From contig VRMN01000001.1 of the NCBI GenBank assembly GCA_008690995.1, positions 2,170,001 through 2,234,000 on the forward strand: a stretch of 64,000 bases of DNA. Direction: 5' to 3'. The notes under the pieces were generated by a model. The model was not told the DNA's origin. It was given only the letters and a program-made list of their open reading frames with translations, and did no database searches. Numbering within the stretch: the stretch's first letter is position 1; each line of letters starts with the position of its first letter. This document shows positions 1-64,000 of the stretch, one piece after another. A program made the translations under genes and the position numbers. This DNA is from Porphyridium purpureum (lineage: Eukaryota).

Positions 1-1226
1 AACGCCTCGATGAAAGCATGGGCGCCGGTAGTTTTAACCAGCTTAAGGGCTGGACTGACGGCGGTGATATTATTGGCGTGAGCGGCACGCTCAAGCGCAC
101 GGACAAGGGTGAGCTGTCCGTTTATGTTCAGCACTTTCAAGTGCTGACGAAAGCACTTCTACCACTTCCTGACAAATTTCACGGGCTGACGGACGTCGAA
201 AAGCGGTACCGCCAGCGCCACGTCGACCTCATTGTGAATCCAGAGTCGCGAGAGATTTTCCGCAAGCGCGCAAAGATCTCGTCCGCCATCCGAAGCTTTC
301 TGGATCAGAAGGACTTCCTGGAAATAGAGACTCCTTCACTTCACACGCAGGCCGGGGGTGCTGAAGCCAAGCCTTTCACGACATTTCACAATGCACTAGA
401 CCGCGAACTTGTGCTTCGTATTGCAACCGAATTGCATTTGAAAAAGCTCGTTGTGGGTGGATTTGACCGTGTCTACGAGATGGGCCGAGTGTACCGAAAC
501 GAAGGCTTATCGACCCGGCACAACCCAGAGTTTACGTCCATCGAAATTTATCAAGCCTACGCAGACTACACAGATATGATGCAGCTCACCGAGGACCTGG
601 TTGAGAGCGTCGCACTGCAGGTACTTGGAACAACGCAGGTAGAGTACCAGGGCGAACAAATCTCACTGAGCAAGCCATGGACAAGGATTTCCATGCACGA
701 GCTTGTTGAAAAGGCCACAGGAGTGGATTTTAATACACTTTTGACCGTGGAAGACGCCGTGACCGTAGCGCGCTCAGCCGGGGTGCCGCACGACGTGCTC
801 AGCAAGTGCACCTCTGTAGGTGAGGTAGTTAACAAGTGCTTTGAAGAGCTTTGCGAGGCCTCCTTGGTGCAGCCCACTTTTGTTCTTGACTATCCCGTTG
901 AGGCATCACCTCTGGCGAAGCCACACCGCTCAAAGCCTGGCCTGACGGAACGGTTTGAGCTCTTTGTGTATGGGCGCGAGCTTGCAAACGCCTACTCAGA
1001 GTTGACGGATGCAGTGGACCAACGCGAACGGTTTGAACGCCAAGCAAGCAAAAAGAGCGCGGGCGATGAGGAAGCGTGTGGCGTGGACGAGGACTTCTTA
1101 CAAGCGCTCGAGCAGGGCTTACCTCCCACAGGAGGACTGGGCATTGGTATTGACCGGCTAGTGATGCTGTTGACAAATGCACCAAGCATCCGCGATGTGA
1201 TTGCCTTTCCAGTCCTGCGGAACTGA
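1..1226 (+). CDS. Lysyl-tRNA synthetase (class II), 5'-truncated by window edge; probably organellar
   Basis: [10 protein letters not shown] fold, RYRQRHVDL, motif 2 [15 protein letters not shown], motif 3 [15 protein letters not shown]. The frame is open to the window start. Confidence 0.95.
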
Positions 1227-1503
1227 CGAGAAAGTACAAAGTTTCGGAGAGTTTTTGACGTATATAGCTCGTACGGGTCTTTCTTGTTTGCTATTCCAGC
1301 CACGCCACGGACACGGGGAGAACAACATCAGATTTATGTCCAGCCGCACTAGCGCGACATTGGTCAAGAGCGCACGTTTCTTGGTCAGAGGCAATACTGA
1401 GTTCCTTCCTTGTACGACCATGTGCTGAAAGCCCTACCGCCCATCATCCACGAAAGAAATGGAACTCCTCATGCGCACAAACTGGCCGCAAGCGCCATTT
1501 CCA

Positions 1504-2235
1504 TTAGGCTTTGCTGATCATTCCAGAGCGGCGAGCATACTCGAACAGACCACCAGCGTCAACCACCGGCTCCACATCGCCCAGCGGGTTTAGTGGGAAT
1601 CTCTCGCCTGTGGTGAGATTAGTGATCGTTTCAGTTTCAAAGTCGATGCGAGCCTCATCACCTGTCTTGAACTTATCTGTGAGTGGGGTTGGCGTCTCCC
1701 ACGGATAGAGCTCACCCGTGGCGGAGCAGTTCCTGAAGAAAATCCTGGCGTAGGATTCAGCGACGACCGCCTTGCCCCCGCACGCGCCAATCGCGATTGG
1801 TGCGTGTTCTCTGGATGAGCCGCAGCCAAAGTTTGGGCCGGCAATGATGATCGGGTAGTCTGTGCGCATTGATCCGTCGTCGCGCACGTACCGTGTCGGG
1901 TACAGCTTGTCTGGCAGCCCAATCATGGCGTACGAGCCGAGCTTCTGGTACTCGTCAGGCACCGAGGGCACCAGCGTCAGGTACTCTGCGGGAATAATCT
2001 GGTCGGTGTCAATGTTCTCGCCCACCACAAACACCTTGCCCTTGATTCCATTCCCGTCATTCTTCTTGCGGCCGACTTCGCACACCTCATCCATGCTCAC
2101 CATGCGCAGCTGACTGCCGCGGCGCGCAACAGCCGCGCGCGCACAGGCGCTGACGCACCGCGCCGCGATACGCGAACGCGTCTGCGCATGTGCGCGCGCA
2201 TCGACCACTCCCTGTACCACGAACGCACTACTCAT
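1504..2235 (-). CDS. leuD: 3-isopropylmalate dehydratase small subunit with likely plastid transit peptide
   Basis: NIDTDQIIP, GPNFGCGSSREHAP, AESYARIFFRN. ATG at 2235 (MSSAFVV...) starts an Ala/Arg/Ser-rich transit-like leader. Confidence 0.93.
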   Translation of the reverse strand: MSSAFVVQGVVDARAHAQTRSRIAARCVSACARAAVARRGSQLRMVSMDEVCEVGRKKNDGNGIKGKVFVVGENIDTDQIIPAEYLTLVPSVPDEYQKLGSYAMIGLPDKLYPTRYVRDDGSMRTDYPIIIAGPNFGCGSSREHAPIAIGACGGKAVVAESYARIFFRNCSATGELYPWETPTPLTDKFKTGDEARIDFETETITNLTTGERFPLNPLGDVEPVVDAGGLFEYARRSGMISKA

Positions 2236-2409
2236 CTTCCCCCGCCTTCTTGCTCGACACACCTTCACGCACGCAACCGCCCGCCGTCGCCCTGCACCAC
2301 ACCGCGCACGCCTCGACGCCACCAGATTCGGCTTCTCTATTAAAAAGCGCGACTTTTTATAGCACGGCGTTCCCTTCCAAATCTGCCGTGGAATAGTCGA
2401 AACGAAAGT

Positions 2410-2706
2410 CGTGGTAATATCGGTCACGCTGAACCGCGGACGGCCGCTTGACACTGTATAAATGGGTCGTTAGGGACCACCACGCGACGATCCGTAGCTT
2501 AGAAGCAAGAGGCTCTCTTCGTGGGTGAGGTAAAAGTTCGTCGCGTTTCGTAGCGATTGGGAGCTAGCGGTGAGTCATCCCCGCGCCTTGTAGAGTCCGC
2601 CACGTTGTGTGGCCCACGTGTTGTTTGCATTGTTGTTTGCGTCCCACGCACCCTTCGAGCGTAGCGGCGGTCACTCACGGTCGATCCCTTGGAGCACCTC
2701 TCCAAG
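2410..2706 (+). repeat. Element A 5' LTR (CGTGG...CCAAG)
   Basis: Direct repeat of 19285-19581; TATA-like GTATAAAT at about 2456. Confidence 0.93.
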
Positions 2707-2721
2707 GGTTATGAGCCCAGC
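2707..2721 (+). promoter_or_regulatory. Element A primer-binding site, half-tRNAiMet type
   Basis: GGTTATGAGCCCAGC is complementary to an initiator tRNA-Met anticodon arm, as in Drosophila copia and Ty5. Confidence 0.85.
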
Positions 2722-3023
2722 GGCTTATGCTGTCTGAGGAGATACTGATCTTTGCGTTCGTGTGCGTTGTCGTGGGTTTGTGTCGGTTGATTCATTTGAG
2801 CTTTTGGGATTTGGATCGTGTAGAACGTCAAGAGACAATTTTGGCGTGGTGTTGCTTGAGCGAGGAACGCTCGTATCGCCGCTAACATTGTGGTTCTCTT
2901 GAACACGCTTCAACTTACCACTTGGAGCCCGTAATCTTTTGAATCAAGAAGGACAGCTCCGATTTCTGGACCATCCGAATAGTGTTGCGCCTAAAGGCGA
3001 GCATTGTGGACGGACGTTTCGTC

Positions 3024-5419
3024 ATGGACGACCGGGAACAGGAGCAGTCGCGCTTGCGTGCCGCAATGGCAGCGCGTCAACTGCAACAGCAACAACAAGG
3101 AGGTGGAGCAGGGCCGGCAGGGCAGCCAGCGACCCCTCCTTTTGATTTTGAGATCCTGATGGCGAGGATTAGGGCCGAGTTATCGGTGGATCTGCAAGTC
3201 GCGCAGCGGCGCATTGAAGGTCTAGAGCAGGAACTGGCGCAAGAGAGGACCGCGCGCACAGCGGTCGCGTCAGCGGGATATCAGCAGGGGAAAACGCTGG
3301 TGCCGGCTCGTATGATCACGTACGATGGGGAGCGAGACCTTGTAAAGATCATTACATGGGTTTCGGCTGCGCGCGATCGAGTAGTTGCACCGTACGTGGA
3401 AGAGATCGAGGCGCTCGGCGGGCACTGGGATGCGCGTGCGGAGAAGCGGGTCGTTAGGAATCTCTCTTCGTATTTGTGTGGAAACGCGGCACTCTGGTGG
3501 ATCCGGATGAAAGACCAGCCGGAGCTCGTTGAGGATTTCCTGAAGGCTTTGGAAGCGCGTTTTGCTCCGGTAAACCCGGGCGCTCGGGCGCGTGACGAGC
3601 TCTTTGAGTTGGAGCAACGTGGCTCAAGCGTAGAACATTATACCAATATGTTCATGTCCTTGTGTTTACGTATTGAAGATGCCAATGAGTCAGAATTGTA
3701 CGATAAGTACAAGCGTGGGCTAGACAAAGATGTGCGAATCCAGACGGAGTTAAAAGGTCCGACGAGATTAGACGACTTTATACGCGTTGCGCTCGAAGTT
3801 GATGCAATCATGCATCCTGATCGAGCAGCGCCGATCCGAAACGGTCGACCATCGGCGTCGAACGATGGGCCCACCCCGATGGAATTGGGCACAGTCGAAA
3901 AGCTAAGCAGAAAGAGCGGGAGATCGAGCAATGAAAACAGGCGACGGCGCCATCGTGGCCGTGGAGACTTGAAGAAGGACCAATGCGCCAAATGCAAGAA
4001 GTTAGGACACTGGAAGAAAGATTGTCCAGAAGTAGCCGCCGGGGCGGCGGAGCTCGAGTTGCTTGCGATGAGCAACGGCGTGAAGGTCGAGAAGTTGGTG
4101 CGTCGTGATATGCTGGTAAATGGACACAATGTGAGTGTCATATTTGACACAGGAGCCACCAATACTTACGCATCTTTGGCCTTCTGTGAGAGAATCGGAG
4201 CGGCGGTGAATAAGACTGCGGTGTTTGGGGGCGTCCGCTTGGCGGACGGGAATATGAGCAAGTCAATCGGGACGGCGCGTTTGACGTTAAAGTTGCCCGG
4301 GGCGCGAGACACTAGGCTGTCGGCGGTCGTGCATGTGGCTCGACACGACCTGATTGTCGGTTTGGATTGGCTGCGCGCGCAGAAGGCGCGATTTTCGATC
4401 GGTCAGATGGAACTCCTGAGTACGGACAGTGAGATGCTGGGCGATGCTCACACGATGAACGCGCGCAATGACGCGGCGAGGTCGCGAATGTCGCAGCATG
4501 ATCTTCTTCATATGCCGGCGAGAGCAAATTGTAGCATCTGCTCGATGGGAAAGATATCGAGAGCCCGTGCGATGCGGAAAAGTGGCGACGATACCGAGCG
4601 GGTCAGCTTTAATAATGCAGTCTCCGTAGATCTGGTCGACCCGACAGTGATCGGCGTCGACGGTACGCGTTGGTTGATGACACACCGAGACATAGGCACG
4701 GGCTGGGTGTCGGTAGCGAGCTTGCCAGATAAGCGCGCAGAGACAGTGGCTGTTGCGTTTCGAGAGATGCAACGGGGACGCGGATGGCCCATGATTGTCA
4801 AGTCCGACGGAGGCGGTGAATTCGAGGGCGTGTTTGAGGACATATTGCGCGATCAGCTGGTTGTGCACGAGCGCGGGATCGCGAGGCGGTCAAACACACA
4901 CGCAGCGCACGAGCGGCTACATCGCGACTTGAACGCCACGCTCCGGGTACTTCTCGTACAATCCGGTCTGCCGACAGAGTGGTTTGCATACGCCGCAAAA
5001 TTCTGGGCCCAAGTAAGGAATCTCGTCTGGCGCGGTCGTAATAGCTCTGGCACAGCTTACGAAAAACGGTATGGGAACGAGTGGAAACTTGAAATACCGG
5101 CCTTTGGACAAGGTGTGGTCGTGTACGCTGAAGCGTCTGGAAAGTGCGAGCCCAAGGGCATACCTGCGATAGTCGTTGGGGTCCGTGTGCCGACAAGCGA
5201 AGTTATCAAACAGCGACTAAACTGCTTGATTATACCGGTAGCCGACTTACGACCTGCAGCTGCCCGATGGGTGCAGGAATGGAAATCCCTGCCAGACAAA
5301 TTTCCGGTATTGAAGTATGGGCTGAGGCCGGCAGAAGAGGGGCACGTTCCAGGGCAAGACGTTTCCGAACGAGTGAGCTCTGATAGTGAGCCCTTGCTGG
5401 TGAGCTCTGATGATGAAGG
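3024..5419 (+). CDS. Element A polyprotein, 5' part: Gag (CCHC knuckle), aspartic protease, integrase
   Basis: PTPMELG, CAKCKKLGHWKKDC, IFDTGAT...DLIVGLDWL, HDLLHMPARANCSIC, and DDE residues in VDLVD / SDGGGEF / HERLH. Interrupted by element B. Confidence 0.9.
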
Positions 5420-5711
5420 TGTCGCGAGCGACCTGATGCAGGTCTCAGTACAGCGAGTACGCAGAGGTACAGTCCCTAAGTGTACTGAAAGTACAGCTGT
5501 GGGTGTACCGTGTGGTACAGCTGAGTTATGTTGAGGGCCGCGGGATTGGGTTATTCCGAGGGCTGAACCCGCCGGGCAAGCCGTTGCGGCGCCGGAAGGC
5601 GGGTATAAAACAGAGCGAGCGGCAGCCGAACGAAGAAAAAAGGCTAGGAAGAAGAGAGGAGGTAGAGGAGGAGAGAAGAAGAAGTAAAGAAAAGAAGCTC
5701 CGTTTGTGACA
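5420..5711 (+). repeat. Element B 5' LTR
   Basis: TGTCGC...GTGACA; TATAAAA at about 5604; GTAC cluster in U3. Confidence 0.95.
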
Positions 5712-5768
5712 TAATTTGCAAATTGGTCGTGTGGGAGCGAGGAAGTGTGGGGTTGGGAGTGGGATAGG

Positions 5769-7067
5769 ATGGCGCGTGGGCGTGGGGCAGGAGTTGGAGA
5801 GGCAGGTGGGCCTCGCGAGGCAGCAGTTGTGGCAGGACTTGGGGAGCCACGCAGCGGATCCGCGATCATCGAAGCAGGGGCCGCTCGTGCCGGGGGCCCA
5901 GCGCCAGAAGACGGGCCTGTCGTGGAGCACCAGGGTGAAGCTGTCGACAATGAGCAGGGGACGCCAGGTCACCTGGAAGCCGCAGCCGACGCAGAGTCCG
6001 TTGTCCCGGTTGGAGACCTAGCTGCACCGGGCGGAGCCGAAGTGATGGCCCTTCGCGCTCGCGTTGCTGAACTGGAGGCCCAGGCGCACAGCCGCAACTC
6101 GGCGCAGACCTCGGGCCGTACCATGGATCGGTCGTTCTGGGAGGAGCAGTTGAAGCTCGCAGCAACCTTTCGCGAGGCGGTCCGCAGTGCTCAAGTTCTT
6201 ATCAAGGCCCCAGGTGACGCTCATTTCTTCGCGTCGCGGACCTGCTGGGAGTCGCACGCGGACACACTTGGCCTCGCAAGGGACAATGTCGCGGAGCACA
6301 TCAGCGCTTGCTTTGGTGGGCCCGCGGTGTCAAGGTACCAAGCCGTGATCAAAGATGTCGATGCGGCAGGGCCCGGCGCAGCGAACCGTGTGTGGAAGGC
6401 ACTGGAGTCCATGTTTTTCAATGTCGAGCACCGCCAGGCTTTGAAAGCCGAGCTCCGCCGCATGAAGTTCCAACCGGGGAAAGCCAGCTTGAGTGTCTTT
6501 CTGAACGACCTGGAGACCAAGGCTGACGGGCTCAAGATGGACGACGAGGACAAGAAGGACGTGTTGATCGAAGCCATGGACTCCGCGTTCTTGAAGAACA
6601 CGGTCCGCATGATCGGCGTGAGCGTCTCGTTCACCAAGCTGCGCTCAGCTCTGGTGGACCACGTCGGTGAAGATGGTTTGAAGGGTCTACCGAGTCGCCC
6701 GCTTCCTCCGTTTGGCCAGCAACGCCCGCTTGGCCGCGAGAGAGTGGGCCGCATAGGCGAGGTCCCGGGCACGACGATCCAGAAGCGCGGTCGTGACTAC
6801 GGCCTGTACGCAGAGGATGTGTACCAGGTCGAGAGCTTCGGGCCACAGGCCAAGCGCCAAGCCCTTCCGACTGCTTTGCCCGGACAGCCGCAGTGCTGGC
6901 AGTGCGGCGAACTTGGACACTTGAAGAGGGATTGCCGCAATGGATGGCCACGGGCCGATGGGGGAGTGCATCGCCCCGCGGGCCAAGGTGGAGCACCACG
7001 TGCGCCGTATCCGGACGGTGGCTTGAGCCACGGACCAAAAAACGGGCAGTGGGGCAGCAAGCAGTAG
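5769..7067 (+). CDS. Element B Gag
   Basis: ATG at 5769; CWQCGELGHLKRDC zinc knuckle; overlaps pol in the -1 frame. Confidence 0.85.
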   Translation: MARGRGAGVGEAGGPREAAVVAGLGEPRSGSAIIEAGAARAGGPAPEDGPVVEHQGEAVDNEQGTPGHLEAAADAESVVPVGDLAAPGGAEVMALRARVAELEAQAHSRNSAQTSGRTMDRSFWEEQLKLAATFREAVRSAQVLIKAPGDAHFFASRTCWESHADTLGLARDNVAEHISACFGGPAVSRYQAVIKDVDAAGPGAANRVWKALESMFFNVEHRQALKAELRRMKFQPGKASLSVFLNDLETKADGLKMDDEDKKDVLIEAMDSAFLKNTVRMIGVSVSFTKLRSALVDHVGEDGLKGLPSRPLPPFGQQRPLGRERVGRIGEVPGTTIQKRGRDYGLYAEDVYQVESFGPQAKRQALPTALPGQPQCWQCGELGHLKRDCRNGWPRADGGVHRPAGQGGAPRAPYPDGGLSHGPKNGQWGSKQ

Positions 7068-7074
7068 CTGCCCC
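7037..7074 (+). promoter_or_regulatory. -1 ribosomal frameshift signal of element B
   Basis: A AAA AAC in the gag frame, 7-nt spacer, then an 8-bp stem GGGGCAGC/GCTGCCCC. Confidence 0.75.
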
Positions 7075-8677
7075 CTGCATGGAATGGTGGGAGCCGGGCG
7101 ATGCCTCAGGTGAGGCAGAGTTGCAAGGCGCGGCGTACGCCAAGGAACAAGACGGCGACGCGGAGCTGGCCGTGCGTGCGGACAACAGTCCGACGTTGCG
7201 GGTGAAGCTCACCGCATGTGGCCAGGCAGTGGTCGCACTGGCAGTTCTGGACACGGGCGCAAACTCAACATGGGTGAGCCCGAGCGTGGCTGACCGGCTC
7301 GGCTTGAAAACGCAGCCGTCAAGTTGGGGAGCGCGAGGGCCGGACGGCGCCTCCTTGGGCAGAGTCAGCGTTGGGTTTCTGGATCTGCATCTCGGGTCTT
7401 TCGTTTTTCCGTGCGAGACGGTCCGAGTGGCGGAACACCTCAAGACAGATCTCTTAATCGGCTGGGACTTCCAGGTTCGAGAAGTCGCGGCCGTGCTGCC
7501 AGGTCAAGCTGTGTTCTTCAAGCGTGGAGGTTCTCTACCGTTCGAGCAAGTGAGTGGTCTGCCGGGCCCAGAACACATCGGTCATCTTGAAGAACCGGGC
7601 GAGATTGATCGTCGAATCGCCCAGCTGGAGCAGAAGCACGCGGCCGAGAAAGAGGAAGCCCTGCGCAACGCCGCGGCCATCGAGCTTGGGCATCTCGAGC
7701 CCGAGCAGCGCAAACGAGTCGGCGACGTCCTAGCTGAGGCGTGGGTGCTGTTCAGGCCGTCCATGGGATTAACGGACCTGGTGGAACACACCATCACTGT
7801 CGAACCGGGCCAGCGCCCTCTGGTGGCCAAAGTGCGCAGGCGCTCAGAGGCCGAGAACGAGGCTGAGCGCAGCCTGGTCGAAGCCCTTGTCGCTAAGGGA
7901 GTGCTGCAGCCGAGCACGTCGGAGTGTGCAGCAGCCAACGTACTGATCCGGAAACCAGATGGATCGTATCGGATGACTACCGACTTTCGCCCGCTCAATG
8001 CAATCACAATCAAGGACAGGTACCCAATCCCAGACGTTGGGGAGATGCTCGACTGGCTTTCGAGGCGCCGATGGAAGAGCGCTCTCGATCTCAAGGACGG
8101 GTTTTTCCAGGTGCCCCTTGCGCCAGAAAGCATGCATTTGACTGCCATGATCACACGTGAGGGGCTATTTGAATACACGCGTCTGCCGCAGGGCTGCTGC
8201 AATAGCCCGCCAACGTTTCAGCGACTCAACAACCGGATTTTGGGCCCTATGCGCCATGCACACGCGCAGATCTACATTGACGATCTGACAGTGGGACATG
8301 AGACCTTCGAGGAACATGTGGAAGGACTTCGTCAGATCTTGCGAAGGTTCGCGGCGTCGGGACTTACACTGTCGGCCCGCAAGTGCAAGATTGCTCTGGC
8401 AGAAGTACAGTTTCTGGGCCATCGCATTGGCCCGCAAGGTTTGCGGCCTGGGGTAGATAAGACGCGGGCAATCCTGGAGTGGCCAGAGCCAGAAGAAGCG
8501 AAGGACCTGCAGCGGTTCCTGGGACTGGTCGGCTGGTTTCGTAACTTCATACCGAACTTCGAGGAGCGTGCCCTCCCGCTGAGGCGAGCGCTGACTGGGC
8601 TCGGATTGACGGACAAGAAAGGTGGCTTCCACCGGAAGACGGCCGGTGGCGCAGAGTGGGCGAGCAGATTCGGGGAC
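7043..8677 (+). CDS. Element B Pol, 5' part (protease, RT); interrupted by element C
   Basis: VLDTGAN, LDLKDGFFQV, LPQGCCNSP, YIDD. Confidence 0.9.
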
Positions 8678-8975
8678 TGTTATCCGTTCGACCCCAGTCA
8701 CCTAGAACGGTTCGGTTAATCCGAAACCGGTAAGCCGTTAAACCGGTAGACCGTTTAACCGTTTCTAGAAGCTTCTAGAGGTTCCAGAACCTTCTAGACG
8801 CGCGCAGAAATGCCAATGATTTGCATTGTCATTTCTCTTGGCGCCTTGCTGTCCCTGGCGGAAGTAAGGGTATAAAAAGGCGACGCGCCTGCCCGGACTA
8901 GCCGGTCAGGTCTTGCTCGGAGACAGAAGAGGTAAGAAAGAAGACGCAGAGAATAAAGGCACAGCATTGGTAACA
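8678..8975 (+). repeat. Element C 5' LTR
   Basis: TGTTA...TAACA; TATAAAA at 8871; AATAAA at about 8952. Confidence 0.95.
8763..8799 (+). promoter_or_regulatory. Tandem heat-shock-element-like array in C LTR U3
   Basis: TTCtaGAAgcTTCtaGAg followed by TTCcaGAAccTTCtaGAc, about 72 bp upstream of the TATA box. Confidence 0.65.
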
Positions 8976-9542
8976 TTTGGTATCATCGCTGGTTACCTGG
9001 GGTTGCTCTAAGGTTCTCTTTGAGTTTCTCTGGGGTTGCCTGGGTGGGAGAGTCTGCGGGTAAGGGGGTTCGAGTAAGTCGATCCGGAGGGTGCGACGGG
9101 TGGAAGCGGGTCTCAGTCTTGGCTGTACGATAGGCCTAGGCCTTGACGGCGGACTCGCTCTCTGCCTTAGCACGTATTAGTAGGCAAGAGCCGTAACGGT
9201 CAGCCTTCACTAGGATTCATCCTAGTGTCGCACGACCACCTTTGCGAAGGTAGGCGCCGAACACCTCCATACAAGATCGCATCTATAATCCCCGCCCCAG
9301 TGCAAAGGCCCGGGCCGCTCCCCATCCAGCGCAACAGAGGAGGATTGCTGTGTGCTTTGTTGTGTGTGCGTGAGAGGGTTGCTGTGCGTGTGTGTGAGTG
9401 AGAGGACCGCTTCGTGTGTCGATTTGTGTTCGTGAGGGCGACCGAGCCCGTTCGTGGTGCGCGCAGCCGTTCGAGAGTGTGAGCAGCGGAGACTCGCTGT
9501 TTGTGTCGTTGTCGTCGTTTAGTGTGCTTGTTTCCAGAAAGC

Positions 9543-10349
9543 ATGGAGATTGATTCGGAGACGCTGGGACCACGTGGCCCGAAGGAGGCCCGTCTGATGA
9601 GGTTCGACGGGAAGCGTGACCTTCTCGTTGTGAAGACGTGGTTGTTCCAGGCGAGAAAGAAGATCTTGGGCCGGCTGTTGGAGAGCATCCACCCGGACGA
9701 TTTGGAGAAACGTCTGCTTGCGGAGAGGCGTGCTGTGGACCTGGCATCAGACTACTTCGAGGGAGAGGCGCTTCATTGGTGGGTTCTAAACTGCGAACGC
9801 TACCCGCATGAGATCCCCACGACGTGGAATGATTTTGCTGCCCTCGTGAGTGCTCGGTTCACGCCGCAGGATTCGATCAGGCGTGCAAGGGACAAGTTGA
9901 CGCGTCTTTCGCAGAAAGGCCCGGCCCATGCGTATGTGGCGGCTTTTCAGGACGCGGCACTTGTGATTCCGGACTTGTCGGACGCAGAAATGATGGACCG
10001 CTTTGTGAGGGGTCTGAAGCCCGAGGTCCGCTTGGAAGTGTACAAGCGAGGAGTGAGTACGTTCGCGGAGGCTGCGCAGGTGGCGGTGGTCGTGGACGAC
10101 GCCATTCATGCGACCCGCGGCGTGCGTGATTCAAGTGTGAGGGCGCCATTTTTCGGTCGTGCAGCGCAGGAAGGACCTGTCCCGATGGAGCTGGGACATG
10201 TGCAGGGTCAGAGGCGTGTTCGTACCGAGCTCAAGTGCTGGAATTGTGGAAGGCCGGGACACATCGCCAGGACGTGTCCCGAGGCAAGGAAGACTATCCA
10301 GCAGCTGGAGGGAGACTCGCTGGAGTCAAAAAACGAGGAGCTCGAGTAG
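9543..10349 (+). CDS. Element C Gag
   Basis: Retrotrans_gag-like FDG..W, ALHWW, RFVRGL, PVPMELG and CWNCGRPGHIARTC. Confidence 0.9.
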   Translation: MEIDSETLGPRGPKEARLMRFDGKRDLLVVKTWLFQARKKILGRLLESIHPDDLEKRLLAERRAVDLASDYFEGEALHWWVLNCERYPHEIPTTWNDFAALVSARFTPQDSIRRARDKLTRLSQKGPAHAYVAAFQDAALVIPDLSDAEMMDRFVRGLKPEVRLEVYKRGVSTFAEAAQVAVVVDDAIHATRGVRDSSVRAPFFGRAAQEGPVPMELGHVQGQRRVRTELKCWNCGRPGHIARTCPEARKTIQQLEGDSLESKNEELE

Positions 10350-13300
10350 AAAGGTTCCTCGGACAGTCAGAGGGAAAGGAGGCTCGCAGGCGTTACGAGA
10401 CCTCTAGGGGCGGCAATGAAGACCGCTGTGGTGGCCTTGGTAAGCCAAGGTCTGGCTGTCCGACACCTTGTGGGCGAAACTCGAGCGCAAATCAGCCCGT
10501 GATCAAGGAACTTGGAGGGATGGGAGCTGCCATGCTTCTTCGAGTTCGAGGAAAAGTGCACAAGTCCGACGGAGAGGCCGCGTTTTTGATTGACAGTGGC
10601 GCGACGGACAACTTCATGAGCGTGGACTTTGTGCTGAAATCCGACGGCCTGAAGCAGAAGGCGTCGTGGAAGAGAGATCATGTGACCCTAGCGGATGGGT
10701 CTGTATTGGAAACAGCCGGAGAAGTTTCCAATGTCAAGTTTGAACTGAGCGATGGGTACTCAGGGGCCGCTAACTTTGCCATTTGCCGGATTGCGGGACA
10801 AGACGCAATCTTGGGCATGGAGTGGCTGAAGCGGGAGAACCCAGTGATTGATTGGCAGTCTGGCATGTTGGCCTACGGAGAGAAGAAGGCCTGGAGCATG
10901 ACGCAGATGCTGGTGCCGCGGAAAGAGCTCCGTCGGCTGTTGAAGAGTCAGGAGGTAGAAGAGTGCTACCTCGGCGTGCTGAAAGGAAGGGAGGAGCCCT
11001 GTTCAGTGGAGCGCAAAGGAGATGACTCTGTGAAGAAGATGCTCAAAGATTTCGAAAGTCTGTTCGAGGAGCCGCGAGGGCTGCCTGAGAGCCGAACAGT
11101 GGAGCATGTGATTAGGCTGAAAGATGAGAAGCCTGTGAGAGTGGGCAGGGTCTACCGACTGAGCCCTGCGGAGTTGAAAGTCCTCCGAGAGACTTTGGAT
11201 GACTTGCTGGATAAGGGATTCGTCCAGCCGAGTCAGAGCCCCTTTGGAGCACCCGTGCTGTTCGTGAAGAAGAAAGACGGCAGCATGAGGATGTGCGTCG
11301 ATTATCGGGCGTTGAACGACGCAACTGTGAAGGACCGGTATCCGTTGCCGAACATGGATGAGTTGCTGGATCGACTGGGCGCAGCTCACTGTTTCTCAAA
11401 GTTGGATTTGGCATCGGGATACCACCAGTTGCGTGTTCGGAGAGAGGACGTGCCGAAGACCGCGTTCCAGACCAGGTACGGACAGTTCGAGTTCCGTGTG
11501 ATGCCGTTTGGTCTTTGCAACGCGCCGGCAACTTTTCAGAGGGCCATGAACGAGCTGTTTGCAGATCTGCTGGACAAGACCGTCATTGTCTACTTGGACG
11601 ATATTTTGGTCTTTACCAAGGATAGGCAGTCGCACGGCGAGGTCCTGAAGGAAGTGTTGTCGCGCTTGCAAAAGGCAGGGTATCGGTTGAAGCGCAAGAA
11701 GTGCAGCTTCTTCGTTTCTGAAGTCGAATACCTGGGGAACATTGTCGGCAACGGTTGCGTGAAGATGGATCCACGGAAGGTGGAAGCTTTGAGAGATTGG
11801 CCAGTGCCAAAGACGGTGACGGAGTTGAGATCCTTTTTGGGAATGACAAACTGGTTTCGCAGGTTTGTCAAAGGATACTCTACCGTCGTGGCGCCGCTGA
11901 CTTCGCTGTTGCAGAACGCAAAGTCGAAGAAGCAGCTGATCGAACTGGGAGATGAAGGCAAATCGGCCTTCAAGAAGATTGTCGGGATGTTGACGGAAGC
12001 GCCGGTGTTGGCCTTGCCAGACCCTGAAAAGCCATTTGAGGTGTACACGGACCGCTCTGAAGTCGCGGTGGGGGGATGGCTGGCACAGGAAGGCAGACCG
12101 GTCGCGTTTACGTCGAGGAAGCTGCTGGACCGAGAGACCAGGTACAGCAGCTATGAAGGTGAGCTCATGGCCGTCATTCACTGTCTGCGAGAGTTTCGAC
12201 CTTATCTGTACGGGGCAAAGTTTGTGCTTCACACAGATCATGAGGCGTTGAAACATCTGATGACGCAGAAGGAGCTGAATGGCCGGCAAGCACGGTGGTT
12301 GGACTTTTTGGCCGAGTTTGATATCACAATCGACTATGTGAAGGGAAAGTCGAACGTGGTGGCCGATGCTTTGTCGAGAAAGCCAGAGTTGCATGCGCTA
12401 GAGTACCAAGTTCGGTGTGATGAATTTGGTGCGGGGTTCCAGGCATTCGTGGGTTCGTACTCGAGTGACCCAGACTTTGGTGCTTTGATGGGGGATTTAC
12501 CGACCCACCAAGGCTTTCGAACCGAAGCTGGGCTCTTGTACTTGAGGAATCGCGTTTGCGTGCCGAGGAAGTTCAGAGAGCGTGTCATGCAGCTCCACCA
12601 CGATATCCCGACAGCAGGACACCGTGGAGCCGACACGACGTATGCATCTTTGATCACTCGCTTCTACTGGCCAAAGATGAAGCGAGACGTGAGCCGTTTT
12701 GTGAAGACTTGTCACGCGTGCCAAGTGACAAAGTCTGAGAATCGGTCGTTTGGAAAGCTGAAGCCCTTGTCGATCCCAGAAGGACCTTGGGTCGACATTT
12801 CGATGGACTTTGTGACGGAGCTGCCTCGGAGCGAAGGCAGCTGTGATGCAATCATGACTGTGGTGGATCGCTATTCGAAGATGGCGCTGTTTATCCCGAC
12901 GCGCAAGGACTTGACAGCAAAACGTTGTGCTGACTTGTTCGTGAAGCACGTCGTGAGCCGTTTCGGATACCCCAAGTCAATTGTATCGGACCGAGATCCG
13001 CTGTTTACGTCCACGTTTTGGCAGCAGTTGAGCAAGCGGGTGGGCATGAAGTTGGCTATGTCTGCCGCCAACCACCCGCAGACTGATGGCCAAACTGAGC
13101 GAGTGAACCGGGTGATTCGGGAAATGCTCAAGTTAATGGCGACGAATAGTGGCTGGGTGCGAGACTTGCCGTTGTACGAGTTTGCGTACAACTCTGCACC
13201 AAGCAGTGCCACTGGATTCGCGCCGTTCAAAGTGGTATATGGAAGGGATCCTTGGTTTCCACCGAGCGAAAGGTGGAGGCCTGCGCGCGACGGACAGACA

Positions 13301-13726
13301 AAGGACATGGCGGAGCACTGGTTTCGCCTGTGCAAAGTCCATGAAGAAGTCCGCGACAATTTGATCGAAGCCCAGGGGAGAATGCAGAAGTTCTTCGATC
13401 GACGCAAGGATGCCCGGGAGTTTCAAGTTGGTGATCAAGTGTTGATCACGGCGCCGCAATTGCGGCCGAACAAGAGTGATTTGGCGGCACCAAAGTTTCT
13501 TGGTCCGGTGCCTGTCATTGAGAAGGTAAGCTCGCATGCTTACCGAGTGATTTTGCCCGAGGGTGTGGCTTGTCATGATGTTTTTCCGATCCAACATCTG
13601 AAGCCATACTATGGACGCGAAGACTACATGGCAGGGGAAAATGATGAAGAAGTACCCGACGAAATGCCGGCGTCCGATTCTGAGCCAGACTTGTTGAAAA
13701 TTATCGAAGAGTCTGACTCTGAATGA
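10328..13726 (+). CDS. Element C Pol (PR-RT-RH-INT), reached by -1 frameshift at A AAA AAC (10328-10334)
   Basis: LIDSGAT, LDLASGYHQ, MPFGLCNAP, YLDD, TDHEAL, HHCC, SMDFV, SDRD, GQTER, GPY/F-like motif. The ORF is intact. Confidence 0.93.
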   Translation, partial: KKRGARVERFLGQSEGKEARRRYETSRGGNEDRCGGLGKPRSGCPTPCGRNSSANQPVIKELGGMGAAMLLRVRGKVHKSDGEAAFLIDSGATDNFMSVDFVLKSDGLKQKASWKRDHVTLADGSVLETAGEVSNVKFELSDGYSGAANFAICRIAGQDAILGMEWLKRENPVIDWQSGMLAYGEKKAWSMTQMLVPRKELRRLLKSQEVEECYLGVLKGREEPCSVERKGDDSVKKMLKDFESLFEEPRGLPESRTVEHVIRLKDEKPVRVGRVYRLSPAELKVLRETLDDLLDKGFVQPSQSPFGAPVLFVKKKDGSMRMCVDYRALNDATVKDRYPLPNMDELLDRLGAAHCFSKLDLASGYHQLRVRREDVPKTAFQTRYGQFEFRVMPFGLCNAPATFQRAMNELFADLLDKTVIVYLDDILVFTKDRQSHGEVLKEVLSRLQKAGYRLKRKKCSFFVSEVEYLGNIVGNGCVKMDPRKVEALRDWPVPKTVTELRSFLGMTNWFRRFVKGYSTVVAPLTSLLQNAKSKKQLIELGDEGKSAFKKIVGMLTEAPVLALPDPEKPFEVYTDRSEVAVGGWLAQEGRPVAFTSRKLLDRETRYSSYEGELMAVIHCLREFRPYLYGAKFVLHTDHEALKHLMTQKELNGRQARWLDFLAEFDITIDYVKGKSNVVADALSRKPELHALEYQVRCDEFGAGFQAFVGSYSSDPDFGALMGDLPTHQGFRTEAGLLYLRNRVCVPRKFRERVMQLHHDIPTAGHRGADTTYASLITRFYWPKMKRDVSRFVKTCHACQVTKSENRSFGKLKPLSIPEGPWVDISMDFVTELPRSEGSCDAIMTVVDRYSKMALFIPTRKDLTAKRCADLFVKHVVSRFGYPKSIVSDRDPLFTSTFWQQLSKRVGMKLAMSAANHPQTDGQTERVNRVIREMLKLMATNSGWVRDLPLYEFAYNSAPSSATGFAPFKVVYGRDPWFPPSERWRPARDGQTKDMAEHWFRLCKVHEEVRDNLIEAQGRMQKFFDRRKDAREFQVGDQVLITAPQLRPNKSDLAAPKFLGPVPVIEKVSSHAYRVILPEGVACHDVFPIQHLKPYYGREDYMAGENDEEVPDEMPASDSEPDLLKIIEESDSE

Positions 13727-13845
13727 CTTGGGAATTGTGAGAAGTTTGCTAGGCAGAGGTTTTCTCCCGGAGCGCGGGTTCCTCGAGCCAAGAATGCAAC
13801 TTAGTTTGAAGTCTCGCCGAGACGTCGAGCCAAGAGGGGGGGAGA

Positions 13846-14143
13846 TGTTATCCGTTCGACCCCAGTCACCTAGAACGGTTCGGTTAATCCGAAACCGGTA
13901 AGCCGTTAAACCGGTAGACCGTTTAACCGTTTCTAGAAGCTTCTAGAGGTTCCAGAACCTTCTAGACGCGCGCAGAAATGCCAAAGGTTTGCATTGTCAT
14001 TTCTCTTGGCGCCTTGCTGTCCTTGGCGGAAGTAAGGGTATAAAAAGGCGACGCGCCTGCCCGGACTAGCCGGTCAGGTCTTGCTCGGAGACAGAAGAGG
14101 TAAGAAAGAAGACGCAGAGAATAAAGGCACAGCATTGGTAACA
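13846..14143 (+). repeat. Element C 3' LTR
   Basis: Direct repeat of 8678-8975, preceded by the PPT. Confidence 0.95.
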
Positions 14144-14148
14144 GGGAC

Positions 14149-16116
14149 GACCAGCGCGCCGCGTTCATAGACCTACGCCATGCGCTAGGTGATCCGATGG
14201 ACGACGGTAGCGCAGTCCTGGTTGCATTCAATCCGGCCGCCGAGATGGTTCTTGAAGTCGACGCGAGCCAGGTGGGCATTGGCGCGGTCTTGCTTCAAGG
14301 GGACCAGCGGCGCCCGGTGGCCTTTTACTCAAGGGCATTCCGAGGCGCAGAGCTGAACTACAGCGTCACGGAGCAAGAGTGCTTGGGTGCCATACTATCC
14401 ATGGAAAAGTTCAGGCACTATCTGTTCGGCAAGAAGTTCATTCTCGTGACGGATCACTCGGCGCTGCTGTGGCTGCTTCGCCAGAAAGAGCCACGGGGTC
14501 GGACGGCAAGGTGGATCATGCGCGTGCAAGATTTCGAGTTTGACGTGAAGCACAAGCCAGGCGCAGCGAATATCGTGGCCGATGCGCTATCGCGTACTCC
14601 TCTGGACACTGGCACGGAAGAAGAGGTCCGGGAGGTACGGGACACGCAAGACAGTGGGGCGCTATACGCTGTGCCCACGGACGACGAGCTCAGAGCAGCG
14701 TACGCAGAGGACGAGCAAATCTGCGCGGAGCTCAAGAACCTATCAGGACCCGCGCCAAAGTACTCCTTCCCTGAGTATATCGTGGACGAAGACGGGATTG
14801 TGTTTGCGTTGCTGAAAGACATGCCCAGGCGGGTGGTCCCTGACGCGCTTGTGTCGGCAGTTCTCAACGTCTATCACGGAGCCCCGCTGTCAGCTCACAT
14901 GGGGACGGCGAGGACGGCGGCGAGGATAGCCGACGCGCAGTGGTGGTGGCCCGGGTGGACAGAAGACGTTCGGAAGTTCGTTCGGTGCTGCCACGAGTGC
15001 ATAGCGCGCAAGGCACCACCACCCCGCCGGAACGCGGCGATGGTGCAGTACTCGGCGTCCAGACGCTTTGAAATTGTAGGCATGGACATCCTCACCATCA
15101 GTCCGGAGACGCGAACGGGAAATATCAAGGTGCTCGTCATGATGGATGCTTGGACGCGATGGGCGGTTGCCGTGGCGCTCCCGGACGAGAAGGCAGAGAC
15201 CGTGGCGCGGAGTTTCCTGCAGACGTGGTTGACTGTCTTTGGCCCGCCGGAGTCCATCTTGTCCGACCGGGGCTCAAACTTTGTCGGTGAGGTGATCACG
15301 TCGCTTTGCGCCAGACTCGGAATCCGGAGGCTCATGACGACAGCCTACCACCCGCAGACGAACGGAAGGGTGGAGCGCTTCAATGCGACCCTGTGCAAGA
15401 TGCTGTCGGCGTACGTCAGTGCAAGCTCGCGCGACTGGGATAGGTGGCTGTCCGTTGTAACCTACGCGTACAACACGTCGCGCCACGCAGCCACCGGCTT
15501 CTCGCCGTACGAAATGATGTTTGGGTCGCCAGCCAAGGACTGGGCAAGCATGGCCGGACCGCGAGCGGTTGAAGGGGGCCAGCAACCGCAAGATATCTCC
15601 GCACAGCTGGCGCGCGCCTATCGGCTCGCCGGGAATAAGATGTCGGAGAACGCCGAGAGGTTTGCAAGGTACTATGACAGAAACATTCATCGGAACAAGG
15701 AAACGTTTGCCGAGGGCGACATCGTATACGTGTGGTGCCCAAGTACGAGGCAGGGTCGCAAGCTGACAAAGCCGTGGCTCGGACCTTTCCGCATCACAAA
15801 GCGGAACGGGGTTCACGCAGTCGTGGTCAGCGCAAACGGCCGAGATGACGCAGAGCTCCATGGCCAGCTCGTGCATGTGAACCGCTTGCACAAGGCAGAC
15901 CCGGACGTGGTAGACATGGCCGGCACGAACGTGTTCGCTGGAGGAGATGCAAGTTGGGTGGTGGAGGCAATTGTGGAAGATCGGGCTGCGGGTGGAGGCC
16001 GCGAGTACAAGGTGAGATGGCGGGGTATGGGGAAGCGAGGCGACACATGGGAGGCTGAGAAGACGCTCCCGCCCATGCTGGTAGCCGCGTACCGAGACAT
16101 GGCAGAAGGTGTTTGA
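14149..16116 (+). CDS. Element B Pol, 3' part (RNase H, integrase, chromodomain)
   Basis: In frame with the 5' part once C is removed (RFGD|DQRAAF). VDASQVGIG, TDHSAL, SDRGSNF, NGRVERFN, and chromodomain WVVEAIV...YKVRWRG...TWE at 15955-16098. Confidence 0.93.
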   Translation, partial: DQRAAFIDLRHALGDPMDDGSAVLVAFNPAAEMVLEVDASQVGIGAVLLQGDQRRPVAFYSRAFRGAELNYSVTEQECLGAILSMEKFRHYLFGKKFILVTDHSALLWLLRQKEPRGRTARWIMRVQDFEFDVKHKPGAANIVADALSRTPLDTGTEEEVREVRDTQDSGALYAVPTDDELRAAYAEDEQICAELKNLSGPAPKYSFPEYIVDEDGIVFALLKDMPRRVVPDALVSAVLNVYHGAPLSAHMGTARTAARIADAQWWWPGWTEDVRKFVRCCHECIARKAPPPRRNAAMVQYSASRRFEIVGMDILTISPETRTGNIKVLVMMDAWTRWAVAVALPDEKAETVARSFLQTWLTVFGPPESILSDRGSNFVGEVITSLCARLGIRRLMTTAYHPQTNGRVERFNATLCKMLSAYVSASSRDWDRWLSVVTYAYNTSRHAATGFSPYEMMFGSPAKDWASMAGPRAVEGGQQPQDISAQLARAYRLAGNKMSENAERFARYYDRNIHRNKETFAEGDIVYVWCPSTRQGRKLTKPWLGPFRITKRNGVHAVVVSANGRDDAELHGQLVHVNRLHKADPDVVDMAGTNVFAGGDASWVVEAIVEDRAAGGGREYKVRWRGMGKRGDTWEAEKTLPPMLVAAYRDMAEGV

Positions 16117-16163
16117 CGCTGGGTGGCTATCGGCCGTCGCTGCTCTCAAAAAAAATGTTCGAA

Positions 16164-16316
16164 TAAAGATGGAGTGTCCGTGGCTGGACGGTAAAGAAGG
16201 AGCTGGGTCCGTTGCTGGACTATAAAGAAGGAGCTGTGTCCGTTGCTGGACATTAAAGAAGGAGCTGTGTCCATGGCTGGACGGTAAAGAAGGAGCCGTG
16301 CCCGCAGCAAGACGGT
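16164..16316 (+). repeat. About 5 copies of a ~31-bp tandem repeat in the element B 3' UTR
   Basis: Unit TAAAGAAGGAGCTGTGTCCGTTGCTGGACNN, head-to-tail and degenerate. Confidence 0.85.
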
Positions 16317-16824
16317 AGAACGAATGATAAAGAACAAAATGAAGTACAGTCTGTGTACAGTGAAGTACAGTAATACTGTACCTGAGTCCATATTTGGGGG
16401 TGTATATACTCTAAATTTCGGCAGTTTGGCAAACGAGAATTGAAGAGGATCTTAGGCACTCCCTGATTAGAGAAAACTGCCCCTGTGAAATGCTGGGGAT
16501 CCGTGGCTAGGGTAATTCCCCGGGGTGACATTGGGCAGAGCCGTAACAGCGCACCTTTCCTTTAAGGTTAGCGGGGGAGGGGGATGGCAGCCTGTACGGG
16601 GTCTTGTCAGTGGGCGTCACTTGTGAGCGGCACCGGCCACCTTATTTTTTTGGCCCTGTTGCTGGCACTGTACCCTGTCAGCTTACACTGTACTTCGTCC
16701 GCTCGATCTCAGCTCATTGTGCTTGAACCTGTTGAGCGGCACGGGAACGGCTGCTATGCATGCGGCGCGTGGGCTTAGAACACGCTATCGCAATGGTCGC
16801 TGTGGATAAGCGGGAAGTGTGGGA

Positions 16825-17116
16825 TGTCGCGAGCGACCTGATGCAGGTCTCAGTACAGCGAGTACGCAGAGGTACAGTCCCTAAGTGTACTGAAAGTACA
16901 GCTGTGGGTGTACCGTGTGGTACAGCTGAGTTATGTTGAGGGCCGCGGGATTGGGTTATTCCGAGGGCTGAACCCGCCGGGCAAGCCGTTGCGGCGCCGG
17001 AAGGCGGGTATAAAACAGAGCGAGCGGCAGCCGAACGAAGAAAAAAGGCTAGGAAGAAGAGAGGAGGTAGAGGAGGAGAGAAGAAGAAGTAAAGAAAAGA
17101 AGCTCCGTTTGTGACA
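16825..17116 (+). repeat. Element B 3' LTR
   Basis: Direct repeat of 5420-5711. Confidence 0.95.
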
Positions 17117-17120
17117 AAGG

Positions 17121-19242
17121 CGGTCATGTGCAAGAAACGTATGACGTTGGTCCTGAAGTCACCGGCTCGGATGGTGTCCAGAGCAACGCGGTGCAAGACG
17201 TATCGGCTATAGGGGCCGACGATGCACGCGTGAAAAGAAATAGCCGAGACGGCCGATCGTTGAAAGGGTGCTGGAGTGACCAGCAATGCGCTGCCATCAA
17301 CGAAGGTTTTGCACGTTTAGGTCCGAAATGGTCGCGCATTGTGCAGGAAAGTGGAGCCGTGTTGGCAAGCAGGTCAGCGAAGGATGTGCGCTCGAAGGCG
17401 CAGGCGCTCGGGTTGCTCGGCTCGGAGGCGCAAGGCCTCGGCGAACACAGGCGTGGCAAAAGCGGGTCTTTGCGACGTGCAAGGATTAAATCTGTGGATC
17501 AAGCTCAAAAGCGCGTGACGGCGCGCGCGGAGAACGTGAGTATACCGTTTGTCGGGACCACTGCGTTAGTGAACGAGTTACTCGTGACAGAAGTCATCGA
17601 ACCCACACGCGCGATGGCCTCCGAGGCTGGACGCGAGGCTTTCGTTCGTGAGTTAAACGCCTTGCGATCCGTCGGCGCGCTTCCCTTGAACAAGGCCGTT
17701 GAACATACGTCGGCGGTGAATATTCGAGGGGCACAATTTGTGAAGTTGAAAGCAATCTTTGGCATCAAGAATTCTGAACTCGGTCAAGCCGCAAGGAAGC
17801 ATAAGTGCCGTTTGGTTTGTCAGGGATGTGTAGTCAAGGATGCGTATGGCGGCTTGGTCGAAGACCCGTTCGAGTGGGAGAAGCCACCAGGACTGGTGGC
17901 ATTCCGGGCGACAATGAGTGCGGCCGTTATGGAGCATGGTTCCAAAGCGGATGCGGGATTCTTTGACGTAGACAATGCGTACGTGCATGCAAAGCTTCGA
18001 GGACCCCCGACGTTTGTGGAGCTTGGTGGGTTGGTGCAATGGATCGAAGGTTGCGTAACGAAGGCGGAGCTGTTGAAGCTGAAGAAAATGAAAAGACCTG
18101 TGTTACAACTGCCGATGGCATTGTACGGATTGCCACGGTCAGGTAGTGATTTCGGAGCACATGCACGAGAGCGGCTTTTGAGCCTGGGTTGGAAAGAATC
18201 TGCTTCAGACAAGAATATTTACATGCGGACGCGTGGCGGAAAATCAGAGTGGATCGTTCTATATGTCGACGACGGCGCAGTATTTGGGGAGCGTAGCGCG
18301 GTGCGAAAGGCGATATCGGAGGTCAAGACTGTATTTACGATATCGCGAGCAGCGACCTATGTGACTGAGGCGAACAGAACGAAGCCCGTGCGATTCCTCG
18401 GAATCAGTCTGTTTGCGGACGACGAAAGGAACGGCGCGTGGGTGGTAAGTTCGGCAGAATACGCCAGACACGTTGCTGCCGACATTGACACCGGAAGGTC
18501 TAGGAAGACTCCCATTGCGGTTAAGCCTGAACCAGATCCAGACGGTGAATCATGTGGAAGGGACACCAGGAGAGCACTGGGTCGATTGCTGTGGCTGGTA
18601 CGAACGACCCGGCCGGACCTGGCTTACGCCGTCGGCCTATTAGCAAGGTGCACGGATCGCTGGGGCCCAGAGGCAGAGCAAGGACTCAACCACGTGCTGC
18701 AGTATCTGCGAACGTCGGCCGAGACCGAGCTCGTGTTCGAAATGCCGGAAACCGCAGGCCGAAGAATTGAAGTAGTCTGCTACACTGACGCAGACTTTGC
18801 GGTTGAAAAATCGACAAGTGGAATGTGCGCTTTCTTCAGGTCCAATGGAACACGCCATTTGGTAGATTGGTCGAGTGGACGGCAGCGCCGTACGGCGACC
18901 TCAACAGCGGAGGCGGAGTTGATAGCAGTGCACACCGCCGTGCAGTACAGAGCCTTTCCGTTGTCCGTCTTTCTGGATGAATCGCAGCGCAGCTGGCCGG
19001 ACGTAAAAGTGTACGTGGACAACGAGACGGCGTTGAAGGCCATCGCCAAGGGCTGGAGCGACAAGATGATACACCTGCACAAAATGCAAGGGGTGAGCCT
19101 GAAGTGGCTGAACGAAATAGTCAAAGATGGCTTGGTCGTTTTCGAGTACGTCAAGAGTGCGGAAAATCTTGCGGATGGGTTCACAAAGAGCCTGTCGGCT
19201 GATGTATTCGAAAAGCAGCGTATCGGATGGGGCATCGTGTGA
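17121..19242 (+). CDS. Element A polyprotein, 3' part: Myb-like linker, Copia-type RT and RNase H
   Basis: In frame with the 5' part after removing B (DDEG|GHVQETY). FDVDNAYVH, ALYGLPRSG, LYVDD, YTDADFA, STAEAEL, NLADGFTK. Confidence 0.93.
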
Positions 19243-19284
19243 TCATGATGGTCTCACGTCCGCCGGTTGGCGCGCGAGGAGGCG

Positions 19285-19581
19285 CGTGGTAATATCGGTC
19301 ACGCTGAACCGCGGACGGCCGCTTGACACTGTATAAATGGGTCGTTAGGGACCACCACGCGACGATCCGTAGCTTAGAAGCAAGAGGCTCTCTTCGTGGG
19401 TGAGGTAAAAGTTCGTCGCGTTTCGTAGCGATTGGGAGCTAGCGGTGAGTCATCCCCGCGCCTTGTAGAGTCCGCCACGTTGTGTGGCCCACGTGTTGTT
19501 TGCATTGTTGTTTGCGTCCCACGCACCCTTCGAGCGTAGCGGCGGTCACTCACGGTCGATCCCTTGGAGCACCTCTCCAAG
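19285..19581 (+). repeat. Element A 3' LTR
   Basis: Direct repeat of 2410-2706. Confidence 0.93.
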
Positions 19582-19845
19582 AAAGTCACTGTACATCCAC
19601 GGTTCAGTTAGTGTACATCCTAACTGTACTTTGTCCTGCGGGAAACTCGGGCAGAGTTGTTGCCGGTTGCGTGCCACTTGCGCCAGCGTGGGCTGGATGG
19701 TGCAGCGCGTATATCAAGGCGCGCCGTTGGCAGTGCAGCTGTGTAGAGGCTCGTCGTAGCTGCGCCGTGACGCTCGTGACACGACCCTTGTTCTGGCTCG
19801 GGTCTGCGTTGTGCTGGTCCAAGAACTCTTTGAAGCCCGGGCGAG

Positions 19846-20127
19846 ATGGCGGGGCAGTGTCCGTACAGATGGGCCATGTACGTTCTGGCGCTCCTGAGCT
19901 CGTTGGTGGTGCTGTGTTTGAGCGTCTTTCAGGCGCAGAAGACAGCCCACCAGACACGTGCCAGGGGTAAAGGAGGAGTCGTGCAGTCCACGGAGTCCGA
20001 GGAAAAGCGGCATGTGCGCCACAGTGGGCATATGCGGTGTCCAGTGTCCGGTGTCTTGGCGAGTGGCAGCGACTCGGACGGCGCAAAATGCCCCATGGCG
20101 GCCATGATGCTCGCCGATAGCAGGTGA
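19846..20127 (+). CDS. Putative small membrane protein with three CP motifs
   Basis: 93 aa; CPY, a hydrophobic segment, CPV, CPM; occupies an otherwise empty interval. Confidence 0.4.
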   Translation: MAGQCPYRWAMYVLALLSSLVVLCLSVFQAQKTAHQTRARGKGGVVQSTESEEKRHVRHSGHMRCPVSGVLASGSDSDGAKCPMAAMMLADSR

Positions 20128-20293
20128 GGGGCTTGTTTGATTTGAAAGAACCCCTGGAACGCCCGTGCGGCTGCGAGGAAACCCGTGTCCCTCCCACGCC
20201 AACAGTTCTTCGCGCGCTTCAAAACTATGGATAGCGCTGTATTTCAGTTGACGTAACAAAGAAAAGGAAAAAAGAAATGACTTTCGTCATGTT

Positions 20294-21943
20294 TTAATCT
20301 TTATCGACAGCCCTCCCCTTCTTGCGCTTCTTTGAAAGCGCGTTTGGCTGTCCCATCCGCTGACCAAGTTCCGAGCTCAGCGTGCGAGGCGCGGAAACCA
20401 CAGACATCGTACCTTCAATTTGAGACGATGCAGTAGGCGCTGCTTGAGCGTTAATTTTTGCTCGCAGATCGGGTAACTGCGACAAACCTGGCGTCGGATG
20501 AGACCTCCCAGCCAAACGAGGTTGCGACACGGTTGCGTCAGGCCGTGTGGTCTGCGGCGTGGTTGTGTTGGATCGCCCCGCCATCCGTTGCATCATGGCC
20601 GGTGCCATAAAATTTCCGTGGGAAAGTACCGGCTGCGGGTAGCCGCCTGGTCCGAATATGACGTGATTTTGCGGTGCGCCAGCCGGCATACCCTTGAGCT
20701 GATTGATTGCGTTCGACCAACCGTTCTGCACCGGCCCTCCAACAAACTCATTGGGGAGGCTCTCACGTCCTTTGAGGTAGTTGACAAGATTCTTCAGTTT
20801 CTGTTGATGAGCAGTAGAGCCTTCAGGTGCCATTCTGGAAGCTCTGGCTAAATCGCAACGCTCCAAAGCCAGCTCAAATGGCGTCGGCTTACTCCGAGCG
20901 AGAATCATATTGTCCACTTCATCTGCTCGTCTGTACGGACACCGTTCCAGCGCGTGGGTGGATTCTCCGCAGTTGGGGCAGGCTGGTGAGCGACCCACTT
21001 CGTCGACAGAGCCCCTGGTCAAACACAAGAGATGATCTTCCTCGCCGCAGACAAAGCACTTCCGCAGGTACTCGTACTTCTTGAACGCGCGCAGGCGAGG
21101 AGGCCCGTCTAGCGTGCACATCCTGGCCAAATGGCCTAGCCTATGGCAGCGAGCACACCGAATACTCTTGGGACAATCCAGGCCTTTGTGCCCTTGAACT
21201 CCGCAGCTTACGCAGCCATATCTTACGATATCCTTGTCAAGGCGCGGTTCTACACAATCCCACTCAGAATGTCCTGTCATTCCGCAATTCTCACACACAT
21301 CCTCTTCAAAGTACCTCTTGTGTAGCTTCCGCTTCCGTTTCTTCGCATGATTTTCGTCCTTGTCCGGTGCTTCCTGCTCCTCCTCTTCGTCATCCGAGTC
21401 CGACGCTTCGTTAGAGGCAACGGCAGCACCCAACATCCCCCCTGCTGCCCGGTCAATTGCGAACATGCTGGATAGCAAGGCTGTGCTTTTCTCCACGACC
21501 AACTTTTTCACGTCCTCGACTCCCATGAGCGCTAGAGGAACGGCCCTCAGACTCGCCCGCTTAGCATGTTCCCGCGCGCGTGGTGCGTCAATCTCGCTTT
21601 CACTCTCTCCCTCATCGTGTTCGGCCGCGGAACTGGCACTACTCCTGCCGCGGCTGCTGTCGCCGGTGCTGGTGCTGCTGCTACTCCTACTACTTTGATC
21701 GCCATGATGCTCTTCGCCAGACGTAGCCACCGTCTTTGCCGAGTTTGCCGAGCGAGAATGATCCGAGAGCCCAGCCTCCCCATCCGCAGGCATCATGCTG
21801 AGCGGTTCTTCCCCGTTCTCGTCAAGTTCTAAACTCGGCCCGCCGCTTCGAGGCTGCGTCTCCCGGGGCGATGTGGACGACTTTGCGCGCGCTTTGTTAG
21901 TGCCGAGCATATAGAAGGCCCCGTCCACAGGACCCTTTCGCAT
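20294..21943 (-). CDS. Multi-CCHC zinc-knuckle protein (Air1/2 or ZCCHC7-like)
   Basis: About five CX2CX4HX4C knuckles after an acidic/basic disordered N-terminus. Confidence 0.75.
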   Translation of the reverse strand: MRKGPVDGAFYMLGTNKARAKSSTSPRETQPRSGGPSLELDENGEEPLSMMPADGEAGLSDHSRSANSAKTVATSGEEHHGDQSSRSSSSTSTGDSSRGRSSASSAAEHDEGESESEIDAPRAREHAKRASLRAVPLALMGVEDVKKLVVEKSTALLSSMFAIDRAAGGMLGAAVASNEASDSDDEEEEQEAPDKDENHAKKRKRKLHKRYFEEDVCENCGMTGHSEWDCVEPRLDKDIVRYGCVSCGVQGHKGLDCPKSIRCARCHRLGHLARMCTLDGPPRLRAFKKYEYLRKCFVCGEEDHLLCLTRGSVDEVGRSPACPNCGESTHALERCPYRRADEVDNMILARSKPTPFELALERCDLARASRMAPEGSTAHQQKLKNLVNYLKGRESLPNEFVGGPVQNGWSNAINQLKGMPAGAPQNHVIFGPGGYPQPVLSHGNFMAPAMMQRMAGRSNTTTPQTTRPDATVSQPRLAGRSHPTPGLSQLPDLRAKINAQAAPTASSQIEGTMSVVSAPRTLSSELGQRMGQPNALSKKRKKGRAVDKD

Positions 21944-22063
21944 CTTGGAAAGCCCCGCTCGGTCGAAACAACGAACAAAAGTGCGCGCGCCTGTACGGCT
22001 CTGAAAAGTTGCTGCAAGTGTAAAAAGTCAGGACCGCTAGCTTTACATTATCCTAATTTTAGT

Positions 22064-22309
22064 CTACCTCGTTGCCCGAGCTGTGTCCTTCAGGGGCGCG
22101 TGGTCCCGGATTCGACTCCTTCGACAACGAGCGGCTCGCGGGTCCTGTGTTCGCGGTCGCCCAACACGGAACTCTGCGAACGCACGCAAGTCGGCGTCTA
22201 TGCTGTATTCTCGCCTTACGAGCGCTTCAGAAATGCTGCCATCTTCTCTGATCATGGCTGCAGCAGGTGCCGGCGGGCTGAACATGAGGCTCATGCTTGG
22301 CTGCTTCAT
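22064..22309 (-). CDS. Small protein, paralog 1 (AEFR.GRPRTQDPRAAR motif)
   Basis: Shares a 30-codon block with 23006-23284, with 11 synonymous differences. Confidence 0.6.
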   Translation of the reverse strand: MKQPSMSLMFSPPAPAAAMIREDGSISEALVRREYSIDADLRAFAEFRVGRPRTQDPRAARCRRSRIRDHAPLKDTARATR

Positions 22310-23005
22310 CTTGTGACGCGGTACTCAGTCGACCTTCGTTTCTGACTTTTTCGACTGCCTTCTCCCTTCTCTCTGCCTCTACATTTCTCTCACCGACCCG
22401 TAACCAGCCAGTCGCGACACATTATATACTTCATTGGGGCGAATTCCAAGAGCGCGTCCGGCGACCCCACGCTTGAGGCACCGCGTGACGTTCTGACGTG
22501 CGGCTGTGGTGGGCCCGCTTTTCGGGTTACACGCGGAGCGCCGGGTGACGGTCAGTGAAGCGAGACTCCGGCCAGAGTCTTGCTTGAAAAGTGGAGCCAA
22601 TTGCCGTGTCACGCCGGCTGTTTGAGTCTGTCCGCGGTCAGCAATCCGTCTGTCCATCCGCGGTCAGCAGTCTCGCATCAGCATCACGTCCTTCACTGTA
22701 CCTGGTCAACCAGCACTGTACATCCGATGTCAGCATCCCGTGCGCAATGGCCTGTGGCTCCCGCTCGCTCAAGTCCGCGTCCCACACAAGAGCAGGCCAA
22801 TCTGCTCTTGTCTCGTGCCCTTGTGGACGTGCCAGGGCGGCAGGATGGACAGCTGAGCGCTATCAACATCACAGCTCCTTTGGTTTTCTGCGAAAGTTTC
22901 AGATGTATCCTGATCAAATGCTGCGGTTTATCAATTTTGTTGCTGTTGTTTCTGTACATCTAGAGCTTTTCCCTTAGAGATCTTCACAAACACCCTGCTA
23001 CGCAA

Positions 23006-23284
23006 TCACGTAAGATGCCTATGGACTATCTTGATTGGCGCATGGTCGCACATTTGACTTCTTCGGCGGCGAGCTGCTCGCGGGTCCTGCGTCCGCGGTC
23101 GCCCCGCGCGAAATTCGGCGCACAGAAGTTGCTGAGTGTCCTCCTCGCTATTTGCCCTCGACTCGAGCTGGTTGGATCTCTCGCGGTTACTTTTTGCAGT
23201 GCAGCTGTCGACCATGACTGTATTCAGGTTCATCTTGGCAGTCATATTTGCCTCGTCAAGATGTTGTAGCTTGTCATCCATCAT
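23006..23284 (-). CDS. Small protein, paralog 2 (AEFR.GRPRTQDPRAAR motif)
   Basis: As for paralog 1; first ATG at 23284 (MMDDKL...). Confidence 0.6.
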   Translation of the reverse strand: MMDDKLQHLDEANMTAKMNLNTVMVDSCTAKSNRERSNQLESRANSEEDTQQLLCAEFRAGRPRTQDPRAARRRRSQMCDHAPIKIVHRHLT

Positions 23285-23870
23285 TTCTCTTTGACGGTGT
23301 ATCCTTGATTGGCTTCTACTTTTCCAATCTGTGCTGTAGCTCGTGGCTGTATTTATGTGCACACCGCGCCGCGCGTGTCAATGTTTGACGCATGCAAAAC
23401 CCAAGAGTCTCACAAAATTTTCGGTACGGAAGAATATACAGGAGCGCGCATGCTCCAATGTCCCGCCGGTACGGAGTGCTGACGGCAAAGGAAACCTACC
23501 CAGTCCGTGTGCTGCATTGGCTGTGCTCGCCACATTCTTCAATATGTGGACGAAATGCGGCAATGACCTGGAAGAGGCGCGCGGCCCCCCGACGAAACAG
23601 GGTGACAGGGATGACAGATCCTGCTTTTTACGACAAGTCCATTCCCACCAGCAGAGACGTTGTAAACACAACGAGAAGGCACCCCAATCCGCCGCGGCCA
23701 TTGACGCGTCAGCCTTTCTCGGCAGAGGTCAGCTGCCCCCAACGTCCCTTCCGCTTGCAGACGCCAGGTTTCGCTGTACACCGCTCGGATTCAAACATAA
23801 TGGTCGCGCCACGTCTGCAGGTGTCGGAGTGGAAGGCGGCGCAGGTTTCAAAGCAACGGGAGCGCAAAGT

Positions 23871-24641
23871 ATGGAGGCGTTCGTTTCGACCAGCCAGGCA
23901 TGGGTAGCTGGTACTGCCCGACATAATCGCCAGGCCACCGTACCGCGCTCCAAGAACGCATGCGTTGAAAGGCAGGGTTGGCGGCGAACCCGCAGAAGCG
24001 TGGCATGCGCCGCAAACCGCGTGTCTGGCGTGGATCAGCTTCGCGACGGCCTCCTGGAGCTTGGCCGCCGTACGGCGCGCGGTGTTGATGTGTCGCGCAC
24101 GGACACGCAGATGCTGGACGAGATGGTGCGAAATCTGCTGGAGCTCCAATCCCGCTCTATAGGGCAGGGCGAGGATGACGTGGGCGCCGCACCCGACGAG
24201 GCGTTTGTGGGCCGCTGGGATCTGAAGATGAGCACAGAGACCGAGCTTGTTCGACTTATGCGCGGGTCGTGGCCGCTGGCGCCCGCTCAAGCCGTATACC
24301 AGGACGTGGAGTCTGTCCCGACAATCGAAGCGCCGCGCGCCAAGCTGACGAACGTCGTGGGATACGGCGCAAACCGCTCTTTGCGGGTGTCGGCGCAGTA
24401 CAGTGCAGAGCGCACGCCGGGATCGGTGCATGGCTGGCGGTGCCCGTTCGTTTTTGAGTCGACGACTATCGCGCTCGGCGCTGGGCGCAGTCTCTCGCTG
24501 CCCTTTGCGATAGGCCGCGGCTACTTTGATGTGCTGTACATGGACGCGCAGATGCGTGTGGACCGCGACAAGAACGGCTGGATTAATGTGTACACCTATG
24601 CCGGACCGATTGTGCCATGCTCGCGCGCCGTTTCTCGATGA
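23871..24641 (+). CDS. PAP/fibrillin-family plastid lipid-associated protein
   Basis: MEAFV transit-like start; GRWDLKMSTE, VYQDV, GYFDVLYMDAQMRVDRD. Confidence 0.8.
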   Translation: MEAFVSTSQAWVAGTARHNRQATVPRSKNACVERQGWRRTRRSVACAANRVSGVDQLRDGLLELGRRTARGVDVSRTDTQMLDEMVRNLLELQSRSIGQGEDDVGAAPDEAFVGRWDLKMSTETELVRLMRGSWPLAPAQAVYQDVESVPTIEAPRAKLTNVVGYGANRSLRVSAQYSAERTPGSVHGWRCPFVFESTTIALGAGRSLSLPFAIGRGYFDVLYMDAQMRVDRDKNGWINVYTYAGPIVPCSRAVSR

Positions 24642-25357
24642 TCGACCACTCAACACGACAGACGCCGACGAGCGATGATGGGATTCAGATTGACCTCATC
24701 GGTGTCCAGCTTTGAAGCGATGTACATTTGATATTTCACAAGAACAGGTGGCCTTTTGGTTATAAAGTGTTTCTTGCTTTTGCATGTGAATTAAGTTTGC
24801 GTGATGCAGACGACTTTGGCGCGGAGAGCCGTTCGACGGGAGCAACTCGGACTGCCTGTTGCTACGCTGGAGCCGTGCGTTGGGGCGGAGGCGACCAGAC
24901 ACGCAGCACGTGGGCCGCAACGGTCGCGGAATCTTTGGGGCACGTAGGCGACTCTACGCCACCTCCGAATAGGCGCGGACCACGACAGCCCTCTCCCTTC
25001 CCCAACGCTCAAAAGTCTCTTGCACCAGCCTCTTCTCCCAACTTTCGGCAGCCGCATGGTTGCTTCGATCGCACTGAACACTACCTCCGGCGCGGGGTTC
25101 AGCGCAACCTCACCTGGTCTCTGATACGGAACTGTACTTCGTGGGTACAGATGGTGTTCGTAAAGTGCGCACAGGAGAAAACGGCTTCGGGTGTTTTTTT
25201 ACGGATTTCCGGAGCGCGTAAACGTTCGGGACGACGAGGCGGTGATGTTTGGTTCGAGCGTGTGTGAGGGCGTGAGGTGGACAGAACGGTGGAGTAGGGC
25301 AAGAGGGCAAGACTGGGATTGCGCGGGGGAAGGAGGCGGGCGTGCATTGCTGTGGCC

Positions 25358-26551
25358 ATGATAGTGTGCGACACGGTGAGCGGGCTGCGGGACGCGCTGG
25401 ATCGGATACGGAACCGCACGCTGCGGGAAAAGCGCGCCGCGCGCGACGCTGCGGCAAACGCGAATGGCACTGCGGCAGCGTCCGAGCAGACGCCCGTCGA
25501 GCCGGGCTCGAGCGTGAGCGTCGGACTGGTGGCAACCATGGGGTATCTGCACGACGGCCACGCCGCATTGATCGCGCAGAGCCGCCACGAGAACGACGTC
25601 ACCGTCGGCACGATTTTCGTGAACCGCAAGCAGTTCGAGCGCGACGAGGACTTTGAGCTCTACCCGCGCGACCAGGAGCGCGACTGTGTATTGTTTGAGG
25701 TTAATGGCGCCGACGTGGTCTTTGCGCCGCACAGCCACGAGGAGCTGTATCCACAGGGGCACGAAACCACCATCAGTTGCCAGCTGCTTTCAAAACGGTC
25801 CGAGGGGAGAAACCGTCCGGGTCATTTTGACGGCGTCGCACTGATCGTCGCAAAGCTGTTCATCCTCATTCAGCCGCAAAACGCCTACTTTGGCGCGAAG
25901 GATGCACAACAGTGCGCGATTATCAAGAGAATGACAACCGACCTGAATTTCGCAACCAGGGTCAGAATCGTGGAAACAGTTCGTGACCCTTCGGATGGTC
26001 TTGCGCTGAGCTCGCGGAACGCAATGCTCACATCACACGAGCGCAAGTACGCAAATACACTCTACCGCAGCCTTTGTGCAGCGAGCGCGCGCATGCGCCT
26101 CTCCCTGTTGCACTTGGACAACGGGCGCTCGCTTGAATTTTTGCGCAGGCCCGAGGGTGCCAAGCGCGTCATGTATCGCATTTTGTCCGATTCACTCGAA
26201 GCGTCTGGATGTCACACACACATTGACGATGTAAGTGTAGTCAACCAGGACACGTTTGAGGTAATGGACGGGCACGACACAAAGTTTTCGTGCGCGCTGA
26301 TCCTAATCGCCGTGTACTTGGGCAAAGCGCGCCTGATTGATAACGTACGTGTAGACTTGGAAAGTCGAGACCAGCAGCCATCCCAGACCGAGGCTGATGT
26401 CATTGCCGGCTTCAAAATCGCGGACGGCAGCGAAGAAGAGATGAGTGTGTTGGTGGACGACTACTTGGTCTTGACATATGGGCTGGCGCGCCAACTGCGG
26501 GAAGATCAGAATAGAACGAAGCGGCAACGCCTTGAGACAACCAGCTCATAA
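25358..26551 (+). CDS. panC: Pantoate--beta-alanine ligase
   Basis: TMGYLHDGH, IFVNRKQF, RPGHFDGV, FGAKDAQQ, DGLALSSRN, ARLIDN. Confidence 0.93.
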   Translation: MIVCDTVSGLRDALDRIRNRTLREKRAARDAAANANGTAAASEQTPVEPGSSVSVGLVATMGYLHDGHAALIAQSRHENDVTVGTIFVNRKQFERDEDFELYPRDQERDCVLFEVNGADVVFAPHSHEELYPQGHETTISCQLLSKRSEGRNRPGHFDGVALIVAKLFILIQPQNAYFGAKDAQQCAIIKRMTTDLNFATRVRIVETVRDPSDGLALSSRNAMLTSHERKYANTLYRSLCAASARMRLSLLHLDNGRSLEFLRRPEGAKRVMYRILSDSLEASGCHTHIDDVSVVNQDTFEVMDGHDTKFSCALILIAVYLGKARLIDNVRVDLESRDQQPSQTEADVIAGFKIADGSEEEMSVLVDDYLVLTYGLARQLREDQNRTKRQRLETTSS

Positions 26552-26866
26552 CGGACCGGCGCTGCTTTTCGTGCTCGTTTGCGCTATAAGTAAAAGCGCG
26601 CCGGGCGACTTGTCATAATAGTGAAGGAAAAGAATCCTCTGGTAGCCACAGAAAGAAAGACACAGAAATAGTAGGTTCAAAAGGAAGTGAGCTAATCCGT
26701 GGAGGAAACCAGTTTTACTTTGAATTCGCGGTGAGGTAATTCACCGGCAACGCGGAGAAGGCACTCGCTTTGGTCTTCAAGAGACTCTTGAACCGTTGCA
26801 CAACAAACGAGCTCGCACATGATCATTTCTGCTCTTTCCGAGCACAACTCAGCTGCACTTTTGCTT

Positions 26867-29302
26867 TCACTTTCGCTTCACTGTGCCTAATTTGGGAGCT
26901 GCCGCACGGTTCCTGCTACGCTGAGAAGCACCTGTACCTGAAACCGCACCACCTGGTCCACCCAGTACTGCACCCCAATCGTCCTGCCCTGAAAAATGCT
27001 GTTGCCGAGAGCTCGGCCGCGTGGGCGTTGCCGCTGCGGCTTCTGCTAGTACTGTTGTTCCCGACGTCATTGGCGCAACTGCAGGCGCCGCAACGGAAAA
27101 ATCCCAATCATCGATGGGCGCCTTTTTCGCTGCTGAACCTAAGCCCATGCCATTGCTGGCGCCGGCATTTACTTGGGTTCCAAAGGTATCCGCCGAGGGA
27201 TCACCGCCCTTTCTGCCGCCCATAAAATCACCCCATCCTTCCTCATCCTCTTCGTCAGGCTGGGCACTGGGATCAGTTCCTGTATGCGACAAAGAAGCAG
27301 GGGCTACAGCCAAGCCACGACTGCTGGTGTCCCAGCTATCGGCACGCACACTGGTGGAACTCTGGTGGCCTCCAGATGTCAAAGATGATGAGCCAAAGCC
27401 ACTGTTGGACTGCCGCTGCGGAGACGCAATACTCCCCGCTTCTAATGCTGCTGTCGCTGCGGCCACTGGGGTCGCTGGGGTCGGCGCCGTCCGTCCGCTA
27501 CCGCCAGTACCAACGAGCTTGCCCGTGATGGCCGAAGAAAATGTTTGCAGCGCCCAGCCGCCTGAGGCTACCGCTCCTGTAGCTGGATTTGAGTTCGATT
27601 GTCCATCTTTGCTCGCATCGGCGCGCGCGTTGAGGCTTTTCACGTGTGCTTGGATGCGGGGTAAAAACTTCTCCACACATTCAAGTGCCGAGTTACGAAC
27701 ATTTGCAACCGGATCCACGATGAGTGGGCATACTGCTGGCAGCACACGTGCCGCCAGGTCGGGCGCATCAAGGTACTGCGTGCACTCCAGAAACGCGCAA
27801 AGTCCGGCATTTCTGGCCGGCGGAAAGGGGTCCTTCAGCGCACGGAGAAACGCGGACACGAGAACCTTCTTTCTGGTCGCATCGCTCATTTTGGGTGCCA
27901 GTTTCGAGAGGCACACTGTCGTGTTTGTGCGGATGGGTGCCTCAGGATCCAGCTGCAGCTTGGCAAAAAAGGACATCAGCTGCGTGTTCAAATTCCGATC
28001 ACTGAGCTTGTCCGCAAGGCACAAGATCGCCTTCACTGACATATCGCGCAACGCAGGAGACTGAATATCCGCAAAACCGGAGCAATGAGCAGGAAATATC
28101 GTCGTATTCACGTCCTCATCTGAGAAATACGGCGCGAATGACGACAGATTTGAGACAAGCTCCATGCGAATGGCTCGATCAAGCGCGGTGTTGCCGTACC
28201 ATTTTGTTACGTACGGGCGCACGACCTTATCACCAAAATCGGCTGCACTCAGTTTGTTTGACTCACCGAGACGGATCGCAGTCGTCAGCGATGCGACACC
28301 GGCCATGTTGATCGCCAGATTACTGTCTAAAATTGGCAACAGCTTGTACACGCAAAAGTCGTCCGGAAGACGAGCCACCACATTGGGGAGTTTGTTGAAG
28401 AATGCTTCCTTCTCGAACGTGTCTTTCAGAGCAAGATTTTCCAGAAATAAATTGAGCTCGACATACTTGCTGTGCGTCAGTGAATCCAGCTGCGACACCG
28501 CCTGCGCATTCAGGCGGTCGGGCGGAGACGAAGATAGTAGCTTTTGGTACACCGACTTGAAGATTTCCGGAACGCACTGGATGTTACGGAGCTGCTCAGG
28601 GGCTGTGAAAGGCTGCTCCGGCGCGCAATGTACAGCATAGATCACACAGCCAAGCGCCCAGGTGTCGACGCTAATCGTGGCTTGGTCGAAACTTCCGCGC
28701 ACCAGCTCCGGGGCCTTGTACTCGTTTCGCTGCACTGCGATCGTGTCCTTGAGCGCAAATGACGCCTGCGCAACGGTGCAAGTCGCCTCAAACCCAGCCA
28801 ACTTCCAGTCACCACCGCGCGTGACAAGGATGGTGTCTGGGTTGAATCGACCATGTATGCTCTGCGTTTGGTGGAGGAATGCCAACGCTCGCGAAATGCA
28901 CAGCACGCCCCACTGAATGGACTCATTCGTGAGCGTGTATTTGCTGCCTCCTTGACGGCTGTGGCCCGCCAAGAACGTGGACAGAGGAATGGCAAACTCG
29001 GTGGCGATCTGCACCGATCCGTCGGGACTCTCTTCCGCGCTAACAAACTTGAGTACATCTGGGTGGCGCAAAGTTTTGAGTCTTTGCAAGGCGTTCTTGG
29101 CCAGTCGAGAGCCATCGCTGCCGCCAACCTTGGACTTCGGTGCACTAAACGACCACAAAAGCACTTCTTGGTTCTTTTTCTCCTTATGCACGCCGCGACT
29201 TAGCTCCCACAGACGCAGCGGATCAGTTTGCGGAATGGATTCTTCGACGATGTACCCCAGGCCCGTCGTGGTCGAGCCAAACAAAGACGAAAAGTATTGC
29301 AT
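26867..29302 (-). CDS. SCY1-like pseudokinase with HEAT repeats (SCYL1/Cex1 family)
   Basis: LKTLRHP, GDWKLAGFE, DPEAPIRTNTTVCL, RALKDPFPPARNAG; low-complexity tail containing W-D motifs. Confidence 0.88.
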   Translation of the reverse strand: MQYFSSLFGSTTTGLGYIVEESIPQTDPLRLWELSRGVHKEKKNQEVLLWSFSAPKSKVGGSDGSRLAKNALQRLKTLRHPDVLKFVSAEESPDGSVQIATEFAIPLSTFLAGHSRQGGSKYTLTNESIQWGVLCISRALAFLHQTQSIHGRFNPDTILVTRGGDWKLAGFEATCTVAQASFALKDTIAVQRNEYKAPELVRGSFDQATISVDTWALGCVIYAVHCAPEQPFTAPEQLRNIQCVPEIFKSVYQKLLSSSPPDRLNAQAVSQLDSLTHSKYVELNLFLENLALKDTFEKEAFFNKLPNVVARLPDDFCVYKLLPILDSNLAINMAGVASLTTAIRLGESNKLSAADFGDKVVRPYVTKWYGNTALDRAIRMELVSNLSSFAPYFSDEDVNTTIFPAHCSGFADIQSPALRDMSVKAILCLADKLSDRNLNTQLMSFFAKLQLDPEAPIRTNTTVCLSKLAPKMSDATRKKVLVSAFLRALKDPFPPARNAGLCAFLECTQYLDAPDLAARVLPAVCPLIVDPVANVRNSALECVEKFLPRIQAHVKSLNARADASKDGQSNSNPATGAVASGGWALQTFSSAITGKLVGTGGSGRTAPTPATPVAAATAALEAGSIASPQRQSNSGFGSSSLTSGGHQSSTSVRADSWDTSSRGLAVAPASLSHTGTDPSAQPDEEDEEGWGDFMGGRKGGDPSADTFGTQVNAGASNGMGLGSAAKKAPIDDWDFSVAAPAVAPMTSGTTVLAEAAAATPTRPSSRQQHFSGQDDWGAVLGGPGGAVSGTGASQRSRNRAAAPKLGTVKRK

Positions 29303-29583
29303 GCCTCAGCACAAAGATGCTGCTCGCTTGACACGTGCCGCGCTCACGAATGCGCTCGCCTTCCTGCTTCTCAGACTCAAACCACGTCAGACGCTAGGGC
29401 GGGATCAAACCGACACCGCGCGCCACCGGGAAGCTGAGAAAGGTCGACCAATCGCGTGTGGCAGCGCCACCACCAAAAGTCCGAATCGTCGTTTGGGTTC
29501 GAGCAAAAAGGTTCCCCCTTCCCTCACCTAGTTGGTGTGCGTGCTGGCGTAGGGTTGTGTGAATCGCGAAGCGGGTCTCATCT

Positions 29584-31134
29584 TTATGGTTGTGTGCAGA
29601 TGTAGCAGCGGCCAGAGCCGACGCCACTGAGAACTAAATTACGTTTCGGATGCACGGCATTGACTGACATGACCGCGGTGATCAGCGGGTGAGAGTATCC
29701 GCCAACCTCCCAACTCAGTCTATACTCGGGCTTTGCAGCGTTGTCCTTCTCCGCAGAAAACACTTGCAGCGTGCGCTGGAGACTGCCGACGAGTAAGCTT
29801 TCCGAGTCAAAAAAGTCCACATTGAGAGGAGTCAGCCACCGCCCCGTCTGGTTGTTGTGCTTGATCGTGAACTGTGACGCATGCAGGTCAAAGGAGCTGC
29901 TAACCTTCCAGATGTGAATCAAGTCGTCAAAGCCAATTGACGCAACTTGTGTTCCACAAGGGGACCACTTCACGAAGCTCTGCACGCGGGAGCAGCAGTA
30001 CTCGCCTACTGGACCTGGAGGAGTCTTGGTCCGCTGCGATGGTTTTCCCCGCAGGAGGCGTCGATCCCACACTTTCACGGTAGCGTCCCGGTCGCTTGTG
30101 ACGAAATAGTTTTCGTCAGCAGGATTAACGTGGACTGTATGAACCTTCTTGCCCGGTAGAATACTGTACACTTCAGAGTCTGACGGGGTCCGCGGGTCAA
30201 AGAGGACCAGACGCCCGTAGCTGTCACTCGCCACCAGCTGCGAATTACTACTTGTGCGACCGGCACTGACTGCAGTGAAGGAAAAGCTCTGCAGATCATC
30301 CGATATATTCGCCCAAGGCGTTCTTCTGTCGCCACAAATGACATCGCTCACGGTTTCAGATTCTAGATCCAAGACCCGAATCAGACCATCGTAGCTACTC
30401 GTATACACGCGTTGCGTAGACTGACTGCAAGGAAGAATGCTTGTCACGGGAGCCGTGTGGAATTTGAATGTGCAAGCGGCGAGTCTGCTACTTTTGGATT
30501 TTTGAACGTCCCAGTTCCACACACCAACTTCCCCTTTCACCGACCCGGCAATACCGACAGCGCTATCACTTGCGAGAAAGGCCACCGAGTACGTCCTGTG
30601 GTCTAAGAGCTTTGCAACTTCCGTCTCGCTAGCAACATCCATGCCATCCCACTCTCTTTCAGAATGTTTCAACGGTGATTTTCGCGACAACTTGCTCCAC
30701 TTGCCAGCGAGGCATTCTACAATCCACTCGCGCAACTGTTCCTTCTCCTCGCTTTTGGCATCGATACGCGCGTCCGTGAATCCAGGCTGATCTCCGCGCA
30801 AGACGGATGTGAGCACCGCGTCACTGGTAATCGGCTCGGTCGCCGACGCGCGGAGTGGCTTTGTAGATACGGAGCTTTTAGACTCTGTGATAGCTTCGAG
30901 GTCCGTGGTGGCTGAAACTCCATTGCCCTCATCTTTCGCAGTGACGCCCTGCTGCCTCAAGGACCGCCGCAAGGGCTGCTCGGGCTCTGCAAGACGCTTC
31001 CTCTTTGCCGCCCCTGCCGACACCGGTTTCTTGAAAACTGTCGGAGCGGCCACGAGCGGCTCAATCTTGAGCTCTGCCAAGCGGCGCTTGTTCTCGAGCA
31101 AGCGCGCCTCGCGCAACTCTTCATAGCGTTCCAT
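29584..31134 (-). CDS. WD40 protein, WDR76/Cmr1-like
   Basis: YEELREARLLENKRRL and PLRRSLR at the N-terminus; TSSYDG, WD repeats, HNNQTGRWLT. Confidence 0.82.
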   Translation of the reverse strand: MERYEELREARLLENKRRLAELKIEPLVAAPTVFKKPVSAGAAKRKRLAEPEQPLRRSLRQQGVTAKDEGNGVSATTDLEAITESKSSVSTKPLRASATEPITSDAVLTSVLRGDQPGFTDARIDAKSEEKEQLREWIVECLAGKWSKLSRKSPLKHSEREWDGMDVASETEVAKLLDHRTYSVAFLASDSAVGIAGSVKGEVGVWNWDVQKSKSSRLAACTFKFHTAPVTSILPCSQSTQRVYTSSYDGLIRVLDLESETVSDVICGDRRTPWANISDDLQSFSFTAVSAGRTSSNSQLVASDSYGRLVLFDPRTPSDSEVYSILPGKKVHTVHVNPADENYFVTSDRDATVKVWDRRLLRGKPSQRTKTPPGPVGEYCCSRVQSFVKWSPCGTQVASIGFDDLIHIWKVSSSFDLHASQFTIKHNNQTGRWLTPLNVDFFDSESLLVGSLQRTLQVFSAEKDNAAKPEYRLSWEVGGYSHPLITAVMSVNAVHPKRNLVLSGVGSGRCYICTQP

Positions 31135-31253
31135 CTGGACGGACGGATTCCTTTGCACGATACCCACTCGCCACCAGGTCAGCGTGCGCCCTTTTATGCC
31201 ACACAAGCGCGAAAAGGAATTTCGTTTGGTCAGTAGGGTACAGTGCTTTGCCC

Positions 31254-34200
31254 TTACTGCATGGGAGACCGGCACAGGGGGCACGAGCTGCTGTTCGATG
31301 TGCTGAACCACTTGAGCAGGCAAGCCGAGTGGAACTTGTGCTTGCATGTCTTGCAGCGCATGGACGGCCGCGATGCGGTGGCGTAGTGCAGCACGTTGTA
31401 GCAGATGGGACATTCCTCCACGCCGGCAAAATGCTGGTCGAGCGTGGCGCGCCAGAACCCAACGGCATCGGCCAGCGTGCCGTCTGTCAGGGACACGAGT
31501 TTGGTCATACCTAGCACAGTCTTGTTCCAGCGTGCCTCGCTCATGCCTGTTCGGAGCGGCGCATGGATCTCCACAATACGCAGCGGGTACGCCTCAGGCA
31601 GTCGAATCACCACCTCGAGCGTGACATCCGAGAATGTGTACGCCGCCAAAATCTCGCGTGCAGCCACGCTACCACGCACACTCAGGTCCGCGTCCACACT
31701 GGGTACTGCCTGCGCGTCTCCAAATGTACCGCTGCTCGCATTCTCACGAATGACTCGGATTTCATCCTCAATCAGAGACGGTGCAATGCGGCGACTCACG
31801 AGAGCTTCGAGTTCTTTCGCGTCGCCGCGCGAACAACCGTCACTACCGGCCCACTGCCGCGACTGGGCAGGAAACAGCCGCAGGAAAAGCACCAAGGCGC
31901 GTGCATTCTCATACAAAATGGAGCGGCTGATGTCCATGTCACGTATCGCAGACGCCTCGAGGTCCCACTCGTCGCCGCTCTCGGGTATTGTCTGCTCCTG
32001 CAACGCATGGCGCGACCACATCAAAGTGACTTCCGCGACCCTGTCAGCGCCTTTCGCCTGTACAGTATTCGATTCATCTGTTTGAGCACGTGAAAGAAGC
32101 CGCACATGCAGCAGTACAAGCACGATCGCGCCAAGCGCCTTGCTGAGAACCTCTGGGTACATTTTGAAATACGCAGAAAATACGCGCTTGCGTGTGTGCA
32201 AACGGTCGAGCGCGCAATCGACGCGCAACAGCTCCAACAGAATGCGCCACATGCTGCAAAACCTGAAAAGCGAAAGTAGCTGTGACTCGGTCTCCGCGGT
32301 TTGATCAATACCGTCCATGTTGAGGAGGTGCTCAAGCGCGCTGTGTTGCGCAAAGCTCATCACCAAGCTTTCACTCAGCCACGACGGAACCAGACGTGCC
32401 ATGGCAGCCTCGTCATCTTGTTCCACCACGTGAGCTAGCGCACTGTCGCCCGGATCCATCGGTAAAATCGCCACAAGGAAGGCATGCCTTGACAACAGTG
32501 CTCGCGCGGCTGCTCGCACGAGCGGTCTGTGCGGCGTCGCCAAACAGCGCGAGAACGCTTTCCAACTAGCCACCGCACCAGCTTCCGTCTCCCTTTGAGA
32601 GGTTGCGTCGGAGTCCGTCGACTCACGTTGGCCATGGCGGGCCATTTCCCAGTATGCCTGCTCGGCATGGCTCAGAACATGTCCCGTGTAGTCAGAGCTC
32701 GTGTCGCTACCACTTCCAGTCTCCAGCAAAGCAAAAGCTGGGAAGCTGGACTCAAAGCATTCTCGCGCGTCTTGCCATAGGCTCGAAAGTCCAGCAGGAC
32801 CCAACACTGACTCGCGCTTAGCGTCAGTCCAATGCATAAGAATTTGTGTAGCGCACACGAGCCACGCAGCGCTCTGAACGACTGTGTCGAGATGCGAAAC
32901 GCTCTCTTTCTTACCGTCTGCCGGTGCCGATGGAAGCAGCGACGCAGATACCGATTGTGGCTGTAGTGCGTTGAGGAGATGGACGACCTCTTTGAGAAAT
33001 ACTTCCGCCTCATCACGAACAAAGTCGCTGCCGTCGTGTCGAGCGAGATCGCGCAGACTGGGCAACACCATGCCTGACAGAATACTGCCCTTCAGCAAGC
33101 ACTTATCCGGCATGGAAGCGATCCTCTGCTTCGCGAGCCACTCACGGAACTGGACCCGAATATTCTTCCTCATGCTTGCGGACACAAGGCCCTGCGAGCA
33201 GATGTGGCCCATTAGGAACAAGGCATCGGTTACCAAATTCTTGTGCCCTTGTTGACCCGCGGTCTGCTCTTCCACAACCCTAAATGCTTCATGATGGTCG
33301 CGTTTCTCCTGATAGCTCAATAAAGATCCAATGGCGAATGTGAGACATTTCGAAGATACTGCATCCCAAAAGGCGGGCGACCATCCTGCGTGCTCCTCTT
33401 CAATATTCTCCCCTTCTTCGAGCACCTCGGCTGCGGAACAAAAAGATCCCTGTGCCAAGGTCCACACACCTTCAGAGACCGCCAGCGAGTCTAGAACCCG
33501 CACAATGTGCGTGCTCGCGCATGCACTTTTTCTATCCCATTCCGGAGGGGAGGTTCTTGAAGAGAAGACCTGCAGGATCCACGTGTGTTCATTCCCGAGC
33601 AAGCGGGATCCTGTCGGGACGTCTGGGACTTTCGCAAACGCTGTGAATATATTCTGTAGACGCACGTACACCAATGAAGATGAAACCAGATCACTGCATT
33701 CGGTATTGGCAAGCACGCATGAGTAGTCAAGAATAGCATTCAGCATCGATAAGGCAACATTTGCTCGCAGCGGCGGCGATGTCGCTTCCAGTGTTCGGCA
33801 GATCCACTGCTCCGAAAAAGACTGGTGATCAGCGGTCCCATTCTGACCGCATTCGAGCAACAGCAGCCTCGCCAGCAGTGCAAACAGAGAATGTACGTAG
33901 CTATTTGGGTCCGTAAGGTTGTCACTTTCAAGTGCCTCTGCGTCACAATCGAACCCAAGAAGCATGTGCGGATTCCCGCAGAGCTGCAAAAATGGCTCAA
34001 ACAACGAGAACTGGCCATTGGCAAGCAGGCGTGAGCATATCCAAGTCAATGCGTGGCGCCGAAAGGCACGTTTGCGTTCCGTACACAAGTGCAAGTCCCC
34101 TGCTGCATCCTGTGGATTGATACGGGTGCTCAACGAAGAATCTACGTCATACACCAAAGCCAAAAAGTCTGCAACCAAACGGTAGACGAAAAGTTCGTCA

Positions 34201-37076
34201 CGGGAGTTTGATTCGCCTAGTACCATCTCATCAAGCAGCTCGAAAAACAAAGTGCATAGCTTGTCCGCCCCTGAAGCGCCGCTGTACCAGCCCACAGCAG
34301 TCACAACGGTCCTTTCAGGTCCCATCTGTTGATATGGATGAACTTCCTTAACCACTTGTGCTGTACCTTCACTCTCCCGCTCAGTGATTCTTGCAGAAGT
34401 CAGGCTATTGAGTATGGACGAGAAGCACAGTAGACGCATAGCCTCACTTGAGCAGCCTTCCCAATACGCTTCTTGAGTTGCAAATGTTCTCAACACTACC
34501 GAGATCGCCGCAGAAAAGGATGCCTGCTTTGCTGGCTGCTGCACACGGTCTCCATTCATCAAAGCAAACGCTGCGCTACGGGCGTGCTGGACTATGGAGC
34601 GCAAAAGGGAATCAAAATGAGCTACCCCGACCAAAATCGTAGCTGGGCTGCTCAGCAACACCGAGATATACTCGGAATACGTGCTGTCTGGCGTGCTATT
34701 GCTATACAGGCTTGCGCAATCCTCGCTCACGCACACGAACGCATCGCCTTGAATAGGACAAATCGCACTTCTCATTGCGCCGCCTTCGCGGCTTTCAAGC
34801 ACATTCACACATGCCACGAGCATCCATACAGTAACCCGAAGCGCTTTCTCGCTACCCTCCTCACCCTTGATCCTCTTGAAAAGCTGGACGACAGTTTGGC
34901 TCGCCCTTTCGACTTGCTTTTTGGCACCCATGGCCAGCTCCAACTCAAAGTACGCCCTTGCAGACATTCGGAATGCATCTTCGGATTCCGAAAACCCAAG
35001 CAGTGGAAGAATTTCATGAGCCAGCTCAAGAGACAACCGTTCAGAAAACTCAGAATGCTTCAGCGCGCAGCACAGTTTTACCTCGAGCGAGATCAACGTT
35101 GCACAACGGGAAGGATCCTTTGCACAGATAGGCGCAATGTCTTGAGCGTTGCGCAAGTCCTCTAGAGCCATGGACATGAAGCCGGAATTTCGATGCAAAT
35201 GTTCAAGGACCTGCCGCAACGCGAGCAGTCCTTCAGTTGTGAGAATCGAGGGCCAAAAACGTGCGACATGAATTGAAGGGTCAGCTTCATGTTTAGCTCC
35301 CCGCTGGGTCATCGACTCACAAAGGCTGTGCCAAAACGGTGACACTGCAGCTTCTTCAATGCTATCGAGGGCTTCAGCGAGACATTCAGCCGCATTCTGC
35401 ACTTGACACGATAGATCAGATTTCATCTGCCTCGCCAGCACTGGAACATTGAACCATACAAAAGCACTGACAGCGTCTTCAATCAGCTTATAAACGAATG
35501 ACGTTGTGGAAGAGCGCGACGCTCGGTTTGACCCTTCCTGTTCCATGTCTTCATCAAAGTGCACCAACTTTCGTCCCTTTGGTGTTATGATTGCAAAACG
35601 GATCATATTTCGCCATTCACGCCACAATCTCGTATCTAGCGCAGAAACAATGTCCCTTTTCTCTTTCATGACCTCTCCAATGAGTAGACCACTCATGCGC
35701 TCCAAAACGGATCTGAAAAGCTTGTCTACTCCGACTACTGACTCTGGAAGGAGGCTGCACAGAGGGAGTAGCGCTTCCAGCCATTCTTCCTGCGAAAACA
35801 GCGCTGGCGGTGACTGAGTGTCATTTCTCGTCGCGCCGCTGCTGCTTTGATACGTTTTCATACGAAGAGCTGCCAAGTTATCAAACTTGTGACCAAGAGC
35901 AACGCTCAACAGGTGTACTTCCGAGTCTTGAAGCGCATTGGCAGGTTCTGAGCCAAACGCAACCGCAGTCGAGCGCGTTTTCATGGCCACTAGAAGGAGA
36001 TCAAAGGCGCCGCGGATTGAATCACGCAGATTTTGAGGTGGTGACTGCTTTGAAGCGACTTTCATCAAAGCTAGCGAGAGAGAAACCGCCCGTGAACACG
36101 CGTCCGCAATCACACCACTCCCTATTCGGGCATCGTCGCCGCACAAAGAGAGCGTCGAGCAATAGCTCGATAGACCAAAATGCAACACTTCATCGCTTCT
36201 CCTGACTTTGCGGCACCATGCGTTACCAAAAAGGCTGGCAAGCGAAGTGTCGAATGTGCACGAATCCTCAAATCCAGTGTGCCTCTTGCTACACACCAAC
36301 GGCCACAAAGGTTCGCACAACGAGGCATTGAAGTACCCATGGAAGGCATGGATGACCATGTATGCCCGGTGCAAGGCTGGAAGAAGTGTCAACTCCAACA
36401 CATCCGGGTCCTTACACGATCCAATCTGAGCATGCACCGCGGCGAGTTCGTCAACCACAAATCTGATGATTTCGTCGCGAGCAAATGCGCAAAGCTTCTC
36501 CAACGCATTTTGACGCCCAAATGCGCAAGCTAAGCTGTCGCGTGCCGCGCTTTGGACTGAAGCCATTCGATCTGCTTGCGCTGCGAACCAGATGGGCACG
36601 GCAGCTTTCAGTGCGGCCTTCGCATCCTTTCCGAAGAGCACCACCATCTGGCCCATACAATGCAGCGCACATTCGCGCGCCTGCGCCGATTCAGACTCAA
36701 GCGCGAGGCGGCGAAATAAGCCTGCGTACGTGATCAGCAATGACCTACCGCTACCTGGCGAAAGCACGTCCTTCTTGTCGCGCACGACTACCTGCAGCGC
36801 GGCGCGCAGGTCTTGCAGCGCTTTTTCTCTCGTGACAGCATCCTTTTTTGCTGCGCGTTTCATCAGGGCCGCCAGCTGTGCGTGTTCCTCACTGACCTCG
36901 ACCGGGGCCCCAGGACTGGCTGCGTCCCACACGCCCGAGCTTGGTGCGCCCTTCGCCGAGCCGTCGCCCCCACTCCCAGATATTGTACTGGCCAGCTCGG
37001 CGAAAGAGAGCCCCTGTAGATGTTCTGGAAGCATTGCCGCCGCGCCGGACGAGGAAGCATACTTGTTTTTCCCCAT
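31254..37076 (-). CDS. LTN1: E3 ubiquitin ligase Listerin (Ltn1/Rkr1)
   Basis: MGKNK start, KKDAVTREKAL, long helical repeats, RWD-like LPEAYPL, C-terminal RING FAGVEECPICY...CKHKFHSACLLKWF...CPLCR. Confidence 0.92.
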   Translation of the reverse strand: MGKNKYASSSGAAAMLPEHLQGLSFAELASTISGSGGDGSAKGAPSSGVWDAASPGAPVEVSEEHAQLAALMKRAAKKDAVTREKALQDLRAALQVVVRDKKDVLSPGSGRSLLITYAGLFRRLALESESAQARECALHCMGQMVVLFGKDAKAALKAAVPIWFAAQADRMASVQSAARDSLACAFGRQNALEKLCAFARDEIIRFVVDELAAVHAQIGSCKDPDVLELTLLPALHRAYMVIHAFHGYFNASLCEPLWPLVCSKRHTGFEDSCTFDTSLASLFGNAWCRKVRRSDEVLHFGLSSYCSTLSLCGDDARIGSGVIADACSRAVSLSLALMKVASKQSPPQNLRDSIRGAFDLLLVAMKTRSTAVAFGSEPANALQDSEVHLLSVALGHKFDNLAALRMKTYQSSSGATRNDTQSPPALFSQEEWLEALLPLCSLLPESVVGVDKLFRSVLERMSGLLIGEVMKEKRDIVSALDTRLWREWRNMIRFAIITPKGRKLVHFDEDMEQEGSNRASRSSTTSFVYKLIEDAVSAFVWFNVPVLARQMKSDLSCQVQNAAECLAEALDSIEEAAVSPFWHSLCESMTQRGAKHEADPSIHVARFWPSILTTEGLLALRQVLEHLHRNSGFMSMALEDLRNAQDIAPICAKDPSRCATLISLEVKLCCALKHSEFSERLSLELAHEILPLLGFSESEDAFRMSARAYFELELAMGAKKQVERASQTVVQLFKRIKGEEGSEKALRVTVWMLVACVNVLESREGGAMRSAICPIQGDAFVCVSEDCASLYSNSTPDSTYSEYISVLLSSPATILVGVAHFDSLLRSIVQHARSAAFALMNGDRVQQPAKQASFSAAISVVLRTFATQEAYWEGCSSEAMRLLCFSSILNSLTSARITERESEGTAQVVKEVHPYQQMGPERTVVTAVGWYSGASGADKLCTLFFELLDEMVLGESNSRDELFVYRLVADFLALVYDVDSSLSTRINPQDAAGDLHLCTERKRAFRRHALTWICSRLLANGQFSLFEPFLQLCGNPHMLLGFDCDAEALESDNLTDPNSYVHSLFALLARLLLLECGQNGTADHQSFSEQWICRTLEATSPPLRANVALSMLNAILDYSCVLANTECSDLVSSSLVYVRLQNIFTAFAKVPDVPTGSRLLGNEHTWILQVFSSRTSPPEWDRKSACASTHIVRVLDSLAVSEGVWTLAQGSFCSAAEVLEEGENIEEEHAGWSPAFWDAVSSKCLTFAIGSLLSYQEKRDHHEAFRVVEEQTAGQQGHKNLVTDALFLMGHICSQGLVSASMRKNIRVQFREWLAKQRIASMPDKCLLKGSILSGMVLPSLRDLARHDGSDFVRDEAEVFLKEVVHLLNALQPQSVSASLLPSAPADGKKESVSHLDTVVQSAAWLVCATQILMHWTDAKRESVLGPAGLSSLWQDARECFESSFPAFALLETGSGSDTSSDYTGHVLSHAEQAYWEMARHGQRESTDSDATSQRETEAGAVASWKAFSRCLATPHRPLVRAAARALLSRHAFLVAILPMDPGDSALAHVVEQDDEAAMARLVPSWLSESLVMSFAQHSALEHLLNMDGIDQTAETESQLLSLFRFCSMWRILLELLRVDCALDRLHTRKRVFSAYFKMYPEVLSKALGAIVLVLLHVRLLSRAQTDESNTVQAKGADRVAEVTLMWSRHALQEQTIPESGDEWDLEASAIRDMDISRSILYENARALVLFLRLFPAQSRQWAGSDGCSRGDAKELEALVSRRIAPSLIEDEIRVIRENASSGTFGDAQAVPSVDADLSVRGSVAAREILAAYTFSDVTLEVVIRLPEAYPLRIVEIHAPLRTGMSEARWNKTVLGMTKLVSLTDGTLADAVGFWRATLDQHFAGVEECPICYNVLHYATASRPSMRCKTCKHKFHSACLLKWFSTSNSSSCPLCRSPMQ

Positions 37077-38093
37077 TCTTCCTCCTCTTCGTGCTCCTTG
37101 TCCTCGGTCTGTCGTCCTCACCTCGCTTCCCATCGCGTCACGTCCACGTGCGCTCACTGAGTACAGCTCGAGCTCGGTACAGTTTGCTGTACTGAGGTAC
37201 ACTTGAATTGGTCGATCCATTGCACGCGCGGTTTCGCGATGAGCAAGGTTGAAGTTGAAGTGGAAAGACATTTGCGGCCCATTCGCGGCCGCTGCGCCCT
37301 TCCGCGAGCATGCAGTACACCGCGCTGGGCATAGGTGCACTTGAGAAAGTCGCATGTGATGCGACATGTGGTGCTTGGCCACCCACTCTCGGTTATCGGC
37401 ACCGTTCCGCCATCGCACGGTTGAGCACGGGTTCGCGCTTGCGGGCAATCATGTAGGCGCCGTTGCACACGCGTGCTCAGCGTGCCGCTGCCTGTAGGCT
37501 TTGACGGAAGAGCAGGATTTGTAGTTTTATCTGCTTGTCAAGTAAACGTCATTTCGCTTCAGTGTGTGTGTGTGTGTGTGTGTTCAGCAAGCGGAATGAG
37601 GTTCTCGACTTTGAAGCAGACTTTGGAGCGCGCACAAGAGAGGCGTCGACCTGTCGGGGAGGCGCAGGTGGAGAAATTGCTACTTGAGCGGATTGCGCAT
37701 GCGGCTGGGGCGTACGGGTGGCTCTGGCTGTGCGCATTGACGCGGCGCGCCACGTGAGCAACATGTAGCAGGCCGTGTGAATCTGTTCCGAGAGCCCATC
37801 ATTTGGGTGTCCGATTTGTCTTGTGCGTTCTGACGATGGCAAATACAGTTGCGAAAGGCCGCGCAAACAGAATCCGCTGCAGGTTCAGAATGAAAGACGA
37901 ACTTTGCGGTCTTGAGCTGGGAATAGCTGGTGCGCAGGAAGTCGTTCTTCCTCGGGCTCGAAGACACACTATACCTCGTTTCGGAGAAGTACAGTTCTTA
38001 GTGAACTGAGGTGGTTGGTGAGTCGTCGGATAAGGAATGTTGTGCCATGTTGCGAGGCACAAAGAGAGAGAATGTGTGTGTGAGAACTGGAAA

Positions 38094-40931
38094 ATGTCTG
38101 GACAGGAACGTGGTGATGCACGCAGAAGCATCTCTCGAGGACCGGTGCGTCCTGCAATGCGTGCTGAGCATCGCGAGGAACTGGGTTTCGGTGTCGACGC
38201 AGAAGCGCGCCGCGCACACCGGCCGCCGAATCACCATCACAACGGGTACCTGCGTCATGACGCTGCGTATACAGATGATAGGTGGTCTCAGGAACGTTCG
38301 TATGAGCAGTCGCCACGCCAAAGAAGGCGTGGGGGTGGCTCATTGAATGCACGCATAGGCGGAGATGACGCTCTTTACGCTCGGCGTCCGAACGGCGCAT
38401 GGTCCCACGACAGACGGCGCGCGTCGTCGCCGCAGTCGGAATACCAACGTAGGCTACCTCCGCAAGAACCTTTTATTCATACGGGCGTCTGGTATGGCTC
38501 GCGGGAAAGCTCGTACGAAGTGGCTGCGGATACACACGGTGCCGCCCGTTCAGCTCCTGAGCGTTGGCACGAAACGCACGCATGGAACGCCCCGGACGAA
38601 GAATTTCGCCAGGCGTTTGGTCCGGTCCCACATGCTGCGGAGCAACCATATGCTACCGGCTTTCATCCCCATGCGCAACAACCAGAGGGTGTAGCGATGC
38701 ATGGACCTCCGAATGTACTTTGTGACGATGAATCACGTGACCGTGGAGATCCAGACGCGACTGAGAGACTATATCATGGACTTGATAGAGTCCAACAACG
38801 TGATCATGATAACTTGCCGCAAGCGAGAAGGGTGGCAGTAGGTCAGTATCGAGCTTACGCCGACCATGCGCATCCTTTCCGTGCGCGTAGAAATGCCAGA
38901 CAGCACTCTGAAGACGGCCGTGGAACAGAGCAAGAGCATGATGCCGAATTATCATGGCGACAGGAGCAGACAGCATCACGGCATACCCTGAGGGACGTTG
39001 AAAGTCATGCAGGCGTCTATTCTGGAGCAAACGTCACGGGCGAGGAGGAGCTTGACGAACGGAACCAAGCGCCGGACGGTGCAGCTCTTCCACTGCGAGC
39101 GGAGCCATTAAGATCAAGTCGTGAACGAAATAATCATCACAATACTCGTGTGACCGAATCATCGGCTCACGGATTGGTGCCGTATGACCAAAGAGGCTTT
39201 GAACCGCCTCCCAAATATGAGGGTATTCCACCGCCGGCTCCAGAAATTAATCTTGCTGCCGCGCGTGCCCCAATTACGTGCGCGACCAAGGAAATTCCCT
39301 ACCACCCAGAGGCGATACTTGCGCATGCTCCCAGGCGCAGAAAAGATGGCCGTTATGCACGGCCGCCTGTCGCGCGGCAGCTCGAAGATACTGACATGTA
39401 TGGCCGAAAACGTCAACGCCAGCTCGAACAGGATGCACGCGCGTCAATTCGCAGGTATCTGAATAGTGCTCCCGTCGTAAATGCTATCCCAGTCGGTCTG
39501 GGACCGGCGCCTGCCGTGGAGGTTGGGGGACATGAGACTGATGTTTCGGAACATGACGGCGATGAAGATCGCCCGCACGTAGAGCTTACAATGAGGGAAG
39601 TCTTACGCAAACGCGGCGTGCAGATGTTCCGGGATGTGGTCATATCGGTTGACAAGGTGCTTGAAAACTTGGCAAGAGCACGAGGGCGAACGAGTTACTT
39701 GCCAGTCACTGACCAATTGTTGCATTCCTTCAAAAGTCTGTTTCAAGAGATGGAGACATTTGTGCAGACTCGCTGCGTGAGGTGTGGCGGTTTGGTGAAG
39801 ATTGAAGTACGCTCAGATGGGACTGAAGTAGCAAGGTGTGTGGAGACTGGACGGCGAACGGGTTGCCTGTACCACGAGGGAATCTTATTGTCTTTCGAAC
39901 GTGTGGAGACCGTGAGTCGGGCTGGACAGTCAATCCAAAAGAAGTATTGGAACACGGCCTATTCGTGTTGCGGGAATTCTGCAAGTATGCTGTGTAAGCA
40001 AGAGCGCGCGTGTTCGGTAACTGTGAGTCGGTGCAAGCGCTGTGGGATTTTTCGAGAAGAAGGCCGATGTGAAGAGTGTTGCTTCGTGCATAGCGGACAG
40101 TTTATCGTGTGGGACTCGGATTCGATTACAGGAGGACAATGGGGATGCTGCGATAAGACCAGTCTTCTAGATACCGGGTGTTTCGTATACCCAAGACATG
40201 AATGGGAAGATAAATTCAAGGCGAGCGAGAGACAGTTACCGGTTGACTGGGACAGTATCGGCGCGTTGTGGAAGGACATTGTCGTGAATGCGAGGCTCTT
40301 ACACTCGCCTCGTTCCGAGGATGTGCTAACAGAAACGTCGAGCGTGCTGCAAACGCTAGGCCTGATAAAGGGGGAGCTGTCGGAACTGAGCGTGGAGCAC
40401 GCCGCGGCTAAGTGCAGTCGATGCGGCGCACCGACACCTTCGTACAAGGGCTGCGCGTTTCATCCCGGTTGGCTGCGTGCGTACCCGTACTCGTACAAAC
40501 CATTGAACCCAAACGGCGACGAGATCGCAGAACTGCGCTTTGGTTGGACGTGCTGCGGCCATCCCTACTTTGAGTCGAAATTTCGCTTGGAGAAGCCATG
40601 TGAGGAGCCTGCGTGCTTGGAAGCCGACAAGTGCTCTTTCCGAGGGTGCGTTGTCGTCGAAGCATGCACGACAGACCCATGGTGGACGTGCGAAGTGTGC
40701 CACTGGAGGACCACAGAGCCGACAGCAGCCGCCAAGCCGTGCACGCACCATCCGGGCAAATTCTCGCACCTATTCGCGAGTCGCAACCGGGGTCTCTGGA
40801 GCTGTTGCTCGCGCCGGGATCTTCAAGGCGAGGGATGCATCAGAGCGGCGCAGCACCGCCTTGTGCAGGGTGAGCTGCCGCGCCCGCGTTTCGACTGGGA
40901 CGACGACCCCGAGGACGGCGTATTCCGGTAA
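38094..40931 (+). CDS. Hypothetical protein with four C-x-x-H-x-G...(W/Y)-x-CC zinc-binding-like repeats
   Basis: Long ORF with a disordered N-half. CLYHEG..YSCC, CFVHSG..WGCC, CAFHPG..WTCC, CTHHPG..WSCC. Confidence 0.7.
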   Translation: MSGQERGDARRSISRGPVRPAMRAEHREELGFGVDAEARRAHRPPNHHHNGYLRHDAAYTDDRWSQERSYEQSPRQRRRGGGSLNARIGGDDALYARRPNGAWSHDRRRASSPQSEYQRRLPPQEPFIHTGVWYGSRESSYEVAADTHGAARSAPERWHETHAWNAPDEEFRQAFGPVPHAAEQPYATGFHPHAQQPEGVAMHGPPNVLCDDESRDRGDPDATERLYHGLDRVQQRDHDNLPQARRVAVGQYRAYADHAHPFRARRNARQHSEDGRGTEQEHDAELSWRQEQTASRHTLRDVESHAGVYSGANVTGEEELDERNQAPDGAALPLRAEPLRSSRERNNHHNTRVTESSAHGLVPYDQRGFEPPPKYEGIPPPAPEINLAAARAPITCATKEIPYHPEAILAHAPRRRKDGRYARPPVARQLEDTDMYGRKRQRQLEQDARASIRRYLNSAPVVNAIPVGLGPAPAVEVGGHETDVSEHDGDEDRPHVELTMREVLRKRGVQMFRDVVISVDKVLENLARARGRTSYLPVTDQLLHSFKSLFQEMETFVQTRCVRCGGLVKIEVRSDGTEVARCVETGRRTGCLYHEGILLSFERVETVSRAGQSIQKKYWNTAYSCCGNSASMLCKQERACSVTVSRCKRCGIFREEGRCEECCFVHSGQFIVWDSDSITGGQWGCCDKTSLLDTGCFVYPRHEWEDKFKASERQLPVDWDSIGALWKDIVVNARLLHSPRSEDVLTETSSVLQTLGLIKGELSELSVEHAAAKCSRCGAPTPSYKGCAFHPGWLRAYPYSYKPLNPNGDEIAELRFGWTCCGHPYFESKFRLEKPCEEPACLEADKCSFRGCVVVEACTTDPWWTCEVCHWRTTEPTAAAKPCTHHPGKFSHLFASRNRGLWSCCSRRDLQGEGCIRAAQHRLVQGELPRPRFDWDDDPEDGVFR

Positions 40932-41478
40932 CCAAGCGCAGACCGGCTGCTCGAACTGCACATCCTCCGTGCTGGTGTGTCATGCGTTCATGCAGGCGCG
41001 ACCACGATGTCGCTTTTGTCCTCATGGAGAGGTGAGCAAGCAGAGGTACAGTGTGTAGCTTGTTTCTAATAAACCGAGCTTGCTTTTGTTCTACAAAACG
41101 CATACCACGAGCGCATGCCGACAGTTGGTACAATCGGGGCTGTTTCTTTTTTTTTTTTTTTTTTTCTCTCGCGTGGCGAAGATGGTGGGACGGTGAAGAA
41201 CATACACACACTCACCTTATCAGGTTGGTGTGGGCGAAAGAGTAAGACTGAACGGAGAGTGAAGACGGCACGCAGCGACGACGACGACGGGGGAGAGACA
41301 GAGAGAGGGAATCACACGCCAGCATAGCGCGCGCGCGTGGGAACTCGATCGACGCGCGGCGGGCGGCGGGCGGCGGGCGGCGGCGGCGGGCGTGGGCGTG
41401 GGCGTGGGCGCTGTCGGTCACGGGCGCGGGATGGTCGGCGACGTGCCGCGTGCTGCCAAGGTCTAGCGTGTGCACACC

Positions 41479-43158
41479 ATGTCGGACATCGTCGAGGAGG
41501 TCGTCGAGGAACTCGAGGAGCTCGGCGTCTCGCAAGTCGTGGACAGCCCGCGGGGCCCGCCAATCCGGACGTACGGGAATCATGCGGCGGGCGATGACGA
41601 GATTGTGGACGAGTTCGACGGCGCGCCTGGCGCGACGGGACGCCTGTCCGGCGACTCGTGGGTGTCGGTCGTGAGTGAGTACGAGGGCGATCAGGGTGAA
41701 AATGCAGAGAACCTGCTGTTTGCCTCGGTGGAAGAGGAGCCGAAGAAGGAAAAAGCGGGCAATACGCATGCAGCGAACCAAATGCTTCAGTTGTCGCGCG
41801 TGCAAGGCAAGTCGGTGCTCGACTGCGTCATCGATATCCTGCGCGGCACGCGCGTACTCAAGAAGAAGTCGTTCATGCGCACGGGCGAGCGCTGGATTTG
41901 GCTGGGCGAGGACCTTATGTCGCTGTGCTGGAAGAGCAAGAAAAAAATGGATGAGCACGGCCGCGTCAACTTGATCAAGGTGCGTAAGCTCAAAGTGATC
42001 GATCTTGAAATGGTGCTGACGTCGACAGACAACAAGCAGCTGTCGCTCACATTTAACAGCAAAGAAGACATGCTGCTCTGGCTCACGGGGCTAGCATGCC
42101 TGATCCCCAAATCGGCCAAAGTCTCCCAGGATAATGCCATGTTCTCCGAGCGGATCAACTATGATCCCATGAAAGACGCCTGGCGTGGAAAGCTCGTCTC
42201 GTCGAGGAAGCACGTCAACGAGTACATTCTACTTGGGGGCATCGGTAAGGGCTCATTTGGCAAGGTCAAGCTGGCGCTCAGCCGGAAGGACAAACGCTTT
42301 TATGCTGTGAAAATCATCACGACAGTTCGTAAAGGGGTTGGCACGCGCGATGTGACTGCGGACGCAGGGCCCCTAAACCTTGATTCGAGAGAAGAGCAGG
42401 CGGTGATGAAGAAACTGGTCCATCCGAACATATGCCGAAATCGCGATGTTCTATATGATGAGGCGGACGACCGGTTCATTCTGGTGATCGAGTACATGTC
42501 GCGCGGGGTGGTCATGGATTCGAGTAAACTGGAAGGCGTCAAGCCGCTGAGCGAAGACGGCGTGCGTGAAATCATGCGTGACGTCGTGTGTGGGTTAGAG
42601 TACATGCATTTCCAAGAAATGGTTCACCGCGACATCAAGCCGGATAATTTGCTGCGCGCCGGGGACGGCACGGTCAAGCTCGGTGATTTTGGAGAGGCCA
42701 AGATTTATAATCTTAAGGGGGCGTCGCAAGCCAGTAAGCCGAGCGCACCGGGGACGCCAGCCTTCCTGGCGCCGGAGCTGTGTCTGAGTGAGAAGGCCCC
42801 CCGCGCCCCAGCAGAGAGCTACGCCGCTGATATCTGGTCGCTGGGAGCCACTATTTATTACATGGTGTTTGGGCGCGCGCCCTTTCTGGCCAAAAGTGTT
42901 TTTGAAATCCACGAAGCAATATGCACCCAGAAACTCACGTTTCCGCGTGGCCCCGGGGTGACAGCGGCTCTAAAGGACCTGCTCAACAGAATGATGACAA
43001 AGGAACCGTCAAAGCGAGCGACCTTGGATGAAGTGAAAACGCACAAGTGGTTTATCGAGCCGGTGGTCCAAAAGATACCGCTTAAGAAATACAAAATTAC
43101 TCAAGAAGACACAGATAACGCCATCCAGCCGGCCATCTGGAAGTACCCTGAGGACTGA
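41479..43158 (+). CDS. PH-like domain plus Ser/Thr kinase (CAMKK/SnAK-like)
   Basis: GKGSFGKV, HRDIKPDN, DFG, GTPAFLAPE. N-terminal PH-like segment ERWIWLGEDL...LLWLTGL. Confidence 0.88.
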   Translation: MSDIVEEVVEELEELGVSQVVDSPRGPPIRTYGNHAAGDDEIVDEFDGAPGATGRLSGDSWVSVVSEYEGDQGENAENLLFASVEEEPKKEKAGNTHAANQMLQLSRVQGKSVLDCVIDILRGTRVLKKKSFMRTGERWIWLGEDLMSLCWKSKKKMDEHGRVNLIKVRKLKVIDLEMVLTSTDNKQLSLTFNSKEDMLLWLTGLACLIPKSAKVSQDNAMFSERINYDPMKDAWRGKLVSSRKHVNEYILLGGIGKGSFGKVKLALSRKDKRFYAVKIITTVRKGVGTRDVTADAGPLNLDSREEQAVMKKLVHPNICRNRDVLYDEADDRFILVIEYMSRGVVMDSSKLEGVKPLSEDGVREIMRDVVCGLEYMHFQEMVHRDIKPDNLLRAGDGTVKLGDFGEAKIYNLKGASQASKPSAPGTPAFLAPELCLSEKAPRAPAESYAADIWSLGATIYYMVFGRAPFLAKSVFEIHEAICTQKLTFPRGPGVTAALKDLLNRMMTKEPSKRATLDEVKTHKWFIEPVVQKIPLKKYKITQEDTDNAIQPAIWKYPED

Positions 43159-43315
43159 CTTGCATACGATTTAATAAGTGAGAGATCCGTGATGAAGGCA
43201 CAGGCTGCGCATCATGCAGTGCGGTTTCGTGCCCTTTCGAATTCACATAAAACAATTGAGATACATGCCTCTTGGAAAGCAAGCCTCAATGCCCACCTGG
43301 TGCCGAGCGGCCTCG

Positions 43316-45655
43316 CTAGCATATTGCAGAAGGAGAAGAGCCCTGCGATACGTGATCTGCACTCTCCGAGCTTTCGCTCGCCTGGCGCTCACTGGCCATT
43401 CTCGAAATGTGTACGGCAAACAGCACTATCGATGGGGTCCACGCTGCCCCTCGCCCGGCGCCTTTGGATGCGTCGACGAGGTGCTGATTCCACCGATCAA
43501 GGCGCTCAGTCGAGTTCGAAAGCTTCCCCAGCGCCTCGAGCCCTTCGCGGATCTGAAGCCCGTTTTCTTCGGTAAATCGATCATGGGACAAGTTGACCGA
43601 TGCTGATTCAATGAAGATGGCCTGTGACGGCGAAACCTTATCAGCATCAGAATCAGCTGCCGATTCGGCCTCCTCTTCGTCGCCGTCCGCCTGCGCATCC
43701 TCATTCTGCCCAGAGTCACCTGCCCTATGGTGCTGGGGTCGAATCAAATCCTCGTCATCTACCTCGTGGTGGTCATTTGAACCGGTATTCAAGTCAGCTT
43801 CATCTAGTCCGTGCTGAGAACTAGGTTGTGCAGGACGATGGACAGCGAAGCCGTTACCCTGTAGCGAGCTGTCATGGCCGCCAGGCCGAGCGGCGGCTAC
43901 TAGATGACCCCCGCTTCCTTCATGATCGCTTTGCACTCCGTCGTCGACGTTTTGCATCAGCCCAATTTCATCCGCGACATCGTTCCCTTGCGTATTTTGG
44001 CTCCGTTGCTGTGTGCCTGCAACACTTGCGTCAGTCCCATCCTTTGACGTTCTGGATAAGAAGCGTCCAATTTGAGAAGTGAAGACCCCAGGCACTCGAT
44101 GCTTTAGCTGACCGAGCCAACCAGTGCCGTGATTCGTCGGAGCCTTGTCTCGGGAAGTGTTTGCGAAATGAGATTGCGTTGCTTCATCTTCACTTTCATC
44201 CTCTTCATCATCTTCATCTTCCTCAGCCTCCTCTGCTTCTTCTGCTTCTAATTCCACGCGTGCGCGCTTTGCCGGGCTTTCACGGTGCTCTGACTCCTCG
44301 ACCAACCCACGTTTTTCTCCATGATCATCGCTGTATCTGTGCGACTCCTCTGATTCTTCTCCGGCTCCCGAAATCGAATCGTACAGAGCACTGTCCGGTA
44401 GCTGGGTTTCCCAGATTTGTTCACTCTGCCCCATCTGACGAACGTTCGTGGTGCTAGCATTCGCTTCAGCTACAAAACTGGCAACAGCGACATCCGGCCT
44501 AGCTTGCGATCGCCCCTGCTCCGCTACTTCATCGTTTTCATCAAATGCGAGCTCTCGACGAACTGGAGCTTCCTGGCTCCTATCCTTGTTTGCTTTCTTT
44601 GCCCGAGGCATTGCTTCCACACCGCCGGACGGCTCTTCGTCGATCTCGTCCAATTGGACAGCTGAACTTACGTCGGAGCCGGTGCTTGTTGACTGGGAAC
44701 AGATGAAGTCAGAGCTCCCCGAAGATTTTGTAGCGACTACCGTCGCGCTAGAGGCACCACTTCTACTGTTCGTGTGACTTTCTGGCTCTGCTAGAGGCTG
44801 GGACCCTGCCACTGACTGTGTCGGAGTGTGGTTCTGCGGTGGCGTCTGGGAGAAGGTTTCGACAGCGAATTCTCGTTGAGTCGCGAAAAGGATGTTCGCC
44901 GGTTGGGCTTCGTGCCCCACAACAAAGCCTCCCTTTAAAATCTGAGACCTGCGCTGTACGACTGCGTGCGTGCTGGACAGCTGTGTCTGAAAATTGAAGT
45001 TGCTGAAGAGGAGGGAGTTCTTCCGCTCGTGCGACATCCACTTTCTCTTCAGATCCTGAATCGAATGGATTTGCTCTACGTGGACGAGGCCAACGTGGTG
45101 CCCTGCCTCAACGACTTCGTCGTGAGCCGTCTGCCGCAGCGCTTTGGGCACGTCGTCCTCTTCAAGCGCTTGCAGCGCGCTCACGATTACCACAAACGTC
45201 GGCCTATCAAGATCGTACTCGTAGAACTCCTGGCGCATTTCCAGCTGCGCATCTACCAGCACAACCCAACGCTCGAGCCGACCTTGCAACACCAGCTGCG
45301 CACTTAGCGGGTGCTGAAACTTGACTTCGACCCAGACATGCGTATCGTGCAGGCGAAATCGGATTGGCCACTGCGCACCCCACTTCAAGCCCGGTTCACA
45401 GTGGGGCGCGCTCTCCGCTGCGACGCGTGCAACGCACACCCGCTCGTGCGACGTCTGCGGGGCGCGTCCCAGCGGGATCCGCACGCTCGACCACCGCCCC
45501 GCGAGCTCGTCCCGTCCACGCTCCGCGTCGTTCTCGGCCCCCGCGCGCAGAAACCGCACGATCGAGTCATGCACCGCGCGCTCCAACCACCGCCCCTGCT
45601 CCTCCTGCCACTGCCGTTGCTCCTGCCGTCCCTCCTTCTCCTCTTGCCCCTGCAT
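43316..45655 (-). CDS. Hypothetical protein; candidate TPP1/Est3-like OB fold plus an S/TQ-rich disordered tail
   Basis: Long ORF with a beta-rich N-terminal domain (W-L, FRLHD, VVLVD, FVVIV) and an acidic disordered C-terminus. Confidence 0.6.
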   Translation of the reverse strand: MQGQEEKEGRQEQRQWQEEQGRWLERAVHDSIVRFLRAGAENDAERGRDELAGRWSSVRIPLGRAPQTSHERVCVARVAAESAPHCEPGLKWGAQWPIRFRLHDTHVWVEVKFQHPLSAQLVLQGRLERWVVLVDAQLEMRQEFYEYDLDRPTFVVIVSALQALEEDDVPKALRQTAHDEVVEAGHHVGLVHVEQIHSIQDLKRKWMSHERKNSLLFSNFNFQTQLSSTHAVVQRRSQILKGGFVVGHEAQPANILFATQREFAVETFSQTPPQNHTPTQSVAGSQPLAEPESHTNSRSGASSATVVATKSSGSSDFICSQSTSTGSDVSSAVQLDEIDEEPSGGVEAMPRAKKANKDRSQEAPVRRELAFDENDEVAEQGRSQARPDVAVASFVAEANASTTNVRQMGQSEQIWETQLPDSALYDSISGAGEESEESHRYSDDHGEKRGLVEESEHRESPAKRARVELEAEEAEEAEEDEDDEEDESEDEATQSHFANTSRDKAPTNHGTGWLGQLKHRVPGVFTSQIGRFLSRTSKDGTDASVAGTQQRSQNTQGNDVADEIGLMQNVDDGVQSDHEGSGGHLVAAARPGGHDSSLQGNGFAVHRPAQPSSQHGLDEADLNTGSNDHHEVDDEDLIRPQHHRAGDSGQNEDAQADGDEEEAESAADSDADKVSPSQAIFIESASVNLSHDRFTEENGLQIREGLEALGKLSNSTERLDRWNQHLVDASKGAGRGAAWTPSIVLFAVHISRMASERQASESSESADHVSQGSSPSAIC

Positions 45656-46247
45656 TCCTTCACCACCACGTTCCCCCCCTCCTCCGCGCCTTCTCTTCCA
45701 AACACCCGCACCCACCCACCCCGCTTTCCCTCAGCCTCCTTTCTCCCAAAAAAACCCCTCCCGAGCAAAATAGAACGAAATGAAACCGATTGAACGATTT
45801 TCTGAACCGTGTTTTTTTTCTGGACTCCCTGTTTTTGGCGCGAACGCACGCTACCTTGTCCTGGTTTCACTGTACTCAAATGAGGCGTGTATGGAATCTA
45901 TCAAAGCGCGCACGTTTGCTATGCACTTTAAGCCATAGGGTACAGTAAGAGTGTACACACTGTACATACTGTACACACGTTGTGAGCAGCACGCGGCGAT
46001 GACGCATGTCTTTATCATGCGGCATTCCCGACACGGTATTGAATTTAGGCTGGAGGAGAGGCGGAGGATTTTCGGGGCGAGCGGGCGACGTGGTGTGACT
46101 GGGCGACGATGTGTGGAAGAGGAGGAGTGACAGAGAGAGAGAGAAGGGTGAAGTGGAGGAGAAGAGACGGTGCGCGGCGTGGGTTTTGTTGATCCTCGGA
46201 CTGGTGGTGGTGGTGGTTCTGCTGGCGGTGGGGCTCATTCGCGAGCC

Positions 46248-47381
46248 ATGAGTAGAGAGCTCGCACACGTGCGACAGGAGCTGGATTGCCAGGTATGCCT
46301 CTCGCTGTTGTTTGACCCGGTGACATTGCCGTGCGGCCACAGTTTTTGCCGCGTGTGTGTGCTAAGAGCCTCAGACCACGTCCACGGATGCCCGCTATGC
46401 CGCGCGCCGTTTTACTATGACGCGCTGGGTTGTGCCAGTTCAACGGTGCTCAGGAGTACCATCGTATCGTTGTTCCCGGCAGAGTATGCCGCCAGACGGC
46501 AAGAACTCGAGGAAGAAGGTGCAATCTTGCCGCTGGATGAGGTCGACCGTCCAGGAGACGGCCCGATTGTATTTAGTTTACCCCTCTTCCCGCTCAACTG
46601 CGTCGTGTTTCCGGGAGAGAAGTTCCAATTGTTCATCTTTGAACCGCGGTATGTCCTCATGCTAAAGCATGTCATGCGCTCCTCGCGCTGCCTCGGACTC
46701 GTCAACTCGACGTGCGTGCGTGATACCAACGCTGTTGGTGTTCTGTTGCGTATTGAAAATGTCGCTCCCGTCGGTCCGCACCGATTCCTAGTCAATACGG
46801 TTGGCGCGCTGCGCTTCCGCGTGCGCAGCTTTCATGAGTGCGAGTCGTATCTAGTTGGTATGCTCGAGACCCTGCGCGACACGCCCGAGCAGTGCGAGAC
46901 TGAGCCCACACTTTCTCAAGGTCGGGGCAACCCGGGCGCGGAGGCTACTGCTCGTGAGGAAAGTGAACGGCTTCATTTGGGCGAGCAGCACGAATCCGGA
47001 ACCGCCACAGTCTCGTGCCCCGTTCAGACGCCTGAGCAAGCCTCGCCCTGTGCAGAGCTGTCATCTGCCGCTGTGGCACGTCAGCTCCTTGACTACTTAC
47101 GGACGAACCAACGCAACTCTTACGTGACCGCGGCTGAGCGGGCGGTCGACAGTCAGGCGTACGATGAGGCCAGCTTTTTAATGAGTCATCTGCTCGTGCG
47201 CGACGTGCCGAGCAGGCAGCTGTTGCTCGAGATGACTAGCACGCGCTCCCGGCTACAAGCGCTTGCGCAGATGGTGTGGGGCAAACCACAGCGAGCCAGC
47301 GGTACAGCTTCTATGCAAGGTCGGTCGTCTAGCATGCGCGGCCGCTTGCATCAGATGCGATCCACTTGCACGACACAATAA
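46248..47381 (+). CDS. RING finger plus LON N-terminal domain protein (LONRF-like)
   Basis: CQVC...CGHSFCRVC...CPLCR; LPLFPLNCVVFPG, IFEPRY. Start codon uncertain. Confidence 0.88.
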   Translation: MSRELAHVRQELDCQVCLSLLFDPVTLPCGHSFCRVCVLRASDHVHGCPLCRAPFYYDALGCASSTVLRSTIVSLFPAEYAARRQELEEEGAILPLDEVDRPGDGPIVFSLPLFPLNCVVFPGEKFQLFIFEPRYVLMLKHVMRSSRCLGLVNSTCVRDTNAVGVLLRIENVAPVGPHRFLVNTVGALRFRVRSFHECESYLVGMLETLRDTPEQCETEPTLSQGRGNPGAEATAREESERLHLGEQHESGTATVSCPVQTPEQASPCAELSSAAVARQLLDYLRTNQRNSYVTAAERAVDSQAYDEASFLMSHLLVRDVPSRQLLLEMTSTRSRLQALAQMVWGKPQRASGTASMQGRSSSMRGRLHQMRSTCTTQ

Positions 47382-47551
47382 AATGCACCTCGATCTATGC
47401 GGCGATGCAACCGGACTGTCATCAGTGACATACTCAATCTTCTAAAGCGAGCGGCACGGCCTTCTGTGTCTCGTTGACATGCAAGCACTTTTTCGATTCC
47501 GTGTCCCAGGCAAAGTAACGATGAGAAGTTGCGCAAGAGCTTGTCTTACGA

Positions 47552-48457
47552 ATGCGCCGGGTTGCCGACGATCCGATGGAGGGAGACGCAAGTTATGACA
47601 TCGAATTTGTCGTGCGTCACAAGTGGGCAGCGCCTCAAGACGGCAAGGTCGAGGCCAAAGCGGGTCGGGTGGGAGTCCAGCGCGTGCGAGGATGGAAAGT
47701 GAAATGTGACGCACCATGGTGTGACCTGGACGACCAGGATCGCGTCCGAATCAAGCAAGCAGGTCAATATGTCGTGGCGATAAAATGCAAATTGGATAAG
47801 AGTGGCGCGCATGAGTCAACGGATCCACATGCGCAGCCCACCACGCCAGTATTGCCCTTGACCTTCCGAGTGGAGGAGGAAGAGCGCGTCGAATTCCACG
47901 CGGTGCGCGTAGACACAACACAGAAGCAGGGTTGGATGCTACATTTGGCAGTTGGCACGGCGCTCAGCCTGCATTCGCAATTGGACGAGCCTCTACCGCG
48001 CGTACGCATTGATCTGAGCGTCGCGCTCTGTCTGCGGAAGCAGAAACGCAAATTGACGTGGGACGAGGAGCTAAAGTTAGAGAAGGTCGCAAACGCGCGC
48101 GCGAAGAAGCGGAAAGGTCTATCTGGAGACCAGGAATTGAAGCGCAGACGCATACCAAAAGAAGCCGAGAAGGGTCACAAGGCGCTGGTCGCTGCCACGG
48201 AAACATCATCTTTCAGCTTTGGAAAGGATGTGCAATCAAACGATGGGTACCACAGCGATAAAGACGCTCCCGCCTGTGCCTCTGCCGCCGCGGAAGGCGA
48301 CGACGGCGACGACGACGATGAGGACGATGAGGACGATGATGAGGACGATGACGATGAGTCCTGGGAGGGCGGCTTTTCGTCTGATTCAGAGACCAAGGAA
48401 AGGGATCCTCAAAGCACGCGCAACATGCGCCGGCTGGCGCGAGCCATTCGCATGTAG
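47552..48457 (+). CDS. Hypothetical protein: beta-rich N-domain, basic stretch, poly-Asp/Glu tract
   Basis: 301-aa ORF with NLS-like KKRK and an acidic tract. Confidence 0.55.
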   Translation: MRRVADDPMEGDASYDIEFVVRHKWAAPQDGKVEAKAGRVGVQRVRGWKVKCDAPWCDLDDQDRVRIKQAGQYVVAIKCKLDKSGAHESTDPHAQPTTPVLPLTFRVEEEERVEFHAVRVDTTQKQGWMLHLAVGTALSLHSQLDEPLPRVRIDLSVALCLRKQKRKLTWDEELKLEKVANARAKKRKGLSGDQELKRRRIPKEAEKGHKALVAATETSSFSFGKDVQSNDGYHSDKDAPACASAAAEGDDGDDDDEDDEDDDEDDDDESWEGGFSSDSETKERDPQSTRNMRRLARAIRM

Positions 48458-48627
48458 AAGTCTCCTCGTGCGAGAATTCTACCGACATGAGAACAAGGAG
48501 TACGGAAGCATAACCGCGGTGCTAAACACTTCTCGCTCTTTCCTTGAATCCAATGTTTATTTGTGCGGGCCCAACTTTGAAAAAACAAACACTCCGGCGT
48601 GCAAACTTTCGCTGAAAGCATATCCCT

Positions 48628-51399
48628 CTACTGCGGGGGAGCAACGTCCTTTGGCGGCTCAAATTCACCCTGTGTCGCGCCGGCAGCCTGCCCCACCGCT
48701 TCTGCCGGCGACGACCCGTGTAGCGATGTGCTACCGGGTTGCGGCACCTGCGGGGGTTGTGGCGGTTGTGGCGGTGGCGCCCCCGACGCATACATCTGCA
48801 GGAAAGACTGGTATGCAGCCATCGCTGCTGCCGTGTCAATTGGCCTCCCTGCTTCCGGGCCTGCGCCTGGCATGATAGGCGGTGGAGGCATCCCACTGGT
48901 CAGAATCGGAGGCGCAGGAGGCGCACTGCCGTTCGGACCCTGTGCCGGGGGCGGCGGTGGCGGCGCCTGTGTATTATATTGCACGGGCGGCGCTTGTTGG
49001 TGCTGCTGCTGTTGCGTATGATACGCCGCGTTCATACTTTGATACGCCGCGGCGGCCGCTGCCATCGCAGCCGCACTGCTCGCCGGGTTTGGAGCCGCGC
49101 TTGTCCCGTACCCATAAGCGTTTGCCTGCTGTTGTGGATGATTCTGTCCTGCATGATATATCGTCGCGGGATTCACGGTCCGGTAAGCCTGCGCGTTAAC
49201 AGTGTGATATGCATTGGGATTCATGCTTTGATATGCTGCGGCATTGCTCAACTGTGAGCTATACATGGCGAACAAAGCTGCCGCGTAAGGATCTGGCATT
49301 ACGCTCTGTTGAAAAGGGTGCGGCTGTGGGCCTGTATTTGCGCCCATGTTCAGCTGCGACATTTGAGACGCCATGGCTTTCTCAGATGTGCTTCCTTGCT
49401 CATTCCGCGACGCCTTCCCACCTCCCCTCTTTGACTTTGCTTTCACCGCCGCCTTCTTCTTACGCGCGCGACGGCGTTCCTCCTCGCTATCCTCCGAGTC
49501 GCTGCTCTCACTCGCTTCGTCTTCCTCTGAGCTTTCTTCCTCGCTCGAGTCTTCGTCTTCTGAAGAGTCGCGCCTTCTCCTGCTGCTCTTTTTCTTCTTC
49601 TTTGTCGCTTTGCTCGACGATGTTGCCTTCCTACCTTTTCCGTCGGACTCTCGCGAACGCTGCGCCGCGGGCAGCTGCTCAAGGTGCTCCTCGTGTTCCA
49701 TCACATTCGGACCGGGGCCGGGCACAGTCGCAAACATAGGTTGAACGCCAGAGTAAGGAGCCGCGGGACCAGCATCGATGGGAGGAGGCGCATACGGTTC
49801 AGCATACGGAGGCGCACCGTGGTCCGGCTCGTACCCACGCCCTTCCTGCTCATAGTCCCCGCGCGGTGGACCTGCTGCGTAGACCCCGCCGCCTACACCG
49901 CCGAACTCGTACGCGGAACCGTTACGTTGCAGACTCTGGTTCGAAGAAACGTCGTCGAACTCAACGACAGGCGCGCTCGCCTCGCGCACAACCTGGTTGA
50001 GAAGCACTGACGAGTCATAATCGCGCATCGCACGGCCAATGCGCTCCGAAATATCGAGTGCGCGTGAAATCTCGGCATCCGCGGAAATTTTCGCCACCAG
50101 ATCGTCCATTTTTGACCCAATGATACGGAGCCGCTTGGATAAATCGACCGCAATTTCATTTTTCACAAGATCGTTCTGAACGTCTGTGGTGTTGTCCAGG
50201 ATGCTCTCAAGCAAGCCGACCATATTCTCCACCTCAACAAGCGTGAGCGAATCCATGTCAATCTCAATGTCGTCCGCGTTTCGATCGCGGTTCTTTGCAG
50301 CTTCCAGCTTGCCACTCAGCGGACAAATCCACGGTGACGACGATTCAGGTACCAATGGAAAACGCACCTTCTGGCGCTTGTTGTTGTATCTTTCGATGAT
50401 GAAAGCACCCGCTGGGTCCATTCGCTTCCCTCTAAACATGCGCTGAAGTTCTTCAGCCCAAGCCTTCAGAAGAATGAGACAGCGCACGGTGATTTCCCGT
50501 GGCAAATCCTCGCCATCTCCTTGCCATCCGTAGTTGGTTGCTGTCTTCCACAAAAATAGGCTCTTGAAGCTTTCCTTGTAGTTCGGATCTACAAAGCGCC
50601 ACATGCGCCGGAAGAATAGATCATTCGCGATGTAGCGGTAAAAGAAGGGGCAGGTGCGCATGAGCTCATCCAACAGCGTGATCGAATTCAGCACTACGAC
50701 ATTGTCCGGAGCCTTCATACGCTTCCGCAAGCAGTAGGCAACGATCTGGCCACCCTGTGACTCGCGCATGACCAAATGCACAAGCTCGACACGCTTCTGC
50801 TCCGCAAAGTCGGGGTTCACGCCGCGCTCGGTTGCCGAGTCGATAATCGTCGTCACATGTGGAATGAAAGGATTCTGCGATCCCTTTGCCAGATTTGAGC
50901 CCTTGACACCACCTACAGAGCCAGGAATCATGCCACTGTCAAAGGCTTGCTGGGAGCGGCTGTCCAGCTTTGCGTACACTGAGCTCGAGTCGCGCGTGCT
51001 GTTTGTAGCGCCTCCAGCTTGCGTGTACGACTGACTCTGCGTCAGCTGCCCAGAGCGCTGCGCCGAGAGCGGATTATAGAACGAGGATGTGTTTTTCGGT
51101 CGCGTGCTCGCGAAGCCTGGCTGCGCTGCTTGGTTTATGTCCCCTTCCGGCATCGAACTGGGAAAGCCCCCAGCGTATGACCTGGTGCTACTGCTTGCAC
51201 CGGGCCGGCTTCCGCCTGCCTGAAAATCGGTATACTTCCGCTCCCAGTCTGCTGCCGGCACGTCGGGCTTCTGGTTGCGCGTGCTTGTGAACGTCGCCGA
51301 GTAGGTGTTGGCTGTGGATGAGGCGCCCGTACCCGTGGGCGCGCTGCCGCCGGCAGCATTCCGGGTGCTCATGGCGCCCGTTTGATTTGCGCCATACAT
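48628..51399 (-). CDS. VHS-GAT protein (TOM1-like endosomal adaptor)
   Basis: IIDSATE...LRKRMK..VVLNSITLLDELMRTC...ILLKAW (VHS), a helical GAT-like region and a Pro-rich tail. Confidence 0.75.
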   Translation of the reverse strand: MYGANQTGAMSTRNAAGGSAPTGTGASSTANTYSATFTSTRNQKPDVPAADWERKYTDFQAGGSRPGASSSTRSYAGGFPSSMPEGDINQAAQPGFASTRPKNTSSFYNPLSAQRSGQLTQSQSYTQAGGATNSTRDSSSVYAKLDSRSQQAFDSGMIPGSVGGVKGSNLAKGSQNPFIPHVTTIIDSATERGVNPDFAEQKRVELVHLVMRESQGGQIVAYCLRKRMKAPDNVVVLNSITLLDELMRTCPFFYRYIANDLFFRRMWRFVDPNYKESFKSLFLWKTATNYGWQGDGEDLPREITVRCLILLKAWAEELQRMFRGKRMDPAGAFIIERYNNKRQKVRFPLVPESSSPWICPLSGKLEAAKNRDRNADDIEIDMDSLTLVEVENMVGLLESILDNTTDVQNDLVKNEIAVDLSKRLRIIGSKMDDLVAKISADAEISRALDISERIGRAMRDYDSSVLLNQVVREASAPVVEFDDVSSNQSLQRNGSAYEFGGVGGGVYAAGPPRGDYEQEGRGYEPDHGAPPYAEPYAPPPIDAGPAAPYSGVQPMFATVPGPGPNVMEHEEHLEQLPAAQRSRESDGKGRKATSSSKATKKKKKSSRRRRDSSEDEDSSEEESSEEDEASESSDSEDSEEERRRARKKKAAVKAKSKRGGGKASRNEQGSTSEKAMASQMSQLNMGANTGPQPHPFQQSVMPDPYAAALFAMYSSQLSNAAAYQSMNPNAYHTVNAQAYRTVNPATIYHAGQNHPQQQANAYGYGTSAAPNPASSAAAMAAAAAAYQSMNAAYHTQQQQHQQAPPVQYNTQAPPPPPPAQGPNGSAPPAPPILTSGMPPPPIMPGAGPEAGRPIDTAAAMAAYQSFLQMYASGAPPPQPPQPPQVPQPGSTSLHGSSPAEAVGQAAGATQGEFEPPKDVAPPQ

Positions 51400-51709
51400 G
51401 TTGACCGCAGCTGGGCATCCACCGCGACCGCGCAAATCGTGCTCCCTCCTGTTCCCCCTCCTGTTCCCCTCCCGCGTTCCCCAACCCCTGTTGCTGCGCC
51501 GCTTCCCCTCCGATCTGTCTTGCACTACACACCCCCTCCCGCCCCTCCCCTCACGCCCACCCCCGCGCACTCCCCTCCACACCACTCCAGTCCAGCCACG
51601 CTTTACCCCCCTCCCCTCGACTTTTTCCCCTTCTCCACTATCGACTGCGAACGACTCGGTGCTTGTACGAACATGTTCGACGCGCGTGCCTATTGAAATG
51701 AGCTGAAAC

Positions 51710-52011
51710 CGTGGAAAGTTGCCCGTCCCACTCGTCGATGGGCGTGCGGAAGGGCGAGTGCGAACGTACCGGGACGTCGTGACGGGGATTCAGCGGGTGT
51801 AATGCGATGTGACTCGACTAGCGTCCCGCCGGATGCCGATGTGACGTGACTCGATGTGGTCAGATTGCATCAACAAGGACCCGGCGGGCGTCTATATAGT
51901 GGGTGCGGTCGCGCAGAGATGGCAGACGGATAAGCCTAGAAGAAAAGAGAGAAGGTAAGGGAAGGGGAATAGTAAAAGGGTTCTTCGTTGATCGTTAACA
52001 GAAAACCCACG
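51710..52011 (+). repeat. Element D 5' LTR (CGTGG...CCACG)
   Basis: Perfect 5-bp terminal inverted repeat; TATATA at about 51893. Confidence 0.95.
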
Positions 52012-52071
52012 TGGTATCATCGCCGGTTCGGCGGGTGAGGAGCGGTAGTCTCTGGTGCGGGGCCTGTCGGG

Positions 52072-52812
52072 ATGGACGAGGAGACGGGGCCAGTTGTGAG
52101 GCCGGCGCGGCTCAGCCAGTTCGCGGGGCAGCGGAACCAGCGAGTGGTGATGAACTGGTTGTTCGAAGTGGAGACGAAGGTTCTGCCGTTCGCCAGCTCT
52201 GAGCGCGAAGGAGTCAACGTAGCCATGAGCTACTTGACGGATACTGCATTGCAGTGGTTGCGTGGCCTGCCGGTCCGTCCAGAGAATTGGGCCGGGTTTC
52301 GAACGGTGTTTATGGAACAGTTCTTGCCGGCGGACTACAAGCGTCGCGCGCGAGATGCGCTGCATGGATGGCGCCAGACGAGGGGCGTAGCGGTGTACGC
52401 GGCCGAGTTCAGGGACCTGGTCCTAGCGTGTGAGGACGTGGGTGCCGCGGAGGCGTTGGACAAGTTCACGCGTGGACTTAAGCCCGCCATAGCGTTCGAA
52501 GTTATGAAGGAGAATCCAAGTAGCCTCGATGAGGCCTGCCGAGTTGCCCTTTGCGCGGAGGACGCATTCGTGGCGGCGCGTCGCGGTTCGCCATCATCCC
52601 AGGGTCTTGGGATCCACCATCGCTCAGGCCCGACGCGCGCTTTCGACGTGCCGTATGGAGAGAGCTCGGCACCAATGGAAATCGGGGCGCAGGCTATGGA
52701 GGTAACCTGTTACAACTGCGAGGAACGCGGGCACTTTGCGCGAGACTGCCCCAAGCCGCACCGCGCGCGAGCGCAGGCGCAGCCGGGAAAAGGCGCCCCG
52801 CGCCGAGACTAG
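52072..52812 (+). CDS. Element D Gag (Ty3/Gypsy type)
   Basis: FAG..WLFE, SYLTDTALQW, RARDAL, KFTRGL, APMEIG, CYNCEERGHFARDC. Confidence 0.9.
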   Translation: MDEETGPVVRPARLSQFAGQRNQRVVMNWLFEVETKVLPFASSEREGVNVAMSYLTDTALQWLRGLPVRPENWAGFRTVFMEQFLPADYKRRARDALHGWRQTRGVAVYAAEFRDLVLACEDVGAAEALDKFTRGLKPAIAFEVMKENPSSLDEACRVALCAEDAFVAARRGSPSSQGLGIHHRSGPTRAFDVPYGESSAPMEIGAQAMEVTCYNCEERGHFARDCPKPHRARAQAQPGKGAPRRD

Positions 52813-55800
52813 GGCAGGTGTCGGCGCGGGAGCCGTCAGAACTTCTGACGTTGCACGTTCGCTTCTGCGGGAAACGTGCGATGGCAATCGTAGACTGTGG
52901 CGCCACACATGTCTTTGTGGATAAGGCATGGGTGCGCCATTCAGGGTTATTATCATTTTGCGAAGCGACACCGGGACTTCAGGCCGTCCTTGCCGACGGG
53001 CGCAAGACTAATGTTGTCGGGAGCCTTCTCGGTCATTTGGAGCTGAACGGCATCGGGTCACGTCGCTGCCGTGCGATTGTATGTCCGGCACTGATGACCG
53101 ACCTCGTCATCGGTATGGAGTTCCTGACGCGTACTGGGATGGTCATTGATTACGAGGACGGGAGCATTTTCATGCGTAAGCGGGAAGATATGAACTTGAA
53201 AAGGGACAAGGAGCAGAACGGGAGCGCAGGGCGCACGAGCGGAGGAACGGCTGGGCCGGGCAGAGAGCAGAACGAGAGCGCAGGGCGCACGAGCGGAGGA
53301 ACGGCTGGGCCGGGCAGAGAGCAGAACGGGAGCGCAGGGCGCACGAGCGGACGAACGGCTGGGCCGGGCAGAGAGCAGAACGGGAGCGCAGGGCACGTGG
53401 AAGCAAGCTCTGTCAATCCGCAGCCGCGAAATCAAGGACGGAGCGCGGGGCGCTCGAGCGTACATGTGGACGGGCCATGCGTGAACCGAGACACAAGCGC
53501 GGGGCGCGTGCATGAAAAGAACGTCGGAAAGTCATCAGGGCTGAGCGATGAAGAGAGCGCGGGGAGCTCCAACGCATGCTCGACAGGAGCGAACGGTTAC
53601 GAGAACGGGAATATGAGCCCGGAGCGCGTAGATTGCGAAACAGATAGGCCGAACATGGGGGCGAATGTCGAGGTCCATTCGAACCAAGCATGCAAAGGCA
53701 CCCCGTTGGCGAAGTCGGCTGAGTGCCGCGAAACGGAGGTACGGACGCGAGGAAGGGACCAAGTGATGGGCAAAACGAAGGCGAGGAGCAACACGGACCC
53801 TGCGCAAGACTCGCTAGTCAGGAGTAAAATCGGGTCGCGGCATGGCGGCAGTGCGTTGAAGGAAACCGCATACCCTTCCGGAGACTGTAGCCTGATCCCA
53901 GAACCTGATTCGCCGGGGGAGGCACAAACCGGCGACATAGCGTCAAGTTCAAGCGACGATGGAGCGCCAAATGCGATACGAGGTATTCGACGCGCAATGA
54001 CATGGGTCGATCGTCTCGCCCTTGGCACCACAGTTTCAAATGTGCCCGACGGACACGCGCTCCTGCACATGCCTGCTCGCACGTCGTGCGAGGTTTGTAC
54101 AAGGGCGAAGCTGAAAATGCGGCCGTCTTACCGAATTGATGTCGACGCGCACGCGCGAGCACCTGGGGTCGCTGCACGCTTTGACGAAGAAATAGGGGTG
54201 GACCTGGTCGACGCCGGCGCCAAGGTCCGTTCGCGGGAAGGATATCGATACATCCTGACACATGTCGACGAGCACACGGGGTGGATAGAAGTCGCGGGAG
54301 TCGTCGATAAGACTGCCCTGGCCTGCCGCGAGGCGCTTGTCGAGTGCCAAGCTGGGAGAGATTGGCCGAAACGGATGCGCACAGATTCGGGCAGCGAGTT
54401 TAGGGGCGCGTTCGCGCGCGTTCTGCGCGAGAGGAACGTTGAACATACCCTCTGCATCCCTCATAGACCGAACGGACACGCGCGACTGGAAAGACTGCAC
54501 CACACGTTGAATGCCGTCATTCGTTGCCTCTTATGGCAATCGGGTTTGCACGTCGTCTGGTTTTTCAGAGCAGCCAAATTCTTCGCGTTCTGGTACAATC
54601 GGGTGCACCTGGGTAGGGACGGACTAACTCCCTTTGAGCGCAGATACGGACAGGGATGGGTCGAGAGCGGCAAGCCATGGCTGATGGCTCCATTCGGATC
54701 GCGGGTGGTCTATAAAGTGGACGACGTAGCCAACAAGTTCGCTCCTACCACGCGCGAGGGAGTGGTCGTCGGGGCTCGGGACCACCCCGCCGCCCTCGAA
54801 GTTCTCGAGACAGGGTCTGGAGCGACGACGTGGACAAGAGATTTCAGAGTATTCAAAGACTTCACCATGCGCGTGCCGGGCGCAGAACCGCTCGCAGAAA
54901 TGGAAAAGGTGATCGCGTACGATCCGGACGGGGATTTGGCAGTCGCACAGCGCGACAACGTCGCGTCGGAAGAGACGGGAATCAAAGCGAGGGTTGAAGC
55001 AATCACGGAACGCCTGAAGGCCATCGACGAGCGGGAAAAGCAGCTAAGCCAGGAGGTCGCGGCGCGGCGGGCGGCTAAGGAGGGCAAAGAAATCAGGCGT
55101 ACAAAGAAGAACGCCCGTCGCTCGGCCCGAATAGCGGCGCGCTTTCCTTCCGTGACCATAAATGTTACCAGGGTAATGAGCAGACGAGAAGCCACCACGG
55201 ATGGAAGGGCAGCTGAGGCCATTGAGAATGAGCTCGGGCAAATGCGGCGCTTCGGCGTGTGGGATCCGGAACCGGTCACTCTGAACTCCATTACCGAGGG
55301 ACTTATTGTAAGGGCGCACATGGTGGTAGCCGAAAAGCACACGGAGCGTCCTGTTGAGGAGCGCAAGATCAAGGCAAGGCTCGTGGCCGGGGGGGATCGC
55401 ATTACGGACATGACGGGGGTCCCAGTGTCTCTTACCGTTCCCTACGAGGCGCCGGCATCTTTAGCTGCGCTAAGGATCGTGCTGGCGTGGGCGCAGATGA
55501 ACGAATTAGAAGTGGGCTTTGTTGACATCACCAGCGCCTACCTGCAGGCCGAGTGCAGCGGGGGACCGGTGTATGTAATCCTTCCCAGCGAGGCAGGCGG
55601 GAAGACGGGCACCGCCCATCATCTCCGCAAGGCAATGTACGGATTACCGAGAGCGGGAGCGGACTTCGCGCGCGAAGCTCGTAGTCGCTTGTTGCGTCTC
55701 GGATGGGTGGAGGTCACAGCAGGAGTGTATATCCGTAGAAGCCTCGAGGGGAACGCGGCAGGACTCGTCTTGGTAATGTACGTTGACGACGTGGTCTTAG

Positions 55801-56900
55801 CGGGGCGGAAAGACGAGGCACGGAATGCCATGAGTGAGTTATATCAAGAATTCGTGATCGACGAGCAACCGCAGTGGCTCGGCGAGAGCCCGGTCCTTCA
55901 CCTTGGCATGCGGATTTCCAGAACGAACGGAAGGGTAAAGATTGATGGTACGGACTACGCAAAGACCATTATAGATGAGTACGAGCGCGACTCGACTGTG
56001 AGGACGAGGGGCACGCGCGATGCGGCAACCCCCATGGTATTTCCAGAGGCGGCGCTCTACGACGAAGCGGAAGTCAGTACGACTTGCCGGCAACACGTCG
56101 GACGCCTAATGTGGCTCGCACGCACGGTAAAGCCCGAAATAGCATACTCGGTCGCATATGTCTCGCGCTTTGTGGACAAGTGGAGCAAGGCAGCATCGGC
56201 GATTCTCGACCGAATCGTGCGGTACGTGCACGGGAGCCAGGATAGTGTCTTGGAATACGGCAGCGCGGGGCGCCTGGGAGATCAGGTACGAATAGTCGCC
56301 TTTTCAGATAGCGACCATGCAGGCTGTCCCGCGACGCGGCGGTCAACTTCCGGCGGTTGCGTATACTTCTCAAACGGAGAAGAGAACTACTTGGTAGATT
56401 GGTTTTCGAAAGCACAACGGGCCTCGGTATTATCCACCGCGGAGGCGGAACTCACCGCCCTTGGCAGGATCATGCGAACTACGATTCCTAACGCCGAAGT
56501 TGTAATCCGAGGGCTCGTTGGAACGCGCGTACCGCTCGCTGTGTGTTGCGACAGCGAAGCAGCGGTGAAGGCCGTTCGACGAGGATACTCCGCCAAGATG
56601 GCAAGTCTCGGGAAGACACACGGCGTCACTGTAGCCACCCTCTCGGACGCTTTTGATGGAGAAGACTCGAACCTCGTGTCTGTCCCCGGAATATCGAATT
56701 GCGCAGACATCTTCACGAAGCCGATGGAACGAGTGGCATTTACACGTGCTATTGCCAACCTTAGGAAGGGCGCTTCCAACGATCGAGAGCGAGACGTGCA
56801 CGGGGCGCGTGGAAAGTTGCCCGTCCCACTCGTCGATGGGCGTGCGGAAGGGCGAGTGCGAACGTACCGGGACGTCGTGACGGGGATTCAGCGGGTGTAA
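52785..56900 (+). CDS. Element D Pol (PR-INT-RT-RH, Copia order), reached by -1 frameshift at G GGA AAA
   Basis: IVDCGAT..DLVIGMEFL; HALLHMPARTSCEVC; VDLVD / TDSGSEF / LERLH; KARLVAGG, VDITSAYL, AMYGLPRAG, YVDD, SDSDHAG, ADIFTK. The stop lies inside the 3' LTR. Confidence 0.92.
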   Translation, partial: GKRRPAPRLGQVSAREPSELLTLHVRFCGKRAMAIVDCGATHVFVDKAWVRHSGLLSFCEATPGLQAVLADGRKTNVVGSLLGHLELNGIGSRRCRAIVCPALMTDLVIGMEFLTRTGMVIDYEDGSIFMRKREDMNLKRDKEQNGSAGRTSGGTAGPGREQNESAGRTSGGTAGPGREQNGSAGRTSGRTAGPGREQNGSAGHVEASSVNPQPRNQGRSAGRSSVHVDGPCVNRDTSAGRVHEKNVGKSSGLSDEESAGSSNACSTGANGYENGNMSPERVDCETDRPNMGANVEVHSNQACKGTPLAKSAECRETEVRTRGRDQVMGKTKARSNTDPAQDSLVRSKIGSRHGGSALKETAYPSGDCSLIPEPDSPGEAQTGDIASSSSDDGAPNAIRGIRRAMTWVDRLALGTTVSNVPDGHALLHMPARTSCEVCTRAKLKMRPSYRIDVDAHARAPGVAARFDEEIGVDLVDAGAKVRSREGYRYILTHVDEHTGWIEVAGVVDKTALACREALVECQAGRDWPKRMRTDSGSEFRGAFARVLRERNVEHTLCIPHRPNGHARLERLHHTLNAVIRCLLWQSGLHVVWFFRAAKFFAFWYNRVHLGRDGLTPFERRYGQGWVESGKPWLMAPFGSRVVYKVDDVANKFAPTTREGVVVGARDHPAALEVLETGSGATTWTRDFRVFKDFTMRVPGAEPLAEMEKVIAYDPDGDLAVAQRDNVASEETGIKARVEAITERLKAIDEREKQLSQEVAARRAAKEGKEIRRTKKNARRSARIAARFPSVTINVTRVMSRREATTDGRAAEAIENELGQMRRFGVWDPEPVTLNSITEGLIVRAHMVVAEKHTERPVEERKIKARLVAGGDRITDMTGVPVSLTVPYEAPASLAALRIVLAWAQMNELEVGFVDITSAYLQAECSGGPVYVILPSEAGGKTGTAHHLRKAMYGLPRAGADFAREARSRLLRLGWVEVTAGVYIRRSLEGNAAGLVLVMYVDDVVLAGRKDEARNAMSELYQEFVIDEQPQWLGESPVLHLGMRISRTNGRVKIDGTDYAKTIIDEYERDSTVRTRGTRDAATPMVFPEAALYDEAEVSTTCRQHVGRLMWLARTVKPEIAYSVAYVSRFVDKWSKAASAILDRIVRYVHGSQDSVLEYGSAGRLGDQVRIVAFSDSDHAGCPATRRSTSGGCVYFSNGEENYLVDWFSKAQRASVLSTAEAELTALGRIMRTTIPNAEVVIRGLVGTRVPLAVCCDSEAAVKAVRRGYSAKMASLGKTHGVTVATLSDAFDGEDSNLVSVPGISNCADIFTKPMERVAFTRAIANLRKGASNDRERDVHGARGKLPVPLVDGRAEGRVRTYRDVVTGIQRV
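53211..53396 (+). repeat. 54-bp in-frame tandem repeat (3 copies plus a partial one) between PR and INT of D
   Basis: EQNGSAGRTSGGTAGPGR units start at 53211, 53265 and 53319, with a partial unit at 53373. Confidence 0.92.
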
Positions 56901-57109
56901 TGCGATGTGACTCGACTAGCGTCCCGCCGGATGCCGATGTGACGTGACTCGATGTGGTCAGATTGCATCAACAAGGACCCGGCGGGCGTCTATATAGTGG
57001 GTGCGGTCGCGCAGAGATGGCAGACGGATAAGCCTAGAAGAAAAGAGAGAAGGTAAGGGAAGGGGAATAGTAAAAGGGTTCTTCGTTGATCGTTAACAGA
57101 AAACCCACG
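56808..57109 (+). repeat. Element D 3' LTR
   Basis: Direct repeat of 51710-52011. Confidence 0.95.
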
Positions 57110-57516
57110 GAAACGATCGGAAAATCGTGGGCGCGCGACGGGGAAAACCGCCCACCTGCTGCGCGGTTGCGATTCGAAGATGTAATGGAATAATCGGGGG
57201 GCCGCACTCGCGCGGGTCGGAACGTCGAGTGTCTGAGCTTATGGGCAGCCGCAAGAAGAAACACAGCCTAACCAGGCCCAAAAGGGACAAGAACGAAAAG
57301 GAGACGGTACTGCTGGAGTACAGTGAGGTCACGGGAAGACAACTCAAACGCGTCAAGGGTGACGAGGGTGCTGTGCACCGCCGCGTGCAGGGCGCGACGA
57401 CCGGGCGTGGCAGTCGTGCATGATCGGGTCCGTTCCGGTCTCGTGCACGTGCGTGGCGGAATGCTTTTTCTTCAACTTCTTTTTACACGGCTTTACTGCG
57501 AGCTGGAGTCAGACAC

Positions 57517-59841
57517 TCAAGGACTCACTCTAAAATGCACGCCGGACTTCTGACTGCCTCCAGCCTCCCCCGCTCCGTCCAAGTCGGGCCCGCTCTCGTC
57601 CAATTCGCTCGCCGACCCAGCAATCGACACGCTCAGCGAGCTGGGCCGCGTCGAACCATCGGTGCTTTTCTGTCGGCGCCACAACGGCTCGGCACGCAGT
57701 GGCGAAAATAAAACCTGTGGCGATTGCCGCTCGCCGCCACGCGGCTTTGCTGATCCTGGAGCGCTATCTTGGCCGGATTTCGACTTCAGCAACGCAAGCG
57801 CAGCAGACCCGCCACGAATCGACCGCGCCTGGCCGGTCTCGGCGTTTTGCATCTCAGTGGGCGATTTGGAATTGGAAGACTGAGCGCGCGAAAAGCTGCT
57901 CGGCGAGGCTTGCAATGAACTGTTTGCATCTGGAGTCCGAATCTTTGCAGATCGCGCGCGAGGTACGGGCTTTGCGTCTCCTTCTGCCTCGATTGAGTGC
58001 GAACCGTGAAGCGCTGCGTATGCCACGGTGCCACCATGCAAAGTCTTGCTCTCATACTGGTTCGTACGCATGCGCATTCCAGTTGACACATCGTCTGCCA
58101 GACTATTTGACTCGCTCGCCTTGCCCCTAGGTGAATTTGAGTTCAAGGCAGCGCGCGCTTTTGAACCGCCGTGCAAGGAAAGCGCACGGCCAGGCTTGCT
58201 CCGGCCACTTTGTCGCGATGCGACCAAATCAGGTGAATAAACCGATGTCCCTGCGTTCGCCGAGGCGTCAGAGCTCTTCAGCGCAGTCTTCGCTGCTGAT
58301 CCACCGTGCACAGATGCGCTCCCTCTGCTCGATTTGGCTGATTGCGCCCACCGGAACGATTTCTGCGGCTGCGCCGAAATCGGTGCGTTCACAAGATTAT
58401 CTTCGCCGAGCAGGTCCCCGTCGCTCGCTCCGAATGAAACGGATTCCTGGACAGGCACACTGTCTGGCCGTGAACTGCCAGACTTGAACGATGTTGCCGA
58501 AACAGCCGCCGAGTCGTTGCCTTTGAACAAATTATTAAGCAGGACCGATTCCTGCAAGCGGAATGACTTGCGCGCGTTGGCAGACGAAGAAGCCCCGGCG
58601 CTCGGTTCGCGACTGACCAAAGTAGGGTCATCACTACCGAAAGCGGCGATTCTGCCATCCGACGCGACTTTTGCGGGCGATGCCGAGTCTGGCGTCCAAA
58701 TCGAAGAGATATTCTTGAAAAAGCTGCCACCGTGTACTGTCGTATCCTGGGTCATTGGATCTGGACGCGAAAAGACGACCACAATAACCGTAATATTGTC
58801 GTTCGACCCTGCTTGGGTGGATGCTGAGCAAAGCTTTTTGGCTGCCATTGCAGCGTCACCAGACGGCTTACGAAGCACGTCCATGACGATCTTCACTGCC
58901 CGCTGTGAGCCAACTCTGCACCATACGCCGTCAGTTGCGATAATGAGGACATTGTCTTGTGCAACGCGGTCCACAATGTTAACGTCGGGCTCGGCCACCA
59001 CCAAGTCCGCTTCGAGCTTCATATTTGGAAACGTAATATGCTTGTGTTCCTTGAGATCTAGGTCACCAAAAGATCGTGTGACCGTGATATAGTTGTTAAT
59101 GCCTCGCACGTCCACAGTACCGCCTGCCTCCTTGATGCGACGCACCTCGCCCGGGTGCAAATGGCAGTGGTCTTTTGACAAATCAATGGTCTCTCCGTCC
59201 CGGCAAAGCACGGCGCGCGAGTCGCCCACGTTGCAACACACAATGTGCGTGTCGCTCACCACACAATAATTCGCAGTGCTGCCTGAGTAGACCTTTTTCT
59301 CCTTGCACAAGGCCAGTGAGTCCCGCTCGGCTGCAGCGCACGCCTCGCGCAGAGCAGCTTCCATGTTTTCCGGATAGTGGTCAGACTTGATCACCAAGTC
59401 CATAAATGTCGAACACAAGAGCTCTGACGTCTGATGGCCCCCGTGCCCATCGAAGACGCCAAAGTGTCCGTAGTGCGCAGCGCCAAGCTTATACCGCAGC
59501 ACTTCTGCAACGTACCGGTCTTCTTGGTAAGGCCGATTATTCCACGTAGAGAAGCATCCAAAGTCGATCTCGGACAGATCGGCGAGTTTGGCTGACTCAT
59601 ACGCAACATACTCGATCTGTTGTGTCCCTCTAGTACCTTCCTCACGCGCTGAGACCGACTTGACCTGAGTCGCGTCGTCCTTATTAGCGGCGCGCAACCC
59701 CAGCCTGCCAGAATACCGTTGAAGCTTGAGCGAGGAGACTGTGCTGCTTGAGCTCGTCGGTTCATCGTCAAACGAGAGTTCCGCCGGTCGCATCGTCTCC
59801 ATGGACACAGATGGCTCCGCCAAAGAAGTATCCATTGTCAT
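57517..59841 (-). CDS. PP2C/PPM protein phosphatase with long repeat-containing C-tail
   Basis: RPYQED, FGVFDGHGG, NVGDSR, TRSFGD, IATDGVW, NDNITV. Confidence 0.92.
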   Translation of the reverse strand: MTMDTSLAEPSVSMETMRPAELSFDDEPTSSSSTVSSLKLQRYSGRLGLRAANKDDATQVKSVSAREEGTRGTQQIEYVAYESAKLADLSEIDFGCFSTWNNRPYQEDRYVAEVLRYKLGAAHYGHFGVFDGHGGHQTSELLCSTFMDLVIKSDHYPENMEAALREACAAAERDSLALCKEKKVYSGSTANYCVVSDTHIVCCNVGDSRAVLCRDGETIDLSKDHCHLHPGEVRRIKEAGGTVDVRGINNYITVTRSFGDLDLKEHKHITFPNMKLEADLVVAEPDVNIVDRVAQDNVLIIATDGVWCRVGSQRAVKIVMDVLRKPSGDAAMAAKKLCSASTQAGSNDNITVIVVVFSRPDPMTQDTTVHGGSFFKNISSIWTPDSASPAKVASDGRIAAFGSDDPTLVSREPSAGASSSANARKSFRLQESVLLNNLFKGNDSAAVSATSFKSGSSRPDSVPVQESVSFGASDGDLLGEDNLVNAPISAQPQKSFRWAQSAKSSRGSASVHGGSAAKTALKSSDASANAGTSVYSPDLVASRQSGRSKPGRALSLHGGSKARAALNSNSPRGKASESNSLADDVSTGMRMRTNQYESKTLHGGTVAYAALHGSHSIEAEGDAKPVPRARSAKIRTPDANSSLQASPSSFSRAQSSNSKSPTEMQNAETGQARSIRGGSAALALLKSKSGQDSAPGSAKPRGGERQSPQVLFSPLRAEPLWRRQKSTDGSTRPSSLSVSIAGSASELDESGPDLDGAGEAGGSQKSGVHFRVSP

Positions 59842-60731
59842 GTTTCACCACCTCGCTCTGACGCATGCACTGCTCCAAAAACGTCAGTTCAGATTCTGCC
59901 CACAGCGCTGTCTTTTCATGCGCAGAGGGACATTTCCTTTTCGACCCCACTGCTATCCAAGGACGCTCAGTCCGACCGCGAGCCCCGCGGCGTTTGTGCG
60001 CGCTGGTGCAACGCACGCACGCAAGCCTACCGGCCGCACGCGCCGTCTCTTCGGTTGCTTTTTTGTTGTTGCCAGGCGTGCCACGGCCGAAGAGTAATCC
60101 TAGCCGACACGCTCAAAGACTGATCAGAAGCACAACACAAACCACGCTCTGCTTGGTCCAGGCCGCGCCCCTCATTCGCTAGTCCAACCGAAAAGGAGGA
60201 AGATGGTGGACAGCTCAGGAACGACGCCAAAGCCCCCCTACCTTCAAGCGTGTCTGGGGCGCGTTCGGCGCATGACGCCTAGGTCTGTCTGTTGACGCAG
60301 CTAGACACGTTTATCCCCCCAGCCGCTTAATCAGAACGCCACAGCTCGCGCGTACGTCGCCGCGTCTACGAGTTCTACTGGAATGGTGCTGTTTTGGTAG
60401 TGCACAAGCGCCCACACAGTGGACGTAAGCTGGACCTTTTTTTCTTTCTCTTCTTTTTTTTTTTTTAACGGCTAGGGTTTCCGTGAGCGGCTCCGTGAAG
60501 GCGGGACGGAGCGGCGCAGGCAGACGGCACGCGACCGGCGTTTCGCGCCAAGACATGCAGAAGCGTGCACACACCGAGTGCTGCGTCGGCCGGGTCCTGT
60601 TTTAATGTGGACAGCGTGTTCACACAAGGATACGTCAGTCTGTTAAGAAAGGGGAAAGAGAAAGCTGACACGCCGCGCTCTGCCTCCGGAAAGGAACTAC
60701 ACCACGTGCGGCGGAGATTCTCCAGCCGCAC

Positions 60732-62150
60732 TCAAGGGGTGCTGGTCAGAGGGGGGTACAGATGCTGCACGATGCCTAGCATGCTCACTCCCTTATAATC
60801 GAGATTTGTACGCGAGTACTCGCACGGCGGAATGAAAATGAATCTGCGGTGCTCATCCAGAGCCAAGCCAGCACGCGTGCGCTTCGTTAAATATTCAATG
60901 AAATCGACAAACCCATCGTGGTCTTCGGGTGTCTCGGGCTCAAAGTATAACACGGGACTTTCTGGGAGCACAAACGCTTCCAGATGTAGCACGTTGAATC
61001 GGCGCTCAACAATCAAGGTGTCCGGCATACTGTGATTGCTGAGCGGTCTGCCACACAGCTGGTGCGCATGAATATTGCATACAAAGCGGCCAGTCTTTTG
61101 CAGTCGAATGGTCCACGAGCGTTTGTTCAAGATTAGCGGGTACACCTTCCGCCACCTGTCATTTGAGCTCAGGTTGAGCGCAAGCTCATGCCTAGTGATC
61201 AGCTTCCACAGCTCCTCATCGTACTCGAGCGCTCGCCACTTTTTCAGGCAAAGCGCTCTCCAATAGTGGTGATCATAACCCAGTTCCTTCCAAGATGAAC
61301 ACACTTGAGCGGCAGAGACAAGCGATGCCGCGTCCAAAAACCCGAACACGTGGCGTAAGGTGTCCTCCGGCAAGTTCGACAGTGCAGGCCCCAGCTGCTG
61401 GCTGGCGGACGCGCTCTGGTGTGCATCAATGCTCGCTTGCGCCCGTGCAGAAGATGTCATTAGGAGTGTGCGCAGATAATCACGCACGAAAGAAGCATTC
61501 ATGTCGAGCAGTGCCGGTTTTGAGCGCACGTACGCAAGCAGCGCCTCCAACTCGCTCACGAGCTTCAGCGCTGAGTCTGGGGATCCTTCGTCGCTCACCT
61601 GGTGCACGCTGCTCGCAAGCGCCTCATCAGTGCCTGCTGGTCTGCATGTCGACGCCATATCCGCGGCGACGGCTTGACATGGACACCAGACCCCTTTGCA
61701 ACCTTTGGCCAGGACGCACGTATGCTCGCCTGGCTGCGCCCACTGCGCGTCCTCGCGTAATAGCTCGCTGCGCACGTCATCTTCATGCGGCTTACACTCG
61801 CCGTCGCAGCCTTCTGCCGCGTGGGAGCCAACGGGCGGCGCTCCCGCGGTGCACAAACAACTCTGCCGCTCGGCATCGTCCATCTCCATCAGATCCTCGC
61901 CGGCGCCGAGTGTCTGGGCGTCGTCCTCCCCGCCTGCTCTCAACAGACGCTGCTGGCGCTGCTGTAGTTCCTCAAGCGGCGCCGCCGACGCGCGCTGTCG
62001 CGGATGGAGCGCTGCCACCGCCGCTTCGCGCGCACCGGCCTCCAGCGCGGCGTCCACGGCGAGCGTGGGCGTGACCATGGTGCTTCCACAGTCCTCCTTT
62101 CCCGCATACGCCATGCCGACCAACTGCAACAGCCGTTCCGAGCCTTCCAT
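60732..62150 (-). CDS. F-box protein with C-terminal SPOC-like domain
   Basis: F-box LSNLPEDTLRHVFGFLD...VCSSW; SPOC-like LYFEPE...FIEYLTKRTRAGLA...FIFIPP...LGIV. Start codon uncertain. Confidence 0.75.
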   Translation of the reverse strand: MEGSERLLQLVGMAYAGKEDCGSTMVTPTLAVDAALEAGAREAAVAALHPRQRASAAPLEELQQRQQRLLRAGGEDDAQTLGAGEDLMEMDDAERQSCLCTAGAPPVGSHAAEGCDGECKPHEDDVRSELLREDAQWAQPGEHTCVLAKGCKGVWCPCQAVAADMASTCRPAGTDEALASSVHQVSDEGSPDSALKLVSELEALLAYVRSKPALLDMNASFVRDYLRTLLMTSSARAQASIDAHQSASASQQLGPALSNLPEDTLRHVFGFLDAASLVSAAQVCSSWKELGYDHHYWRALCLKKWRALEYDEELWKLITRHELALNLSSNDRWRKVYPLILNKRSWTIRLQKTGRFVCNIHAHQLCGRPLSNHSMPDTLIVERRFNVLHLEAFVLPESPVLYFEPETPEDHDGFVDFIEYLTKRTRAGLALDEHRRFIFIPPCEYSRTNLDYKGVSMLGIVQHLYPPLTSTP

Positions 62151-63162
62151 CCGCGGCTGCTTTCGTCTTTGCCCTGCCCTCGCTCCGTGCCGATCAGACG
62201 CGCGCCTCTTCTCTCCCCACACCATCCAACCTCCCCCTGCACGCAACGCCTTCCGCGGTCCTCCCCCTCTTCCGCGTCCCAAGCGTCGTCCCACACGTCG
62301 TCCCACGCGCACACCACACCACCGCCACGGCCCTTTCAAGCTCACCACTCACCACGTCCCCCTCAGCACTTTCCCTCCGCCTTCCCCACATCCCCTACTC
62401 TACCCATCACCGCACTTCTTACTTTCTTCACTAAATTCCCCGTCCTTTCTTCCGCCCCCGCCACCCACCGCCCCTCTCTCTCTCTCCCGCTTTCCAAGCT
62501 GTACTTACTACCACCAACCTTCTGTTCTCACGTTTTGTGTGTGTGTGTGTGTGTACATGTGTGTGCTTACGCGCGTGGCTTTCAATGACGCTTTGCGACG
62601 TCCCACGAATCCCTCACCTTCCCCCACTTTCCCCACCACGCTCTCCACGCTCGCACGATTTCGGGTCACGCACAAACAAACAGTAAAGGATGGGGGTACA
62701 GCTCGGTTTCCAAAATAGACATGCGCGGCTGCTTCTCTCAAATGAGGCGCGACAGCCAATCGATCCAGCCACGTTGTTTTGTTGCAAGCCGGCCACGTTC
62801 GGTTGGAGCGCTTGCGACGCGTGCTAGTAAAAACATGTCGGTTTGGTAGGAGGATCTGTGGTGGGAGGGGGTGGGTGTACAGTGCGGCGGCCTGTGAAAC
62901 TTGGCGGTGGTCGAGGAGTGCAAAACAAAGAGGGGGACGGGCCCTAACGCGCCAACAGCAACTCGATTGGAATATCTGGGTGTGGATGGTCGACGTGAGC
63001 GGGGAAGGAAGGGGAAAGAAGAGGTCGTGCTCGGCGGGGTGATAGTGTTAGCGTGCGGGCGGTGGCAGCGGGATCGCGTGGTGGCCGTTGTGAGCGTACT
63101 TTGTCGACACAGAGGGATATCGAGACGGCGCGGCGCGGTGGGCAAGGGTTGCGATAGACAGG

Positions 63163-64000
63163 ATGATCACGGCGGTGCATGGAGGGCTCGACGCGCCCGT
63201 GAATCGGATCGTGTCGGATCTGGGCGAGATTGAGCTGCTGCCCAAGGTGCAGGTCAGCGAGGTCGATCTGACCACAATGTACCGCATTGCGGACGGAACG
63301 CTCTCGCCGCTCACAGGACCCATGAACAAGGACGTCTACGACATGGTGCTCGCGTCCAAGTGCATCGAGTCGCAGGGCGCAAAGTACGCGTGGACCATTC
63401 CCATCGTCCTGCCGGCGACCGCGGAGGAGGCCAAGAAGGCCGTCGTCGGAGAGAAGATGCTGCTTGTCACGGAAGGCGAGATGAAGCCGTTTGGCGTCAT
63501 CACCGTCGGCTCGTGCTACGAGTGGGACCCAAAGGCGTTCATCAAGGCCGTGTATCTGACCGAGCGCGAGGACCACCCGGGCGCCAAGCTGTGGTTGTCC
63601 GAGACCCGGCCGATGCTGATCGGTGGCGACATTGAAGTTGTGGTGTTCGCCGACACGCGCTCGTTCAAGGAGTACGTCATGGGCCCCACGCAGGTGCGCG
63701 CGCTGTTCGAGGAGAAGCAGTACGACTTCACTATCGCGTTCCAGACCCGCAACCCGCTGCATCGGGCACACGAGTATGCTCTTGTGTACGGAGCAGAGAC
63801 GCTTCTGCGTCAGTTTGATAGCATGAAAGTGGGTGTCGTATTGAACCCGCTGGTTGGGCAGCTCAAGGGCGACGATGTGCCAGCGGACGCGCGCATGAAG
63901 ACCTACATCCGCCTCATCGAAGAGAAGCATCTGGGAGAGGGCGACGCGGATGTAGAGCTGTGGAACTCCAAGAAGCAGTCGCTGCTCGACCAGACTCACC
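63163..64000 (+). CDS. sat: ATP sulfurylase (sulfate adenylyltransferase), 3'-truncated; absent from the ORF track
   Basis: Translated by hand: MITAVHGG, IADGTLSPLTGPM, WTIPIVL, HPG, AFQTRNPLHRAHEY, LNPLVGQLKGDDVP. Confidence 0.93.
   Translation, partial: MITAVHGGLDAPVNRIVSDLGEIELLPKVQVSEVDLTTMYRIADGTLSPLTGPMNKDVYDMVLASKCIESQGAKYAWTIPIVLPATAEEAKKAVVGEKMLLVTEGEMKPFGVITVGSCYEWDPKAFIKAVYLTEREDHPGAKLWLSETRPMLIGGDIEVVVFADTRSFKEYVMGPTQVRALFEEKQYDFTIAFQTRNPLHRAHEYALVYGAETLLRQFDSMKVGVVLNPLVGQLKGDDVPADARMKTYIRLIEEKHLGEGDADVELWNSKKQSLLDQTH

Follow-up and report, generated by a model that had tools for sequence, protein, structure and literature searches.

Two LTR retrotransposons of the red alga Porphyridium purpureum, here termed A and D, were found to lack the TG...CA termini of Ty1/copia elements, with D bounded by CG...CG and A, in the reading closest to D, by CG...AG. 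Our best explanation, to which we give a probability of about one half, is that both elements were recently inserted and that the DNA copy joined by their integrase is likely blunt, G-ended and unclipped, much as Ty1 joins its CA end.

The window (i.e., the whole 64-kb stretch of DNA that was analyzed) was resolved into four LTR elements, all on the plus strand. Element A (2410-19581) is split by gypsy B (5420-17116), which carries a chromodomain and is itself split by gypsy C (8678-14143), while D (51710-57109) is uninterrupted and flanked by host genes. The LTRs of each pair are identical in A, B and D and 99% alike in C. Gypsy B and C served as controls and have TG...CA ends, with target-site duplications (TSDs) of AAGG (4 bp) and GGGAC, respectively; the 2-nt spacer that had been claimed for C was recovered as TT before the primer-binding site (PBS), and the side of C at the polypurine tract (PPT) reads GA. 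A and D each have paired LTRs, PBS, PPT, gag-pol and a target-site duplication, as expected of LTR retrotransposons. The Pol protein of D is 100% identical to a Porphyridium purpureum protein and falls in a cluster of 13 members distributed over several scaffolds. No tRNA gene was detected in the 64-kb window. A GGGGCGCGTGG at 22093 was rejected as an LTR because it is unpaired (a 78% copy lies 942 nt away), and the 9-mer has four non-LTR matches in the window.

To define the ends, all boundary pairs between positions 4 nt beyond and 6 nt within the LTR ends were enumerated. For D, the longest duplication was the 5-bp GAAAC (51705..51709 and 57110..57114), obtained with the ends CGTGG...CCACG; the only rivals were two 4-bp sub-readings of it, and the chance of a random 5-mer match in the window was p ~0.0011. 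Within this duplication lie two LTRs of 302 bp (51710..52011 and 56808..57109). The PBS, TGGTATCATCGC (52012..52023), adjoins the 5' LTR, shares all 12 nt with the PBS of gypsy C and probably corresponds to the 3' end of tRNA-iMet. It is followed by a gag of Ty3/gypsy type (52072..52812; Retrotrans_gag, Ty3_capsid and CCHC by domain search) with an in-phase slippery heptamer, GGGAAAA, at 52785, where a -1 frameshift is predicted as in gypsy B and C. An aspartic protease of gypsy type (52854..53123), an integrase with a short HHCC, a D-D-34-E motif and the loop R-P-N-G-H-A before the catalytic E (54054..54779), and a copia-type RT (RVT_2) with RNase H located 3' of the integrase (55335..56765) complete the coding region, and a putative PPT region ending in GGGGCG (56798..56807) precedes the 3' LTR. 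The junctions read CACG/TGGTATC on the PBS side and GGCG/CGTGG on the PPT side (a slash marks each boundary).

Independent copies were available for D, one of two families with a CG start. The D region was present in 18 public runs, of which four were compared, as contigs rather than reads, at a likeness threshold of 85%; some rows of this comparison merge two contigs and are unreadable as single flanks. In run X8, position 51704 is joined to 57110 with five letters shared, the empty site with one GAAAC and without CG. Two junctions of the same run read ...GTCATCAC/CGTGG on the left and CCACG/ATCACACC on the right; their matching ATCAC suggests that they belong to one second insertion with this duplication outside CG...CG; a chance match of this kind is expected at ~0.0011 per pair. 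Run X11 contains a contig that covers exactly 56808-57109, the 302-bp LTR from CG to CG, so the branch points of its assembly graph coincide with the CG ends. CG was kept in all 13 of the LTR-end rows (18 contigs) among the 17 of 23 loose-end rows listed, and none of these 13 rows breaks at TG or CA; the remaining four of the 17 rows listed represent a sister LTR variant and an adapter. A joint in run X9 from the 3' LTR to the PBS was considered as a circle and is read instead as an LTR that collapsed in an assembly of low depth. By this approach, the ends of D were confirmed as CG...CG, and the CG bases belong to D and not to target DNA. The boundaries GAAAC/CGTGG...CCACG/GAAAC put forward in an earlier sequence-only reading of this DNA were thus borne out by boundary enumeration, the empty site, the second insertion and the exact-LTR contig alike: the single GAAAC of the empty allele lacks CG, so that claim stands, and the other copy has its presumed TSD outside CG...CG, with none found to flank TG...CA. 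D copies may be common to several strains across runs. The identical LTRs, together with copies at different sites across runs, point to recent integration of G-ended copies.

The ends of A are less sharply fixed. Its flanks overlap in GAAAGTC, with which one 5-bp reading (CGTGG...CCAAG), two 6-bp readings and one 7-bp reading fit; a duplication directly at TG...CA occurs in 0 of the 10 readings of A listed by the boundary enumeration. The ends are therefore ambiguous by one base per side, and the 5-bp reading matches D best; an empty site of A would leave the GAAAGTC overlap just as ambiguous. The earlier proposal of AAAGT/CGTGG...CCAAG/AAAGT fits, with more ambiguity than was claimed for it. 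In this 5-bp reading, the AAAGT duplications (2405..2409 and 19582..19586) enclose two LTRs of 297 bp, CGTGG...CCAAG (2410..2706 and 19285..19581, identical by LTR pairing). The PBS, GGTTATGAGCCCAG (2707..2720), adjoins the LTR and is a candidate for the half-tRNA-iMet type; it may correspond to the tRNA-iMet anticodon stem-loop, with a motif as in copia and Ty5. Gag, protease and integrase occupy a single frame that is broken by gypsy B (3024..5419), copia-type RT and RNase H follow beyond B (17121..19242), and the putative PPT region (19274..19284) ends in GAGGAGGCG. The junctions of A are CAAG/GGTTATG on the PBS side and GGCG/CGTGG on the PPT side; here and in D, the outer bases directly abut PBS and PPT as had been described.

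Domain searches placed the two halves of these elements in different superfamilies. The pol order is PR-IN-RT-RH with RVT_2 and not RVT_1 (in D, protease at residues 108-197, rve at 564-646 and RVT_2 at 935-1151), and A is arranged likewise, split by B; the PR-RT-RH-IN order, RT and integrase of Ty3/gypsy elements are lacking in both. In place of a copia gag (PF14223) and protease (PF22936), A and D have Retrotrans_gag, Ty3_capsid and a gypsy-type protease. This Ty3-type capsid and protease are common to both, while the slippery site is present only in D, A being a single frame. The A/D gag matched the gypsy C gag at 32% (E about 1e-29), with nothing comparable when it was aligned to the gags of the nearest pol relatives; a gag search among longer proteins gave 0 matches in 2602 candidates, and a PDB search returned zinc knuckles only. 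About a dozen P. purpureum families were found by sequence searches to carry a pol of the A/D type, and a Ty3-type gag was present in all six families scanned with a full N-terminus (P0028, P0029, P0032, P0034, P0035 and P0282). P0285 and P0286 combine an RT of the A/D clade with a gag and an integrase of canonical copia type. Relatives from metagenomes and transcriptomes differ in their gag, and their protease is copia-like. In FastTree phylogenies of RT-RNase H (83 of 213 domains, after removal of redundant copies and of rows with lower scores) and of integrase (74 of 175 domains), A and D group with these metagenome and transcriptome relatives, apart from canonical copia and gypsy. An integrase tree of 20 chosen rows gave the branch of A and D with copia-type relatives a support of 100/98, and forcing the integrases together with gypsy B and C was rejected (p-AU 0.035) by a margin that is modest, with long branches among the 20 rows. 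A and D are therefore real hybrids, with a gypsy-type gag-protease on a divergent copia-type pol. The hybrid make-up that had been claimed for them is in agreement with the domains, the gag matches and the trees.

The ends of relatives were also surveyed. In viral contigs, 27 pattern matches were obtained and none was confirmed; in metagenome contigs, 166 matches yielded five loci, none of which retains the two LTR ends together with a duplication. In sister families, the protein tails did not read through the PPT-LTR junction in a usable way.

The integrases of the Porphyridium-type group differ from canonical copia integrases next to the catalytic glutamate. The DDE triad is intact in 13 of 13 Porphyridium-type sequences, and all 13 have D-34-E, compared with D-35-E in 29 of 35 canonical copia integrases. 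R-x-N-x-H-A stands before the E in each of the 13, where canonical copia has N (35/35) and G (34/35). Members of the same clade outside the Porphyridium-type group have D-34-E in 20 of 24 cases and have lost the glycine in 22 of 24, while H at E-4 was found in one of these 24 as against 13/13. Both D-34-E and the loss of the glycine, seen in relatives that lack the gypsy gag, are older than the gag swap. In alignment, the loop stretch corresponds to the active-site loop of retroviruses; in the intasome of foamy virus, that loop stacks against the terminal adenine (PMC6784120). A at E-3 and H at E+3 also occur in MMTV integrase, and these residues were therefore dropped as a sole explanation of the ends. 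The loop change is a lead and, taken by itself, not diagnostic.

How G-ended copies would come to be joined was considered from the geometry of both ends. The transferred-strand 3' ends of the two elements are CCACG, CCACG, CCACG and CCAAG. By blastn, A and D have no DNA likeness beyond the 5-bp ends; their sharing of these ends indicates that a 5-bp site is conserved. In both elements the PBS adjoins the right end despite different primer types, so there is no dinucleotide to clip at U5. By the established logic of reverse transcription, removal of the tRNA primer would leave ...CACG-3', with nothing to clip at U5 or, at most, one primer-derived base. Plus-strand priming would begin at the C of CGTGG and make U3 blunt too, which is the weakest step of the proposal. 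The integrase, with D-34-E and with N-x-H-A replacing Q-Q-N-G in the loop by the DNA end, would have changed together with the ends. Of the earlier claim that unprocessed G-ended DNA is joined, the G-ended strand and the lack of a U5 dinucleotide were upheld; the left end may still be clipped. A wider version of this account, in which the whole Porphyridium lineage has replaced the CA rule, its N-x-H-A, D-34-E integrase joins unprocessed G ends and the inner CA is a relic, is possible and is put forward tentatively.

The left end is where the main alternative applies. In A and D alike, 2 nt separate the end of the purine run from the LTR (GAGGAGG-CG/CG in A and GGGG-CG/CG in D), and the geometry GGCG/CGTGG would suit a primer that ends in GGCG as well as a 2-nt overhang that is clipped. 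It is thus conceivable, if somewhat unlikely, that one end is still processed, with priming leaving 5'-CG-CGTGG at U3, the CG being clipped, and U5 losing nothing or one primer base. The exact 2-nt distance, with CG in both A and D, speaks for such processing, as does the last G of A, which presumably could pair with a half-tRNA primer. Tnt1, a Copia element, is said to have retrovirus-like end processing and would be a precedent; one-ended processing is also known in foamy viruses (PMC6784120). However, the purine run of D is only GGGG and the primer would need pyrimidines anyway, such that the end of the run cannot fix the cut, and neither A nor D has a spacer on the PBS side. With processing deduced from integrated copies alone, blunt joining at both ends appears narrowly favoured.

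A second alternative concerns origin: the inner TG...CA would be the old site, and the outer two bases a gypsy spacer left unclipped after a gypsy gag and LTR were joined to a copia integrase. We regard this as unlikely. CCA is found at -5 to -3 in 4/4 ends with a variable base outside, the hybrid is real (the gag matches that of gypsy C, and D keeps a gypsy-like slippery site) and only the Porphyridium-type group has the N-x-H-A loop, all of which would suit such an origin. Yet the spacer of C is TT and its PPT side GA, rather than CG or AG; the U3 end moves with PPT and pol, so a gypsy spacer cannot account for U3; A presumably primes as Ty5 and copia do; and the D-34-E and glycine changes predate the gag swap. 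A CA at this place in a 5-bp site has a chance of ~1 in 16, and inverted ends of 4-5 bp are common, as in B and C. The hybrid origin that the sequence-only reading had offered as a cause of the unprocessed ends is accordingly weak, given the TT spacer, the copia-derived U3, the primer type of A and the older integrase changes. Most likely, the ends drifted with the pol lineage (e.g., the outermost pair from TG to CG and from CA to CG) and are not a leftover gypsy spacer. Two descriptions of how the ends arose fit: either they moved outward by two bases and CA stayed inside, with CCA kept in 4/4 ends, or the outermost pair was replaced (TG by CG and CA by CG), with the penultimate C kept in 3/4 ends. 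Against a reading free of any shift, the right end of A is AG without the penultimate C, and it is CCA that is kept in all four ends while the next base varies.

That the ends are canonical TG...CA, with CG and AG as target DNA, chance or assembly error, finds a foothold in the ambiguous boundary of A but is extremely improbable in view of the empty allele without CG, the CG in 13/13 end rows, the exact 302-nt contig, the same bases flanking the inner LTR ends and the lack of any listed A reading with a duplication at TG...CA.

Blunt joining by itself has a counterpart in Ty1 of Saccharomyces cerevisiae, which joins blunt ends without processing (PMC8487063) and, like A and D, has the order PR-IN-RT-RH, a 5-bp duplication and a primer site at the LTR end. 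Since Ty1 integrase requires a terminal CA (PMC2939329 and PMC8487063), the analogy fails on end sequence: Ty1 ends in TG...CA, whereas the joined strand ends in CG in D or AG in A, and the gag and protease of A and D are of gypsy type. The novelty is the G-ended joined strand and not the absence of clipping, the normal state of Ty1-type elements at the PBS end. Non-canonical termini are described for plant Copia elements, including Tos17 (TG...GA), AtRE1 (TA...TA), TARE1 (TA...CA) and a lotus element (TGCT); as reported in PMC9804982 and bioRxiv 137141, the plant non-TGCA group (TGCT, TGGA, TACA and others) always starts with T and ends with A or T. These plant elements resemble A and D in their non-canonical termini and LTRs of ~300 bp, and are themselves transposition-competent. 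Whole lineages with a changed outermost base, as in A and D, are represented by the Drosophila errantiviruses, with ends AGT...AnT (PMC5408687), and by the diatom elements CoDi3.2, CoDi4.2 and CoDi4.3, without TG/CA ends (PMC2806351); by contrast to A and D, they are of another superfamily or clade and end in T, not G. Half-tRNA priming is the mechanism of Ty5 and Drosophila copia (PMC5371799 and PMC13017519). Ty5 ends in TGTTG...CAACA, unlike A, and D uses the tRNA 3' end instead. By its motif, the PBS of A would be of the same tRNA-iMet anticodon type as in Ty5 and Drosophila copia.

The accessible portions of PMC12130899 and PMC2774666 hold nothing on elements of the A/D type. In the open-access literature searched, a scope that does not extend to Repbase-type records and subscription papers, no CG-ended LTR element was found, nor was a description of a lineage with gypsy gag and copia pol of the A/D type. 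PyRE10G of Porphyra yezoensis is reportedly a copia-like element with a gypsy-like integrase. PyRE10G would be a red-algal Copia mosaic as A and D are; in A and D, however, the integrase is of the copia clade, with gag-protease as the gypsy portion.

Terminal CA is treated as a near-invariant signal for integrases of retroviral type, and the insertion enzyme of A and D likely joins a DNA end that textbook integrases handle poorly. The CG ends are real; the mechanism is testable and is, as yet, an unproven proposal. Annotation that requires TG...CA would miss A and D or trim two bases and lose the duplication. In their lineage, gag-protease has clearly been exchanged between the gypsy and copia superfamilies. 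A recently mobile CG...CG family provides a natural test of how an integrase reads its DNA end. It offers ends of two types and canonical controls within one genome, along with a loop change as a candidate and a host that can be cultured and transformed. If the wider version, in which the whole lineage has replaced the CA rule, is true, Porphyridium would hold an integrase, natural and recently active, whose end specificity has been rewired.

The primer types were found to differ between elements A and D, two families of the same clade of LTR retrotransposons with copia-type pol. The primer-binding site of A (2707-2720) is putatively of the half-tRNA type. The site of D (52012-52023) appears to be of the tRNA 3'-end type, and its 12 nt are identical to those of the site of gypsy C, the element nested within gypsy B. 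Gypsy B, itself inserted in A, is flanked by a 4-bp target-site duplication; no tRNA-type TGG site was detected downstream of its LTR (5712-5724), where a near-palindrome, TAATTTGCAAATT, is present.

A sister variant of the D LTR was detected in three public assembly runs, X1, X8 and X11 (window 51896-52012 and 56994). This variant diverges within the LTR, but the same CCACG right end is read through.

Tandem repeats were found within the D pol, in the protease-integrase interval (54-bp unit, 53204-53394), and in the 3' non-coding part of gypsy B (31-bp unit, 16174-16328). Outside the elements, a host duplication of 94 bp (22088-22181 and 23030-23123; 77% identity) lies upstream of a multi-zinc-knuckle gene on the minus strand (20294-22027).

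Several families of the A/D clade carry a weak Myb-like domain in the integrase-RT interval (window 17260-17410; also proteins P0028, P0032, P0035, P0141 and P0169). The copia element P0279 combines Retrotrans_gag with a copia protease and has a chromodomain between integrase and RT. Domain order was permuted or scrambled within the contigs of two metagenome relatives (L003 and L001), probably reflecting collapsed or rearranged assemblies. The P. purpureum proteins P0285 and P0286 have canonical copia gag, protease and integrase, yet an RT-RNase H of the A/D clade; this composition is a second module swap.

Follow-up and report, generated by a model that had tools for sequence, protein, structure and literature searches.

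Gypsy and Copia elements are usually treated as separate descent lines. Ty1/Copia (Pseudoviridae) elements carry an RVT_2 reverse transcriptase (RT) within the order protease (PR), integrase (IN), RT, and RNase H (RH), are primed by tRNA-Met, and make a 5-bp target-site duplication. Ty3/Gypsy (Metaviridae) elements are recognized by an RVT_1 RT and the order RT-RH-IN. The nearest precedent that we found for a mixture of the two is PyRE10G of Porphyra yezoensis (Peddigari et al. 2008, J Mol Evol 66:72; reference list of PMC5445492), which is called GalEa-like in PMC3587641 and is described as a red-algal Copia element with a reported Gypsy-like module, namely its integrase. According to PMC2774666, the Gmr1 group (Goodwin and Poulter 2002) has Gypsy features with the integrase before RT and is a Gypsy lineage with a rearranged order, and CoDi-A elements carry a chromodomain after the integrase. 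Two elements, D and A, in a 64,000-nucleotide stretch of Porphyridium purpureum DNA (the window) were compared to these systems. Both are like Ty1/Copia in domain order, RT type, tRNA-Met priming, and duplication length but differ from it in being hybrids with a Gypsy-type Gag and protease, in a compact integrase zinc finger, and in CG ends; D also differs in a predicted -1 frameshift. Neither has the RVT_1 RT or the RT-RH-IN order of Ty3/Gypsy. They differ from PyRE10G, as judged from its description, in that the Gypsy-like module is Gag plus protease, from Gmr1 in that the RT is of Copia type, and from CoDi-A in that no chromodomain match was obtained in D or A at an E of <=0.5, a search that did find the chromodomain of the Gypsy element B.

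Element D is a complete LTR retrotransposon of 5,400 bp (positions 51710-57109, + strand, as are all of the elements described here). The sequence-only reading had placed an LTR element at 51705..57114, and this was borne out with refined limits: GAAAC flanks the element at 51705..51709 and 57110..57114, and reads from the empty site skip 5405 nucleotides (5400 + 5). The two LTRs (51710..52011 and 56808..57109) are identical, are 302 bp long, and run from CGTGG to CCACG (CGTGG...CCACG), so that TG...CA is extended by two bases on either side. A unitig of exactly 302 nt matched the LTR in run X8, and among the loose ends listed, all lay at or outside the CG termini. The empty-site reads thus place the termini at CG-TG...CA-CG with a 5-bp duplication. 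The TG...CA ends typical of Copia were absent from D (CG...CG) as well as from A (CG...AG or CG...AA); these CG-type ends had not been mentioned in the sequence-only reading. The primer binding site (PBS), TGGTATCATCG..., lies directly 3' of the LTR (52012..52028), and we take it to be that of tRNA-Met, with full-length tRNA-Met priming likely; no tRNA gene was found within the 64-kb window. A weak polypurine tract occupies 56796..56807, and its junction with the LTR (GGCG/CGTGG, the slash marking the junction) is the same in D and A. The CG ends and the 5-bp duplication of D suggest untrimmed integration.

The coding region of D is split. The gag gene (52072..52812) encodes a Ty3/Gypsy-type capsid and a CCHC knuckle, and pol, in the -1 frame relative to gag, is open to 56900 with the domain order PR-IN-RT-RH, which agrees with the Gypsy-like gag/pol split noted earlier. 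The predicted frameshift signal (52785..52834) consists of G_GGA_AAA, read in the gag frame, and a strong stem-loop behind it of -40.2 kcal/mol (z of -5.6), and 0 of 200 shuffled sequences were equally stable; the stem after the slippery site of the Gypsy element C was not significant (z of -0.85). The protease, of Gypsy aspartic type, is at the start of pol (52854..53132) and is followed by a long PR-IN linker with an in-frame 54-bp tandem repeat (family D6; 53204..53394), which we infer to be the junction zone of the two modules. The integrase, with an H-X3-H-X6-C-X2-C zinc finger and a DDE core, spans 54054..54800 (its end is approximate), the RT and RNase H, from a divergent Copia-type branch, span 55203..56762, and the pol stop codon (56898-56900) lies inside the 3' LTR. 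In Pfam, the D Gag matched PF03732 (7.7e-14), the CCHC knuckle, and PF19259 (3.5e-06, below the curated cut-off), the protease matched PF13650/PF13975, and the RT, of RVT_2 type, matched PF07727 (4e-15). No match to PF14223, PF22936, PF13976, or PF00078 was obtained in D or A at an E of <=0.5.

Element A (2410-19581) has the same Pfam domains as D and identical 297-bp LTRs (CGTGG...CCAAG; 2410..2706 and 19285..19581). It is flanked by AAAGT (2405-2409 and 19582-19586), and the empty site skips 17177 nucleotides (17172 + 5); a 6-bp duplication with an LTR one base shorter fits equally well. Its PBS, GGTTATGAGCCC (2707..2718), is of the half-tRNA-Met type and presumably matches the tRNA-Met anticodon arm. 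Among plant elements, half-tRNA-Met priming was found in Copia alone (PMC6317226). The single open reading frame encodes a Gypsy-type Gag, a Gypsy-type protease, and the integrase in its 5' part (3024..5419) and a Myb-like stretch, a Copia-type RT, and RNase H in its 3' part (17117..19242). The window copy of A is split by B (5420..17116), which has a chromodomain, TG...CA ends, and a 4-bp duplication, and B is in turn split by C (8678..14143), which has TG...CA ends, a 2-nt spacer before the PBS, and a 5-bp duplication. The identical LTR pairs claimed for D and A were therefore found in both, but the claim of intact open reading frames did not hold for this copy of A, interrupted as it is by B. 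In run X9, a single contig of 5,191 nt matches uninterrupted A with 0 differences, and each of the four runs examined contains the A joint lacking B. Both D and A have empty alleles in other runs and are polymorphic insertions, and low-level sense RNA was detected for hybrid elements. The identical LTRs, empty alleles, and low-level RNA support recent activity of the lineage, as had been proposed.

We next consider the Gag, whose likeness to that of C had been recognized by eye. As judged by profiles, the hybrid Gag is of Ty3/Gypsy type and not of Copia type (PF14223). A profile built from four hybrid capsids, with C left out, scored Gypsy C at 176 bits, P0046 at 43, and P0050 at 26, while 26 Copia-side N-termini scored <=2.4; the Gypsy references numbered four (B, C, P0046, and P0050). 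Conversely, a Copia-Gag profile gave <=0.1 bits for six hybrids versus 121, 49, and 12 for three held-out Copia Gags. The B Gag scored -2.0 on the hybrid profile, indicating that this profile detects one kind of Gypsy Gag only. Against the PDB, the hybrid capsid profile matched the dArc, PEG10, and Ty3 capsids and not the Copia capsid; this search was repeated without C because the first profile had included it, and a single-sequence PDB search with the D capsid gave chance matches only. The top Atlas matches of the D Gag were PF03732/PF19259 clusters (0.96), and the hybrid Gag family also matched Gypsy polyproteins from other sources, while word-based Gag-PR searches were weak (3/7,995 and 5/7,999 candidates). 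PF03732 also occurs in the conventional Copia element P0025 and is not diagnostic alone. In Foldseek the hybrid capsid had no match at an E of <=0.001, the top ranks being dArc, Arc, PEG10, and Ty3. By VIA-align, PEG10 was first (Z of 13.3), Copia capsid 8vvw second (Z of 11.4), and Ty3 reached just 5.7, so fold was dropped as nondiscriminating evidence. The Gag closest to that of D among those compared is that of C: the D capsid is 38-40% identical to the C capsid and 24-33% identical to those of the other hybrids. Element C, of the chromovirus branch, is also like D in its CCHC knuckle, protease type, PBS sequence, slippery site for -1 frameshifting, and separation of gag from pol, and is unlike it in that the RT, RNase H, and domain order of D are those of Copia and in that C ends in TG...CA.

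The PBS of D shares 17 bases with that of C, with one mismatch, in line with the common PBS core reported earlier. Its use as a sign of Gypsy origin was rejected, since the tRNA-Met PBS of this type is also the commonest Copia PBS (PMC6317226); at the DNA level D and C had no similarity past the PBS.

Trees of the enzymes (all LG+G4, with no mixture model) gave conflicting placements for the parts of pol. In the protease tree (30 rows, with 8 of the 18 conventional Copia proteases tried), seven hybrids and four Gypsy elements formed one clade (98/89), and forcing the hybrid proteases to group with their pol relatives was rejected (p-AU of 0.003). By Pfam and tree, the hybrid protease is thus of Gypsy type and not of Copia type (PF22936), as its motifs had suggested. 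One candidate hybrid, P0107, had a weak Gypsy-protease Pfam match (E of 0.003) but grouped with Copia-like proteases and was set aside. In the RT tree (28 rows), a 100/100 split put the hybrids together with Copia, which upholds the claim of a Copia-type RT. In the RT-RH tree (34 rows), their branch was apart from conventional Copia (100/99), with 22-28% identity over near-full matches. For the integrase, the claim of a Copia-type IN-RT-RH block is weaker than had been stated: in an unrooted tree of 35 rows it formed its own clade (97/84), and so it appears to be a third type, apart from both the conventional Copia and Gypsy clades. Grouping it with Gypsy was not rejected (p-AU of 0.078), and the module junction could, in a deeper sense, lie after the integrase. 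An earlier integrase tree had P0103, P0111, P0037, and P0041 removed, mostly as over-long extractions, and four further rows had no extraction.

The hybrid design was found in at least five families in the P. purpureum genome; it occurs in the database proteins P0004, P0048, P0073, P0207, and P0214. The hybrids are nested within an RT-RH branch whose earliest-branching members carry Copia-like proteases, as do seven outside relatives that share the zinc-finger type or the RT-RH branch, which makes Gypsy to Copia the likely direction of a swap. Beyond Porphyridium, no hybrid was demonstrated in viral or metagenome contigs: 0 of 39 pattern matches in viral contigs were confirmed, and of the 26 in metagenome contigs, 4 were confirmed, three being 1- to 2-kb RT fragments without a front end and the fourth (L004) bacterial. 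No description of the design was found in the open literature searched. Taken together, these results make it very probable that D and A carry a Gypsy-type Gag and protease on an IN-RT-RH block with a divergent Copia RT, most likely through an old swap that substituted a Gypsy gag-protease for the one of Copia. The sequence-only reading had proposed such an intersuperfamily swap, and it agrees with the profile matches, which were to Gypsy and not Copia for both Gag and protease, with the incongruence of the protease and pol trees, and with the Copia-like proteases of the outside relatives.

A variant of this explanation, which does not deny chimerism, replaces one founding swap with repeated or continuing exchange, the RT-RH core having taken a Gypsy gag-protease more than once and also a canonical Copia Gag-PR-IN. 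We consider this possible, although we lean against it. It would accommodate the closeness of the D capsid to that of C, the grouping of the P0003 and P0004 proteases with that of C (93/79), and the two groups that the hybrids form in the RT-RH tree, one of them beside P0201, P0210, and P0212, three families with canonical Copia Gag, PR, and IN on the same branch. In runs X1 and X8, the depth of the D gag-PR contig was also approximately 0.4 times that of the IN contig, but contig depth is not copy number and deletion derivatives explain it equally well. One hybrid origin was not rejected for Gag (p-AU of 0.062), PR (0.08), or RT-RH (0.115), and the fact that D and C have only the PBS in common at the DNA level also counts against this variant.

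It is very unlikely that there was no swap at all, with a deep Copia-order lineage retaining an ancestral, Gypsy-resembling Gag-PR or a C-like Gypsy element acquiring its Gag from such a lineage. One fold is common to all LTR capsids, the Gag of C falls among those of the hybrids in an unresolved tree, and their integrase belongs to a third type, all of which this would fit. The nesting of the hybrids among elements with Copia-like proteases, and the matches of their Gag family to Ty3, dArc, and PEG10 capsids and to Gypsy polyproteins of other sources, point the other way. Membership in a known chimeric clade is very unlikely, whether that of GalEa/PyRE10G, Copia elements with a Gypsy-like integrase known from Porphyridium and other red algae, or that of Gmr1, Gypsy elements with the Copia order. 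A red-algal chimera has been published in PyRE10G (cited in PMC5445492), the GalEa-like CoPorcru1/2 were reported from ESTs of Porphyridium cruentum (PMC3587641), and a Gypsy affinity of the hybrid integrase was not rejected; yet, going by the GalEa descriptions there, the H-X3-H-X6-C zinc finger found here differs from the HX4HX30CX2C spacing of CoRex1/GalEa1, as does the PBS from their TGGTAGCAGAGC, and the RVT_2, Copia-side RT rules out Gmr1. An assembly or nesting artefact that set a Gypsy fragment beside a Copia fragment can be dismissed, for although A is the outermost member of a triple nest in the window, with one Gypsy element inside another within it, and short-read contigs break at the D tandem repeat, which no single contig from another run spans, D is bounded by one identical LTR pair, a duplication, and an empty allele with PR, IN, RT, and RH in one frame, the whole A coding region on one independent contig refutes it for A, and at least five divergent families share the design.

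Under the preferred reading, a Gypsy gag-protease on a Copia-side core, the LTR would drive a single RNA. In D, the predicted -1 frameshift at G_GGA_AAA and its stem-loop would set the Gag to Gag-Pol ratio, whereas A would make one polyprotein. The RNA would be packaged by the Gypsy-type capsid, the Copia-side enzymes would be released by the Gypsy-type protease, and the primer for RT would be whole tRNA-Met in D and half tRNA-Met in A. The integrase of yeast Ty1 joins blunt cDNA without 3' trimming, at TG...CA ends; D differs in integrating two further bases outside this motif. Since no bases separate the CG ends from the PBS and the purine tract, the D cDNA is predicted to be blunt, with CACG-3' at its end, and it is likely that the integrase joins this end with the two bases past CA kept. 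Gag and protease likely moved as a pair because a protease has to cleave the Gag that it belongs with. The swap probably took place by template switching, either between co-packaged RNAs or between nested read-through RNAs, and the Gypsy insertions nested in hybrid elements offer an opportunity for this.

A recently mobile, multifamily hybrid lineage would mean that packaging and processing are separable from replication across the Gypsy/Copia divide. A broader proposal, which we hold only tentatively and think doubtful, is that one Copia-branch RT-RNase H core has interchangeable front ends (a Gypsy Gag-PR more than once, a canonical Copia Gag-PR-IN, and a native set) and that the Gypsy-fronted families are an active lineage with an integrase that inserts CG ends without trimming them. 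Exchange between superfamilies would then be continuing, and LTR integration would not always follow the CA-end rule. Such hybrids are easily missed, as RT-based pipelines class them as Copia, finders requiring TG...CA ends would mis-delimit them, and one reference database discarded elements with chimeric signs as likely errors (PMC6317226). With their CG ends, these elements also provide a natural way to ask if a terminal CA is required by an LTR integrase. Three front ends on one RT-RH branch in one genome are natural controls that make compatibility rules directly testable, and P. purpureum is a small, culturable alga for such tests.

The Gag and protease of elements D (51710-57109) and A (2410-19581) had been classed as Gypsy type in the sequence-only reading, on a Copia-type integrase-RT-RNase H (IN-RT-RH). 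In Pfam, both elements matched PF03732, PF19259, and CCHC models in Gag, PF13975 and PF13650 in the protease (PR), and PF07727 in the RT, which lies downstream of the integrase (an rve match in D), and neither matched RVT_1 or any Copia model for Gag or protease at E<=0.5. The D Gag was 40% identical to that of Gypsy element C, 29% to that of A, and 27% to that of the hybrid database protein P0004. A profile of four hybrid capsids, with C left out, gave 176 bits for C and 43 and 26 bits for Gypsy polyproteins P0046 and P0050, versus at most 2.4 bits for 26 Copia-side N termini and -2.0 for the Gag of Gypsy element B; in the reverse test, a Copia Gag profile gave the hybrids at most 0.1. Against the PDB, the hybrid profile matched dArc2, dArc1, PEG10, and Ty3. 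The predicted fold of the D capsid (pLDDT 76) was that of a retroelement capsid, with Z scores of 13.3 for PEG10 and 11.4 for Copia 8vvw; the hybrid Gag is thus Gypsy type as judged by sequence, and the predicted fold does not discriminate. In a 30-row protease tree, seven hybrids and four Gypsy elements formed one clade (98/89), and a tree constraining the hybrids to their pol relatives was rejected (p-AU 0.003). These results uphold both assignments and indicate that the hybrid protease is Gypsy type.

In the RT tree, a 100/100 split set four Gypsy RTs apart from the hybrids, which fell with Copia, as had been proposed. Among 126 RT-RH relatives (E<=1e-30) from a search of 1.84 billion representatives, the hybrids' branch, which includes many environmental proteins, was separate from conventional Copia (support of 100, and 100/99 in a second tree), and by these trees the hybrid RT-RH is a divergent branch of Copia. 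One relative of this branch, P0064, carries an AAA_28/NTPase domain at its end, after RNase H. An integrase finger, H-X3-H-X6-C-X2-C, was present in all seven hybrids and all nine non-hybrid relatives checked and in none of the two conventional Copia, three canonical-front (P0201, P0210, and P0212), and three Gypsy integrases checked. This integrase formed a separate clade (97/84), whose union with Gypsy integrases was not rejected (p-AU 0.078). The "Copia-type" label for the integrase therefore holds for its position and its codescent with the RT-RH branch but not for closeness to conventional Copia.

Sixty scans of relatives' domains found Gypsy Gag, Gypsy PR, and RVT_2 on a single chain in P0004, P0048, P0073, P0207, and P0214. 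These proteins bear the name P. purpureum and, with D and A, make at least five divergent hybrid families. P0201, P0210, and P0212, also P. purpureum, carry canonical Copia Gag (PF14223) and PR (PF22936) on the same RT-RH branch, and their integrase groups with conventional Copia (99/98); from these groupings, they represent another type of chimera, in which the hybrids' divergent RT-RH follows a canonical Copia Gag-PR-IN. Seven outside relatives in the protease tree have their own, native Copia-like protease, and Porphyridium P0057 and its cluster mate P0209 appear by eye to be of this type. Native proteases occupy the earliest branches of the RT-RH tree, from which we infer that the Gypsy module is the newcomer. 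A single founding event was not rejected (p-AU 0.062 for Gag, 0.08 for PR, and 0.115 for RT-RH), although the best trees hint at more than one.

The window is eukaryotic DNA with few introns and four LTR pairs. The D LTRs (302 bp each, identical) begin with CGTGG and end with CCACG, the only limits compatible with its 5-bp GAAAC duplication. These limits were confirmed by four run X22 RNA reads from an empty site, which jump 5,405 bases (5,400 + 5), by a run X8 unitig of exactly 56808-57109, and by the loose ends, none of the 14 listed, of 18 in all, falling inside the CG termini. Database protein P0001, named P. purpureum, was 100% identical to the D RT-RH with 80% of the query covered. The empty-allele reads traverse the site (51705-51709) in the direction of a VHS/GAT-domain host gene (48628-51399, minus strand; weak Pfam matches), and D, approximately 300 bp upstream of its predicted start, is therefore likely to sit within the 5' untranslated region of that gene. 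Along D (51983-56836), contig depth in run X1 stepped up from 603 in gag-PR to 1532 in IN and 2409-3221 in RT, with flanks near 300, and in run X8 was 20 versus 50; depth is not copy number, and the steps may reflect deletion derivatives or alternative front ends on the same pol.

The A LTRs (297 bp each, CGTGG...CCAAG) are also identical; its empty site was seen as a 17,177-base skip, with the right end ambiguous by 1 base. B lies inside A and C inside B, both with TG...CA termini. B-free A was found in four of four runs, in X9 as a single 5,191-nt contig with no differences, and arithmetic on the B-free joint places both halves of A in one reading frame. For D, a variant copy with 39 differences occurred in run X15, and one fifth of run X22 held 187 RNA reads, largely of a single orientation compatible with sense RNA. 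Together with the identical LTRs and the alleles of other runs that lack the insertion, the variant copy and the RNA point to recent mobility. The description of two intact, still-active families is thereby narrowed: the LTR pairs are identical and the data suggest recent mobility, but the window copy of A is broken by B.

Between the integrase and the RT, A (17071-17500), P0004, P0059, P0071, and P0072 carry a Myb-like domain, a possible targeting module. In run X23, 1,320 RNA reads fused the B LTR (16824) to upstream sequence that by eye codes for part of the P0004 IN-RT linker; the insertion of B in A is also in the IN-RT linker, which hints at a recurring target and a chimeric read-through RNA. 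B has a 4-bp duplication and no tRNA-type primer-binding site (PBS) downstream of its 5' LTR (5712-5730, TAATTTGCAAATTGG), and is possibly self-primed. The sole Pfam match of its Gag was a zinc knuckle, and a 31-bp tandem repeat of approximately five copies (16174-16328) lies downstream of its pol. The C family (8678-14143) was highly expressed in X23 (depth of hundreds to thousands), where a junction of 9615 and 14120, with GT..AG borders and seven other letters between its sides, was present in 23 reads and may mark a spliced gag-LTR transcript.

The Gypsy-like gag/pol split noted in D proved to be a -1 frame overlap. The heptamer G_GGA_AAA at 52785, in the gag frame, and the stem that follows (-40.2 kcal/mol, z -5.6) are a predicted frameshift signal, which would set the Gag to Gag-Pol ratio; A_AAA_AAC occupies the corresponding position in B and C. 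The Gypsy capsid and protease would then process enzymes of the Copia side. Priming would use whole tRNA-Met in D and half tRNA-Met in A. PMC6317226 gives half-tRNA primers for Copia only and whole tRNA-Met for both superfamilies, which makes the A PBS Copia-like and the D PBS neutral, so that the PBS that D shares with C loses its value as a Gypsy sign. According to PMC11054761, the usual cleavage site of retroviral integrases adjoins an invariant CA. In D and A, nothing separates the CG ends from the PBS and purine tract, and the cDNA is therefore predicted to be blunt and joined without trimming, which would leave the TG...CA motif 2 bases inward of the element ends. The purine-tract junction GGCG/CGTGG, common to D and A, was their only similarity in a DNA comparison.

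Literature searches found no description of a Gypsy Gag-PR on a Copia-branch pol. The nearest precedents in the texts available were the chimeric PyRE10G and Gmr1; GalEa is probably distinct, since its features as stated in PMC3587641 are absent from D and A. Within those sources the lineage is thus without a published description, and chimeric precedents are known. D, A, and their kin are a real inter-superfamily chimeric lineage.
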